Source: Haliotis rubra
Taxonomy: Eukaryota
Length of the DNA: 64,000 bases
Assembly: GCF_003918875.1 (NCBI RefSeq)
Contig: NW_025767431.1
Location: forward strand, 248,001 to 312,000
Direction: 5' to 3'
Shown here: positions 1 through 64,000 of the stretch, one piece after another
Layout: every line of letters starts with the position of its first letter
Position numbering within the stretch: position 1 is the first letter of the stretch
Notes under the pieces: model-generated
Seen by the model: only the letters and a program-made list of their open reading frames with translations
What the model was told of the DNA's origin: nothing
The model's database searches: none
Position numbers and translations under genes: made by a program

Positions 1-306
1 AACAACAACCCATACATGTCTAGTACCCATTCGCTCTACTCAAGGCTATTATACCAGGGTATTTCCCAGATCGGAGATTTGATCAACAGCTCGAATCTCA
101 TTCTACGTGCTTGATCCGAAGTGTTCAGTTTGAAGTACAGTCAAAATAGGAACATCGTCACCAATATAGCTTTACCATTGATAGTCATCATCAGCCTACG
201 TTTTATCCTCTGGCTTCTACTGGACGGGGGGTAATATTGCTCTCGGTACATTCCATTCATTTCTGAACATTTCTGAAATGTAACAACGTAAGCTCTTCCC
301 ATTCAC

Positions 307-1068
307 AGTGACAGTTGTGTTACAGTTTGCGAACGTGAGAAGACTAACATTTTAATAGACTCACTCTTTTGAAGTGTAATGTCATCTTGACCTTGCGGGG
401 AATGCATATGGAGTCAATACGACTGAAATCCCGAAGCATGATGGGTCACATGTATTAAATCGTGCTAGAAACACAATAGGTAAACCCAGGGAATTATAGT
501 ATTACTCAACTGATGGAGATGTTGGAAACACAGGGCGAACTGTGTCTTGTTGTTTTGTTGATTATTTCAACTCGCATTATCCCATCATGAGTAGCTGCAG
601 TTATGTTTGTTAGGCTTCATCGATGTTAAAAGCTCACCCTTGTGGATCCCGTCTGAACTCTTGTCTAACTCTGATAGAGTGAGTGAGTGACAGCTGTGTT
701 ACAGTTTGCGGACGTGAGAAGACTAATAATTTAATAGACTTACTGTTTTGAAGTGTAATGTCATCTTGACCTTGAGGGAAATGCATATGACGTCAATACG
801 ACTGAAATCCCGAAGCATGATGGGTCACATGTATTAAATCGTGCTAGAAACACAATAGGTAATCCCAGGGAATTATAGTATTGCTCAACTGATGGAGATG
901 TTGGAAACACAGGGCGAACTGTGTTTTGTTGGTTCACATTATTTCAACTCGCATTATCCCATCATGAGTAGCTGCAGTTATGTTTGTTAGGCTTCATCGA
1001 TGTTAAAAGCTCACCCTTGTGGATACCGTCTGAACTCTTGTCTAACTCTGATAGAGTGAGTGAGTGAG
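307..1068. repeat. Direct tandem duplication, ~379 bp x2
   Basis: 311-689 is repeated at 690-1068 with few substitutions. Confidence 0.9.
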
Positions 1069-1191
1069 TATGATTTTACGCCGCTTTTAGCAATTTTCCA
1101 GCAATATCACGGCGGGGGACACCAGAAATGGGCTTCACACATTGTACCCATGTGGTCAATCGAACCAGGGCTTTCGGCGTGACGAGCGAAC
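1058..1191 (-). mobile_element. tRNA-derived SINE family A, 5'-truncated
   Basis: B-box-like GGTTCGA on minus strand, (CACT)n tail, 14-bp TSD aactctgatagagt at 1044-1057 and 1192-1205. Confidence 0.85.
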
Positions 1192-1629
1192 AACTCTGAT
1201 AGAGTTCTGCTGTACGGCATCAGGCAATAAACAAACCCTTGCTCTTGTGGGTAGGTGTTGAATGCTCACTGCTGTCACCTGTGGCTATTACGACATGTAG
1301 AGGGCTTTTTCGGCTGGGGATAAAGACTGACTGTATTCTAGCGTTGACCTGATGTGTTTACATTCCAGTGAAGATAATGGAGATAAATCGCCGTTACCAA
1401 CACCGTTGTCAAAATATCTAGCTGACTAGAGGTTTCCATTCTTTCGGTCAGCTCGACATTTGAAAAATGTTACACATCATAATATAGATCAAATGCAGGA
1501 AGTATGTGAAGAGAGCCAAGACGTATGATTCTGGTGGTATATAAGGACAAACGTGATCCTATATAATCTTATTGTATGACTATTTGGGAACAAAACTGAT
1601 TCGAAATAATTGTAGTAACTGACTATTTA

Positions 1630-1780
1630 GGGGTCGCCTTGTGGTTAAAGCGTTGGCTCGTCACGCCGAAGACCCGGGTTCGATTCCCCACATGGGTACA
1701 ATGTGTGAAGACCATATCTGGTGTCCCCCTCAGTGATTTTGCTGGAATATTGGTAAAAGCGACGTAAAACCAAACTCACG
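1630..1780 (+). mobile_element. SINE family A
   Basis: A box (gtggttaaagcg) and B box (gggttcgattccc), same body and tail as the other copies. Confidence 0.85.
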
Positions 1781-2142
1781 CAACACATATTATACATATT
1801 TTCTCAGCACTGTAATTAATATATTCTACACTGGCACTGTTTACATATCACAACATAATGAAACATATATTGGAGAAGGCCTCGTAAGTGTGGGATCTGT
1901 GCCTCATACATGTGTTTCTTCACAATAAATAGATTTACAAATCACCGGATAGAAGCTTCACTATGAATTGTACCGGTACTGTCCAGATTAGAGAGGTTTC
2001 ACTGCATCAGCATGGCTGGATTTATTTGCCTTAACTCTCAACAGGTTACCAACCTGGATATCTTGACCTAAATGTTTATCGATAGATAAATATAAACATC
2101 GTTTGATTGGCATTCTAGAAGTTGATGCGTCCGTAATAAATC

Positions 2143-2343
2143 AACTTTATGGATAACAACTTCTTGTCTATTGCAAAGAGCAACGTTTCAGTGTGACACT
2201 GGATCCTAACAGCGTTTTCGAGCTAAAAGTAGCTTTAGCTTGAAAAGGGTGTAAGGATCGACTTTTAGCTTGAAAACAGTGTAAGGACCCACACTGAAAC
2301 ATCGATATTTGCAATAGACAAGAAGTTGTTATCCATAAAGTTG
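2143..2343. mobile_element. Foldback element: inverted pair resembling Penelope-like termini
   Basis: caactttatggataacaacttcttgtctattgcaaa is the reverse complement of tttgcaatagacaagaagttgttatccataaagttg. Its end resembles 14885-14960. Confidence 0.55.
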
Positions 2344-2387
2344 CATGCTTCAGTATGTAAACATTTCAATTTTGTTCCATAACACAG

Positions 2388-2566
2388 AGAGGTTGCCCAC
2401 GGAAGAGGAGGAGAAATTTCCTGTTGCCTTCCCAGAGTTACCCTGCAGCGCCCGACCCGTCATCACATCTTCCGGAGGGGGTGACCTGTCCCCCGGCTCC
2501 CGACCCGTCACATCTTCCGGAGGGGGTGACCGATCCTCCAGCTCATCATTGTACACATCGGCTTGA
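2388..2566 (+). CDS. Terminal coding exon of an upstream TNFR-like paralog (gene 0); earlier exons not found in the window
   Basis: Acceptor ...ccataacacAG ends at 2387, phase 1. Translation RLPTEEEEKFPVAFPELPCSAR... aligns with the last exon of gene B (LPAEEETKFPTAFSDLPYSAR). Stop TGA 2564-2566. Confidence 0.75.
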
Positions 2567-3403
2567 GGGGTGACTTCTTATCCCCAGTAGGCCAGTACCC
2601 CATTCGTCAGCATCCTTCAGCATCCTTTGAGGATCTTCAGAGCTGAATCTTTGACTGTGTTACCACTTCGAACTTTCTAGGCATGTATTCAATGGAACAT
2701 GTTAAAACATAAAGTTATGTTATGTTACATGTGCTACCCAGACAAAAAATAAAGACAGTGTCACGCATATTTTCATATGACAACTAAACTGTATAGGCTG
2801 TTAGTATTGCAATAGCTTTCTACAGCAGTTGTAAGTGGTATCTTGAGTGATATCTTCAGGACCTGTTCAGGGTAGTCTCATAGTGTAACTTGATGTTACT
2901 AAGTGCGTGTGATAGTACTGCAGGTTCACAGTGCGTGTTCAGGGTTCAGCTACATTCCTTACTATAGTTAACATGTGTCTACATCGTGACACAAGTATGA
3001 ATCTATAAACACAGAAGGGTGTTCATTGATCATTTGATATACACCGTGGATTCATTCAAAACATCCGAATAAGCGTTATTACAATTTTCTTAGCTCATTT
3101 ACAAAACGACAGTATTTCTAGATGTGTATTAGAATGATGGAATGATTATCAAGTTAAGTTCTCACATTTTTGTACATTGTTGCTATTTTTACACACGTAC
3201 CTATATTTTAATATTTCAACGTCTTCAGTTTGAATTAAATCATTTATTGCATACTAATGGTAATGGTGGTGAGATGCATATGTTTGTGTACACTACCATT
3301 GTGGCTCAATCACCACTTTTACATGTTGCTGCAAGCATACCAGTTCATTACTGTTATCCAAAACACCGCTGTTCGTCAGTGGATATCTCATTTTCATGAC
3401 AAG

Positions 3404-3501
3404 GGGGCGGTTTGGTAGTCCAATGGTTAAAGTGTCCTTTCCTCACGCTGATTACCCTGGTTCGATTCCCCACATGGGTACAGTGTGAAGCCCATTTCTG
3501 G
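3404..3501 (+). mobile_element. SINE family A, 3'-truncated
   Basis: tRNA-like head ggggcggtttggtagtccaatggttaaag...ggttcgattccccacatggg. Confidence 0.75.
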
Positions 3502-4040
3502 TTGGTTTGAAAATAAGGGCAAATTAAGGGTTATTTATCGAATGCAGTTTGTGCAGTTCAAGAATTTTATGAATCATTTTTATACCAGATTACATTGGTG
3601 AATTCCTTCATAACATATATTGGTTCTATTTTCTGTTATTTTCGTTTAACAGTCTAATCTTTCGATGTCATGTGTAGTAATCATTATGACTTTCCATTCT
3701 CCATTAGTGGTCTAAGACCACCTTAGAGTTATTCATTTCCTTTCGGTACCACCACCGGGGTACTTTCAGTTTAGAGGGGGACTCCAGGGTCCACTCCACT
3801 GCAATGACTTTCTTTGTTTTGTTTACTACCTGTAAGATGTAGTATGTCATTATAGACAATCTATGCAATCTCATGTACAATATAAATAAAACTAGGGCAG
3901 TGTTATCGTTTTGGTCATTTTATAATAATTTATACAAAAAATTGATATTATAGTCAAATGTTTTAGCAAATAAAACTTTAAGTATATATGTGTATTGTTT
4001 TTTGTATTGATAAGGTCATTGAGACTGTTTTGGTTAACAT

Positions 4041-4192
4041 CACAGGGGCGTGCCACGCTTAGAAACAGCGTTAGAAAGACATATAGGTATATAGACCCTA
4101 CCCTATTACTATATAAAATGATAGTACTAGGGTAGGGTCTATATACCTATATGTCTTTCTAACGCTGTTTCTAAGCGTGACACGCCCCTGTG
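4041..4192. mobile_element. Palindromic MITE (CA...TG termini, 8-bp TSD; P- or hAT-type)
   Basis: ~70-bp near-perfect inverted arms; flanked by gttaacat (4033-4040) and gttaacac (4193-4200). Confidence 0.8.
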
Positions 4193-4721
4193 GTTAACAC
4201 TTTGTGGAGATTCTAAGGCAGATTAAATCCGTGTACCCTCTGATCGCCATGAGAGCCGTAAAAGAGGATTAGGTGGTTAAAATGTTTGTCGTCATTGGTT
4301 ATTTGGCATGGTATCCATTGATAGTTGTTCATACTTTGTGTGGATCATGTCCTGGCTTGTCATGACCATGTCATATAGATATAGCCATGCTAACTGCGAC
4401 ATTGAACAATATTCACCAAATTAATCCATTGATAAGTCAGATGATAGTCTAGTGCTTATATCGATCCAGTTCATGCCACACGTATGTGTACAATCAGACC
4501 TCTCAAAACATCAATATTTGTTGTATTACCTTTACAATGAAATACAAAAATACGTGCTTACGTTATAGTCGTGACAGACAACAGCAGGGTAAAGTGTATC
4601 TGCCATCATTTCATGAATACCTTGTGGTAAGACTGTTACATGAATGTCACCACCAACTGAAGCACAACATACTTGATGTATGTAATGATAGAACACTGTA
4701 TGTGTTGTCTGGGTGTACTAG

Positions 4722-5070
4722 TATTCATTTTGTAAGGGTGTATTCATTTTGTAAGGGTGTATTCATTTTGTAAGGGTGTATTCATTTTGTAAGGGTGTAT
4801 TTATTTTGTAAGGGTGTATTCATTTTGTAAGGGTGTATTTATTTTGTAAGGGTGTATTCATTTTGTATTCATTTTGTAAGGGTGTGTTTATTTTGTATGT
4901 ATTTATTTTGTAAGGGTGTATTCATTTTGTAAGGGTGTATTCATTTTGTAAGGGTGTATTTATTTTGTAAGGGTGTATTCATTTTGTAAGGGTGTATTTA
5001 TTTTGTAAGGGTGTATTTATTTTGTAAGGGTGTATTCATTTTGTAAGGGTGTATTTATTTTGTAAGGGTG
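4722..5070. repeat. 19-bp minisatellite (tattcattttgtaagggtg)n, ~18 copies
   Basis: Directly visible period of 19. Confidence 0.95.
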
Positions 5071-6624
5071 CAAATATCGGGGCCATAAGTGGCATTTGAG
5101 TACGAGTGTTACCTTTCATCCTGAACATGCCCCATAGCCACGAACAGTACTAAATATGTCCTGTGGGATTGTACACGTATACTTTCTCACGTAAGACAGG
5201 CAGTTGTAATGACTGTTTTTCAGCGATCTGGGGGCACTCATATTACTTTACTGATATTTCGTCTTTTACATTCAAAGGAATATGTTTTGGATATTTTAGG
5301 TTATTGAAGTGGTATGAACAGATTTCTGGAAACACATAAATCGTCAGTTTGGCCTGAGATCGTGGTTTGGTCCCATTTTACCGGCAGTGAAAGTGAAGGG
5401 AATGTGGGACACCCCTTTTGCATAAATGAGTATGTATTGTATCGAACACATTAAAGTTCCGTGTCACTGAACATCGATCTTGTCATATCCTTAAAGGTAA
5501 TTACGTTTCACTACATGAATCCTGTCAGTAAAATATCTAAATGATTTTGACATTCCTTCAGTCAACAATAACCGCTCCCTCAGTTAGGGTCATAGGTGAG
5601 AATAAGTGGAACCATCAAATGTTGTCACATAGTACATATCAAGATTAATATTAGAACTGACTATATGATTTAGCAATGTATGTCACTAAGTGCTAAAGAT
5701 GGTGTTTATAGCGCAGATATAGTCCGGGAAAACAAGGGGGCTTCCCCCGACACTTGAATCAGACTGTTGATTCGTACGATCTACATGTACACTGCCATGT
5801 ATACTATTCACACTTTGCTAAGGATAAAATCACGGATTCAACAGAAAACTGTTACATGGGGTCAAATTAGGTATAAACATCTAAGCTTATTGTAAGCATG
5901 GATCCTAGGTTTCAGTATGTCATTGCATCTTGTGGATCCCATACCTGATGTTGACATCTTTTTTTTGTTGTGTCAATTATTCGTTCCAGGATTTGCAAAA
6001 TGGTTGATTTTTGCCATGAAAACCATTTTTATGTTTACTCATGTATCAAGTGCTTAAGGGTAGATTAAATCTAAGGTTAGATTTGGGTGTTTACCCAAAG
6101 AGGTGTTACCATATCATTATTTATCCAGTTTTAAATGGATACAATTTCAAATTATAAATCTACGATGAAGTAAAGAATTTTGGTGATCCTTAGCAAAGTG
6201 TGAGTAGTATATTACGCAAGTGAGTATCGCGTACCTACACTTCCCCGAACGACCTTGTGGTATTATTATACAAAAGATAATGACATAGCAAAACAGAAAG
6301 TCACAAAGGTGGCAAATCTGCCAGCATGTCACCTTTTCGCTGTGATAATGATGTATGGTAACTTTTCACTTTTTACCGTACCTAGAAATCGAATGACCAT
6401 TTTGTATGCATGTATGTATGTGTATGTGTGTGTGTCACAGTGTGTGTACAGTCAAACACCGATAAGTCGAACTTTGATGTGTCAAACATACGGCTGTCTC
6501 GAGTAAAAGCTTGCTTCCTGCGAATTCCATCTTTATTCATCGTTTTTGTTGTACCGATAAGTCGAATACTTTACTTCGATACAACGGCGTTTACTAACAT
6601 GTCCATAGTGAGAATACGTATTCG

Positions 6625-6736
6625 ATACAACATAGACAATAGTAACTACTCAATACAACATAGACAATAGTAACTACTCAATACAACATAGACAATAGTA
6701 ACTACTCAATACAACATAGAAAACAGTAACTACTCA
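6625..6736. repeat. 28-bp tandem repeat x4
   Basis: atacaacatagacaatagtaactactca repeated. Confidence 0.9.
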
Positions 6737-7354
6737 TTGTCATTAGCAGTTGACACGTTCAATGGGGCTTTATAACATTCGGTACACAGACATTTTAGCC
6801 ACTTGCCAACAGATGACATTATGGCCGATGACGATGTTCCCTAAACACTGAAATGTATAATCCATTTAATCACCCATCACCCACCAAGATATATTTAGTG
6901 TGTCTTATATAACATATTGATTCAAGTGGATTTGGAATTCCGTCTGATTTTAAGAGATGGAGTGAGTGAGTATGGTTACACGTTTTCATCAATAACACGG
7001 CAGAGGACACCACAAATGAGTTTCACATTTTTTACTCATGGTATCTGAAGGATAAAAGAACAAGAATGTGATATTGTACTTGTGAATATTAAAATGTGTT
7101 CGTGTGTAGAAGTAAGTGTTATTATTTACATTGCTGGCACCATGACATATAAAACCATGCACCCCTGAAGAAAGTAAACTTAAACAGTGTCTCATAAATC
7201 GGTTAAAGTGATTCGGTAACTGTAAGCAAAATAAATTATGTAACGACATATAACAAGTTAATACAGACATTTAATCACATTTTAGACCAATTGTTAGTGA
7301 ACTGTAGACCAAGAGAAGAAAGTTGAGTGTTTATTTCCAATCATCAAGTAACAG

Positions 7355-8817
7355 ATATCACATGTTATATTTGGCATTACACCTTCATTGTAAAGTACAG
7401 ATTCTAAAGTACTGTCGGAAATGCTAGAAAAATGCTTTTTGACTTATATTTAAAATTCAGAGGTATTACAGTTACTTAAATAACAAATATCACTTCAAGA
7501 AACATCTACCTAATGTAGACCGAGGGAATAAATTTTGAGACATGCTCTAAAATGTGTTTTTACTGATGAAAATACCAAAAACTTAGAAAAATAAGCGGTA
7601 GAGGGACGTTATTTGATACAAACATTAACTGCCTGTGTTACGTCATCAGCATCCACGGTATCGACAGGTGAAATTGACACCTGAGCACACGCTCGGGCGA
7701 GGGGTCATCTCAATAGATGTTTTCTGCAAAATGTTGAATATGTGTACTTAAAGTATACGTATCGGTTATGTAAGGGATCATTTGTGTATGTGTGTTTGTT
7801 TTGAAATACCCATACGAATTACTGTACATTGGAAAGAATCCTATCACTTGTGTTATCTTATCGATTGATGGTAGAAATGTGCAACGTTTTAATAAATGTT
7901 TTGCATAGTATATTTCATTGAAAAAATATGGATGTAATTCGAACAGTTTAATCTAGTTGTGAACATTGGCCAAAGATTTAACGAAGTCACTGGTGTAGCT
8001 TCTTTAGAATATATATATTTTTCTTCTCATAAAGTTTGTAGACCGCCCGTCTAAGCACTCCCTTGTCAAAGTTGTCAAGGATGGTTTTACGTCCCGGTTT
8101 TGCATTTGAGACGGTCCCTGTCTTGTATGATTTGTTTACAATATTGTAAACTTGTTGATAAGACATGCCAACAGCTCTGCAAGTTCTGTAATAAACCCTT
8201 TCTAAACTAATGAAAGGTTTACCTCTGTCTTTTTTAAGCAGAAAAAACCTATAAACCTTTGCAACAATCGACTGCAAATCGTTGGCCATAGTGGACGTTG
8301 TGATAAAGATGTGCATGCATGACGGGAAACTTATTGATCAAGACTTAATATTTATATTATATTTCTTCAATAAAGAAACGATAATTAAGTAAAGTAACAC
8401 AAACATTCAACATTTATTTGTTTAAGAAACACGTTAATTCATATTTTTACACCACCTGTATTATTAGCATAAATGTAAAGACTATTTCAGATTTCTGTTG
8501 TTGAACTCAAAAAATCTTAAGTTGCTGTTTTGGTACCAAAATCTCTCCTGTAAACTGCCCTTTAAATGCATGGGAATGTTAAATCGGTTGAAATAAAAAT
8601 TAGGTAGACAATAGATGAGTTGATATATTGACAACATAGTACATTTTTCACTTTTATAAAGATATTAAGGCTAAAAAGCATTTTTCTAGCATTTCCGACA
8701 GTACTTTAGTACTTTTGTTGGGCTGAATCCCATGTGGCATTCGAACCCACACCCTCAGAGTCAGGACACAAATTTTAAAGTCAGCCGCCTAACCCGCTCA
8801 GACACCGCGACTTCCAC
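7355..8817 (-). mobile_element. tRNA-derived SINE family B, split by the 7407-8706 transposon
   Basis: 7355-7406 and 8709-8817 join into the reverse complement of the family B copy at 41897-42060. Confidence 0.7.
7407..8706 (-). mobile_element. Internally deleted Tc1/mariner(IS630)-type DNA transposon
   Basis: 34-bp TIRs aagtactgtcggaaatgctagaaaaatgcttttt; TA TSD at 7405-7406 and 8707-8708. ORF 7987-8316(-) resembles a transposase N-terminal HTH region (GRKTILDNFDKGVLRRAVY); no DDE domain present. Confidence 0.75.
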
Positions 8818-8818
8818 A

Positions 8819-8980
8819 TGACTTTGTGTGCTGGCGATTAGGTGCCTGACTCTGAGGGTGTGAGTTCGAATCCCTCTTCGGACTCAAGACAACAAAAGTA
8901 CTAGAATCTGTACTTTACTGAGAAAGTGTAATCCCAAATATAACATATGTTAAATTTGACCACTGTCTAAATGGCATTGA
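8819..8980 (+). mobile_element. SINE family B
   Basis: gactctgagggtgtgagttcgaatccc...gtactagaatctgtactttactgagaaagtgtaatcccaaatataac is shared with 41940-42060. Confidence 0.7.
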
Positions 8981-9747
8981 GTAATTACAACAAGTAACAC
9001 TCCAAAGGTTATGACAAAGGGCCGGGTACATGCCCTAGAAGCTTAAAGTATACCAACCACCACCACCACCCCACCCCCACCCCCCACCACCCACACCCAC
9101 ACGAATAACACACAAACACACACCACAACAAATCAAGGCCATGTTTCGCTTCTAGGTTTAGGGGTGGGCTCGTTATTGTTGAGCATGTCATATCCTGACT
9201 ACTTTTCATTGCTGCAAAATTGTGTTAAAAGTCTGAAGTATATACGAAAATTGATAAGGGTGGGTGGGATAAGCAGATGTAGGACAGTGTGGTGCTGATG
9301 TTTGTCCCTGACCACCACCAGGGAGCAGAAGACACGGGTTCACAATATAATTCCAATTGCATAAACATGAAGTTGTTGGATTGAAACTAATCGTAAAAAA
9401 ACCGTACAAAAACTGTAGCACAGAAATTGAAATTATTTTATTACTTGTCTATACAGAGTGATACTATACAGATTGTTGCATATAAGTATGTTTTGATGAT
9501 CTCCATGGCGTTAGTTTAGCAGTGAATCATAGCTAAATAAGCACAAACGTATTTGGTCATGTGTTCACACACTCAGGGAGTGGTGTTTACGCTGTCAACC
9601 TATAGCCAGCCACTTTCAGCGAAAAGAGGTTAATCGATCGCTCTCCACCTACCGCCGTATACACTTCATTCAGTCTGGCGTATCTCTCGGGCTGGCTGGA
9701 CGTGTTTCTCTGCTCTCGCTGACAGCAACCTGTAAGAGGAAACAAAC

Positions 9748-12700
9748 ATGTGTTTATACCGCGTTACAGAACTGTTTGTCATTATAACGCTAGCTGTCTC
9801 TGTAAGTGTGTATGGAGATTGTCCACCGGGCAGGTATTTGGACCCAGTAACAAATAACTGTGATGACTGTGGGGATATCTGTGAACATGCGGACATACAA
9901 GGAACTCAGGCGGACTGTCAACGACTGTGTTCGGGTAAGAGTCATCACAGGTGTACTCAGTTCGTGTCAGTTTTATTCGTGTTGCTGGTTGCAAAGAAGT
10001 GTGTGACAAGGACCCTTCATTTCTAATTGGTTTATTCACAGTTCATATTCTTCTATTATATTATAACCGTCTAGTAGGGGTAGTGTATAGTGGTCCCACT
10101 AGAGCGGAAGGTCGGCGGTTCGATAGATTGCCGTGTCATATATGAAATGGGTGTGTGAGTGAGTTTAGTTTTTCGCCGCTTTTAGCAATATTCCAGCAAT
10201 AACACCAGAAATGGGCTTCACACGTTGTAGCCATGTGGGGAATTGAAACCGGGTCTTCGGCGTGACGATTGGATGCTTTAACCTATAGGCTATGGTGATC
10301 TACCTTCAGTTGCTGGGAGTCTATAGCCTGTTTCTACATTGTCTTGTTATTTCTAGTTAAAGTATTTTAGATTTAATTACTAGTTGTAAAGGGATATCTG
10401 TGATATACTTATAGTTTTACTGTTCTTCGTCAACAGGCTTTTAATTTCTAATTTTACTGATATATGATATAATAATTGATTGTTCTCGTCACGATATGGT
10501 TGAAGTATTGCCGATGTGACGATAAATAATAACTCACTCACTCACTCACTAGGCTACCCCACCGCTCCTTTGAAATGGGATAGAAACAGTTTACCTTTCT
10601 GGCCCTGGACTTGTAAGGATACAATAAGGACAGATAGTCAGCGAGTCAGTATATCAAATTAACCCAGTAGTTGTGTATTGTTTGTTAGACTCAGTGGCAG
10701 ATAATGAAAAATGGCATTTCGTTTGACGGATACAAACGAACTATCCCCATCCTCTCCACCCCACCAAATGTCCTTTCTCCGACTAGCCTGACACCAGAGA
10801 CCGTGTGTGGAAACACTTGTAGATTAAGGTTCCAATATATAACGAATATCTCGTGACAACTGAAATATATCAATAGGAATTGTAATATATTTCCAGCTGC
10901 CATTTAAATGTGCCATTAGTCTAAATGCCTGACATTGAGCAATTCCTACACTACAAAACGGCTATGCGTGTGTATAGTAGAGCTATAGATTTATGTGTAG
11001 CATCATGAACATATAAAACTGTGGTTGGTATCATCAGCTACTTGGAAGACTTCAAAGTCAAACGTATAATATAGTATCAATCAATGAACGTATTTATTGA
11101 GATTACATGAATAGGTAAACACATTCAATTCCAATTACAAGGAATTACTCTGCTCAGGTATCGTGATAGCAAATGTGTGATATTTCGCATTCATTTAAAC
11201 ATGTAAATGAACACTTGTGTATCAGGGTACCACCTGGATGGAGCAGCAACCACTCAGCTACCTCAGTGTCCTTCAGACCAGTACTACGACAGCGCCATAT
11301 CACGGTGTGACTACTGCAGTGTCATATGCGACAACCACGTCATACAGGGAACAACTGCCCAGTGCAAAGAAAAATGTCCGCCATGTGAGTGTCATTTATA
11401 TATTATGATCTAATACGATATTCACCTTCAAAATATCATTTTATTTACACACACACACACACACACAGAACTTTAACATACAGTACATTTACGTGCAGTG
11501 CTTTCATTACATGTTTCACTGGGCACGTGTTAAGAAACTGTGTTATAATTTCAGTTTAACTATAACAAATGTTTTAAACGATGTGCCATTATGCTACTTA
11601 GATAGACAGTGTGTCTTCCACGACACTATGTCAATATAACGCCACAAATGACTAACAGATGATATTTACACATCAAGCTACATTTTCCGAGACCGCTTGA
11701 AGCTCCAAACTATCGATAGTAAAAGTGCAAATTATGCTAAGTCATTTCTCCCAGATACAGTAAGATTGTGGAATTGTTTGTCTACCGATTATAGAGAAAC
11801 GGCTACTTTGGGTAGTTTTAAGAAACAGATTAATGGGTCAAATAATAATAATAGTCAAAATTACTTCAATTTAAGCTTTGGAACAAGATTCTGTCAGATT
11901 ATCCATTCACGCCTCAGGCTCGGTTGCAGCGATTTAAACGCACATAAATATCAACGATTTATATCCTCAAATCCCTCTTGTTCTTGTGGCTACTGTTATG
12001 AAGATCCAATTCACTATTTCTTTTCGTGCGTTAATTACACTGACATAAGACATAAAATGCACTTCTATACTAAAGGATATGACATCAAATCAATACTATA
12101 CGGCCACTCTCATGGATCTACTAAAGGTAATCTTGAATTATTAGAATCTATCCATTCTTTCATTGTACTGTCAGGCAGATTTGAGTTGTAATATATACTA
12201 GTAAACGAATTGCACTTACTATTAAGTATCTTCCGACACTAATGGTTCTAACATTAAAAGTGGCATGTTACAGTTTATGATTGTTACATTTCCAGAAAGC
12301 TATTGTTTATTGTTTGTTGATATCATGTTTTTCTCCGTACGATTATTATATCTATAATATATCTGTATTCCGGAGCGGTATTCATATAAGCACCATACTG
12401 CTTGTTTACCAATCCGGTTCCTCTTTTGGAAATAAATATGTTTAAACCAGATGATATCAAGTGAAAGAATTTATGATAAGCTTTTAACGGATTTATCCTT
12501 TCAGTAAGTGGTGCCCAATCGTATGATAATAATACATTCTAAACAATATTAGTCATGCTTGTATTTCAGACTTTGAACCGAAAGTTATTGAAAGCCAACA
12601 ACTCACACCCTTAGTTATAACTATCTGCTGTATACTCGGTCTGTGTCTTGTCTTGGTGAGCGTGTATGGCCTGATGGTGTGTTTCTGTGAACATCGTCTT

Positions 12701-13514
12701 CCATCTCGACTACAGCGTTGTCTCCCCTGCCTTATTCGTGGCTACAAGAAACCGGTAGAGTGCACCGAGTGTCACACAGATAGCCCCGGATCCGCATCAC
12801 TGACATCACTTAGTGGTTGTAAGTATGTGCTAAGTCAGGTTGTGTAAAGTCTGTTACTGAACAGTTCGGTTTAGTGCTTTAAAGTCCATGGTCATATAAC
12901 ACACATGTATATCATTCAAATGGGTCAGGCTGCACATGTATTGAATAATTCTATTGGTACTGAATAACATTACAATACAGTTCTAATTTTGAATGTAATA
13001 TACATATATTTTGACAGATGAATCATATTCACAAGTATTTAACAATGGATTTTAGTCTCATGTTGTGACGTTGGTAAGGAATACACATTTAGAAAGTGTT
13101 ATATACTTGGGATTACACTTTCTAAGGGAAGTACAGAATCTAGTACTCTGGGGGTTGAGTCCCATCCGGGATTCGAACCCACACTCTCAAAGTCAGCCAT
13201 CTAACCACCTGTGGAAGCCGCGATGGTTGAGTGGATGACTTTGTTGACACCAACCTAGTGTCCAGACTTAAACCTCTGACACTTGGGTCATCTAGAGCTA
13301 GTTTGTATGTAGCATCCTTGGAAATTACAAGAGTGATGAAGTAATTAGTCCGTGAATATTGTATATGCAGATTACCCTCGTACTTGTATGTGTTTCATTT
13401 GTAGACGAAGTACCCACCCCAGGGATTGCAACAATTCAAATGCCAAATCCAGAGTTTGGCTTGACAGAGCTTCAATACCAGCGTCAGTCATCAGGGGATG
13501 GCAGCAATGCCTAA
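9748..13514 (+). CDS. Gene A: type I membrane TNFR-like protein with two TACI/BCMA/Grindelwald-like CRDs, 234 aa; exons 9748-9934, 11226-11384, 12570-12818, 13405-13514
   Basis: Signal peptide MCLYRVTELFVIITLAVSVSVYG; CRD1 CPPGRYLDPVTNNCDDCGDICEHADIQGTQADCQRLC; CRD2 CPSDQYYDSAISRCDYCSVICDNHVIQGTTAQCKEKC; TM LVITICCILGLCLVLVSVYGLMVCFC; tail contains PVECTE. GT-AG introns, all phase 1; spliced frame open (705 nt). Confidence 0.85.
10156..10567 (-). mobile_element. SINE family A interrupted by a + strand insertion (10293-10549), intron 1 of gene A
   Basis: SINE body 10156-10292 resumes at 10550-10567; taggcta is duplicated around the insert. Confidence 0.8.
11666..12447 (+). mobile_element. 5'-truncated LINE (CR1/L2-group ORF2 C-terminus) in intron 2 of gene A
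   Basis: SFLPDTVRLWNCL...SRLRLGCSDLN...CSCG..EDP.HYFF.C zinc knuckle; AATAAA near the end; 10-bp TSD cagatgatat at 11656-11665 and 12448-12457. Confidence 0.85.
13075..13240 (-). mobile_element. SINE family B fragment(s), intron 3 of gene A
   Basis: gggattacactttc...aagtacagaatctagtact...ggattcgaacccacactctc matches family B in reverse. Confidence 0.65.
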
Positions 13515-14644
13515 CCCAGGTTGAAACTTGTATCTCACGTACCCATACGTGTCTGATAGCAATGTCAGTGCCATGGCCAAGCTGATGAAGACAGTAAGGA
13601 GAGAAGCTGGGTACCTTCACAAAGATGTTACCTGCCATTCAATGAACAGCTGGTCTCTTTGAAAAGAAGGAGATGTTACAGAATACTGGTTAAACCCAAC
13701 CTGCAGACTACTGCTCCCCTGCTGGACAGGTCTCACAGGGAATATTGTGTGTTTGTGAGTGACTTGCTCACTCTCCAAATAGATTTCACTTCAAGAAATC
13801 CTCCACTTGTAAAATTGTGGCATGCAGACATAATGACTTTATTTTCATGAACTGAAATCCGAAGATTAAGTTAAATTACTTGCAAGTATTCATTTCACAG
13901 ACTTCATAAAATATGAAAATGATTATTAATTATAATCTGATTTTCCGATCTCCGATATACAGTACTTGTTCTTAAAGTTGTAGTTTGTATATCTTGTGTC
14001 TCTGTGAATTAAGAAGTGTCAGTTTAGACTCACGCATGTGAGACACTGCTGTTATTTGTTATATTTCCCTGTCAAACACATTCGTGCCTTATGGAAGGAT
14101 TCTATTGTGTCACATTTAGACAATGGGGGAGCGTGTCGAGAGTGTTATTAATGCCAGATCGGGTTTCCAAGTCCTACAGCCTTGTGTCTGGGAACGTCAG
14201 GACAGTTGAAAAGAATTGAATGTCATTCTTCTGATCTTCGTTATCTCGTTTACGAAGTTCTTTTTCCCAACAAAAATGTTACCTAAATCTAGTAATAAGA
14301 ACATCGAAAATAAAAAAAAAAAAAAAAAATAATCAATATTGATCTATCATTCCAGCATACATAGCAAACAACACAACATGCCATTTATATAGATACTGGG
14401 AAATTGTGTCAGCGTCATTTAGATGAACCACATTCTAATTTTGAACGAAAATATTTTTAGCAAAACAAGTGATTGAGTCTTTGAAGGGCATTTAGAAGTG
14501 GTACACATAACATATCTACCTAGCGCTTGGGAACATATCTACCTAGCGCTTGGGACTTATTAATTTAATTTACCATCACTGCTGGTCTCTTTGTATTTAT
14601 TATTATTAGGTCTCGCTTCCATTTGTTTTCTTACAACCCCGTTA

Positions 14645-14962
14645 TATGCCACTATTGTTAACTACGCCTGGATTAACAATCCCTGGCTTCCTTTTGTCCA
14701 TCCACCCAGTTAGTGCTAATTATACCCCCTGGCTTCTATTTGTTTTTCTTATCAATCAGGCCTGGATTAACAATCCTTGGCTTCCACTTGTCCATCCACC
14801 AATTAACTACTGGCTACCTTTGTTATACTGTTGTTGTTTCAATATGTACATATATAGCTGTTTGTTCCTAATTGTTTCATTACCTGATGAAGGAGTAAGA
14901 ATATACTTCGAAACGTCGTGACCCTTCACAATAGAGAATTTGTCATCCATAAAAACTCTTGT
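14645..14962 (+). mobile_element. Penelope-like element terminal fragment with internal direct repeat
   Basis: cctggattaacaatcc..ggcttcc..ttgtccatccacc occurs twice (14666, 14760); ends with CTGATGA..GAAACGTC core and ttgtcatccataaa. Confidence 0.5.
14878..14921 (+). ncRNA. Minimal type I hammerhead ribozyme-like motif
   Basis: ttac-CTGATGA-a-GGAGTA(agaata)TACTTC-GAAAC-GTC-gtga: intact catalytic boxes, 6-bp stem II, 4-bp stem I, loop-less stem III as in Penelope-associated hammerheads. Confidence 0.5.
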
Positions 14963-15439
14963 CTTTAAAAGAAGTGATTGGGTGTGAATCTCATACATTT
15001 TGAGACATTTTTGTTTGCAAGGAGTTATGCATTGACATGTACCTAACATCAGTTACCAATTTATGCATTCCATTCACTCCTGTAAATTTGTAAATAGTGT
15101 GTGAGTGTTGTTCCCAATCTGTTTTGTTTTGAAATCTGATATGCCTTTCTACATATATCAGTGTATATAATGATATTAAATAATTATATTTTCACCCTGG
15201 GTTATGTTATAGCTTGTGCTGCATGTGCAATAAGTGCTGTATGATGTCGCTCGGTGTGACTGGTGTGCAATTCAACTGAATATATGTTGAATAATGTGAC
15301 GTGAAATAAGGAATACCTTGGCTTGGTGTTAGCAGATATAGAAGCTTGAAAACAATACATCTTATAATCGTAGAAATACAAATATGTGTGTAATATTACA
15401 CACTGTATCTGCACACTCATGACCATTTTTATGAGAGAT

Positions 15440-15985
15440 CATATGTAAAATGTGGTTACGGTCGAAATAATGGACTAGGTTCGGGACCAAATGCTATGTG
15501 TTATGGGCCAAATTAACCTGAGTATTTGATATGAGAGTTAAACATTGATGGGTTTTGAATAATGCTAACCGTGTTGTCGAGGGAACAATAAAAGACCGAC
15601 AACTGTTTAGTTTAGGATAGGGGATACGAAGAATACAGAGGTCTGGCCATTCAATGGGATCACATTAATACAAGAGAGCAGAGATTTCCCAAAGTATTGA
15701 CAACATGGATTCATGAGATTGGGATAAAAGCACATTTCCGTATTGCGGGCAATTGAACACGACCAGCCAAGTCACGGAACCAAGCAACTGGATCAGCTAT
15801 ACATGAGTACAAATCGATGTTAAATATCTTAAATTACCCTTTCAAAGTAGAATTTGGCTAACAAAATATAGAACAACAAATCATAGATTACCAATAGAAA
15901 CAGGGCGCTGGTTAAATATTTTGAAAGGAACCCGACTTTGTAATCTTTGTAATCATGCTATATGTGACGAATTCCATTTTTTAGT
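15440..15985 (+). mobile_element. Degenerate LINE ORF2 3' remnant (RTE-X-like)
   Basis: ~15864-15980 translates KYRTTNHRLPIETGRW...RLCNLCN...DEFHF, a typical non-LTR C-terminal zinc knuckle; upstream portion has stops and its boundary is approximate. Confidence 0.6.
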
Positions 15986-17254
15986 AATAACGTGATTATA
16001 TACCTCTGAATGGCTTTATTTAACCAATCACAATCCAGTATTTAGTGAAATCATGGTAGAATATTTGACATAAAACATACCGTTCCCTATTCTGCAACAC
16101 TTGTGGGTAAGTGTGAATGGTTGCATATGCAGTAAGTGCTGCATGATCTCTTTTACTTTACTCATGTCACATTCCCTTGAGTATATAATGAAACCCTTGG
16201 ATTAATGTCACATTTAACAGATACAGAACCTCCAACACTGAAACAAGAAACAACAGAACTTTATCGGCCTAAAGAAACAGATTTGGAATCAGTCATGATT
16301 CATGAATTAATATCACAGACACCCATGAGCATTTTGATGGATGATATTGTTATAGTGATGGCCGAAATCATGAGCTTGCCCTTACCCTGAACATCAGCTT
16401 GTGACCAAACGCTGGGTGTTATAAATTATATCAACCTGAACATTTGAACACAGTTAAGTAGTCATTGGAATAATGGAAAATGGAGTGAGTTTGCTGGTGT
16501 CTGTCGAAGGAACGGAATGGGATTGACAACTGAATTGTGTAGGGTGTGGGGTTCACTATGCAGGTCTGGGCATTAAATATGATCAAAATAATATATGACA
16601 GCAGAGTGTGGTGACAGGAAATATTATTGTCACACTGGCTGTTAAAATATCATACAAATCTCATAGGGGTGAAGGAGAATTGATTGGGAGGTAAACACCA
16701 AGCACCCCCTACATGGCAGCGTATTTCCGTTATGTACAGGTTTACTGACAATGAAACGTATCAGTACATGTAAAAAAACGACAAAACCCTTTCAACTTTC
16801 ATGATAAATCTCTCCTTACTGCAGCGTCGATCGAGGATACTGATACCACGAACACTATCGGTTTGGGTTTTTTTGGGGGGAAGGGTTGGTTGGGGGAGGG
16901 TAACTGAATGAAGGACTGACGTTATGTACACAGGCTTCATCTATTCACCTGACTTCATAATTATATTCACGCGCCCAACCGGCGAATAACAACCGGCTGT
17001 TTTCTAAAGACGTGCGTGAATGATTCAGTTACAACCGCCACATGCCACTTTTAACAAACCGCGTATGTCAATCATACATAACTGTGTGACGACCGACACT
17101 CCCAGGTCATATCCACAATATACCATTGGTTAATCACACACCGGAGCAGCCAATCATATCTGTTGATTTTCCTAGCCGGTATAGAAACTACTAGAAGAAT
17201 TGTGTAATCTTTCCCACGAGTTCATTCTAACGTTTCAGGTCAGTGTAGAATGTC

Positions 17255-19139
17255 ATGACAATAGGTATGTGCCGGTTGCTGGTGTCAGGACTTCTGTGGG
17301 GTAGCTACGCCTGTCTCGTTTACAGCTCTGAGGAGTGTCCCATAGGGACATACAGGGACTTTGGTTCTGGAAACTGTGACCCATGTTCAGATATATGCCA
17401 GTATATGAAGATAAAGGGAACTGAAGACGACTGCCGGAAATACTGTCCCGGTATGAATGTGTTATTTATATTTAGATTTAAGTCTATCCTGTTGGGAGTT
17501 CTGCCTACAGTTGAGTATGAACAAGATGAAAGTGTAACTATCATTGCCATGAACTACAGGTCCTTTAAAAGTTAATTTCCTTCTTTTATTAACCACGTTT
17601 CTTATCATCTCGTTCGCCCGATTTCGATACGATGTATATTTTGACTCTCAACATAGTATGCATATACAATGGAGGTTTCCTCGTCTCCACAAAAGATGAG
17701 TAAAGAGGGTAAAAACGAAATTCGACGGAAATAGTTTATCCCGACTCCACTTTATATATTTCTTGTGTTGCAGTTGACATTTGACACGCAATTAGGGATA
17801 AAGTAAAGTGAGTAAGTTGAAATATAACTAATATGAAAGAGACGAGAGAGATTTCGAATGCATAATAAATACAAGTTGTAATAATTGCAGTCAATATAGG
17901 AGTGAGTATTACAGATGTAAATCTAAAAACTATTTTACTTTTGAAGTCAATACAATATAAAAACAGACTACATGTCGCCAACAACTGAAAGTAGATAACC
18001 ACACCAGGAACTATAGGGACTTAAAGACGGCTTTTGTTACCTGCATAGACCCTAGCTGGATTAACATCTTCCCTTCTGCTGTTGGCGAATATGAGACATT
18101 TAGCCATAGCTAAAACGAACACATATTCTACGAATGAAAATGTTACAGAAATAATACACTTTGAAAGACGTGGTCTCATGTGCACTCTCAGGAGGACATA
18201 GTGATAAAGAGTTCCAAACCGGGTACCTTGTCATGGATGCAATCGCGTTCTTTTACAGATGCCTACACACTGAACCTTGCGAGTGAATCGAAAGTTGGTA
18301 TGTGTCCTTTTCTTAATTTCTTATTATGACAAGAAATACACTATAATATAATCCCGCTATTCATAATTATGATGTTTCCCATGGTCATGCTTGTATTTGG
18401 GTTTTAGATACATCTAGAGGATAAGTATTGTCACATCAATGACAGATGTTCTACTTAAGAAGACAATGAATGTTCAGTTCTTGTAACATGTGTATGGTGC
18501 TTTCTGTTGGTATTCATAAACATAAAAGCACATGATTTATGAAGAGTGAAATGATGCTATTTCGTTTCACAAATAGGCAATAAAGATTGGACCAAGAAGA
18601 CAACAGGCGACGAGGGAAGCATTCTCCCTGTAGTACTCCCTGTGTTAGCAGCAGTAGTGGTGGTCAGTGTGGTGATCGGGATCGTCGTTTACCGTCGTCG
18701 GCGTGTCAGTCGCAGACAAAGACCTATTCAACCTATTCACGATGACACACTGGTAGAACTTCCTTCAATTCAATGCACTGAAGAATCCGACAGCAGCTTC
18801 CATGTAGTTCCAATAGGTAATACTCATTTGGGATGTATTAAAATCACATCATGCTGTTTTTATAAAGCCATTAGTACTTCTTATTGAGCAGTCTATGCTC
18901 TATAGGGAACACAAAACATACATTAATGATCATCCATGCATAACCGTTTGTTTTAAATCTAACACGCATGTAACTACTACATCTACATAAGGTACACAAA
19001 GTATTATTTACAATAATTATTGTTTTCAGAGGAACAACAGTTACCGCTACCAGCAGAAGAGGAAACCAAATTTCCCACGGCATTCTCTGATCTCCCCTAC
19101 AGTGCAAGATATGACACTACTCAGCACGGATCGTACTGA
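17255..19139 (+). CDS. Gene B: single-CRD type I TNFR-like receptor, 194 aa; exons 17255-17450, 18259-18297, 18577-18816, 19030-19139
   Basis: Signal peptide; CRD CPIGTYRDFGSGNCDPCSDICQYMKIKGTEDDCRKYC; 39-nt stalk micro-exon (ttttacAG / GTatgt); TM LPVVLPVLAAVVVVSVVIGIVVY followed by RRRR; tail PSIQCTEE and PAEEE. Phase-1 introns, 585 nt open. The micro-exon is the least certain part. Confidence 0.85.
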
Positions 19140-20033
19140 CCCAGAGGGTTTTACTGCTTGTGTATTGGTGTATTGACATCTCCACAGAATTTCGGTGGCT
19201 AGATGATCACTAGTATAGCCTGACTGTCCTGTCCTGTGTGCCAAGGAGTGAAGATCGAGAGTTTCCTGGCATGCACCTTGATGCTAAGGAGACGAATTCA
19301 TAATGATATCACCTGATGCATGGCATTGCCATACATTGAGAGAAAAGACTATATTGAGTCATATTGTCTTATTGGTGGAACAAAGACACAGTCCTTTACA
19401 AGATGGCATGTCGTAGAGCCTGCCTTATTATTATTCCGATTATTGAATGGGGATGTATTCTCGTGTCACACGTCTTTAGAAGGTCTGAATGAGGAGGTCG
19501 GTGACCTGATGCTGATAAAAACGCAGCAAATGGTCCTGCTTGTAGTCAGCGTGTGTGCGGCATGGGTTGACACTAAGTGGTGCACGGCAAGGCAGCACAA
19601 TCAGTTGAATGTGTATATAAGACCGTCTGTCAAATCGTCTCAGGTATAGTTCACGACATTGCCATTGTCATTTTTGAATATTGTCGTTTGAATATGAACA
19701 GATGTAGTGTGACAAATATGTATAGGAACAAAAGAAGTTTCCTAACCTAACAGTGTATCATTGGCATGTCTGATCTAGTTTGGAGGTGAGGTTTTATATC
19801 TGAACACACGATTGATGAATGAAGAAACAAGTGATAAATTTACATAGCATTTTTCGTTATAACTCTGTCTTACTTGAAGGTATCTGCAAATTAAACATAC
19901 ATATACCCCTCAAACAGAAAGTTGTGTAAAAGATGGTTTGTTTCCTTTACCTAGTAGTGAGTCATTACATTGATGGTGTCGATGAGAGTGTAGGTGTATC
20001 GGTATCATGACGTCACAACTTACAACTAAAAAC

Positions 20034-20245
20034 TACCCGTGAATATCCGGGTAAGAACTGATCCTCAGCAACTCATGCTTGTGGCAAGAGGCGACAAACG
20101 GAATCAGGTGGTCAGGTTCGCTGACTTGATTGAAATATGTAGAAGCATTCCAGTTGCGTAGTTCGATTATGAGGATGTCAATCACTGGATTGTTTGACCC
20201 ACTCTCGATTGTTTGCATACCACCGTCATACAGTTGGAGAATGGC
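20034..20245 (+). mobile_element. SINE family C, diverged copy
   Basis: acccgtgaa..catgcttgtggcaagaggcgac..ggtggtcagg..tcactggattgt matches the reverse of 22899-23165. Confidence 0.75.
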
Positions 20246-22329
20246 TAAACATTATATTTACATTGATATAAGTAGTTAAACATCTGATTGTATCTGACAT
20301 ACAATCATAACATACAATATCATGCTAGATTAATGTTCTCGGACATCACGATTGATAAATCCCGAGACATCTGGAGAAATGTACACACCAATACGAGAGA
20401 TATCTCTGTAAGATAAACACGGGTGTTATCAGACTTACAAATACAGAGAGAGGTTCTGAATAATGCCTATATTTGTACTAGTTACCATGGCAATAAAACC
20501 GATTTGTTTTCTATATTTCTGGCTCTTAGTAGCATTGAAAGTCATATTATGACATGTGAAATACTCAAGTCATTGGCACTGTTCAATAAAACATTGGACT
20601 ACTAGAACTGTTATAGTCACATGATAAAAGCTGTCGTACTTCACAATACAGTAGTGTTAACCTGTGCCAGCTGAGCGATACGTTGTGTTTTAATAAATCT
20701 AATATCACATTGTCAGTGTCACATTATCTGGAGATCAGTTCTATCATTGCTACTCAAGCAGTGTGTGTCCGTACCATGGCCAATTGGAGGCAGGTTCAAT
20801 AACATATTTAGATTGGTTTGTTGGTATCCAAATCCACGTCGTGGATTTAACAAAAGTGGTTATTCACATGTGTGACTTTCACTGTCCTCCCACATTAACT
20901 GACAAGATACATAAATATGTTTGTAGGAACTTACTACTCGTGTGACTACAGCCACCATGCCTCGACAAACCGTTTAAGTCACTCTGGTATGCTAAAATGA
21001 TCGTAATACGTTAAAGGAAATTGTTGGAAAATTTGTTAAAGGTTCACAGGTACACTGTTAGATACATTGAGGTAGATTGAAAAACACAGAGTCAGTTTCA
21101 CTCCTACATGTATCATTAGTTTCTTCGGGGATTAAAATCATATTATTCCCTGAAGAAATGAATGAAATATGAAGGAGTGAAATTGGCTCTATGTTTTTTC
21201 AATCTCCTTGAATATAATTTTTTTATACAAGTTGGGGTAGTACGAGTGGTAGTGAAGTTCATCACCTGTCACTTCATTCCAATAATTTAACATTTGTGGC
21301 TGTTTAATGGTTTGGTTATTTGCTGTAAATCAAATATTAAATATTTGTTTTTATGAATAACATAAACAACTTTGATAAGTTAATGTTTATGAAGTAATGT
21401 AAAGCATAGCCGACATAGGCTGAGTGATATTCCAATCTCAGAATGTATAGTTCATAATTATTCACACAATATGGAAGCCCTCTGGCGTTTCAGCAAAGAA
21501 AACTGTGTCTCACAATAATTTGATTGTTTTATGTAATCAAATTGCAAAACGTATGATGACTCAGTCATGTCTGATCCAACACACATGCAACAAATTCCAC
21601 AGATCAGAAATGATTATGGGCTGTAGTGGATATACTGCGGTCGGGTAAAAACAATTGTAATTCTGAAACTATATATCCCGAACACAAGCCTTCAACTTTC
21701 TGGATCAAAATGGCGTTGATTCAAATATATATAAAACGGCAGTGCATAAGAATCCCCCTTCTTGATTGGTGTAACCGGCAAAATAGCTGTTATAATTAGA
21801 TGACAACAGATGTTCGCGACTATTAAGCCCACTTCCAAGGTCAGCTCCAACTGGGCAATATCCCTCACCACCCCCAACCACCACCCTTCCATCACACAAC
21901 CTGTATTTTAAGATATGGTATAAAATATGAAATGAAATCAAGTATCATTCGTTAAGTAAATGATGCTTTCATGTTAAAGTACGGAATTTAAAACAATGTG
22001 AAATTGTAGGGGAGAAATGATCAAGGGAAGAAATAAGACAAGACATTGGCAAGGGTGACAGGCGGGGGTTATCAAATGTTATCTGCGCCTAACTGATTCG
22101 TTGATTGGGCATGCCCATTCTCTGTTGATGTTGCTCTGGATGTCACGTCTGTGTCAGTCGCGTCAGCAGCGTTTACTTTTGAGTCAGAGATCATGGACTT
22201 ACAACAATATCGGATTCCTTAGGGATAAAGGTTTCCAGCATGATAGACACAACGTTTCACTAATGAAAAGAAAGCGTTCAGATAATCCATGGCGAGGGTC
22301 ATTTTAACACAGGACATAACTATGTCCAT

Positions 22330-22738
22330 AAAATAGAATAGAATAGAATAATACTTTAATGCCTTTTCAGGAATTTGTGTTACATCAGCAGTGCTACTGA
22401 CACATTAGAGAGATACCAAACATATTTACATAAATTCTTTGATTTAAGTATCTTCACATTTGTTTAAAAGAGATATGGTACTTGGAATAAAGGATGTACG
22501 GGCTCTCTTAGTTTTCACAATTGGAACTTTGTAGCGGCGGCCTGAAGGGAGGAGGTTGTATTCCGAATTTAAGTAGTGAGTACGGTCAGATATGATTTTG
22601 ACAGCTTGATTCACGATTTGCCCCTCATATATTGATGATAAACATTGAAATCTGACTCCAGCGATTTTACTTGCAGTGTTAACAATTTTGTCCTTTTTAG
22701 ATTTGAGATGAACTGAGAGAGACCCGCACCAACAATGG
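22330..22738 (-). mobile_element. LINE 3' fragment (Rex1/Babar-like)
   Basis: KIVNTASKI...LLPSGRRY...RARTSFIPSTISLLN C-terminus and (CTATT)n tail. Confidence 0.8.
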
Positions 22739-22898
22739 TCATACATCGTCATATTAATGTCCAACATGACATACTTAAAGTAACATGCTGGTCTGGTATT
22801 GTGTTCAACATTCACAACGATGTGTTGTGCGTGTGTGCGGGTGAGAGATATATGGAGGAGATATTTCATGTCACAACTTTTAAGACACAGATCTAGAG

Positions 22899-23165
22899 TG
22901 AGTGAGTGAGTTTAGTTTTACGCCCCACTCAGCAATATTCCAGCTATATGGCGGCGGTCTGTAAATAATCGAGTCTGGACCAGACAATCCAGTGATCAAC
23001 AGCATGATCGTCGATCTGCGCAATTGGGAACCGATGACATGTGTCAACCAAGTCAGCGAGCCTGACCACCCGATCCCTTCAGTCGCCTCTTACGACAAGC
23101 ATAGTCGCCCTTTGTGGCAAGCATGGGTTGGTGAAGACCTATTCTACCCTGGATCTTCACGGGTT
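22899..23165 (-). mobile_element. SINE family C (core gcttgtcgtaagaggcgact; possibly Meta/MESC-type)
   Basis: (CACT)n tail shared with family A; 14-bp TSD acacagatctagag at 22885-22898 and 23166-23179; empty site near 32157. Confidence 0.85.
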
Positions 23166-25018
23166 ACACAGATCTAGAGACTTCGTATTACCTTTGAATT
23201 TATTACAATGGAACATTAAAAAATATTAAAGTCTCTTAGACAATTAGCAGTGGTCCTTTAAGTGAGCGGTTAATGGCATGGGCAACGCCAGTCCCAACTG
23301 AAATGATGAACAATACGCCAGGTCATTTGATTATCTACACCGTTATGGCGATTGTTATATTTCAAGCATTTAAATACTTTAAAGGTTATCTCGGGTTATC
23401 TTAAAAATCGAGATAACACGTAATATGAAATTGACTTGTCGCTGTAACAAAATCTTTCCAGATTATCATCATCATTACGTTTTACAGATTAAATAGTTTG
23501 CAGCAGAAAGGGTTCGGGTGATAATGGCATAGTCATTTTTATTTACATTATTTTGTACTAATACTGCAAAAATAACAATTTAGCCAACAAGTATATCCTT
23601 TATAAATAATGTATATAATCAAGTATACACACAATAAATATAAATATATAATTCATTATGTTGTCACAGTAAAAGACATTTGTTTTCATATTTGACAAAT
23701 TGTCTTGAACACCTGAATAGACATATGTAGGTATATCTTTGTTCACCACGTTTATTGACAAATGTCCCATCTGTCAAGGAATGATGTTTTTCATGTGGGA
23801 TAGTTGTGGTATCGTGTTTAAATCAAGTATTTATATGAAAGTGAGAATGACAGAACAAACAGCTTTGCTATGTTAAACGATTTCATTACTTGTCAACATT
23901 AAATGAACTGACTTGAGCTATGCTCTATGAACGAGAACCTTGGTAGAAGTTATTTGTTGACTCAAACTGTAAATCTGCATAAATGTCGTACCTAACAATG
24001 AACAGCAGCTGTTTTCGATGCCAGGTGTGTGGTGCTATGGTAATGTGGTAATCGACATGTGATTCTTGACTATCCTCCCATGTCAACTGACAAGTGTCAT
24101 ACAGTTGTTTCGGGGGGAACTGATAAGAATACAACCATACATGTCCAGCCATACCAGTCGATAATCTCACTTTGTCACTCTCCTTTCATCATTTCAACAT
24201 TTATCAGTTTACTGTTAAACCAATGTAAAACACATCCTGATATAATAATCATGATAGCGGTATAACAAGTTTGTCTGATAAACAGCTGTACCCCCAGGCT
24301 TAGGTTGCAATACACTGTTGTTAATGTATTGTATCAAATGGATATGTGCATACGTGCTGTCAGAAGAAAAATGACGTACACAGTGTGTGTGTCTTCCTTT
24401 CATCCTCATCTGAAGGTGTGAAATGATTCAAGAATATGAAACAGTGCCTTTCTGACTCCAGTGAATCTGTTTCTCAGCAAAGTATATCTGTTTACTTGTG
24501 CCAGTTGAGCGTCAGTGTCACATTATCTGGAGATCAGTTCTATCAATGCTACTCAAGCAGTGCGTGTCCGTACCATGGCCAATTGGAGGCAGGTTCAATA
24601 ACATATTTAGATTGGTTTGTTGGTATCCAAGTCCACGTCGTGGATTTAACAAAGTGGTAATTCACATGTGTGACTGTTCACTGTCCTCCCACATTAACTG
24701 ACAAAATACATAAATATGTTTGTAGGAACTTACTACTCGTGTGACTACAACCACCATGCCTCGACAAACCGTTTAAGTCACTCTGGTATGCTAAAATGAT
24801 CGTAATACGTTGAAAGAAATTGTTGGAAAATTTGTTAAAGGTTCACAGGTACACTGTTAGATAGATTAAAGTAGATTGAAAAACACAGAGTCAGTTTTAC
24901 TCCTACATGCATCATTAGTTTCTTCAGGGAGTAAAATCATATTATTCCCTGAAAAAATGAATGAAATATGTAGGAGTGAAATTGGCTCTATGTTTTTCAA
25001 TCTCCTTGAATATAATTT

Positions 25019-25693
25019 TTATCCCCCAGCATGTAATGCGGGGGGATATAGTCGAAGCCTCGTCCGTCTGTCCGTCCGTCCGTAATCATTTTGTTTCCAG
25101 AGCATAACTCAAAAACATTTCAATATTTTTCAACAAAACTTGGTAGATATATCAAACAGAACCTTAAGTGGTGCCTTTTGCTATTAACAGATTTTTGTCA
25201 TTTTAATTTTTCTCGGTTTCCATGGAAACGATTCGGACTTAGTCCCAAAAGGGAGGGGTGGGTTTTGTTTCCGGAGCATAACTCGAAAACTTCTTTATAT
25301 CTTTTAGCAAAACGTGGCAGATATGTGAGGCAGATGCCAAAGTGGTGCCTTTTGCTATTTGGCAGAATTTTGGCATGTTTATTTTTCCCGGATTTCATGG
25401 AAGCGATTCGGACTTAGTCCCAAAAGGGAGGGGTGGGTTTCGTTTCCGGAGCATAAGTAGAAAACTTCTACATATCTTTCAGTAAAACTTGGCAGATATG
25501 TGAGGCAGATGCCAAAGTAGTGCCTTTTGCTATTTGCAGATTTTTGTGATGTATTATTTTCTCGGTTTCCATGGAAACGATTCCGACATATTTAAAAAAA
25601 TAGTCAAACTGGATTTAAAGTAACTTTCAGATGATTTGTTCTTTCAAATATGTGGGGGCCGGGGGGATATGTCATCTTCTGATGACTTTTGTT
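25019..25693 (+). mobile_element. Non-autonomous Helentron-associated element (HINE/DINE-1/pearl-like) with ~175-bp internal tandem repeats
   Basis: 5' subTIR tatccccc..gggggata, (GTCC)n, ~3 repeats starting 25089/25263/25438, 3' ggggatat plus hairpin gtcatc-ttct-gatgac. Inserted in a T-run; empty site near 21220. Confidence 0.8.
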
Positions 25694-26465
25694 TCTACAA
25701 GTTGGGGTAACGAGTGGTAGTGAAGTTACCTTTCACTTCATTCCAATAATTTAACATTTGTGGCTGTTTAATGGTTTGCTTATTTGTTGTAAATCAAATA
25801 TTAAATATCTGTATTTATGAAGAACATGAACAACTTTGGTAAGTTAATGTTTATGAAGTAATGTAAAGCATAGCCGACATAGGCTGAGTGATATTCCAAT
25901 CTCAGAATGTATAGTTCATAATCATTCACACAATATGGAAGCCCTCTGGCGTTTCAGCAAAGAAAACTGTGTCTCATAATAATTTGATTTTTGTTTTATG
26001 TAATCAAATTGCAAAACGTATGATGACTCAGTCATGTCTGATCCAACACACATGCAACAAATTCCACAGATCAGAAATGATTATGGGCTGTAGTGGATAT
26101 ACTGTGGTCGGGTAAAAACGATCGTAATTCTGAAACTATATATCCCACACAAGCCTTCAACTTTCTGGATCAAAATGGCGTTGATTCAAATATTTAAAAA
26201 ACGTCAGTACATAATAATCCCCCTTCTTGATTGGTGTAACCGGCAAAATAGCTGTTATAATTAGATGACAACAGATGTTCGCGACTATTACCCCACTTCC
26301 AAGGTCAGCTCCAACTGGGCAATACCCCCACCCTTCCATCACACAACCTGTATTTTAAGATATGGTATAAAATATGAAATGAAATCAAGTATCATTCGTT
26401 AAGTATATGTTGCTTTCATGTTAAAGTACGGAATTTAAAACAATGTGAAATTGTAGGGGAGAAAT

Positions 26466-26653
26466 TAGTCTGTCTCACAGTCCCTGAACCACATTATTTT
26501 CCCTACAGCCTAGCCTTCCCTGTAGTGCTCAAGCCCTAAACGAAGCAAGTCTAGCTGAATCTCTGGTCTCCCTAGGGCTCCTTTTCAATTTAAATGGGCT
26601 TGTTTGTTACTATCAAAATTATATATATTCAGAGACTAAGCCGTAGTCTAGAA
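26466..26653 (+). mobile_element. Short non-autonomous element with TAGTC/GACTA termini
   Basis: Absent from copy 1 (22010-22020); possible TSD agaaat; related copy at 35898-36068. Confidence 0.65.
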
Positions 26654-26977
26654 AGAAATGATCAAGGGAAGAAATAAGACAAGACATTGGCAAGGGTGAC
26701 AGGTCGGGGTTATCAAATGTTATCTGCGCCTAACTGATTCGTTGATTGGGCATGCCCATTCTCTGTTGATGTTGCTCTGGATGTCACGTCACGTCTGTGT
26801 CAGTCACGTCAGCAGCGTCTACTTGTGAGTCAGAGATCATGGACTTACAACAATATCGGATTCCTTAGGGATAAAGGTTTCCAGCATGATAGACACAACG
26901 TTTCACTAATGAAAAGAAAGCGTTCAGATAATCCATGGCGAGGGTCATTTTAACACAGGACATAACTATGTCCATAA

Positions 26978-27379
26978 AATAGAATAGAATAATACATTAA
27001 TGCCTTTTCAGGAATTTGTGTTACATCAGCAGTGCTACTGACACATTAGAGAGATACCAAACATATTTACATAAATTCTTTGATTTAAGTATCTTCACAT
27101 TTGTTTAAAAGAGATATGGTACTTGGAATAAAGGATGTACGGGCTCTCTTAGTTTTCACAATTGGAACTTTGTAGCGGCGGCCTGAAGGGAGGAGGTTGT
27201 ATTCCGAATTTAAGTAGTGAGTACGGTCAGATATGATTTTGACAGCTTGATTCACGATTTGCCCCTCATATATTGATGATAAACATTGAAATCTGACTCC
27301 AGCGATTTTACTTGCAGTGTTAACAATTTTGTCTTTTTTAGATTTGAGATGAACTGAGAGAGACCCGCACCAACAATGG
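26978..27379 (-). mobile_element. LINE 3' fragment (Rex1/Babar-like), duplicate
   Basis: Copy of 22330-22738. Confidence 0.8.
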
Positions 27380-27539
27380 TCATACATCGTCATATTAATG
27401 TCCAACACGACATACTTAAAGTAACATGCTGGTCTGGTATTGTGTTCAACATTCACAACGATGTGTTGTGCGTGTGTGCGGGTGAGAGATATATAGAGGA
27501 GATATTTCATGTCACAACTTTTAAGACACAAATCTAGAG

Positions 27540-27810
27540 TGAGTGAGTGAGTGAGTTTAGTTTTACGCCCCACTCAGCAATATTCCAGCTATATGGCGGC
27601 GGTCTGTAAATAATCGAGTCTGGACCAGACAATCCAGTGATCAACAGCATGATCGTCGATCTGCGCAATTGGGAACCGATGACATGTGTCAACCAAGTCA
27701 GCGAGCCTGACCACCCGATCCCTTCAGTCGCCTCTTACGACAAGCATAGTCGCCCTTTGTGGCAAGCATGGGTTGGTGAAGACCTATTCTACCCTGGATC
27801 TTCACGGGTT
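27540..27810 (-). mobile_element. SINE family C, duplicate
   Basis: Copy of 22899-23165. Confidence 0.85.
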
Positions 27811-29663
27811 ACACAGATCTAGAGACTTCGTATTACCTTTGAATTTATTACAATGGAACATTAAAAAATATTAAAGTCTCTTAGACAATTAGCAGTGGTC
27901 CTTTAAGTGAGCGGTTAATGGCATGGGCAACGCCAGTCCCAACTGAAATGATGAACAATACGCCAGGTCATTTGATTATCTACACCGTTATGGCAATTGT
28001 TATATTTCAAGCATTTAAATACTTTAAAGGTTATCTCGGGTTATCTTAAAAATCGAGATAACACGTAATATGAAATTGACTTGTCGCTGTAACAAAATCT
28101 TTCCAGATTATCATCATCATTACGTTTTACAGATTAAATAGTTTGCAGCAGAAAGGGTTCGGGTGATAATGGCATAGTCATTTTTATTTACATTATTTTG
28201 TACTAATACTGCAAAAATAACAATTTAGCCAACAAGTATATCCTTTATAAATAATGTATATAATCAAGTATACACACAATAAATATAAATATATAATTCA
28301 TTATGTTGTCACAGTAAAAGACATTTGTTTTCATATTTGACAAATTGTCTTGAACACCTGAATAGACATATGTAGGTATATCTTTGTTCACCACGTTTAT
28401 TGACAAATGTCCCATCTGTCAAGGAATGATGTTTTTCATGTGGGGTAGTTGTGGTATCGTGTTTAAATCAAGTATTTATATGAAAGTGAGAATGACAGAA
28501 CAAACAGCTTTGCTATGTTAAACGATTTCATTACTTGTCAACATTAAATGAACTGACTTGAGCTATGCTCTATGAACGAGAACCTTGGTAGAAGTTATTT
28601 GCGACTCAAACTGTAAATCTGCATAAATGTCGTACCTAACAATGAACAGCAGCTGTTTTCGATGCCAGGTGTGTGGTGCTATGGTAATGTGGTAATCGAC
28701 ATGTGATTCTTGACTATCCTCCCATGTCAGCTGACAAGTGTCACACAGTTGTTTCGGGGGGAACTGATAAGAATACAACCATACATGTCCAGCCATACCA
28801 GTCGATAATCTCACTTTGTCACTCTACTTTCATCATTTCAACATTTATCAGTTTACTGTTAAACCAATGTAAAACACATCCTGATATAATAATCATGATA
28901 GCGGTATAACAAGTTTGTCTGATAAACAGCTGTACCCCCAGGCTTAGGTTGCAATACACAGTTGGTAATGTATTGTATCAAATGGATATGTGCATACGTG
29001 CTGTCAGAAGAAAAATGACGTACACAGTGTGTGTGTCTTCCTTTCATCCTCATCTGAAGGTGTGAAATGATTCAAGAATATGAAACAGTGCCTTTCTGAC
29101 TCCAGTGAATCTGTTTCTCAGCAAAGTATATCTGTTTACTTGTGCCAGTTGAGCGTCAGTGTCACATTATCTGGAGATCAGTTCTATCAATGCTACTCAA
29201 GCAGTGCGTGTCCGTACCATGGCCAATTGGAGGCAGGTTCAATAACATATTTAGATTGGTTTGTTGGTATCCAAGTCCACGTCGTGGATTTAACAAAGTG
29301 GTAATTCACATGTGTGACTGTTCACTGTCCTCCCACATTAATTGACAAAATACATAAATATGTTTGTAGGAACTTACTACTCGTGTGACTACAGCCACCA
29401 TGCCTCGACAAACCGTTTAAGTCACTCTGGTATGCTAAAATGATCGTAATACGTTGAAAGAAATTGTTGGAAAATTTGTTAAAGGTTCACAGGTACACTG
29501 TTAGATAGATTAAAGTAGATTGAAAAACACAGAGTCAGTTTTACTCCTACATGCATCATTAGTTTCTTCAGGGAGTAAAATCATATTATTCCATGAAAAA
29601 ATGAATGAAATATGTAGGAGTGAAATTGGCTCTATGTTTTTTCAATCTCCTTGAATATAATTT

Positions 29664-30316
29664 TTATCCCCCCAGCATGTAATGCGGGGGGATATAGTCG
29701 AAGCCTCGTCCGTCTGTCCGTCCGTCCGTAATCATTTTGTTTCCAGAGCATAACTCAAAAACATTTCAATATTTTTCAACAAAACTTGGTAGATATATCA
29801 AACAGAACCTTAAGTGGTGCCTTTTGCTATTAACAGATTTTTGTCATTTTTATTTTTCTCGGTTTCCATGGAAACGATTCGGACTTAGTCCCAAAAGGGA
29901 GGGGTGGGTTTTGTTTCCGGAGCATAACTCGAAAACTTCTTTATATCTTTTAGCAAAACGTGGCAGATATGTGAGGCAGATGCCAAAGTGGTGCCTTTTG
30001 CTATTTGGCAAAATTTTGGCATGTTTATTTTTCCCGGATTTCATGGAAGCGATTCGGACTTAGTCCCAAAAGGGAGGGGTGGGTTTCGTTTCCGGAGCAT
30101 AACTAGAAAACTTCTACATATCTTTCAGTAAAACTTGGCAGATATGTGAGGCAGATGCCAAAGTAGTGCCTTTTGCTATTTGCAGATTTTTGTGATGTAT
30201 TATTTTCTCGGTTTCCATGGAAACGATTCCGACATATTTAAAAAAATAGTCAAACTGGATTTAAAGTAACTTTCAGATGATTTGTTCTTTCAAATATGTG
30301 GGGGCCGGGGAGATAT
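29664..30316 (+). mobile_element. HINE duplicate, truncated before the 3' hairpin
   Basis: Copy of 25019-25670; sequence jumps at 30317 to the equivalent of 27841. Confidence 0.8.
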
Positions 30317-31871
30317 GAATTTATTACAATGGAACATTAAAAAATATTAAAGTCTCTTAGACAATTAGCAGTGGTCCTTTAAGTGAGCGGTTAATGGCAT
30401 GGGCAACGCCAGTCCCAACTGAAATGACGAACAATACGCCAGGTCATTTGATTATCTACACCGTTATGGCAATTGTTATATTTCAAGCATTTAAATACTT
30501 TAAAGGTTATCTCGGGTTATCTTAAAAATCGAGATAACACGTAATATGAAATTGACTTGTCGCTGTAACAAAATCTTTCCAGATTATCATCATCATTACG
30601 TTTTACAGATTAAATAGTTTGCAGCAGAAAGGGTTCGGGTGATAATGGCATAGTCATTTTTATTTACATTATTTTGTACTAATACTGCAAAAATAACAAT
30701 TTAGCCAACAAGTATATCCTTTATAAATAATGTATATAATCAAGTATACACACAATAAATATAAATATATAATTCATTATGTTGTCACAGTAAAAGACAT
30801 TTGTTTTCATATTTGACAAATTGTCTTGAACACCTGAATAGACATATGTAGGTATATCTTTGTTCACCACGTTTATTGACAAATGTCCCATCTGTCAAGG
30901 AATGATGTTTTTCATGTGGGATAGTTGTGGTATCGTGTTTAAATCAAGTATTTATATGAAAGTTCGAATAACAGAACAAACAGCTTTGCTATGTTAAACG
31001 ATTTCATTACTTGTCAACATTAAATGAACTGACTTGAGCTATGCTCTATGAACGAGAACCTTGGTAGAAGTTATTTGTTGACTCAAACTGTAAATCTGCA
31101 TAAATGTCGTACCTAACAATGAACAGCAGCTGTTTTCGATGCCAGGTGTGTGGTGCTATGGTAATGTGGTAATCGACATGTGATTCTTGACTATCCTCCC
31201 ATGTCAACTGACAAGTGTCATACGGTTGTTTCGGGGGGAACTAATGTAAGAATACAACCATGCATGTCCAGCCATACCAGTCGATAATCTCACTTTGTCA
31301 CTCTACTTTCATCATTTCAACATTTATCAGTTTACTGTTAAACCAATGTAAAACACATCCTGATATAATAATCATGATAACGGTATAACAAGTTTGTCTG
31401 ATAAACAGCTGTACCCCCAGGCTTAGGTTGCAATACACAGTTGTTAATGTATTGTATCAAATGGATATGTGCATACGTGCTGTCAGAAGAAAAATGACGT
31501 ACACAGTGTGTGTGCCTTCCTTTCATCCTCATCTGAAGGTGTGAAATGATTCAAGAATATGAAACAGTGTGTTTTCGACTCTAGGGAATCTGTTTCTCAG
31601 CAAAGAGTACATGTGAGTGAGGGATCATGGACTTGCAGCAATATTGGATTCCTCTGGGATCAAAGTTTCCAGCATGACAGACACAACGTTTCACCAAAAC
31701 AAACCAAAGCTTTCAGATAATCAATGACGTGGGTCATATTAAACGCAGGAGATCTGCCTCTACCCCTGCAAGAACAATGTAGAACACGTTCATGGATGTG
31801 CACATCCACGGTCATAGTATGTCAAACAGCATATGCTTTAAGTACCGTGTGTGTCTGGTACCCTGTATGAC

Positions 31872-32035
31872 TGACTGACTGACTTTAGTTTTACGCCGCT
31901 TTTAGCAATATTCCAGCAATATCACGGCGGGGAACACCAGAAATGGGCTTCACACATTGTGCCCATATGGGGAATCGAACCCGGGTCTTCGGCGTGACGA
32001 GTGGACGCTTTAACCACTAGGCTACCCCACCGCCC
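31872..32035 (-). mobile_element. SINE family A, full length
   Basis: Complete tRNA-like head and tail; TSD gtacc(c/g)tgtatgac. Confidence 0.9.
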
Positions 32036-33669
32036 GTACCGTGTATGACACATACGTCGATGTGTTGTGCGTATGTGGGGTGGTGGTGTGTGTCGACTAT
32101 GCTAATTTGGGGTGAAAGAGATATGTGGAGAGATATTTGATTTCATAACTTTTCAGACACGGACCTAGAGAGATATATCTTGTATGATAATTTGATGTCA
32201 CATTGAAAGTTAGGTCCTATTCATATGCAACCATGGAAGACCCTCATTCAAAGCAGGCTTTGTATTAACCACTGTAACCTCATGTTTTAACTCATAGATG
32301 GTAATGTACTTGGATGCATGCGAGCCATTTCCGTATGTATAGGAACTACTTGTGTTATATTGCAATAGAACATTTCAAAAGATTTAAAAAATCTCTAACA
32401 AATGTGCAGTGGTCCATTAAATCAGTGGTTATGAGCACAAACAACGTCAGTCCCCCCAAAAATGACGAACAATAAACCAGATCACTTCATGTAACAACCC
32501 AGCCGCCATTCTGTTTGAGTAACAGGTGCTAAAGACCATAAAACTCCCCTCGAGTATTATCTCGAGAGTGATAAGCAGATCTTTATATACAGTATTTTTG
32601 CAGGTCATGGATTTATCGATGCTTATGCGCTGTCCTCAAAGAACATGACATGTAGCAGATCAGTGATTAAACTGATTCATGTTATATCAGGTGTACCTTT
32701 TCCCGTTTAAGATACATTATTTACACCGTTATAATGATTGTTACATTTGAAGCATTTTTATTCTTGAAAGATTATCTCGGGTTTTCCTAAAAATCAACAT
32801 AACACGGGGCATGAAATCATCTTGTCGCTGTTACAGATTGTCACATTATTACTGAAAAATTCACAATTTAGCCACCAAGTATATTCCTCATTAATAATGG
32901 AGTTAAAATCAAGTATACATACAATAAATATAGATATATTCATTATGTTGTCTCAGTATACTTAAAAAGACATTTGTTTTCATATTTGACAAACTGTCCT
33001 GAACCCTGGAAGATAGATATGTAGGTATATCTTTGTTCACCACGTTATACCCCATTTATCAAGGAATGGGATTTTTCGTGCGGGATCGTTGTGGAATCGT
33101 GCCTAAATCAAATATTTATATAAAACCGAGAACGACAGAACAAACAGTTTTGCTACTTTAAACGATTTAGTCAATTTCAATATTCTTTATTCGAACAAAC
33201 CACCATCGTTCGTACAGGAACAACATTTCACAGTATGAATATTTAGGTAACATGTGATCACTTAGGTAAATAAATATATTACAATTTGACGGTTTCATTT
33301 ACAATCCGTATAAATTTTGATAGACATTTTATGATAGAGTACATACAGGTGGACAAAAGGCTATCGTACCTCAAAATGAGCAGCAGCAGTTTTCGATGCC
33401 AGCTGTGTGAAGCTATGGTAATGTGGGAATCGACATGTGATTCTTGACTATCCTCCCATGTTAACTGACAAGTGTCACACAGTTGTTTCCGTGGTAACGT
33501 ACGTTAGAATACAAACATGTATACATCGTGTGCAACAATTGAAAGTTGAGACTTACTCACATGCATCCACTGAAGACCCTCAGGTTTTGTATCAACCATT
33601 TGTATACTTCATTGATTGGTTTAAACATTTGAATCTGCAATCGTTAAAACCTGGATAACCTTTACCTAA

Positions 33670-34026
33670 GGAACCGTTCATAATTAGGTGTGTATATGGC
33701 TAGAGAGAGAGTTGATGGAGAGAGAGAGAGAGGAGAGAGGAGGGGGTCACCCAATTTGTTCTGGGAGGAAGGGGTCATCAATTTTGTACACATGTTCTTG
33801 GGGAGGTTGGGGTGGAGTGTCAGCAATTTTGCACATACAAATATTAAAATATTATGCTTAAAAAATATGGAAGGGGAGAGGGTCATTGATTTTGTACAAG
33901 ACATGCAGGGGGTCACTTACTTTGTACGTAAATTTTAGGGGTCATTGACATTGTACATGCTTCTGCATAAAAATCATCAACCCCCCACACCCCCACACCC
34001 CCTTGCCATAAATTATGAACGGTCCC
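33670..34026. mobile_element. PIF/Harbinger-type MITE
   Basis: TIRs gg(a/g)accgttcataatt, TAA duplication on both sides; paralogous empty site near 32785. Confidence 0.8.
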
Positions 34027-34633
34027 TAAACATCAAGATAACACGGAACATGATTCTACTTTGTGGCTGTTACAAAATTCGTTCATATTGTCCCATGATT
34101 ATTTGATGTGTATTAACACTGCAAAAATCACAATTTAGCCAACAATTATATTATAAAATTAATGAATAATGTATATAATCATCTATACATACATAATATG
34201 AGTAATGGTTGTTTTATGTTAATTTGTTTGTTTGATTATTGTATTTTATCTGAGGATGACACTTAGCCTATGACAAGACCCAGGACGTTAAAGTATATAT
34301 ACACTTGATCTATAACCTGCAAAGGTGGCATACGTAGGGTTCACCTAATTTAAAAATTTAAAACCCGCATCTGTACAAAATCTGTTTCCTTTCACTGTTT
34401 TTGTAAGTGTTCAGCTACGGTTTTCACCGATACCATATCCAATTTTCTAATCAATATAAATATAACACTATCAGTTGTACAAACTATGGAAAACAGTATA
34501 TTGACATGTCAATACACGTCTGTTAAAACCTCCTAAGAGTGTTAATCTCTGTGAGCCAATCAGATTTGATGTCATAGTTCACAACATTCGCCGTTTCAAC
34601 TTCCGAAACAGGCTACTCTTGGAAAGTTTTAGG

Positions 34634-37473
34634 ATGGCGATAACGTCTCCGAGTTCCTTTGCTTGTTTCGCCCTGATTGTGGTGTTTGTGGAAGGGAGGG
34701 GCATTTGTCCCCCAGGGACATATTGGGACCACGCCCTTGGAAAGTGCGATCAGTGTTCTAGTATATGTAACTACATGGAACAACAAGGGACGGTCACGTC
34801 ATGTGAAAGCAATTGCCCAGGTTGGTAAAAAAATATCTGTTGTTCATCGTTTGACGAGTCAGTTGAAGTTTCTCTCCCTCGCGAGAGAGGCTTCAGTATA
34901 TATCCAATTCGATTTTTATTCATCGCGCCAGGGGTTTAGGTGGGGTCCAGGTGCTTTAAAATTCTGTCTGTCAAATTTGTCGAACATTACTCACACCGTG
35001 CTTTGCTTAAACAGACGTGACAATGTATGTCATTATGAATATGTATAATGTCTGTATGCATTTGCTCATCTTCGATGTAGGGAGGATTGAAACTTTTATC
35101 CCATTCGATGTCTATTCATTGCTGCGGAACGAAAGAGAGGGTCCACGTGGTTTCGGTCTGTCACAACATGGCTACCAGTTGAATGAGCCCTACATCGTGC
35201 GTTCTCAAACACGCGTGTTAATAAATGACACGACGTATGAACCCCAGTGGAGAATGAAAGGAGTTATTCAATTATATTTGTGTTATTCCTTGATTCACCA
35301 CAGGTCTAGTCTAAAGAAAATGATAGAACATTCACGAACATTCGCGAACCTGCCAAATATAGAGCTGACAAGTTACAGATGTCAGCCAATCGGCGGTTAG
35401 ATAACTCCACCTACCTTCCAATCAAAAGCTGCCTCTTTCCGCTCAAGCTGTATGCACGCCAAACAAGGGAATTAACTCGTGAAAGCCCCTTCAACAAGAC
35501 CGTGTGTCCCACTATTAAATGTTTAACCAGGATGCCTGGAGTTGTATAGATACAATTCGTTGTAAAATGATGAAAGTTCATTTTTTCTATCCTTCTCTTG
35601 GATATATGGCCAAATGCCATATTTCAACTGTGGCAGATATTTGTCCGTTCTTTTGGATTAAACCAATGCAATTCTAGAATTTACCCTGTCGATAACATTG
35701 ATCCATTTGTTTATAAAATCATTAAACCTTTATTTCCAAATCCTTAAGTGCATAAGACTCAAATTATCACACAAAATATACATGTGATACTACCACTGCT
35801 TACCACAACAACGTACGGAAACGAAATGTGACCCCAGTACACCAATCTGCTCTTATGAGGCGATCAAACTGCTCTATCCCTGAAGATCCGGGTTAGAACT
35901 GTCTCACAGTCCTCGAACCACACTATGTTCCCTTCCGCCAAGCCCGTCTACAATAAAGCAAGATATCCTCAGGTTCATCTGAATCTTCCTTTTCAGATGG
36001 ACTCCTTTTCAATTTAAATTAAAATTTCCATTAAAGTTTATATAATGAGAGACTAAACGTTAGTCTAGGTCACTGACGTGACTGGTGCATATCGTCGTAT
36101 CCCAAAAGCGAAGAGCTAAAAAGCAGAACTTCATGGTTAATCCAAGAACAAAAAATAAACTTACAACTATAAAATAACCCCGTTTGATTTCGAGGCAGAT
36201 TAGCCGACAGGTTTCATAAGAATTACGGTTTACACGAGGACCGGATGGTCAGGCTGATTGAATGCTGTTAACATCAGGGTCAAGTTCAAGCAAGATCCAA
36301 TTCCAAAGCTAAAATGATTTTTTTTTCGTTATTTCATCACAAATATTTCCACACATATCAATCACTTAGAAAGAGTGATTTTTTCTGTATGCGGTAGCAT
36401 TCGTTATCCGATTCGTAACAAAATACTATTTTCCCAGAGTCACTGTAAATACCAAGTAGAACTTGTATCCTGTATTAGTGCCTTTCGTGTTGCAGGTTAC
36501 AAATCTTCCCACGATGTGCCCCCGAAGCCTGAAGACATTGCACCTATCGAGAACAAGGACACTAAGTCGACAGACGGAGTCACGATTGGTGTGTCGGTGG
36601 CTGCCAGCATTATAATCATCAGTATTATTGCAGGAGCACTTCTCCTACGTCGTAGTCGACGGAGTCGTGCTGCAACAGTTCCATCTCAAATTCTGGACAC
36701 ATCAGCACCAATGCTGTCCACTGGACGTACGTATGCATTAAATATTGTACGGGTAATATGGTCCCGTTAATAGTGAGTAAGTATAGTTTTATGCCGCTTT
36801 TAGCGATATTCCAGCAATATCACTGCGGGGAACAAAAGAAATAAGCTTCACACATTGCACAATGTGGGGAATCGAACCCGGGTCTACGGCGTGACGAGCG
36901 AAAGCTTTCACCACTAGGCTACCCTACCGCCCCATTCACATTAATAGTTGCATGGAGATTGTATCTACTATATCATTTCGATCAGTTACATTAACCTGCA
37001 ATTACATTTATAATATATATTTGTATGACTTCTGCATTTCCTTTCTTTTAGCTGTTTAGCCTCAATTTTATCAGAGCTGACAAAAGCAGTGTGTTTATAA
37101 ACATCCCGTCAAAACCATTTGGATGAGTTTTCTGCAGGATTCTGTACAAAAACAACCAATACCGACTATGATTAAAATAAGTCCCCCTCATCTCTAAACT
37201 GGACGGGTGGTTGGACTCGTTGACTTGGTTGCTTGTGAAGGCAAGAGGAGTTAGGATACTGCTGACGGCGGTGTTCAACGCCACATTAACGAGTAAAGCA
37301 GTTCTAACCCTTTTTTAAAAAAATAGCGTGGTAAGTTTTTCTAGAATCTGATATCTGCTTGACTGCCAAAGTGATTACACGAGTTTCATTTTTTAGACGC
37401 GAGGGAAAACAGACAGGAGGAGCAAGACCATGAACTGGACCGAGGTATTCCAGTCAACGATGGTGCTCACTGA
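34634..37473 (+). CDS. Gene C: single-CRD type I TNFR-like receptor, 164 aa; exons 34634-34820, 36496-36726, 37397-37473
   Basis: Signal MAITSPSSFACFALIVVFVEG; CRD CPPGTYWDHALGKCDQCSSICNYMEQQGTVTSCESNC; TM VTIGVSVAASIIIISIIAGALLL followed by RRSRR. Last exon HARENRQEEQDHELDRGIPVNDGAH* is less certain. Phase-1 GT-AG introns, 495 nt. Confidence 0.8.
35898..36068 (+). mobile_element. Relative of the 26466-26653 element, intron 1 of gene C
   Basis: Shared ctgtctcacagtcc..gaaccaca, ctccttttcaatttaaat and gagactaa..tagtctag. Confidence 0.6.
36773..36933 (-). mobile_element. SINE family A, intron 2 of gene C
   Basis: Full-length match to family A. Confidence 0.85.
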
Positions 37474-40400
37474 AATTCTTCCTCGGACCTCCTAGGACAA
37501 CATGACCTTTGTGCGAAATTTGGGAGTGGTGCACCCAATTACATTTTGACGTGTCAGCCTGGCGTATCTACAACCCTAGGGTACTGGTACCTCCGAAGAA
37601 CGCAACACTGTCAAGTGAATTGTGGCTAAAGAGACTACGCACTGACCGCTATGAAAATAATTAAAGCCACGAAACCTTTTACCATATTTTAAAATATCGC
37701 GAAAGGCTGACTGCATTGAACGGACTACATGCATATCAATCAGTAAAGATGCCATGTACATATACCACCACACTGGTGACTACTGTTACAAACACATGCA
37801 AGGGCAAGTCAAGGGATCTCACGAATAAACACGGGAACATATGTTACAAGTTAAAATGGGAAATCAGTAATAACTTTTGTCTACGTAGAAATATCATGCT
37901 GGATATAACCTCCAAATATTGACTGTAACAGCTTGAACTGTTACTACAATGTGTGATAGGGATGACCTCATGGCATTGCTTCCGGTGTAGTGGTTTGTCT
38001 CGACCGATTCATCACATGCCAAATAAGAACATTCAACGGCAATGATTACCAAAAAACAACATGGACTTTGCCTCGATATTCCCCGAATGTGAAGTATTTA
38101 AGGGCTTCATTGCAGCCCTTGGCTGAAAGTGTTGCCAAAGATAGATAGATACGTTATACTATTTTAATCGGCATTAAAAGCTGGTATGTTGAAGAGGAAC
38201 ACGTTTTCTGTACTGCAAATGGATGCGACGTTTCAGTTCAGATGCTAATCCGTTAACAAGCAAGTGCTTGCTTAGTACATTGCACTTGCTTGATCTACAC
38301 CGAAACGTCGTTTCTGTTGCAAATCCTTAAAATGTGTTCCTCCTCTTTATTTTTTACGTGTTTTTGTATATAAGATGATATTTCTACCAACGTGCATGTA
38401 CTACTTGTTGATGTATATTGATAATGCCGTTACATACATCGTCAAATGTATGAATGAATGAATGAGTGAGTGAGTGATGTTACATTTTCATCAGTATACC
38501 TAACAATAAGTGGCCCTCTGCATCATACTGCCAGTTTTCACACCTTTATGTCTGACAAAGACTTGGTGTTATTATCTTGTTGTCTGCGTTACAGTGTGTA
38601 ATTCAGGAAAACGTCGGCGTCACTGGCAACATTCCTTCCTCGTCGTGACTGCCGTTGTTACTGGGCAGCATCAAACTGTGTCAAACTGTACATACCATCA
38701 TGTATTTTCTGGGTTTTTTATGAAGGATTTATATGAATATGTTGTTTTGTTCAAAATAAAATGCATGAAATACAAAGAAGTTGGTGTTAAATTGCAAATA
38801 TCAGTTTTAGTTCCATGGAAACTTTCATATGAACTTATGATAGCCTACGTCACAAGTCAGCATCACCTAGAACACCGGCATGACTTGACCTTGTTTTTGC
38901 AGTGTTGATAACCCTTGCCAGGAGATATACAGGTTATACTACACTAAATGAGAATCGCTTGCTCACTGAGCGAGAAGTGTATGTAAACAAATGAAGAGAT
39001 AGAGACATGTGACAGCTGTGATTGGATGAAATAGTGTAAGATGTTTATGTTTTTTAAAAGCATATCCAACCAGCAATTAAATCTGACCACAATTTTAAGT
39101 ATTCAGTGCTGTCATTTTCATCACCATGACTTATGCTTATTGTGTGTACAGATATTTTCCAGTAGGTGACATTTGGTGCGGAACTGGGGTTGATGTGTTC
39201 CGCTTCCTGTCCTCGCAAAACGAGCCAAGACAAGTTGGCCTGATATTGTGTTTTATTGTAGTTTAAAGGCCAGAGTGTACCCATGTGTACATGGAATGGC
39301 TGTTGATAGCTTGTCTATTTTTAAAAAATTTATAAGGTTACTATAGAAGTCTATGGGAAAACATTTGGTGGTGTGTAACCTGTACCTACGCTGTCCCAGC
39401 CTCTCAAAGATGTCACCCATTTACTTGGATACGTGAGGACATCGAAGTTAGTTCTGAAAACGACGTGTGTCGAGGATTCTGCCTTTACGTTTTATGATGT
39501 GACCAATATACAATTTATGTAAATAACATTAATGATGCACACCAAGAAATGAAAAAGCTTAAAATTTCTTGTGAATGACATTTTCTGTAAAATGATATTG
39601 ATGTTTATGAAAAAATATATACTTTAAGTTATATTCTGTTATAATGTCAAACTAATATTTTCAGATACAAGCTTTGCATCACCGAGTCAGAGGTCAAACA
39701 AACATGGCTGTTAAACTGCATGACGTCACAAAATTGAATATTCATGGACTTAATGCATATTCAGTACGAACCAATTTCTGCAGCTGGTACAATAAAACTG
39801 GATATATAACAGAAAGGGGAGTTCATGTACAATGGTTAAATAGGGGCTTATCTAGTTAACCTATTTTCAATAAAACCAAGTTCAATTTAAGGTAAATTGT
39901 GCATTTGACAGGTGCATTATTCGGCATGAAAGCACAGAAAGAAATGTTGAACTTCTTAAAGTATATCTTATAAAACTTTGAAACTCATTAAACATTGTTG
40001 TTATTATGTATGGGTTTGAGCTCAAAAGGAGGGCTTTAGTTTGGAAGGTAGACAACCTTCTTAGCAACCTGCAACCTTCAAAATCAACAGCGTAAATATG
40101 TTTAACAGACGGCCACGTACACAGGTGCATATATGCATTTATGTACATTTCGTGAAGTAACAAGATAACCGAACTAAATTGTCATAACAGCCGCTCTAAA
40201 TACATACTCACTGGGTCGGATCCGGCGGTGGACAGATTGTGCAGGACGGGTATCCACCCCTCGCGCCATTTTGTCAGCTGAAACTAGGACAGCTAGCCGT
40301 GATAGTGGGGCGCTACCGTTAGGCCATATGCCCGGGACCTAGCTGTGTTGAGCTGTATGCACATTCACAGCTGTAGCCTGTGTTACCTAGCTTTGGGCTC

Positions 40401-41469
40401 TAATGAATGCTATGTGCATAGATGTATTGGTAGTCCATCTTTATGTTCGCTTGAAGGGGTACTCCTACAGTGTCTATAAGGACGCAAGGGAAAACCTGTT
40501 CTTATTATTTGTATAATGTATTAGTTATGGTCTAATCCAATGATCATTTCTTATGTTATGCAAGTGTAGAGTTTACCGTCTGTATGGAGACGTATATCGA
40601 GGCAGTGATTCGGTATAGTGACAGTGGGAAGCTTTAACCTTACAACGAACGAATAGATGCCACACCGTTGCATTCTCCGTATGCGTGTTGTTACTTAACA
40701 AATGTCACCTTCTGGATAATGAAATACTTTCTAAATAGTTGAACATTCTATCACTCTACAAATATCATCATGTTAATGTAGAATTGTATATTCTAAACAT
40801 ATAAATTCTGTTACTTAACCAATATGGTATACGTTAACAGTGAACATAGGTGGCGTCTGGTCTGACTTTCTAGTCAAGTGAAAAAAAAATCCCGAAACAT
40901 ATTAAAAGAATTGCTCAAACATAAGCTTCTTCATAGTAACATATATAGTGATACATATACATACACACACACACACTCACTATTACGGAGACTGCGACTC
41001 TGGTTCTTACTCAGTGTAAAGGATATGCTATTGAAGAAAGGGTCATTTGCCCCAATTTGGTACTTCCTGATTGTAAAGGATACGATAAGAAATCTGTATA
41101 TGAATACAAGACAGCTGCACAACGCATAAAGAGGGGAAGAAGCGGTCTTTCAATCGTAAGGGAATGAGTAATTAAGGAAAATATAATAAAAGCGACAAAA
41201 CCCTCACCCATCCATAAAACATAAGAAATCTCTGTTTGGAGCAGAGTTGATCTTAGAATGCCTATATTATGAGCACGTGTTTGATTGTTCGTTTGTATGT
41301 TTGACGTCACACTTGGCAATATTGCAGCTGTATTGCAGCGGTCTGTAAATCATCGACAATCCAGTGATTGGCATCATAAGATACTATGACAGAGCATGTG
41401 TTTATAACTATCAAATATAATGATACCAGCTCTTCGCAAAAAGGCCATACAGTTTGGAGGGTTTTGGAA

Positions 41470-42135
41470 GGAATGTCTTGTTTCATGTATAAGGAAGGTA
41501 TGCCATGTTTCATGTATAAGAAAGGTATGAATGCCATTTTTCATGTCGATGGAAGGTATGGCATGTGGATAACCATTGCCGTGCTTCGTGTGGATGGGAG
41601 GAATACCGTGTTTCATGTTTAAGGAAGGTATGCCATGTTTTATGTGGATGGAAGGTATGACATATTTCATGTGGATGGAGAGCGTGTTTCATGTATAATT
41701 ACACAATGCAATTTTAGAATTTGTAGTTTACTAAGAAAGTGTAATCCCAAATATAGCATATCTTACATTTGACCACTTTCTAAAATGGCATTGTGTTTTC
41801 ATACCTTTCGGCCGTGGGTGCAATGCCAATTTACACTTCTCAGAGGGGTAAACAAAGTCCGCAGTCTAGACTACCAGTTGTCCGACTTCCATTTTGTGGA
41901 AGTCGCGGTGGCTGAACGGGTTAGGCGGCTGACTTAGTGTGTTGGTGATTAGGTGCCTGACTCTGAGGGTGTGGGTTCGAATCCCATGATTGGGCTCAAC
42001 CCAAAAAGATACTAGAATTTGTAGTTTACTAAGAAAGTAATCCCAAATATAACATGTTATATGTTTCATGTGGATGGAAGGTAGGACGTGTTTCATATGG
42101 ATAACCATTGCCGTGGTTCATGTGGATGGAAGGTA
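41470..42135. repeat. Degenerate ~27-bp minisatellite (tttcatgtggatggaaggtatgccatg) interrupted by SINE family B sequence (41714-42060)
   Basis: Repeat units at 41470-41700 and 42060-42135; tRNA-like head at 41897-41990. Confidence 0.7.
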
Positions 42136-42436
42136 GTTATCTGAGCGTCACAGAAAAATGAAAATATGTACAAATGCTCATTGATATAGATATAGATAAC
42201 ATGCTGAAATATGATCATTTATTACAAACATTTGATAGTTTTGGTAGATGACAACTCTCACACAATTCAAAACTCGCCCACAGCTGGCCGATTGGAGGAT
42301 TGTACCAAAATGCTATTACAATCGTTATTCAGTCCCTGGCGGCCGGATTGAATACAGTGTGCTCTGACTCATGCATTTAACATCCTACCTGCACATTGTA
42401 CCACTGAGAGAATAGAAACAACACCTTCAGCCATAT

Positions 42437-45400
42437 CAACTGCCTCATGATATGTCACTGAGCTGGCACGTCCAACTATCTAACGGTATCTCACTGAGCT
42501 GGCATGTTCGACTGTCTCATGGTATGTCACTGAGCTAGCATGTTCAACTGCCTCATGGTATCTCATTGAGCTGGCATGTCCAACTGCCTCATGGTATCTC
42601 ACTGAGCTGGCATGTCCAACTGTATCATGGTATCTCACTGAGCTAGCATGTCCAGTTGTCTCATGGTATCTCACTAAGCTAGTATGTCCAACTGCCTCAT
42701 GGTATCTCACTGAGCTAGCATGTTAAAATGCCTAATGGCATCGTACTGAGATGGCATGTCCAACTGCCTCATGTAATCTCACTGAGCTAGCATGTGCGAC
42801 TGCCTCAAGGTTTCTCACGAAGCTACCATGTCCAACTGTTTCATAATATGTCACTGAGCTAGCATGTCCAACTGCCTAATGGCATCTCACTGAGATAGCA
42901 TGTCCAACAGCCTCATGGTATCTCACTGAGTTAGCATGTCCAACTGCCTCATGGTATCTCACTGAGCTAGCATGTCCAAAACTGCCTCATGGTTTCTGAC
43001 TAAGCTAGCATGTCTAACTGCCTCATGGTTTCTTACTAAGCTAGCACGTCCAACTGTCTAATGATATGTCACTGAGCTAGCATGTTCAACTGCCTCATGG
43101 TATCTCACTAAGCTAGTATGTCCAACTGCCTCATGGTATCTCACTGACCTAGCATGTTAAAATGCCTAATGGCATCGTACTGAGATGGCATGTCCAACTG
43201 CCTCATGTAATCTCACTGAGCTAGCATGTGCGACTGCCTCAAGGTTTCTCACGAAGCTACCATGTCCAACTGTTTCATAATATGTCACTGAGCTAGCATG
43301 TCCAACTGCCTAATGGCATCTCACTGAGATAGCATGTCCAACAGCCTCATGGTATCTCACTGAGTTAGCATGTCCAACTGCCTCATGGTATCTCACTGAG
43401 CTAGCATGTCCAAAACTGCCTCATGGTTTCTGACTAAGCTAGCATGTCTAACTGCCTCATGGTTTCTTACTAAGCTAGCACGTCCAACTGTCTAATGATA
43501 TGTCACTGAGCTAGCATGTTCAACTGCCTCATGGTATCTCACTAAGCTGGCATGTTCCACTGCCTCATGGTATCTCACTAAGCTGGCATGTTCAACTGCC
43601 TCATGGTATCTTACTAAGCTAGCACGTCCAACTGTCTCATGATATGTCACTGAGCTGGCATATCAAACTTCCTCGTGGTATCTCACTGAGCTGGCATGTC
43701 CAATTGCTCATGGTATCTCACTGAGCTAGCATGTCCAACTGTCTTATGGTATCTCACTAAGCTATCACGCCCAACTTTCTAATGATATGTCACTGAGTTA
43801 GCATGTCCAACTGCCTCATAGTATGTCACTAAGCTAGCATGTTCAACTGCCTCATGGTGTCTCACTCAGCTAGCATGTACAACTTCCTCTTGGTTTCTTA
43901 CTAAGCTAAGCTATCTCACTGAGCTAGCTTGTCCAACTTCCCCATAATATGTCACTGAGCTAGCATGTCTAACTCTCTCAGGGTATCTCACTGAGTTAGC
44001 ATGTCCAACTGCCACATGGTATGTCACTTAGCTGGCATGTTCAACTGCATCACGGTGTCTCACTAAGCTAGCATGTCCAACTATCTCTTGGTATCTCACT
44101 GAGCTGGCATGTCCAACTCTCTCAGGATATGTCCCTGAGGTGGCATGTCCAACTGCCTCATGGTATCTCACTGAGCAAGCATGTCCAACTGTCTCATGGT
44201 ATCTCACTGAAATAGCATGTCCAACTGTCTCATGATATGTCACTGAGCTAGCGTGTTCAACTGCCTCAAGGTATCTCACTGAACTGTCATGTCTAACTTC
44301 ATCATGGTATCTCACTGAGCTGGAAGGTCCAACTGCCTCAAGGCATCTCACTGAGCTAGCATGTCAAACTGTCTCATCATATGTGGCTGATCTAGCATGC
44401 CCAACTGCCTCTAGGTTTCTCAAAAGCTAGTACGTCCAACTGTCTCATGCCAAAAAAAGCTAGCATGCCCAAATGCATCATGGTTTCTCACTAAGCTAGC
44501 ACGTCCAACTGTCTCATGATATGTCACTGAGCTAGCATGTTCAACTGCCTCATGGTATCTCACTGAGGTGGCATATCCAACTGTCTCATGATATGTCACT
44601 GAGCTAGCATGTGCAACTGTCTAATGATATGTCAATGAGCTAGCATGTTCAACTGCCTCATGGTATCTCACTGAGCTAGCATGTCCAACTGCCTCATGGT
44701 TTCTCCAACTGCCTCATGGTTTCTAGCATGTCCAACTGTCTCATGATATGTCACTGAGTTAGCATATCCAACTGCCTCATGGTATCTCACTGAGCTGCCT
44801 TGTTCAACTGCCTCATGGTATCTCACTGAGCTGGCATGTCCAACTGTCTAATGACAGGTCACCTAGCGAGCTTGTCCAAATGCCTGATGGTATCTCACTG
44901 TGCTAGCATGTACAACTTCCTCATGGTATCTCACTAAGCTAGCTTGTTCAACTGTCTCATGGTTTCTCACTGAACTAGCACATCCAACTCTCTAATGATA
45001 TGTCACTAAGCTAGCACGTCCAACTGCCTCATGGTATGTCACTAAGCTAGTATGTCTAACTGCCTCATGGTTCCGAACTAAGGTAGCATGTGCAACTGCC
45101 TCATGGTTTCTCACTAAGCCAGCATGTTCAACTGTATAATGGTATCTCACTGAGCTAGCATGTTCAACTGTCTCATGATATGTCACTGAGATATCATGTG
45201 CAACTGTCTCATGATATCTCACTGAGCTAGCATGTCAAAATGCCTCATGGTATCTCACTGAGCTATCATGTGCAACTGCTTCGTGGTTTCTTACTAAGCT
45301 AGCAGGTCCAACTGTCTAATGATATCTCACAGAGCTGGCATATTCAACTGTATCATGGTATCTCACTGAGCTAGCATGTGCAACTGTCTAATGATATGTC

Positions 45401-48400
45401 ACTGAGCTAGCATGTACTACTGCCTCATGGTATCTCACTGAGCTAGCATGTCGAACTGCCTCATCGTTTCTCACTGAGCTAGCTTGTCCAACTGCCTCAT
45501 GGTATCTCACTGAGCTGCCTTTTTCAACGGCCTCATGATATCTCACTGAGCTAGCTTGTCCAACTGCCTCATCATATCTCACTGAGCTAGGATGTGCAAC
45601 TGTCTAATGATATGTCACCTAGCAAGTTTGTCCAACTGCCTCATGGTATCTCACTGAGCTAGCATGTTCAACTGTCTCATGGTATCTCACTGAGCTAGCA
45701 TGCTCAACTGTCTCATGGTATGTAATTGAGCTAGCATGTCTAACTGTATAATGATATCTCACTGAGCTAGCATGTCTAACTGTATCATGGTATCTCACTG
45801 AGGTAGCTTGCTCAACTGTATCATGGTATCTCACTGAGCTAGCATGTCCAACTGCCTCATGATATCACTGGGCTAGCATGTTCAACTGTCTAATGATATG
45901 CCAATGAACTAGCCTGTCCACCTGCCTCAAGGTTTAGATCTCACTGATCTAGCTTGTACAACTGCCTCAGGGTATCTGACTGAGTTAGCATGTCCAACTG
46001 CATGTTCAACTGCCTCATGGTATCTCACTGAGCTAGCTTGTTCAACTGCCTCATAGTGTCTCACTGAGATAGCATATCCTACTGCCTCATGTTTTTTCAC
46101 TAAGCTAGCACGTCCAACTGTATCATGATATGTCACTGAGCTAGCATGTGCAACTGTCTAATGATATGTCACTGAGCTAGCTTGTCCAACTGCCTTATGG
46201 TATCTCACTGAGCTTGCATGTTTAACTGCCTCATGGTTTTTTCAAGAAGCTATTATATCCAACAACCTCATGGTATCTCACTAAGCTAGCACGTCCAACT
46301 GACTAATGATATGTCACTGAGCTGGCATGTGCAACTGTTTCATGATTTCTCACTAAGCTAGCACTGCCTCATGGTTTCTCACTCAGCAAGCATGTCCAAC
46401 TGTCTACTGGTTTCTTACTAAGCGAGCATGTCCAACTGCCTACTGGTTTTTCACTGGGCTAGCATGTTCAACTTCCTACTGCTATCTAACTAAGCTAGCA
46501 TGTCGAACTGCCTCATGGTATCCCTATGAGCTAGCATGTCCAACTGCTTCATGTTTTCTCACTGAGCTAGCTTGTCCAACTGCCTCTCGATATCTAAATG
46601 AGCTATCATGTGCCACTGTCTAATGATATGTCAATGAGCTAGCTTGTCCACCTGCCTCATGATATCTCACTGAGCTAGCTTGTCCAACTGCCTCATGATA
46701 TCTCACTGAGCTAGCATGTGCAACTGTCTAATGATATGTCACCTAGCGAGCTTGTCCAACTGCCACATGGTATCTCACGGAGCTAGCATGTACAATTTCC
46801 TCATGGTATCTCACTGAGCTAGGATGCTCAACAGCCTCATGGTATCTCACTGAGCTAGCATGTCCAACTGCCTGATGGTATCTCACTCAGCTAGCATGTA
46901 CAACTGTCTCATAGTATCTCACTGGCTAGCATATACAACTGCCTCATGGTGTCTCAATGAGCTAGCATGTCCAACTGTCTCATGGTATCTCACTGAGCTA
47001 GCATGTCCAACTGCCTGATGGTATCTCACTGAGCTAGCATGTCCAACTGCCTCATGGTATCTCACTGAGCTTGCTTGTTCAACTACCTCATGGTGTCTCA
47101 CTAAGCTAGCATGTGCAACAGTCAAATGATATGTCACTGAGCTAGCACGTCCAACTTCTTCATTGTATGTCACTAAGCTATTATTTCTAACTGCCTCTCA
47201 TGGTTTTTCACTAAGCTGGCATATCCATCTACCTCATGGTATCTCACTAAGCTAGCACACCCAACTGTCTAATGATATGTCACTAAGCTAGCACGTCCAA
47301 CTGCCTCATGGTATGTCACTAAGCTATTATTTTTAACTTTGCCTCATGGTTTCTCACTAAGCTACCATCTCCAACTGCCTCATGGTTTCTTACTAAGCTA
47401 GCACTTCCAACTGTCTCTCATGATATGTCACTGAACTGACATGTGCAACTGTTTCATGATTTCTCACTAAGCTAGCTCTGCCTCATGGTTTCTCACTCAG
47501 CAAGCATGTCCAACTGCCTACTGGTTTCTAACTAAGCTAGCAAGTACAATTTCCTCATGGTATCTCACTGAGCTGCTCGTCACGCCAGGCCCGGGTTCGA
47601 TTCCCCACATGGGCACAATGTGTTAAGCCCATTTCTGGTGTCCCTCGCCGTGATATTGCTGGAATATTGCTAAAAGCGGCGTAAAACTAAACTCAGTCAG
47701 TCGGTCAGTCTCACTGAGCTAGGATGTTCAACAGCCTCATGGTATCTCACTGAGCTAGCATGTACAACTGTCTCATGGTATCTCACTGGCTAGCAGATAC
47801 AACTTCCTCATGGTGTCTCAATGAGCTAGCATGTCCAACTGTCTCATGGTTTCTCACTGAGCTAGCATGTTCAACTCTCTCATGGTTTCTCATTGAGCCA
47901 GCACGTCCAACTGTCTAATGATATGTCACTAAGCTAGCATGTCCAACTGCCTCATGGTATCTCACTGAGCTAGCATGTCCAACTGCCCTATGGTATCTGA
48001 CTGAGCTAGCATGTACAACTGCCTCATGCTATGTCACTGAAATAGCATGCTCAAGTCTGTCATGGTATCTCAGTGAGCTGCCTTGTTCAACTGCCTCATG
48101 ATATCTTTCTGAGCTAGCTCCTCCAACTGTTTCATGATATCTCACGGAGCTAGCATGTACAACTGTCTCATGGTATCTCACTGAGCTAGCATGCTGAACT
48201 GTCTCATGGTATCTAATTGAGCTAGCATGCCTAACTGTATCATGGTATCTCACTGAGATGCCTTGTTCAACTGCCTCATGGTATCTCATTGAGCTAGCAC
48301 GTCTAACTGTATCATGGTATCTCATTGAGCTGCCATGTTCAACTCCCTCATCGTATCTCACTGAGCTAGCTTGTCCAACTGCCTCATGATATCTCACTTA

Positions 48401-51400
48401 GCTAGCAAGTGCAACTGTCTAATGATATGTCATGAGCTAGCTTGTCCAACTGTCTCATGGTATCTCACTAAGATAGCATGTACGACTGCCTCATGGTATC
48501 TGACTGAGCTAGCATGTCCAACTGCCTGATGGTATCTCACTGAGCTAGCATGTCCCACTGTCTGATGGTATCTCACTGAGCTAGCATGTCCAACTGCCTG
48601 ATGGTATCTCACTGAGCTAGCATGTCCAACTGCCTGATGCTATCTCACTTAGCTCAAGTGCAACTGTCCTGAGCTGGCATGTCAACTGTCTCATGCTCAG
48701 GCTAGTATACAACTGTCTGGTGTCTCAATGAGCTATGTCCAACTGCCTGATGGTATCTCACTGAGCTAGCATGTCCAACTGCCTGATGGTATCTCACTGA
48801 GCTAGCATGTCCCACTGTCTGATGCTACTGATAGCTTGTTCAACTACCTCAAGGTGTCTCACTAAGCTAGCACGTCCAACTTCCTCACTGTACTTCAGTA
48901 AGCTATTATTTTTAACTGCCTCATGGTTTCTCACTAAGCTAGCATCCCCAACTGCCTCATGGTTTCCTACTAAGCTTGCACGTCCAACTGTCTCATGATA
49001 TGTCACTGAACTGGTATGTGCAACTGTTTCATGATTTCTCACTAAGCTAGCACTGCCACATGGTTTCTCACTCAGCAAGTATGTCCAACTGCCTACTGGT
49101 TTCTAACTAAGCTAGCATGTCCAACTGCCTACTGGTTTCTCACTGAGCTAACATGTTCAACTTCCTACTGCTATCTCACTGAGCTAGCATGTCCAACTGC
49201 CTCATGGTTTCCCACTGAACTAGCATGTTCAACTGTCTAATGATATGTCACGGAGCTAGCATGTCCAACTGCCTAATGTTTTCTCACTAAGCTAGCACGT
49301 CCAACTGTCCCATGATATGTCACTGAGCTAGCATGTTCAACTGTATCATGGTATCTCACTGAGCTAGCATGTTCAACTGTATCATGGTATCTCACTAAGC
49401 TGGCATGTTCATCTGTCACATGATATGTCACTGAGCTAGCATGTTCAACTGTACCATGGTATCTAATTGAGCTAGCCTTTCCAACTGCCTCATGGTATCT
49501 CACTGAGCTAGCATGTCCAAATGCCTCATCGTTTCTCACTGTGCTGCCTTGTTCAACTGCCTCATGATATCTCACTGAGCTAGCTTGTCAAACTGCTTCA
49601 TGATATCTCACTGAGCTAGTATGTGCAACTGTCTAATGATATGTCACCCAGCGAGCTTGTCCAACAGCCTCATGGTATCTCACTGAGCTAGGATGCTCAA
49701 CAGCCTCATGGTATCTCACTGAGCTACCATGTACAACTGTATCATGGTATCTCACTGAGCTAGCATGTCCAACTGTCTCATGGTATCTCACTGACCTAGC
49801 ATGTTCAACTGTCTAATGGTTTCTCACTGAGCTAGCACTCTCTAACTGTCTAATGATATGTCACTAAGCTAGTATGTCCAACTGCCTCATGGTTTCGAAC
49901 TAAGGTAGCATGTGCAACTGCCTCATTGTTACTTACTAAGCTAGCAGGTCCAACTGTCTAATGATATGTCACAGAGCTGGCATGTTCAAGTGTATCATGG
50001 TATCTCACTCAGCTAGCATGTTCAACTGTCTCATGATATGTCACTGAGCTAGCATGTCCAACTGCCTCATGGTATCCCACTGAGCTAGCATGTACAACTG
50101 CCTCATGGCATGTCACTGAGCTAGCATGCTCAACTCTCTCATAGTATCTCATTGAGCTAGCATGGCTAACTGTATCATGGTATCTCACTGAGCTAGCATG
50201 TCTAACTGTATAATGGTATCTCACTGAAATGCCTTGTTCAACTGTCTCATGGTATCTCATTCAGCTAGCATGTCTAACTTGAACATGGTATTTCACTGAG
50301 CTGCCTTGTTCAACTGCCTCATGGTTTCTCACTAAGTTAACACTGCCTCATGGTTTCTCACTGAACAACAAGCATGTGCAACTACCTACTGGTTTCTCAC
50401 TGTGCTAGCATGTCCAACTGCCTACTGGTTTCTCACTGGGCTAGCATGTTCAACTTCCTACGGTTATCTAACTAAGCTAGCATGTACTACTGCCTCATGG
50501 TATCTTACTGAAATAGAATGTTCAATTGCCTCATGGTATCTCACTGAGCTAGCATGTCCAACTGCCTCATCGTTTCTCACTGAGCTAGCATGTCCAACTT
50601 CCTCACGGTGTCTCACTAAGCTAGCACGTCCAACTGTCTCATGATATGTCACTGAGCTAGCATGTTCAACTGCCCGATGGTATCTCACTCAGCTGGCATG
50701 TTCAACTGTCTCATCATATGTCACTGAGCTAGCATGTTCAACTGCCTAATGATATCTCACTGAGCTAGCTTGGCCAACTGCCTCATGATATGTCACTGAG
50801 CTAGCAGGTCCAACTGTCTAATGATATGTCACTGAGCTAGCGTTTCGTTTCTAACGAAGCTAGCATGTTCAACAGCCTCATGGTATCTCACTGAGCTAGC
50901 ATGCCCAAATGCCTCATGGTTTCTCATTGAGCTAGCATGTACAACTGTCTCATGGTATCTCACTGAGCTAGCATGTCCAACTGTCTCATTGTTTCTCACT
51001 GAGCTAGCATGCCCAACTGTTTAATGATATGTCACTAAGCTAGCACGTCCAACTGTCTCATGATATGTCACTGAGCTAGCATGTCCAACTGCCTCATGGT
51101 ATGAGCTATCATGTCCAACTGCCTCATGGTAGCTAGCATGTTTAACTGCCTCATGGCATCTCAGTGAGCTAGCATGTCCAACTGCCTCATGGTATCTCAC
51201 TGCGCTAGCATGCCCAACTGCCTCAACTGCCTCATGGTGTCTCACTAAGCTAGCAGGTCCAACTGTCTCATGATTTCGCACTGAGCTAGCATTCTCAATT
51301 GTCTCATGTTATCTCACTGAGCAGCCATGTTCAACTGTCTCATGATATGTCACTGAGCTAGCATGTCCAACTGCCTCATGATATGTCACTGAGCTAGCAT

Positions 51401-51517
51401 GTTCAACTGCCTCATGGTATGTCACTGAGCTTGCATGTTTAACTGCCCCATGGTATTTCACTGAGCTGGCGAGTCGAGCTGCCTCATGATATCTCACTGA
51501 GCTAGCATGTTAAACTG
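42437..51517. repeat. 36-bp satellite array (ctagcatgtccaactgcctcatggtatctcactgag)n, ~250 copies
   Basis: Continuous 36-nt period; minus-strand ORFs show the 12-aa repeat VRYHEAVGHASS broken by stops. Confidence 0.97.
47575..47708 (+). mobile_element. SINE family A inserted in the satellite
   Basis: 12-bp TSD tctcactgagct at 47563-47574 and 47709-47720. Confidence 0.9.
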
Positions 51518-52203
51518 AATTCTCTTGTTTGCAAGAAAAAATCAGCTTAAGTCCGGACCAATACAAATAGCCATCCCACCCACACACACAGGGACGCGCG
51601 CCTTTATGGCGATAAGGCCACAGATGTGCAGACGCGGTCATCTTAATACTGAAATCTTTGTTTGGCATTTTTATTTGAAACTGTACCGCAAAATGAACGT
51701 GAAGGAGTTAACATTCTCCAACTGGATGCACTTCTGGAGCATCTTAACTTAAAACACACAATTTTGGTGCAAGGTCAGATTTAGGTCAGATTTGCAGAAG
51801 TTAAGATAAATTGTTTCAAAGCACTAACATTGCAAATGTTTAAGTAGCACAAAACGGTACACCTGTAACGCATGACTTGAATACATGTCACTCAACAATA
51901 ACCTTATTTTCACTTGTGACATTATATTCCGTAATCACTCTTAGATAGTTTGTGATTTCATAAATGCACCCCCTTCCCTCTACCCCGAGCCGTATCCCTG
52001 CACCCCCTGTCCCGTCACTTATTCAAATGTTGCTGTCTGTCACCTATCCAAAGCTAACCATATACGAGTTTCGACTTGCTCTAGGGCACACCTCATCTCC
52101 ATTTGTCCAATCAGGACGCACAATCTATGAACGTGGTTCATTCATAACATCACACACAATATACCAGCATTGTTGACTTCCCTCAGATGTGTTTCCGACA
52201 AGG

Positions 52204-53752
52204 ATGAAAGTACTGTCTTGGTTGGCTTTTCTATGGGCTTTCAGTGTATCCGATGGAAGAAAAGCATGTTCACCTGGAAGATATTGGGACTCTGGACTGG
52301 ATAAGTGTGATCTATGTTCTTCTATATGTGACTTTATGGAACAACAAGGAACTGCCAAAGCATGTCAAGAAAGTTGTCCTGGTCAGTAACATTTAATAAC
52401 GGTAATTTTCAACGGTATTTATTTGATTCATGTTAATTACGTATATACTCCTCATTGACGGTTTCGTAGCATGGCACTTAATGATAAGAGTGGAAATGAA
52501 AACCACGTGTTTGCTGTCAAAACATGGCGGTCAATGGACGAGAGAAAAGCTGACATATTTACAGAAAGGGACATAACTCAGGAAGGACTATTGTCACTAT
52601 AACGATGCAAAATCAACCAGCTCTATTGTGTAATATATGGTTTAAGCATTTTAAAAAACGTTTTATTTATAAAATCATTTTTGTTACGTATGTTATCATA
52701 TTATATTATAAAAGATAAACCTGCGAGCGTGTTGCTGTCCTTGCACCATGACTAAGATTCAGTTTAAATATACCCTTGTAAACATGTTTCAAAGAGCAAA
52801 CATTAATCATAGCTGTATTCAGTGAGCACGCTTATGGGTTCACGTAGGATGTTTGGCCAGTAGAGAATAGGAATTATTCTCTATGGCGGAAATTTATTAT
52901 CTGTTATATATATTTCATTACAGATTACAAATCGGTGGCTGATGCAAATCAAGCGAATGAACAATCAATCGTTAACGGTACAAGCATGATTGTGCCAGTG
53001 GTTGTATGTGCCATTGTTGGTGTGATCTGTAGTATTATTGTAGCCGGGTTTCTCCTTCGTCGGCATCGTCAACGACACACTGATGCACCATCTGACGAGC
53101 CCACCCCACAACCGCCACCTCTACCTCACTCATCAGTAACATACGTGGCTTTACCTATTCATACTCAGACGGAGGACACTGCAACATCTGCCTCGTCTAT
53201 AGGTACGTCATTAACTACGACATTTGACAAGATAAGATCACAACTTTCTAAATGAAGTAAAGGAATGTTATTTTTTACAACGAATTGGTAAGATGATATA
53301 TGTTGAAATGTCGACAGAATTTGACAAATTGAATAATGATATCAACATAGAATGTCAACTTCTGTCAAGCGATATACTAGTCATGACGTCACAATGGATA
53401 ATTGCTATGACGTCATGCTCAGTAACAACAATGATTTAACAAGCATGTTCAGATATATGATGCTTAACCAAAAGATAGTTCATGATACATGCCAGGAGGG
53501 CGAAAGCTTGAGGTTAATAATTTACTAAATAAGTAAATAATTTACCGTCTTTTTAATTTTTTTACATATCTTTGTTTTTATATAGATTGTAGTGGATAAT
53601 GCCTAAACATGTTTAAATACAACATTCGGTGTGTTTTTGTCTCCATAGGAGCATCTGCAGACCGACGGGAAGGCATAGAAGCGAATTTAATGGGTTACCC
53701 AGACCTTCCAGACCGATTTGAACCAATCGGTGACGACATCTCACCACGCTGA
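52204..53752 (+). CDS. Gene D: single-CRD type I TNFR-like receptor with ITIM-like tail, 186 aa; exons 52204-52381, 52924-53202, 53649-53752
   Basis: Signal MKVLSWLAFLWAFSVSDG; CRD CSPGRYWDSGLDKCDLCSSICDFMEQQGTAKACQESC (closest to gene C); NGT sequon in stalk; TM IVPVVVCAIVGVICSIIVAGFLL followed by RRHR; tail VTYVAL and GYPDLP. Phase-1 introns, 561 nt. Confidence 0.85.
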
Positions 53753-54482
53753 TGAGGACTCTGACCAGGATGGGATACATTTTAATTGGTGACATTATTG
53801 ACTTGGTCATAACACAGGATGATGGAACAGATTCAAGATTCCGCTATTGTGCATGCTGCTATCAAGCTGATCTTCCAGTGTACAGGAAAGTTTTTAGGAT
53901 TAATTCGTTTGGTAGAAACATAAATGTATTCTCAAAAATAAATTGCAGCCACAGTCGAGATAGATTTAAAAGAACCCAATATATTACACAATGTATGGAC
54001 GTCTGTGGTAATATGTGTGAATAGAGACATTATGTTAAAGTATGTGTTTGTTGACATTTGAATGAATGTGAAGTCTTTGTAAACGTTTAAATAGTGTGTA
54101 TCATCAGGCTGAAAGGTTCGGGAGTGCATTTGATAGGCGACTTGGCGTATGATCAGAAAGAGATGTTTGCTTTTGTATTTTAATGTTTCTTTTCATGAAC
54201 AATGCCAAGTGGCATTTGATTCTCGTTCACAGGAAGTGTTTTAGAAATATTCTTAATTTTTGTGTATGTATTTATGTATTCTTTTGATTTTTAAACAAAA
54301 GCTGGTAATCATTTAAAAGGATGTTATACCTTCATTCCACAACAGTTACAGTAATGCTAGTGACCAAAACTGCATTCAAAATCTATTTTGATACCGTGTA
54401 ACTACATAGTATTTCTAACTTTTCTACAAATTGTGTAAAACAACATGTGTACTTTTGTCCTATTTACTCTTTACAGAAAAAT

Positions 54483-54610
54483 GGTTGGTTTGTTGTTTAA
54501 CGCTACTCTCAGCAGTATTCCAGCTATAAGGCGGTAAATAATCGAGTCTGGATCAGACAACCCAGTGATCTACAGCAGGAGCATCGATCCACACAATTTG
54601 GATGCGATGT
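54483..54610 (-). mobile_element. SINE family C 3' fragment
   Basis: ctcagcagtattccagctata..taatcgagtctggatcagacaacccagtgatc. Confidence 0.7.
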
Positions 54611-55184
54611 TTGCAGAAAATGATTTAATGATGTTAATTGCACAAACCGTTATGGCATGAGAAAGTGATTACAAACAAATACACTTCCCAATCAAAATAA
54701 CAGACGAAGGGCAAAAGGGGCGACGCACCTCCATTTCCATGCAATATTGATACAGCTTTAGTCAACTGCATTTGTTCAGTGCTTTTCTATTGCACGGTTA
54801 GGTATATGTTCTTATAATATATTACATGTTCAATCGTTACATTTGTCATTGTCATATATCATTATATCACTCGTTAGATATAAAAATAAAAAAATAAAAT
54901 AAACAGACTCTATTGTCTTATTTTGCAGTTGAAAAAACCCAAACAAATCGGTTACGTTTCCTTCAATCGTGTGAGTCAAATATACTATAATGTAGTGTCT
55001 GAGATATGCCATTTACAGTTGAATGTACCTAGGCCGTTACGTCACTGTAAGTAGGTAAGAGCGTATTATCAAGTACAATACCTCAGTAGCGGGTCAGCCA
55101 AGTCATTTGAGACTTCCATTCACTCTGACAAGACGACCAACCGCATTAGTGGCTTCAAACTTAATCTTGAACGACAGTATTTTA

Positions 55185-58100
55185 ATGATGGGTCTCGGAA
55201 GTAGTCTTATTGTCATAATAGTATTATTCAGTGTTAGAGGATATGAGTTTTGCGATATCGGCTCATATTTTGACCCAGTAATTCATAGGTGTGATTTGTG
55301 TAGTAATATATGTGATAACATGGATTCAACGAATACCTATGAGGACTGCCAACGTAACTGCCCAGGTAGGTAAATGCTACATTAAATAAAAGTCATAAAT
55401 ATATCAAACAAAACGAACGTCTAACGTAATGTTCTAGAACTCTGAAAACTAAAATAGATATTTCATTGTCGTCAGTTCATGCATATTCATGAACTATATA
55501 TGATCGGCCAGTTCAGACCAGATTCACTGAATCCATAACATATGGTATCCATGATATAGAAGGCAATGCAACAGCCGAAAAGAGGAGATACATTCTTGAA
55601 ACAGACATTCATTTCTATCAAATGACTAAAAAATATTATGACTTGATGATTCCTGAAAATGATTCCATTGTAACTGCAAGATATGTTGGGAGTGGGGTGG
55701 ATATAAAAGGGTGTCCGGACAATAGACTATATTTGAGAACTATATCTTAGTTGTGCTAGATCGCATACTGATATGGACATAATATTCTTTTTATCGGTCG
55801 TTTTGGTTTAGAAAAAACATACTTCCTGGTCGACATTAATGCCCCAGTCACACATAGTCCTCACCCCCATCCACGTGTGCATAGACGCAGTTTATGTACC
55901 TGTGATGCTGCAACATTTTACCTGAAAGTACATGGCGGCTGCGGTTATATTTGTACTTACTGAACATTGATCTTCAAAGTCGTAGCTGTGCAGATGGGTA
56001 TTTATCCCGCCTAACGCCATTTTGCTTTCTAAAAGTAGGCTATCCGACGCAGGTCACAGTCTGGCAGTCGTTAGATAATATGCCGGGCCTTTCAAAGCAG
56101 ACAAATGTTTCGCTACGTTAGGTTTTGAACTCATGAGATGCGGGCGTTACAGAGTTAACTATAAAGTTCTGTACATTTTGATGTTGTTCATAAGCGCATA
56201 TTATAAGTGTTACACATATTTTATTCTTTCTTTAAATTAATAATTTGTATACATATTTGCGGGACTGGGAGTGTGTGGAGAGAGGGAGGGTGGTGGACGA
56301 GGAGGAGAATACATGTATAACCTCAGTACACGGTATATTCTGTTGTCAAGATTGCTGAAGATGTGGTTGATGTGATATTTGAAGGGGTCAATAATTGTAA
56401 TTAGCGACTTTGTACGTAATATTACGTCTTCAGGTCGATACGGAATGGAGCGATAAGGAAGCATAGTGATTAAGGCCCTGTTATGATTCGCACGGGTAAA
56501 ATGTGTGAAGCCCAATCTTAATCAGCGTTCGAAAATTAGGCTCGAAGCCGAATGAAACCCACACAGGCTCACAGCTTTGGTTTTCTGCAGGTGCTTATGG
56601 CTCTGTTTGTTGTGAATTACTTATACGGTAGCTAGAATATACGCCTGCACATTCTGATCAGGACCCACAACTATTTCTGGTTCTGGGACCTTAGGGCCTG
56701 CTGCCTTTCGAGGTTAGGGGCAAACACTGATCTTGATTCCTCTTCTGTGATATCACTGTAACTTTTGGCGGCGTTAAACCATAATAACCACAATCAGTGT
56801 GTGGATGTAAACCAGCGAAATACAGGATACATGTTATTGTCTTTATTTAGATTACGGTAAAGCGAAAGGGTGTTCGGACGATCAATACTACGACCAGAAC
56901 GTCGGGAGATGTGACTCGTGTGCGGAGCTCTGTCACGGAGAAAACATTCAAGACACAACGGAAGAATGCAAAGCCAAGTGCCCCAGCTGTAAGTCATCTG
57001 CATAAATCGAACAAACCAATAAAACCACCAAAGCACCAGCTAATTACACATCAGGAAGAAATATTCCTAATATATACTTCCCATCAAAAGTTTAGACTCA
57101 CAAGTGTAAATATAGCCACTTACTTCAAGCAACAATACTAAACTAGATTTTGCAAAATATTCCATACTGTTTAAAGGTACTGTTTACACATGAACTGATG
57201 CATTGTAAAACAACTTCGTAATGTTGAAATCATTATTGTAATGAAAATAATAAAACTCTGTGAAAATTCTTAACAAAACTTTACACCAAACGCAGCTGTT
57301 CACATGCACGATATTTGCACATGTTTTTCAACAATTTGATGCATGATCCTCGTGCAATTAATCGGCATAAGGTTTGCAGTTGGTTCCCCCACGCTAGTGG
57401 AGCAATCTATCGTCGATGTAACCATATATATATATATATGTATATATGTACATTGTGACGTTATGACAAAGTGACGTCATATCATATCTATTTAACTGTA
57501 ATCACTTCTCCCTGAAGATAAAATTGAAACATGTTGGAGAAGATCCGTGTCGTGTGATTATTTCAGAAACTTCTTCTTATATATGTACTACTGTACGCTC
57601 GGTATTCTCATCACTTTCTTTCTTTATATATATACACATATAGTGAGTGTTTTAAGTGAGTCTAAACTTTTCATGGGAAGTATATATGTAGAACACTGAA
57701 TAATTTGGTTAGTTGTTTTGATTTTTAACGCCGCACTCAGCAATATTCCAGCTATATGGCGGCGGTCTGTAAATAATCGAGTCGAGTCTGGGCCAGACAA
57801 TCCAGTGATGAACAGCAAGAGCAGTTGGGATGCGATGACATGTGTCAACCACGTCACAGAGTCTGATCTACATGGGTAAGAAAAATTGAACAAAGGTATC
57901 GCTTTAGAAGGTAATACATGTAAACTGAAAGCATTATGTTTTATCTGTACTGTGTAGAAATGTATATACATGTACACAGAAACATACCTTTAATATTATT
58001 TGAAACAATGAAGAATTTCTTTTAAAATAGTACAACACCTCTCATATCTTCCGCATCATAGACCTCCAATAATTCATGTATATTTATGTGTGGGAGCCTA

Positions 58101-59573
58101 TGCCACAATTATTGCATCTGTGTATAATGATCTCACTAATACCTTTGAAACACAACATCACCGAAGCTTTAAACAAATATTACAGTTCACCGTGGTGGAC
58201 CTGGTTCTGGTTCAGGAAGGTCGACGGGGCCAATTATTGCAACAGCAGTGACATGTTCCATCACCGTTATGGCAATTGTCATAGTTCTTCTACTTTGCCG
58301 GACCCAGCGTCTCCCATCAGTCTTACAGAGGTGTCGCCTGTATCCAGGAAAAGGCTATACTCAACCACAACAGTGCAGCGATGGAAGCGATACTTCAGGA
58401 TCTAACTTTTCTTCCGTCAGTAAGTACTTTCCTCTGTTTTAACTGGCAATTACTCAAAGATATCCCTCTACTGGGGACAGGGGATGTATGATGTACAGGG
58501 AATTTACTCAACTCATTGTCTTCTTATCTCTCATACAGGTCCAAGGGTATATCAGATTAATCAAGATTAATTAAGTCTCATTCACATCATAGTCACTGCT
58601 CCAACAGCCCCATCCTCCATACTTCAGCCTTATCCCCCATACTTCAGCTTCATCCCCATACTTTAGCTTCATCCCGAAACTTCAACCTCATCCCCCATAC
58701 TTCAGCCTCATCCCCCATACTTCAGCTTCATCCCCATACTTCAGCCTCATCCCCCATACTTCAGCTTCATCCCCATACTTCAGCTTCATCCCCAAACTTC
58801 AGCCTCATCACCCATACTTCAGATTCATCCCGTACTTCAGCTTTATTCCCCAAACTTCAGCCTCACCCATCCTTCAGTCTAATCCCCATATTTTGGCTTC
58901 ATCCCCATACTTCAGCCTCGTCCTCCATACTTCAGCCTCATCCCAATATTTCAGCCTCATCCTCCATACTTCAGCTTCATCCCCCATACTTCAGCTTCAT
59001 CCACAAACTTCAGCCTCACCCATACTTCAGCTTCATTCACCATACTTCAGCCTCATCCCTATACATCAGCCTCATCCCCCATACTTCAGCTTCATCCCCA
59101 TACTCCAGCTTCATCACCCATACTTCGGCCTCATTCCCCATACTTCAGCCTCACCCATACTTCAGCTTCATTCCCCATACTTCAGCCTCACTCATACTTC
59201 AGCTTCATCCCCATACTTCAGCCTCATTCCCAATACTTCAGCTTCATTCCCTATAAGGACATCTCTTGAAAAAGAAAAAACACTCAACAATCATGTCTGT
59301 GTTAAAAGGACAACAATAAAAAGAAGACAGCTTAGCAGCTTAAATTAAGAGACTTCAGAGCTCCTTAACACTAGAGGGTCCCCACATCAACTGATTGTAT
59401 TACAGTTACCTTTTGTGTGAGACTATTTTACAGTCAAATGGTCATATGTCCTTTCAGGTGACGTTCATCCACAAGTAACTGATGCCACTGCAGTTGTCAT
59501 GACAGAACAAGAGGGGTTTCCTGATTTACATACACAAGCTCGTCATAGTATAGTGGATGTTCTTATACACTAA
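55185..59573 (+). CDS. Gene E: two-CRD type I TNFR-like receptor, 222 aa; exons 55185-55365, 56851-56988, 58186-58419, 59458-59573
   Basis: Signal MMGLGSSLIVIIVLFSVRG; CRD1 CDIGSYFDPVIHRCDLCSNICDNMDSTNTYEDCQRNC; CRD2 (absent from the ORF track) CSDDQYYDQNVGRCDSCAELCHGENIQDTTEECKAKC; TM IIATAVTCSITVMAIVIVLLLC; tail RLPSVLQRC..GY.QPQQCSD homologous to gene A. Phase-1 introns, 669 nt. Confidence 0.85.
57708..57878 (-). mobile_element. SINE family C, internally deleted, intron 2 of gene E
   Basis: gccgcactcagcaatattccagctatatggcggcggtctgtaaataatcgagtc matches family C. Confidence 0.8.
58610..59250. repeat. ~19-21-bp minisatellite (ccccatacttcagcctcat)n in intron 3 of gene E
   Basis: About 30 visible units. 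Confidence 0.95.
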
Positions 59574-62521
59574 GGCACACCAGTGAACCATGTCACGCTG
59601 ACCAGTCTCTGACAAGTTACGGTGACGGTCCGCACATCAGCCCTCTGAAACCAGTTGACCTCTAACCAGGTTGAGATTGGTCAAATGCGACATGGAAGGG
59701 CTGCACTGAGAGGCATTGTTCTGATCTCTCGTCCAGATGATCAGATTTGAAGAAAAATGCCAGTTCAGACAGCAGGGGCTGTAATAAAGGCGAACCAGAC
59801 ATACACATTAGCTTCAGAAAAGAAGTTTTTGACGTGTTATGTCCCAAATGTCCAAAATATATGATACTTTACTAATATTATAAATATTTGAACAGGACAT
59901 CACATGAGAGACAGGTGTTACCTCTCATTTGGACCACCGAGAAACCAAGTCATCTGAAAAACGTTTTGACACTTAAAAAGAGACGAATCTAAGAATCTGC
60001 TATATGCAGCATTGAAAGAACCTTATGTATCGAAAGTTTTCGCAAATTCGATTCAATTTTCAACTCTTTGTACGTCCATTGCTGATTTGTCATTTGAGCG
60101 GTGACTCCATCCGTGAGGATCTCAACACTCAATTTATAACTATACCTTAGCTTTGTTGTATTCAACATTGTTTGTGTTTGATGTTGGCTGGCTTCATATT
60201 TAATTCAAATTACTTTAGCAGCAGATGCAGCTGATATACCTGAGCTGTTCTTTCTGTACATTTGTACATATGCTCGCCCAATTGTTATATTATTATGTTT
60301 TGGAATTATGGGACTGGTGTCATTGACATTTACCCAATATACAAAATATTAAGACTGTATAAATTTGTAAATATATTTTGTGGGCAAAATAAAATATTTG
60401 TTCCTTAACAACTCTCTGTGTCTTGTGTATGTCATCCAATAGGATAATAACTGTGTTTTATTAATGCCTTGTTGACTTCATGTACTCGTACTAAAAGGAA
60501 AGAGGAGCTAATTGACTTTGCCTTTGCGTGTGTAGTGGCGGTTTTCATTGGTTGGATAAAATACGGTAACCGTCTTACGGGTACCTGATATCATCACTGG
60601 TTTATGGCGATTCAATGACACATGCTTCCTGTCGGACATTTAGACATCAAACGATGGAACTGCTGAAATAGTGCCCGAAACATCTATCTCTCTCACACGC
60701 ACATACACTGTAACAATTATTCAAGGCACATACTTCTCGTCGGAAATTTCCTGGAGCTGCCTTTGCCGTCACCATGAACAAGACTCCTTAAATACAGTTT
60801 CATATCATTACGTTATCTCGGTGTATTAATGATCCAAGCGAAATAAGAATGTTCTCAAAACTAGATAACAAAATGATGTACACATTCAATTTCCTTCATT
60901 AGAAAGATATGGAAGGACAAACAATGGCGTGAGATTTTCAAATAAACTTTGTAGGTGAATCCCCAAATAAGCATAGACATGCCTCATTGGCAAAGGAAAG
61001 AGCACTGATGTCTGACATATATTTCATGTTTTAATGACATATTACTCATTCCACATACAAATGACTACATATATGACCTTTAAAACAAATGATGCCTTTA
61101 TAAACCCAAATATATACCAAAACGTGATTACATCAGTGTGCTCAAACGTCCTTCCACAGAATGGGTGTGCACGATTCCACACTACTGAAATGAATATATA
61201 AGCAACTAGTACTGAAATACCAGTGTATTTTTTCCGCACCGATCCTCTGTTAGGAATCTGTTGAAAGTCTGAAGGTGTTAATCGCGCATGCTGCTTGTCC
61301 CAAAATGCCGATTTGTAGATTGTGTGGAGGCAAGGTTCACGAACACGTTTTATTACCATAGTTGTCTTGGTGACAGTCACGATTTCAGTCACTGGGGTAC
61401 GTAAGAGCTAAAAATAGACTAAAAGTTGAGTTGCTTGGCAGTCTTTGATAAACATAACTATAAGCGACAACCTCCACATCTCTTTCCCCATCCCCGATCT
61501 AACCCCTGACCTACGTCAAATCAGAGCAATGAACAGCAGACGTGTGTTGTCTGTGGGTATATCTCGGTCACATAATAACCAAATGACGTACACAATGAGC
61601 TGCAGTGATTTGTTATTCTATCTTACACCATAAGCCGTCGAGCTGGAAATAAATTCCCCTGCTCTTGGAAAGTGGAATTCCAGAATCAACACCAGTCCTC
61701 ACTGGCTGCAAACCAGACTCACGTCCTGAAACCTGTGCATATATAATGCCTGAGTTCTCAACACTAAACCAATGCTTACGTTCGTCACGAGTTTCTAACT
61801 AAGAGATATACATACTGTTGTCAACGTAGAACTAGATTACATGTGGATTGTTCATGCAATAGATTTGGAACAGAACCAGAATATATTTCTTTATAACCAT
61901 CCTTTATTGAGTCAAAGTCTTGATTTGAGCACATATTTGTGAATTTAATCGTAGCCTGGACCTGGAATAGAAAGTGGAGGTTACCCTGAGTTCCTCTTGT
62001 TTTGTCAAATGCTTTCAGACCAATGTACTATAAAAGTGATCTGATTCACAGAATTTCTTAAATGTATAATAACCTGGGTATAACATTGTATTCAAGAGAT
62101 CTCGCAGCTGAAATGCTAAAAGGTAGTTATCGAGTCATTCTTTATGACTGGTAGACCTGAAGTACCACGTGACCCACGTACATTCTAACTGAATGTCTTC
62201 TGAAATCTTTCTCCGCAAGTCTGCAGAGAATATCTTCATTGTACGGACAAAACGTAGCTTGCTAAACAAACACTGCATTGGATAAGCGTTGTATAGTCGC
62301 GTGAGTTGTGTGTCAAGGTCACGGCCCAGTACGGGTTATAGTGCACAATGGAGTCACGATTTGTGAGCTCATCGCACATAATTAGCATCAAGCTTACAAT
62401 AAATGTCAGGCTAAAGCGCTTTTTGTACTGCTGGTAACACGATTTCAATGAAGTAATTTTTCATAATACGTATACTGAATCTATATTGATTATATCATTC
62501 ACGCTTGGTAACACCAATGTA

Positions 62522-64000
62522 CACTCTTCAAAAAAAGAAACGCAAAATGAAATGCAAGAATGATACTTACAAATTTGTACACATATGTAAACTCAAACAT
62601 TTTTTTAGGGTTGCACATTGTTTCTGGAATGTTTTAGAAGATCATGCTTGACCAAACGCAACCAAAACTGATTTTGAACGGTTTTATCAATCAGGATTGT
62701 CATGATGTGCGTGGATGTCATGCAGCACGAATATCAGGCACAATGATTGTTTCTCACGTGCAAAGCATGAGTACAGCATGTGACTATAAAAGACCCAAAT
62801 GAATCTCACAATTTCATCCACGATCTTTGCAAGTACTGTACACGAAAATGGGACGTCTCAACGCTGCCGATCGAAATCAGGCAATTGGGCGATTGCAAGC
62901 TGGCGAATCAAAGAGTGAGGTGGCAAGGATCTTCAACGTTCATCCAAGCACAATAACACGATTGTGGGATCGATTTCGTCAAACAAATTCGACAAATGAC
63001 CGTCCAAGATCAGGAAGACCTAGAGTCACCACACCTGCCCGAGATCGGTACATCCGGGTAACCCACCTCCGTGACCGCCATCGTACCGCCCGGGACACAG
63101 CACAAGAACAGTTTGGAGGCCGAAGAGTGTCCCATCAGACAATCAGGAACCGTCTCCGAGAAGTAGGAATACGTGCCAAACGTCCAAAAGTTGCCCCCTC
63201 CTTGACACGACTACATCGACGTCGACGAGTGAGATGGTGTAACACGGTGCTGCCATGGAACCTGGCAAACTGGAGGCGCATATGGTTTAGCGATGAATCC
63301 CGTTATCTCCTCAGGCGACGTGATGGTAGAGACCGTGTCTACAGACGACGTCATGAACGTTTTGCTCCTAACTGCATCAGACAGATGGACAGATTCGGTG
63401 GAGAGAGTGTTATGGTGTGGGGAGCGATCTCATACACCCGCAGATCGGAACTTGTGCTTGTCCAAGGCAATCTGACGGCCAATCGATACATCGACCAGAT
63501 TCTCCGTCCGCACGTCCTTCACTTTGTTGACCGTCAACGGCAGCTCTTCCAACAGGACACCGCCAGGCCCCACACAGCACGTGCCACCGTGGACTTCCTT
63601 GCCAATAACAACATCAATACCCTCCCCTGGCCCTCCAGATCCCCTTTGGGATCAGATCGATAGACGGGTACGTCGACGTCGTATTCCACCACAGAATCTT
63701 CAACAGTTGTTCCACATGCTGCAGGAGGAATGGAGAAAGGATTCCACAACAAAACATCCAACGACTGTACGATCTGTACCCAGGGGTTGTCGGGCAGTGG
63801 TAGCAGCTGGAGGTGGTCATACGAGGTACTGACTTCAACACCACCTGGTGGACAGCAGTAATGACTGTGATGACTGTTATTCTCATGAAATATGGACAAG
63901 ATAGCAATGCATTGCTCCACAAAATTTCATTCATGTATCTTTGTTTTCCGCTGATCTACACGTCCTTGAATAACACAAAATTTTCATTGATATTTGGGTT
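62522..64000 (+). mobile_element. Tc1-family DNA transposon; right TIR probably just beyond the window
   Basis: TA followed by candidate TIR cactcttcaaaaaaagaaacgca; contains the transposase below. Confidence 0.85.
62848..63832 (+). pseudogene. Tc1-like DDE transposase pseudogene
   Basis: HTH region with GRPR, WFSDES, VMVWG, FQQDTARPH, WPSRSP. The DLNPIE segment is missing with a frameshift near 63645; further shifts precede the C-terminal GGHTRY*. Confidence 0.9.

Follow-up and report, generated by a model that had tools for sequence, protein, structure and literature searches.

The window analysed here, the whole stretch of 64,000 nucleotides at positions 248,001 to 312,000 of the Haliotis rubra contig NW_025767431.1, contains part of a tandem array of genes whose small type I membrane proteins are probably receptors of the TNFR superfamily. 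These belong to the single-module class of Grindelwald, BCMA, TACI and Fn14, with a putative TNF-ligand/TRAF function. Each protein consists of a signal peptide, one or two cysteine-rich domains (CRDs) of 41 residues, a short stalk, a transmembrane (TM) helix and, at the end, a tail of 51-87 residues that is predicted to be disordered. The array is a genuine expansion, specific to its lineage, of a known kind of receptor, and not a new kind of system.

Gene models and layout of the array

A six-frame scan for open segments found exactly seven CRD exons in the window, all on the plus strand, and the spacing C-x12-C-x2-C-x3-C-x11-C-x3-C is identical in all seven CRDs. The same seven were recovered by a hidden Markov model (HMM) built from 146 CRDs of the family (E 1e-15 to 1e-18), which gave no CRD match on the minus strand of the window. 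Every CRD exon is closed by a phase-1 GT donor at a fixed position after the last cysteine, phase-1 AG acceptors open the CRD2 exons and the TM exons, and five TM exons are located downstream of the CRD exons. GT-AG models are complete for five genes, A, B, C, D and E, which encode proteins of 234, 177, 164, 186 and 222 residues, respectively, all with the architecture given above. The coding features of the window are as follows.

2387..2563, plus strand: last coding exon of a sixth gene, whose upstream exons precede the window
9748..9934, plus strand: gene A exon 1, with start codon, signal peptide and CRD1; phase-1 donor CGG/GTAAGA
11226..11384, plus strand: gene A exon 2, CRD2, symmetric phase 1-1
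12570..12818, plus strand: gene A exon 3, with stalk, TM helix and tail with PVECTE motif
13405..13514, plus strand: gene A last coding exon and stop codon (234 aa); guided by the H. asinina orthologue XP_067673466.1
17267..17450, plus strand: gene B exon 1, with signal peptide and single CRD
18577..18816, plus strand: gene B TM exon, with SIQCTEE motif
19030..19139, plus strand: gene B last coding exon (protein of 177 aa)
34634..34820, plus strand: gene C exon 1, with signal peptide and single CRD (CRD modelled at pLDDT 93)
36496..36726, plus strand: gene C TM exon
37397..37473, plus strand: gene C last coding exon (protein of 164 aa)
52204..52381, plus strand: gene D exon 1, with signal peptide and single CRD
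52924..53202, plus strand: gene D TM exon, with conserved tyrosine motif VTYVAL; from RNA contigs and model
53649..54840, plus strand: gene D last exon, with the CDS ending at 53752 (186 aa) and a 3' UTR to about 54800-54840; from RNA contigs and model
55185..55365, plus strand: gene E exon 1, with signal peptide and CRD1; from RNA contigs and an exact XP_046549347.1 match
56851..56988, plus strand: gene E exon 2, CRD2; from RNA junctions
58186..58419, plus strand: gene E TM exon, with PQQCSD motif; from RNA contigs and model
59458..59573, plus strand: gene E last coding exon and stop codon (222 aa); 100% match to residues 186-222 of P0002

The exon at 2387-2563 matches residues 207-262 of the H. 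asinina protein P0033 (262 aa, two CRDs) with 78% identity by tblastn, and is also similar to the last exon of gene B. Genes B, C and D encode one CRD, genes A and E and the upstream sixth gene encode two, and relatives possess up to four. The gene E model is an exact match to the H. rubra RefSeq protein XP_046549347.1. A pattern search of the window did not find the 39-nt extra exon that is present in the gene B orthologue of H. cracherodii. The paralogues A-E exhibit a full-length identity of only 19-36%, and no death domain or other cytoplasmic domain was found at the Pfam cut-off in E, in a second copy of D, in the orthologues of A, B and C, or in four relatives. The first-pass annotation had described five complete plus-strand genes and one terminal exon, encoding diverged paralogues that keep exact cysteine spacing, a signal peptide, one or two CRDs, a TM segment and a short tail without a death domain; the CRD scan, the GT-AG models, tblastn and the Pfam search bear out this description. 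Among the other open reading frames of at least 130 aa in the window, a Tc1/mariner transposase at 62827-63663 is the sole Pfam match, and the remaining frames gave none.

Transcription and splicing

Spliced forms of D and E are present in RNA contigs from three samples (X1-X3), and a DNA contig from the same species reads unbroken across the introns of both genes. The gene E junctions 55365/56851 and 56988/58186 occur in X1, X2 and X3, and the RNA contigs place the start of the gene E transcript at or before 55076. For gene D, X1-X3 cover 52923-53195 and resume at 53642, which fits the GT-AG junction 53202/53649 because the seven bases on either side are near-identical. RNA runs contain 0.12-0.15 of the words of the stretch that comprises A and B; the splicing of A, B and C is predicted from this share, the GT-AG models and orthologous RefSeq proteins. 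Of the junctions proposed for checking against RNA, those of D and E are seen in RNA contigs and those of A, B and C are predicted.

Fold of the cysteine-rich domain

When the profile of 146 CRDs was compared with the PDB, BCMA and TACI filled ranks 1 to 12 (E 4e-4 to 4e-3), their six cysteines all aligned, and Grindelwald (6ZSY) was found at E 0.057. An AlphaFold (AF2) model of the gene C CRD, with a pLDDT of 93, places a hairpin before helices. As modelled, the CRD is a beta-hairpin with one predicted disulfide followed by a helix-loop-helix with two C-x3-C pairs. Cysteine spacing and model together describe a six-cysteine domain of about 40 residues with a hairpin module and then a helical module, which would agree with the two modules and three disulfides characteristic of the TNFR superfamily. 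In a model of full-length E, a signal helix is followed by two CRDs, a TM helix and a tail without ordered structure.

Foldseek with the CRD model gave Fn14 (rank 1), BCMA, Grindelwald and TACI as top ranks, with E-values that are not significant owing to the 41-residue size of the model, and so rank composition and VIA-align were used instead. VIA-align superposed 40 of the 41 residues on Grindelwald with a Z-score of 5.4 and 25% identity. In an unbiased structural scan of 48,161 solved chains, five had Z>=2: Grindelwald (5.0), two of BCMA, Fn14 (2.7) and TACI. The Z-scores are modest overall, at 2.7-5.4 including VIA-align. Single-exon Pfam scans were also tried and gave sub-threshold matches only; no window CRD reached a Pfam gathering score, the best being TNFR_c6 with 23.2 bits against a cut-off of 29.4. 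Among the 146 CRDs, 57 match TACI-CRD2 and 55 match BCMA-Tall_bind, all below threshold, and only three touch the Fn14 model. The agreement of profile ranks, model and structural scan supports a predicted fold of the TACI/BCMA/Grindelwald/Fn14 type. This is the fold that the first-pass annotation had proposed, and the Foldseek comparison that it had suggested placed its three named receptors in the top ranks together with Fn14.

It is very unlikely that this resemblance is convergent and that the CRD is an unrelated disulfide-rich domain, such as a peritrophin/CBM14 hairpin or a laminin-EGF-like domain, that happens to share the cysteine spacing. The N-terminal CxxGxYYDxxxxxC half partly matches chitin-binding peritrophin-A proteins and a polyphenol-binding protein; however, these matches span profile positions 2-16 only, whereas the full-length six-cysteine matches are exclusively BCMA, TACI, Fn14 and Grindelwald. 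Convergence would be in keeping with family-level scores that are all sub-threshold and with a Gigantopelta member that was automatically named 'laminin subunit alpha-like', but two Batillaria members are tagged 'TNFR-Cys domain-containing' in UniProt, and the type I form, TM helix and short tail constitute the architecture of small TNFRs. Long proteins with 4-19 partial matches are of the chitin-binding peritrophin type and were excluded from the family, as the hairpin half alone matches.

Distribution, synteny and earlier descriptions of the family

A profile of the seven window CRDs found 141 proteins among 1.84 billion representatives. With a few close relatives fetched later, this set holds 143 full CRDs in 105 proteins, and the exact spacing is present in 98 of the 143. 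All nameable matches are mollusc proteins, nearly all of which are labelled 'uncharacterized'. A homologue search with protein E and a 51-protein alignment returned almost only Haliotis, given that candidates were chosen by shared words, and says little on taxonomic spread. The order A-E is conserved in H. cracherodii, and a partial order of A-B, C and then a D-like CRD is seen in H. asinina. Duplication of the genes and of the symmetric phase-1 CRD exon predates the split of the Haliotis species compared. Synteny, which the first-pass annotation had suggested as a check, is found in two other abalone species, and the lineage expansion put forward at first pass is supported by the mollusc matches and the tandem array. 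The accompanying suggestion that annotation easily misses such genes or labels them uncharacterised is correct in respect of their labels, which read 'uncharacterized', but not of the genes themselves, which RefSeq does model.

Mollusc homologues of Grindelwald have already been listed in a preprint. This HMM-based study (10.1101/2024.07.27.603686) identified 115 Grnd-like receptors of invertebrates with a custom HMM, among them grnd homologues from the molluscs Crassostrea virginica and Mizuhopecten yessoensis; neither a grnd receptor of abalone nor a genomic cluster is mentioned in its main text. It also describes 12 grnd copies in the annelid Capitella, a lineage-specific expansion of the kind seen in the abalone array, and large TNF ligand sets in molluscs, with up to 27 paralogues in one species. 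A BLAST-based preprint (10.1101/2021.12.26.474206) reports PITA-type TNFRs and no Wengen homologues in Lophotrochozoa, and derives Wgn and Grnd of flies from PITA by divergence. A literature search by taxon words returned no mention of Grindelwald.

Selection on the paralogues

Nei-Gojobori estimates of dN/dS were obtained for five pairs, four of them orthologous and the fifth formed by both D copies of H. rubra. The overall values were 0.24-0.71, with 0.11-0.34 in the CRDs and 0.28-0.86 in the stalks and tails, indicating from sequence comparison that each paralogue is kept under purifying selection. An immune receptor family in an arms race, with a ligand face under diversifying selection, is on this evidence quite improbable. 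Such a family would be expected to show the tandem expansion seen here, the low identity between paralogues, the variation of hairpin-tip residues from one paralogue to another, and orthologues that are just 68-79% identical between abalone species. The fast change, however, lies in the stalks and tails, the hairpin tip of gene B is identical across three species, and the CRD of gene D is identical in the two H. rubra copies. On the Nei-Gojobori estimates from the five pairs, positive selection within the CRDs is rejected and diversifying selection is unsupported. The 'diversified ligand faces' of the first-pass annotation thus apply between old paralogues only, and not among orthologues, whose CRDs are constrained. 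The immune role that it had called probable is a hypothesis.

Putative ligand binding and signalling

By analogy with the Grindelwald-Eiger and BCMA-APRIL complexes, the hairpin tip and the inter-helix loop would bind a TNF trimer in the groove where two subunits meet, and the paralogues may differ in which ligands they bind from the expanded TNF set of molluscs. Px(Q/E)x(T/S)-type motifs in the trimerised tails could then recruit TRAF adaptors, with JNK/NF-kB as the signalling output. Across 88 family tails, the TRAF2-type motif [PSAT]x[QE]E is present in 35, compared with a mean of 18 in shuffled tails, and the TRAF2-type motif PxQxxD in 10, compared with 1.6; the relatedness of the motif-bearing sequences inflates both enrichments. 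The family tails as a whole show no enrichment of TRAF6 or ITIM consensus motifs. Gene D possesses the conserved tyrosine motif instead of a TRAF-type motif, and this could be an ITIM-like or a YxxPhi endocytic signal.

A DxL motif lies at the hairpin tip of BCMA, TACI and BAFF-R, and its leucine is used by all three for ligand contact. The aspartate is invariant in the window CRDs and kept in 90% or more of those of the family, but the leucine never occurs in the seven window CRDs, which have A, V, G or N at +2. BAFF and APRIL orthologues are not known from molluscs. The missing leucine, together with Grindelwald contact residues that are not recognisably kept, is what would be expected if the proteins were true TNFR-fold membrane proteins that do not serve as receptors for TNF ligands but as orphan or adhesion-type proteins, co-receptors or receptors for a non-TNF ligand, with the CRD as a scaffold. 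TNF-independent roles have been reported for Wengen (PMC11377715). This alternative is unlikely, since all the solved relatives found are receptors for TNF-family trimers, TRAF-type motifs are enriched in the tails, and the mollusc ligand sets are large (10.1101/2024.07.27.603686). A putative function as receptors for TNF-family ligands is preferred.

Implications

Flies (Grindelwald) and vertebrates (Fn14, and BCMA, TACI and BAFF-R in B-cell biology) have well-studied small single-CRD TNFRs. On how these are related to each other the two preprints differ: the BLAST-based study is without lophotrochozoan Wengen homologues, whereas the HMM-based study lists mollusc and annelid homologues of Grindelwald. 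The abalone array provides a concrete, transcribed and syntenically conserved gene set for the question of homology. Since its CRD mixes features of both receptor groups, homology is testable by structure determination and ligand binding. The array also supplies candidate receptors for the large and mostly orphan TNF ligand repertoire of molluscs. Blacklip abalone are farmed and are affected by Vibrio and herpesvirus disease. Speculatively, the mollusc family might be a lophotrochozoan link, with Grindelwald, Fn14 and BCMA/TACI all derived from one ancient bilaterian single-CRD TNFR, and with an abalone array of a dozen or more genes pairing in various combinations with the expanded TNF ligand set, in which TRAF-motif receptors would activate and the tyrosine-motif receptor of gene D would inhibit.

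Comparison with known receptors

Drosophila Grindelwald (PDB 6ZSY, 6ZT0) is the best structural match of the abalone CRD. All seven abalone CRDs share exactly the helical-module spacing C-x3-C-x11-C-x3-C, which is the Grindelwald C2 consensus (PMC8024323), and on both sides the receptors are small, of type I and devoid of a death domain. Intracellular binding to Traf2 and Veli/Lin7 is a further characteristic of Grindelwald. The single CRD of Grindelwald is also the arrangement of B, C and D, but differs from the two CRDs of A, E and the sixth gene. The hairpin of Grindelwald is an X2 module with two intercalated disulfides, giving eight cysteines, whereas the abalone CRD has six and a single hairpin pair (C-x12-C).

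The best matches by sequence profile are BCMA (TNFRSF17) and TACI (TNFRSF13B), short receptors that lack a death domain and act through TRAFs. Both share with the abalone CRDs a C-x12-C hairpin and a Y-x-D motif, and the hairpin is followed by C-x2-C in BCMA as in abalone; their second module, however, has a spacer of 8 residues compared with 11 in abalone, and reads C-x3-C-x8-C-x3-C in the BCMA alignment. Fn14 (TNFRSF12A) possesses a very short, TRAF-binding tail. Its single six-cysteine CRD has a one-disulfide hairpin and then a C2 helical module (PMC8024323), as in abalone, but the cysteine spacing of its helical module differs. As modelled, the abalone CRD would combine a one-disulfide hairpin of the BCMA/Fn14 type with a helical module that has the spacing of Grindelwald.

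Gene models and CRD exons

A six-frame scan of the window, which has no N runs and a G+C content of ~39%, found seven Cys-rich open segments on the + strand, all with the pattern C-x12-C-x2-C-x3-C-x11-C-x3-C. An alignment of these seven cysteine-rich domains (CRDs, 41 residues) contains ten invariant columns, namely the six Cys, Y8, D10, D17 and T31. An HMM built from 146 CRDs of the family, the proteins that match the CRD profile, recovered the same seven and no others in the window (E 1e-15 to 1e-18) and had no CRD match on the minus strand. Every CRD exon is closed by a phase-1 GT donor at an identical place past the sixth Cys, phase-1 AG acceptors open both second-CRD exons and all five transmembrane (TM) exons, and further downstream there are five TM segments of strong hydrophobicity. 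Orthologous proteins guided the construction of five complete GT-AG models (genes A to E), and a sixth gene is present as its last exon.

Genes of the cluster in the window
2387-2563, + strand: sixth gene, last exon, 78% identity to the C-terminal end of an H. asinina protein of 262 aa with two CRDs
9748-9934, 11226-11384, 12570-12818, 13405-13514, + strand: gene A, two CRDs, 234 aa, GT-AG model
17267-17450, 18577-18816, 19030-19139, + strand: gene B, 177 aa, GT-AG model
34634-34820, 36496-36726, 37397-37473, + strand: gene C, 164 aa, GT-AG model
52204-52381, 52924-53202, 53649-53752, + strand: gene D, 186 aa, GT-AG model
55185-55365, 56851-56988, 58186-58419, 59458-59573, + strand: gene E, two CRDs, 222 aa, GT-AG model

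The first-pass annotation had described a tandem cluster of mini-TNF receptors at 2388-59573, with five complete models and one terminal exon, and the seven CRDs, the five GT-AG models and the last exon of the sixth gene show this description and its coordinates to be accurate. The gene B ortholog of H. cracherodii has an additional 39-nt exon between its CRD and TM exons (10454-10493 of locus L004), for which a simple pattern search of 17451-18576 found no counterpart in the window.

Distribution, synteny and paralogy

A search of 1.84 billion representative proteins with the seven-CRD profile returned 141 proteins at E <=1e-3; these and a few close relatives added later provide 143 full-length CRDs in 105 proteins, and 98 of the 143 have exactly the spacing of the window CRDs. 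Every match that can be named is a mollusc protein, from gastropods (Haliotis rubra, H. asinina, H. cracherodii, H. rufescens, Gigantopelta, Babylonia, Nucella and Batillaria) or bivalves (Ruditapes, Mercenaria, Potamilus and Mactra). Most have the label 'uncharacterized' or 'hypothetical'; two are tagged 'TNFR-Cys domain-containing' in UniProt, and one has been given the wrong name 'laminin subunit alpha-like'.

The order A-B-C-D-E is kept in H. cracherodii within about 36 kb. In H. asinina, A and B come after the upstream two-CRD gene, and an overlapping locus has C and then a D-like CRD; gene E was not seen at the H. asinina loci examined. RefSeq numbering suggests that more family members lie just upstream. 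Between the A and B orthologs of H. cracherodii sits a lone half-CRD with the last three Cys of the domain (L004 8272-8334), probably what remains of a CRD exon or gene that has been lost. Full-length identity among the paralogs is 19-36%, and CRD identity is 32-62%. No two paralogs are closer than A and E, whose second CRDs match each other best, indicating that the two-CRD form is old.

Transcription and annotation

The gene E protein is identical to the Haliotis rubra RefSeq entry XP_046549347.1, 'uncharacterized protein LOC124259284', and RefSeq also carries models for orthologs of A, B and C. The stretch 52340-58339 was covered with contigs from three probable RNA runs (X1, X2 and X3, their kind marked 'RNA?') and one DNA-like run. 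Gene D is spliced in one contig per RNA run, spanning 52923-53195 and then 53642 onward, and its 3' UTR extends to about 54800-54840 in these contigs. Gene E is spliced in X1 and X3, where a contig spans about 55080/55120-55363, 56849-56988 and 58186 onward, and the 56988/58186 junction is also present in X2. Small offsets between RNA and GT-AG junctions reflect identical or near-identical bases flanking each junction. A contig of the DNA-like run, from the same species, reads straight through the D and E introns, and so the stretches skipped in the RNA contigs are introns, not deletions. Across 9700-19200, a fraction of 0.12-0.15 of sampled words occurs in RNA runs of the same study, approximately the exon share of that stretch.

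Two segments of the D 3' UTR, 54201-54234 and 54476-54621, are lacking in the RNA contigs, as they are in the DNA contig from another individual, and are therefore indel polymorphisms or skipped repeats rather than introns.

Second copy and repeats

A second H. rubra locus (L003; QXJH01000573.1, 628321-650187) is collinear with 42.4-60.9 kb of the window (satellite, D and E) at 83-91% nucleotide identity, and may be either a highly diverged haplotig or a segmental duplicate. The D CRD does not differ between this locus and the window, and the E CRD2 of this locus is apparently truncated, with only the second half detected. The satellite has a 36-bp unit and fills ~9 kb between C and D (42437-51517, about 250 copies, 74-80% matches); it also precedes the D-like gene of the second locus (L003 1-9196). 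Two further family members are present on another contig.

Other repeats are scattered through the window. Extreme word depth in all runs, reaching millions in the DNA run, and many repeat-type joints mark 54340-54739 and 56940-57939 as high-copy interspersed repeats in the D 3' region and the second intron of E. Near-identical arrays of 175-bp period, 2.9 copies each and 4.6 kb apart, lie between B and C (25089-25587 and 29735-30233) and probably represent one mobile element present twice. A tandem repeat of 20/39-bp period (about 17-34 copies) occupies 58605-59251 in the last intron of E, and a 19-bp repeat lies at 4721-5070. Downstream of E, a 278-aa ORF (62827-63663, + strand) has Tc1/mariner-type transposase domains (HTH_Tnp_Tc3_2, E 2e-11, and a weak DDE_3).

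Selection

Nei-Gojobori ratios were calculated for five pairs. Four are ortholog pairs, with H. asinina as the partner for A and C and H. cracherodii for B and E; the fifth compares window D with the second H. rubra copy. Overall dN/dS is 0.24-0.71; in the CRDs it is 0.11-0.34 for the four ortholog pairs, the two D CRDs being identical, and outside the CRDs it is 0.28-0.86. By these ratios purifying selection acts on the CRDs, and the stalks and tails drift fast; this favours functional genes and speaks against a ligand-face arms race.

Architecture and cytoplasmic tails

In the full-length E model a signal helix precedes two like-folded CRDs (pLDDT about 80-93), and the TM helix (121-146) leads into a disordered tail. 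A Pfam search of E, the orthologs of A, B and C, the second copy of D and four relatives gave no Death-domain match, and no other cytoplasmic domain reached its cut-off. The TRAF2-type consensus is Px(Q/E)x(T/S), and the tail motif [PS]-x-[QE]-C-[TS]-[ED] common to A (PVECTE), B (SIQCTE) and E (PQQCSD) fits it; C has PSQILD, and D instead has VTYVAL. Of 88 family tails, 35 contain [PSAT]x[QE]E (shuffled mean 18, maximum 28) and 10 contain PxQxxD (shuffled 1.6, maximum 7), and neither the TRAF6 nor the ITIM consensus is enriched; because related sequences have motifs in common, the counts are suggestive at most. The Tyr block of D, HSSV[T/A]YVALP, and its last-exon motif [FY]-P-D-L are conserved both in the ortholog from H. 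cracherodii and in the second copy of H. rubra, and the Tyr motif also fits a YxxPhi endocytic signal. Just inside the membrane, A (12570-12818) and E (58186-58419) have a Cys-rich juxtamembrane motif, RLPSxLQRC, absent from B, C and D, that could be a palmitoylation or adaptor site.

Domain identity and comparison with known receptors

Single CRDs gave only sub-threshold Pfam matches, to TNFR_c6, TACI-CRD2 and the Fn14 model; among the 146 family CRDs, 57 touch TACI-CRD2 and 55 touch BCMA-Tall_bind, always under the gathering score. When the 146-CRD profile was searched against all PDB sequences, the twelve best matches were to BCMA and TACI (E 3.8e-4 to 3.6e-3), all six Cys being aligned, and Grindelwald scored E 0.057. 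An AlphaFold2 model of the gene C CRD, made from the family alignment (mean pLDDT 93), has three short helices after a beta-hairpin (residues 7-10 and 15-18). Foldseek ranked Fn14, BCMA, Grindelwald and TACI at the top for this model, with E-values that are not significant at 41 residues, and VIA-align placed Grindelwald first (Z 5.4, 40/41 residues aligned), with BCMA next (Z 3.7). A Foldseek-independent scan of 48,161 representative chains provides the cleanest evidence, since only five chains reached a Z of at least 2: Grindelwald (5.0), BCMA (3.4 and 2.8), Fn14 (2.7) and TACI (2.7). The modelled fold is thus supported as a member of the small TNFR CRD class, and the TACI/BCMA/Grindelwald-type fold proposed in the first-pass annotation is upheld by the PDB profile search, the model and the scan.

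According to one preprint, homologs of 'grnd' number 115 across invertebrates, including molluscs (oyster, scallop), with a 12-copy expansion in Capitella, and a single mollusc has as many as 27 TNF ligands; the main text mentions neither a grnd receptor from abalone nor a genomic cluster (10.1101/2024.07.27.603686). A BLAST-based survey reports that Lophotrochozoa have TNFRs of the PITA type, but found no Wengen homologs there and regarded fly Wgn and Grnd as divergent PITA descendants (10.1101/2021.12.26.474206). A literature search found no paper characterising the abalone A-E genes. The abalone array is a lineage-specific expansion of a known kind of receptor, whose ligand, signalling route and immune role are putative.

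The Grindelwald C2 module has the consensus C57-x3-C61-x11-C73-x3-C77 (PMC8024323), a C-x3-C-x11-C-x3-C spacing that is exactly that of the abalone CRDs, whereas the Grindelwald hairpin is a two-disulfide X2 module and the abalone hairpin has one disulfide. The abalone CRDs share the x12 hairpin spacing of BCMA, but the leucine of the BCMA/TACI DxL motif is replaced by A, V, G or N in the seven window CRDs. With one x12 Cys pair and the Grindelwald C2 spacing, the abalone CRD is therefore a one-disulfide hairpin joined to a C2-type helical module, and the antiparallel helices of the model would give that module a nested disulfide pattern. The same composition was described for Fn14 in the Grindelwald structure paper (PMC8024323). 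The domain composition is an informative mix of Grindelwald-type and BCMA/Fn14-type features.

What the first reader, a model, noticed from the sequence alone, without database searches (positions are those of the whole stretch)
53136..53707. Gene D has a canonical ITIM where its paralog has a TRAF site: a possible paired activating/inhibitory system
D tail TYVALPIHTQTED aligns with B TLVELPSIQCTEE. D has Tyr forming VTYVAL, an exact (I/V/L/S)xYxx(L/V) ITIM, and lacks the QCT core; a second YPDL lies 36 residues later, suiting tandem-SH2 phosphatases. D's CRD is most similar to C's (shared YWD..L.KCD.CSSIC..MEQQGT), and C carries PxQxxD. Similar ectodomains with opposite tails in one cluster is the paired-receptor logic of Ig and lectin families, unusual for TNFRs.
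Basis: partly seen in the sequence, partly recalled or inferred. Interest (0 to 1): 0.75.

Follow-up and report, generated by a model that had tools for sequence, protein, structure and literature searches.

The report
Abalone TNF-receptor tail with ITIM-like tyrosine
The motif is real: an expressed blacklip-abalone gene for a small Grindelwald/BCMA-type TNF receptor has a conserved V-T-Y-V-A-L in its tail, but the tail follows the same two-box plan as its neighbours and the second tyrosine is normally a phenylalanine, so an inhibitory paired receptor is an untested and rather unlikely guess.

Summary
Observation confirmed. Gene D is Haliotis rubra LOC124259287, 186 aa, three coding exons. Spliced RNA contigs verify the model. 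VTYVAL lies at 53136-53153 and YPDL at 53696-53707, 36 residues apart.

The head is a six-cysteine CRD of the TACI/BCMA/Grindelwald type. This scan met the same receptor kind elsewhere in this genome (s1-325280, s1-335046).

The reading is only partly supported.
- For: V-x-Y-V-A-L-P is invariant in D orthologues of H. asinina, H. cracherodii and a third abalone.
- Against the tandem motif: YPDL is D's version of a family-wide C-terminal box, G/A-F/Y-P/S-D/E-L. That position is Phe in paralogues B, E and Z. It reads Phe (53697 A>T) in reads of another individual or sister species.
- Against opposite tails: the first Tyr is shared with the Z lineage (VTYIPS), which fails the ITIM pattern. It sits just upstream of a TRAF-like H-x-Q-x-E-D core that D keeps.
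- Against enrichment: ITIM-pattern matches in family tails are no commoner than chance (5 against 2.5, P=0.11).
- Against pairing: D and C heads are 62% identical, and orthologues are closer than paralogues. C's PxQxxD is absent in H. asinina.

Most likely D is an ordinary adaptor-docking TNFR paralogue. A true ITIM: about 0.12.

The parts
52204..52381 (+). Gene D coding exon 1: signal peptide (52204-52257) and the six-cysteine CRD (52267-52377). RNA contigs begin about 52155-52171, which marks the 5'UTR.
   Evidence: The CRD profile hits TACI and BCMA. The AF2 model has pLDDT 92.9.
52924..53202 (+). Gene D coding exon 2: stalk, transmembrane helix (52986-53057), basic stop-transfer stretch (53058-53078), Pro-rich stretch and box 1.
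53136..53153 (+). VTYVAL, residues 131-136. It matches the ITIM pattern and also YxxPhi (YVAL). It is invariant as V-x-Y-V-A-L in the D orthologues.
   Evidence: No nucleotide difference lies here in RNA contig X3 record 11, because all four of that piece's differences are listed elsewhere.
53154..53177 (+). PIHTQTED, residues 137-144: the TRAF-like core of box 1. It is H-x-Q-x-E-D, close to PxQxxD but with His at position 0.
53649..53752 (+). Gene D coding exon 3 with the stop codon. The 3'UTR runs on to about 54835.
53693..53710 (+). GYPDLP, residues 168-173: D's version of the family-wide box 2, G/A-F/Y-P/S-D/E-L. The variant 53697 A>T turns Tyr169 into Phe.
18747..18785 (+). Gene B box 1, TLVELPSIQCTEE. 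It has Leu where D has Tyr, and a SIQCT core that fits (P/S/A/T)xQxT.
19080..19097 (+). Gene B box 2, AFSDLP. It has Phe at the position of D's Tyr169.
59514..59531 (+). Gene E box 2, GFPDLH. It has Phe at the position of D's Tyr169.
2426..2443 (+). Box 2 (AFPELP) in the last exon of a Z-type gene. The rest of that gene lies upstream of the window.
34634..34825 (+). Gene C exon 1 with the CRD most similar to D's (23 of 37 residues).
36681..36698 (+). Gene C PSQILD, which fits PxQxxD. It is not conserved in the H. asinina orthologue. C's short tail lacks box 1 and box 2.

Best explanation
Gene D (H. rubra LOC124259287) is an expressed, genus-conserved member of a large tandem family of small type-I TNF receptors. 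Its single head is a beta-hairpin followed by a helix-loop-helix CRD of the Grindelwald/BCMA/TACI type.

Its 82-residue tail follows the same plan as paralogues B, E and Z:
- a basic stop-transfer stretch;
- a Pro-rich stretch;
- box 1, a hydrophobic or Tyr residue, then P, then a Q-containing acidic core;
- a Ser/Thr-rich linker and an acidic stretch;
- box 2, G/A-F/Y-P/S-D/E-L.

VTYVAL is the D-lineage form of the start of box 1, and YPDL is the D-lineage form of box 2. The most likely mechanism is inferred by analogy with Grindelwald, BCMA, TACI and Fn14. A TNF-type ligand clusters the receptor, and the two boxes dock cytosolic adaptors of TRAF type for box 1 and of unknown type for box 2. 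D would then signal in the same direction as its neighbours. On this reading the fit to the ITIM pattern is a by-product of a Tyr that belongs to box 1.

Shown here: the gene model, expression, CRD type, motif conservation and tail homology. Inferred: ligand binding, adaptor docking and the direction of signalling.
For: - Gene and splicing.
- CRD type. The Cys spacing is C-x12-C-x2-C-x3-C-x11-C-x3-C in 53 domains. The profile hits TACI and BCMA at E about 1e-3 and Grindelwald at E 0.09, with nothing else above them. The AF2 model has pLDDT 92.9, a hairpin plus helix-loop-helix. The top Foldseek hits are BCMA, Fn14 and Grindelwald. The C-x3-C-x11-C-x3-C half equals Grindelwald's C2 module (PMC8024323).
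- Tail homology with B, E and Z over the full length.
- Box 2 occurs in 9 of 44 family representatives against 0.04 expected from shuffles, mostly with Phe.
- Tyr169 reads Phe in organism A.
- The box 1 Tyr is shared with Z, as VTYIPS, VKYIPS and VTYVRR, followed by HAQCED.
- More distant family members carry canonical PxQET or PxQxxD at this place: YPIQET, PHQET and YPIQAED.
- ITIM-pattern matches are not enriched: 5 against 2.5 expected, P=0.11.
Against: - V-x-Y-V-A-L-P is invariant in all five D-lineage sequences, including the +3 Leu. The tail overall evolves fast, with dN/dS about 0.5. Some constraint therefore acts on exactly the ITIM/YxxPhi positions in this lineage.
- D' (P0002) has I-G-Y-P-D-L, so it matches the ITIM pattern twice.
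- D's core has His, not P/S/A/T, at position 0 of the TRAF consensus, so TRAF docking is itself unproven.
- No binding or signalling data exist for any member of this family.
Confidence: 0.5

Rival explanations
1. YVAL is a YxxPhi sorting signal. It would bind the mu2 subunit of AP-2 and drive clathrin-dependent uptake of the ligand-bound receptor. Uptake would tune or enable signalling rather than invert it.
For: - Y-V-A-L fits YxxPhi, lies about 28 residues from the membrane in a disordered tail, and is invariant in D orthologues.
- Precedents. [quoted passage not shown] Fas Tyr291 is tied to clathrin-dependent endocytosis (PMC4778973). TNFR1 has a YQRW internalisation motif (own knowledge).
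Against: - The same Tyr in the Z lineage is followed by IPS or VRR, which fail YxxPhi. Conservation of the Tyr across D and Z therefore needs another reason.
- B has Leu at this position.
Confidence: 0.2
2. VTYVAL is a true ITIM. After phosphorylation by a Src-family kinase it recruits an SH2 phosphatase (SHP2 or SHIP) and damps signals from neighbouring TRAF-coupled paralogues that see the same ligand.
For: - The pattern match is exact and conserved in four species.
- D' has two pattern matches 36 residues apart.
- Molluscs use ITIM-to-SHIP2 signalling: oyster NCAM1 (PMC11841013).
- TNFR precedent: the Fas death-domain YxxL and SHP-1 (PMC4778973; Daigle 2002, cited in PMC3827506).
Against: - The second Tyr is Phe in paralogues and in organism A.
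- The pattern is not enriched in the family.
- The Tyr is shared with Z, which fails the ITIM pattern.
- D keeps the TRAF-like core and box 2.
- D and C heads are only 62% identical, with no concerted evolution.
- C's TRAF-type motif is not conserved.
- There is no evidence of phosphorylation.
Confidence: 0.12
3. The motifs have no specific function. The tail is a fast-evolving disordered linker, and the conserved runs reflect short divergence times and chance.
For: - Tail dN/dS is about 0.5. A 16-residue window around box 1 is not more constrained than the rest between H. rubra and H. cracherodii.
- Only two or three effectively independent lineages were sampled.
Against: - Box 2 recurs across distant gastropods far above chance: 9 against 0.04.
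- The box 1 core is shared between the D and Z lineages.
- The reading frame and splice phase are kept in all species.
Confidence: 0.1

Closest known systems
Drosophila Grindelwald (TNFR for Eiger; structures 6zsy and 6zt0)
   Same: - Small type-I receptor with one CRD built from a beta-hairpin and a helix-loop-helix.
- The second half has the identical spacing C-x3-C-x11-C-x3-C.
- It appears in both the sequence-profile and the fold hit lists.
- grnd homologues are already reported in molluscs (bioRxiv 10.1101/2024.07.27.603686).
   Different: - Sequence similarity is marginal (E 0.09).
- The abalone family is a tandem expansion of dozens of CRD exons, some genes with two or three CRDs.
- The tails are not comparable with the tools used here.
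Human BCMA (TNFRSF17), TACI CRD2 (TNFRSF13B) and Fn14 (TNFRSF12A)
   Same: - These are the best profile hits, at E about 1e-3, and the best fold hits, at rmsd about 1 A over 22-24 residues.
- They share the aromatic-Asp hairpin tip (YWD in D, YFD in BCMA) and the C-x2-C-x3-C spacing.
- They have short TRAF-docking tails without a death domain (own knowledge).
   Different: - The loop in the second module is 11 residues rather than 8.
- Pfam scores stay below the gathering cut-offs.
- The vertebrate ligands BAFF, APRIL and TWEAK have no known mollusc orthologues.
ITIM-bearing inhibitory receptors (KIR, LILRB, Siglec; oyster CgNCAM1)
   Same: A membrane receptor whose tail matches (I/V/L/S)xYxx(L/V/I). 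Mollusc ITIM-to-SHIP2 signalling exists (PMC11841013).
   Different: - The ectodomain is a TNFR CRD, not an Ig or lectin domain.
- The second motif is a Phe/Tyr box.
- There is no evidence of phosphorylation or phosphatase binding.
- There is no near-identical activating partner.
Fas/CD95 death-domain tyrosines (Y232 and Y291, YxxL)
   Same: [quoted passage not shown] Tyr-based control of a TNFR is therefore not without precedent.
   Different: The Fas tyrosines lie inside a folded death domain. D has no death domain, and its Tyr lies in a disordered tail next to a TRAF-like core.

Membership tests
TNFR superfamily, Grindelwald/BCMA/TACI-type single CRD | Six cysteines spaced as a hairpin module plus a nested two-disulfide module (C-x3-C-x(8-11)-C-x3-C) | tested here: met
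   The spacing C-x12-C-x2-C-x3-C-x11-C-x3-C is invariant in 53 family domains. The Grindelwald C2 consensus is given in PMC8024323.
TNFR superfamily, Grindelwald/BCMA/TACI-type single CRD | Significant sequence similarity to known TNFR CRDs | tested here: inconclusive
   The family profile hits TACI and BCMA at E 0.0013-0.03 and Grindelwald at E 0.09, and the top 13 hits are all of these. Single-exon Pfam hits (TACI-CRD2, TNFR_c6, Fn14) fall below the gathering scores. One Littorina relative carries UniProt's name 'TNFR-Cys domain-containing protein'.
TNFR superfamily, Grindelwald/BCMA/TACI-type single CRD | Fold: beta-hairpin followed by helix-loop-helix | tested here: met
   The AF2 model has pLDDT 92.9 with strands 7-10 and 15-18 and helices 19-23, 26-29 and 32-38. 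The top Foldseek hits are BCMA, Fn14 and Grindelwald, but E-values are not significant for a 42-residue domain.
TNFR superfamily, Grindelwald/BCMA/TACI-type single CRD | Type-I topology: signal peptide, ectodomain, one transmembrane helix, cytoplasmic tail | tested here: met
   Hydrophobic N-terminus at residues 1-18, a transmembrane helix at 81-104 followed by RRHRQRH, and an 82-residue tail.
TNFR superfamily, Grindelwald/BCMA/TACI-type single CRD | Binds a TNF-family ligand | not testable with these tools
   No binding test was run.
ITIM-bearing inhibitory receptor | (I/V/L/S)xYxx(L/V/I) in the cytoplasmic tail | tested here: met
   VTYVAL is at residues 131-136. The chance of a match in a shuffled D tail is 5.9%.
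ITIM-bearing inhibitory receptor | Motif conserved in orthologues | tested here: met
   V-(T/A)-Y-V-A-L occurs in H. rubra D and D', H. asinina, H. cracherodii and the DRR299178 abalone. Only about two or three lineages are independent.
ITIM-bearing inhibitory receptor | A second Tyr motif suited to tandem-SH2 phosphatases | tested here: not met
   Tyr169 aligns with Phe in B, E and Z. It reads Phe in organism A at 53697 A>T. Box 2 is mostly Phe across the family.
ITIM-bearing inhibitory receptor | Tyr phosphorylation, SHP or SHIP recruitment, and an inhibitory effect | not testable with these tools
   This needs wet-lab work.
Paired activating/inhibitory receptors | Near-identical ectodomains in the two partners, often kept alike by gene conversion | tested here: not met
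   D against C is 23 of 37 (62%). D rubra against D asinina is 33 of 37, and C rubra against C asinina is 31 of 37. The threshold itself comes from general knowledge of KIR, Ly49 and LILR.
Paired activating/inhibitory receptors | The partner carries a conserved activating signal that the inhibitory member lacks | tested here: not met
   C's PSQILD is absent in the H. asinina orthologue P0005, and C lacks boxes 1 and 2. D keeps both boxes that B, E and Z have.

The most novel reading that the evidence does not exclude
The box 1 tyrosine, conserved in the D and Z lineages directly upstream of a TRAF-like Q-x-E-D core, is a phospho-switch. When phosphorylated, it recruits an SH2 phosphatase as an ITIM in D, or blocks or redirects adaptor docking. 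That would give a Grindelwald-type invertebrate TNF receptor a tyrosine-based inhibitory mode. Tail-less C and two-box D would then act as a regulatory pair for one ligand.
Probability: 0.1. Interest if true: 0.6.

Novelty: new member of a known kind. Interest (0 to 1): 0.25.

Why it matters
If D really carried a working ITIM, it would be a rare case of tyrosine-phosphatase-based inhibition built into a TNF receptor. It would also show checkpoint-like regulation in the expanded TNF system of molluscs, which matters for abalone immunity and aquaculture disease.

As it stands, the useful results are more modest:
- a verified gene model and evidence of expression;
- orthologues in three further abalone genomes, two of them unannotated;
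- a two-box map of the tails of this receptor family, which tells experimenters which residues to mutate. One of these boxes is the unexplained G-F-P/S-D/E-L box.

Tried and rejected
- Word-indexed protein searches with exon 2 and with the tail alone found only D, D' and one Logan fragment. No annotated D orthologues exist in the database. They had to be dug out of flanks of neighbouring genes.
- H. asinina exon 3 lies beyond the fetched locus, so YPDL could not be checked there.
- Pfam on single exons gave only sub-threshold hits.
- Foldseek E-values are not significant for a 42-residue domain, so only the ranking is informative.
- A census of the whole 400-kb cluster was cut short. The half that was read shows no other tail matching the ITIM pattern.
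- I first aligned the Tyr of A and E (GYKKP, GYTQP) with D's Tyr133. The alignment puts them elsewhere, so this was dropped.
- Whether D' on contig C2382 is a second haplotype or a true duplicate was not resolved. Introns are 86-90% identical and gene order is syntenic.
- The identity of organism A is coded. Its DNA differs by about 3% from the window, so Tyr169Phe is either a polymorphism or a difference from a sister species.
- Complex prediction was not used. No binding claim is made, and an unphosphorylated peptide would not test an ITIM.

Full report
**1. What is at the coordinates**

The window is animal DNA with about 38% G+C and spliced genes. A six-frame search finds seven exons on the + strand that encode a six-cysteine domain. 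With transmembrane and tail exons and homologues, these assemble into five genes:
- A: two CRDs, 9748-13511.
- B: 17267-19136.
- C: 34634-37467.
- D: 52204-53752.
- E: two CRDs, 55185-59570.

The last exon of a further gene, here called Z, lies at 2387-2563.

Gene D has three coding exons: 52204-52381, 52924-53202 and 53649-53752. Both introns are GT-AG and phase 1. Its translation is identical to RefSeq 'uncharacterized protein LOC124259287 [Haliotis rubra]', 186 aa. The window is contig C2541:248001-312000 of a 1.378-Gb assembly.

**2. Expression and splicing**

Contigs of three small runs of coded organism A cover only the exons. They join 52380 to 52923 and 53195/53203 to 53642, then continue as a 3'UTR to about 54835. 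A genomic run of the same organism covers everything. The second junction is ambiguous by seven letters, because tctatag and tccatag end exon 2 and intron 2. It is compatible with the canonical cut 53202|53649 and gives the same protein. Two further gaps, 54200-54235 and 54475-54622, are also absent from the DNA contig. They are indels between individuals, not introns. D is therefore a real, spliced, expressed gene.

**3. The observation**

VTYVAL is residues 131-136 (53136-53153). YPDL is residues 169-172 (53696-53707). The two tyrosines are 36 residues apart. B has TLVELPSIQCTEE at 18747-18785, and C has PSQILD at 36681-36698. C's CRD is the closest paralogue of D's in the genome apart from the D' copy, at 23 of 37 residues. 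The ITIM pattern is short: 5.9% of shuffles of D's own tail contain a match.

**4. What kind of receptor it is**

An exhaustive HMMER search finds 50 relatives. The ten whose source was looked up are from Haliotis asinina, H. cracherodii and H. rufescens, the gastropods Gigantopelta, Batillaria and Littorina, and unnamed Logan and ENA assemblies. One Littorina member carries UniProt's name 'TNFR-Cys domain-containing protein'.

Fifty-three CRDs align with six invariant cysteines spaced C-x12-C-x2-C-x3-C-x11-C-x3-C and a nearly invariant Asp in an aromatic-Asp hairpin tip.
- A profile of them hits, in the whole PDB, first TACI and BCMA (E 0.0013-0.03) and then Drosophila Grindelwald (E 0.09).
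- AlphaFold2 gives a confident model, pLDDT 92.9, of a beta-hairpin followed by a helix-loop-helix.
- Its best Foldseek matches are BCMA, Fn14 and Grindelwald. E-values are not significant for so small a domain.
- The second half has exactly the spacing that Palmerini et al. give for Grindelwald's C2 module. They also describe the likeness of that fold to Fn14, BCMA and TACI CRD2 (PMC8024323).
- Pfam alone stays below threshold.

grnd homologues in molluscs are already reported (bioRxiv 10.1101/2024.07.27.603686). Earlier follow-ups of this scan reached the same classification for neighbouring parts of the cluster (s1-325280 and s1-335046). I tested it independently here.

The cluster is large. 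There are 49 exon matches, mostly on C2541, plus a syntenic copy on C2382. At least 25 CRD exons lie in the half of the 400 kb that I could read.

**5. Conservation of the two tyrosines**

No annotated D orthologue is in the protein databases. I found unannotated ones next to neighbouring genes:
- H. cracherodii: L014:6475-8556, 3.5 kb upstream of the E orthologue.
- H. asinina: L015:21772-22776, exons 1 and 2 only, 9 kb downstream of the C orthologue.
- A Logan contig of run DRR299178: L013, all three exons, followed by an E-like CRD.
- H. rubra itself has D' (P0002, LOC124254504) on C2382.

In all five sequences V-(T/A)-Y-V-A-L-P-(I/V)-H-x-Q is kept. In the four with exon 3, G-Y-P-D-L is kept.

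The weight of this is limited. The cracherodii and DRR299178 sequences are near-identical, and so are rubra and asinina. The tail evolves with dN/dS about 0.5, against 0.21 for the CRD. A 16-residue window around box 1 is not more constrained than the rest.

**6. The second tyrosine is not a tyrosine motif**

In the reads of organism A, position 53697 is T instead of A. That turns codon 169 from TAC to TTC, Tyr to Phe.
- All depth shows it in X2 and in the DNA run X5.
- The main contig shows it in X3, at 16.1 of 21.5.
- About half the depth shows it in X1.
- Neighbouring residues also change: D174A and R175Q.

Aligned tails put D's GYPDL opposite AFSDL in B, GFPDL in E and AFPEL in Z (coordinates). 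The pattern G/A-F/Y/M-S/P/A-D/E-L occurs in 9 of 44 family representatives, against 0.04 expected from shuffles, and is mostly Phe. YPDL is thus D's version of a family-wide, Phe-centred C-terminal box of unknown partner. This removes the 'tandem-SH2' argument. For fairness, D' has I at position -2, so it matches the ITIM pattern twice.

**7. The first tyrosine belongs to a shared box**

The tails of B, D, E and Z align over their whole length. Just after VTYVAL, D has PIHTQTED. The Z lineage has the same layout:
- H. rubra, L010: V-T-Y-I-P-S-P-V-H-A-Q-C-E-D.
- H. asinina, P0004: V-K-Y-I-P-S and the same core.
- A Logan fragment, P0045: V-T-Y-V-R-R.

The Tyr, the V/I at +1, the Pro, and H-x-Q-x-E-D are therefore shared by two paralogue lineages. 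Position +3, which defines an ITIM or a YxxPhi signal, is Leu only in D.

B has Leu for the Tyr, with S-I-Q-C-T-E, which fits (P/S/A/T)xQxT. From my own memory this resembles the TANK peptide PIQCTD; I did not check that here. More distant relatives carry canonical PxQET or PxQxxD at this place: YPIQET, PHQET and YPIQAED.

D's core differs from the TRAF2 consensus by His at position 0, so TRAF docking is plausible but unproven. It is not true, however, that D has a tail 'opposite' to its neighbours.

Two of the neighbours' motifs are themselves unstable:
- B's Gln is Pro in H. rufescens (P0052).
- C's PSQILD is replaced in H. asinina (P0005).

C in fact lacks both boxes, so it is the odd one out.

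**8. Pairing logic**

Classical paired receptors have almost identical ectodomains; that is general knowledge, not tested here. In this cluster:
- D against C: 62%.
- D asinina against C asinina: 70%.
- D rubra against D asinina: 89%.
- C rubra against C asinina: 84%.

The two genes have been separate since before these species split, and they show no homogenisation. ITIM-pattern matches in the tails of the family number 5 against 2.5 expected (P=0.11).

**9. What remains possible**

Molluscs do use ITIM-to-SHIP2 signalling, as in oyster NCAM1 (PMC11841013). A TNFR can be controlled through a tail tyrosine in a YxxL context, as in Fas Y291 with Src kinases and SHP-1 (PMC4778973; Daigle et al. 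2002, cited in PMC3827506). The invariance of Y-V-A-L in the D lineage fits an ITIM, a YxxPhi sorting signal, or a lineage-specific shape of the adaptor site. Sequence alone cannot separate these. My estimates:
- Shared adaptor-docking box, with the ITIM fit coincidental: 0.5.
- Sorting signal: 0.2.
- True ITIM: 0.12.
- No specific function: 0.1.

**10. Verdict**

The gene is an ordinary though uncharacterised member of a known receptor kind. The paired activating/inhibitory reading is mostly not borne out by the tests that could be run. One element, a conserved V-x-Y-V-A-L, deserves a simple mutational test.

Noticed in passing
window 53693-53710, 19080-19097, 59514-59531, 2426-2443; also P0019, P0027, P0028, P0042, P0046: A family-wide C-terminal box, G/A-F/Y-P/S-D/E-L, often preceded by acidic residues, recurs in gastropod Grindelwald-type receptors. 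It occurs in 9 of 44 representatives against 0.04 expected by shuffling. I know of no partner or name for it.
   Followed up: partly
window 42437-51517: A 36-bp minisatellite of about 250 copies (74-80% matches) fills most of the gap between genes C and D. It creates many spurious ORFs on the minus strand.
   Followed up: partly
L014:7631-8212 (H. cracherodii): A 116-bp unit is repeated five times at 98% identity. The unit holds the 3' end of D's exon 2 (the stretch encoding VAYVALPVHSQC...) plus the splice donor and the start of the intron. 116 is not a multiple of 3, so the later copies are out of frame. This is a very recent duplication of exactly the box 1 segment.
   Followed up: partly
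G000:C2382:636000-699000 against C2541 (window); L002: A second, syntenic copy of the C-D-E part of the cluster lies on another contig. D and D' show no synonymous difference in exon 1 (one change in 177 nt), while the stretch spanning intron 1 (51901-53301) is about 90% identical and the intron 2/3'UTR stretch 86%. This could be a divergent haplotype, or a duplication with gene conversion. It is unresolved.
   Followed up: partly
window 36495-37467 (gene C): C's tail is short and lacks both box 1 and box 2. Of the five genes it looks the least able to signal, and it may be a decoy-like member.
   Followed up: no
L013:1480-1560 (DRR299178 abalone): At the position of D's exon 2 donor, the GT is GA in this species. 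A GT 12 nt downstream, in the same phase, probably replaces it and would add four residues.
   Followed up: partly
L014:6475-8556 and L015:21772-22776: D orthologues exist in the H. cracherodii and H. asinina assemblies. No corresponding protein is in the databases searched, so they appear unannotated.
   Followed up: yes
G000:C2541:163304 (L024) and P0011: Another paralogue's tail carries S-P-I-Y-(M/A)-N-G and D-Y-V-(L/I)-N-G-L-L, conserved between H. rubra and P0011, a database relative whose source was not looked up. These are Y-x-N contexts, like Grb2-type SH2 sites, so tyrosine motifs occur elsewhere in the family.
   Followed up: no
window 54364-54757 and 56925-57900: Depth here is very high in both the DNA and RNA runs (10^5-10^7 summed word depth), with many joints. 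These are high-copy interspersed repeats in D's 3'UTR flank and in an intron of E.
   Followed up: no
P0052 (H. rufescens B orthologue): The Gln of B's S-I-Q-C-T core is Pro in H. rufescens. It is kept in H. rubra, H. cracherodii and H. asinina.
   Followed up: partly
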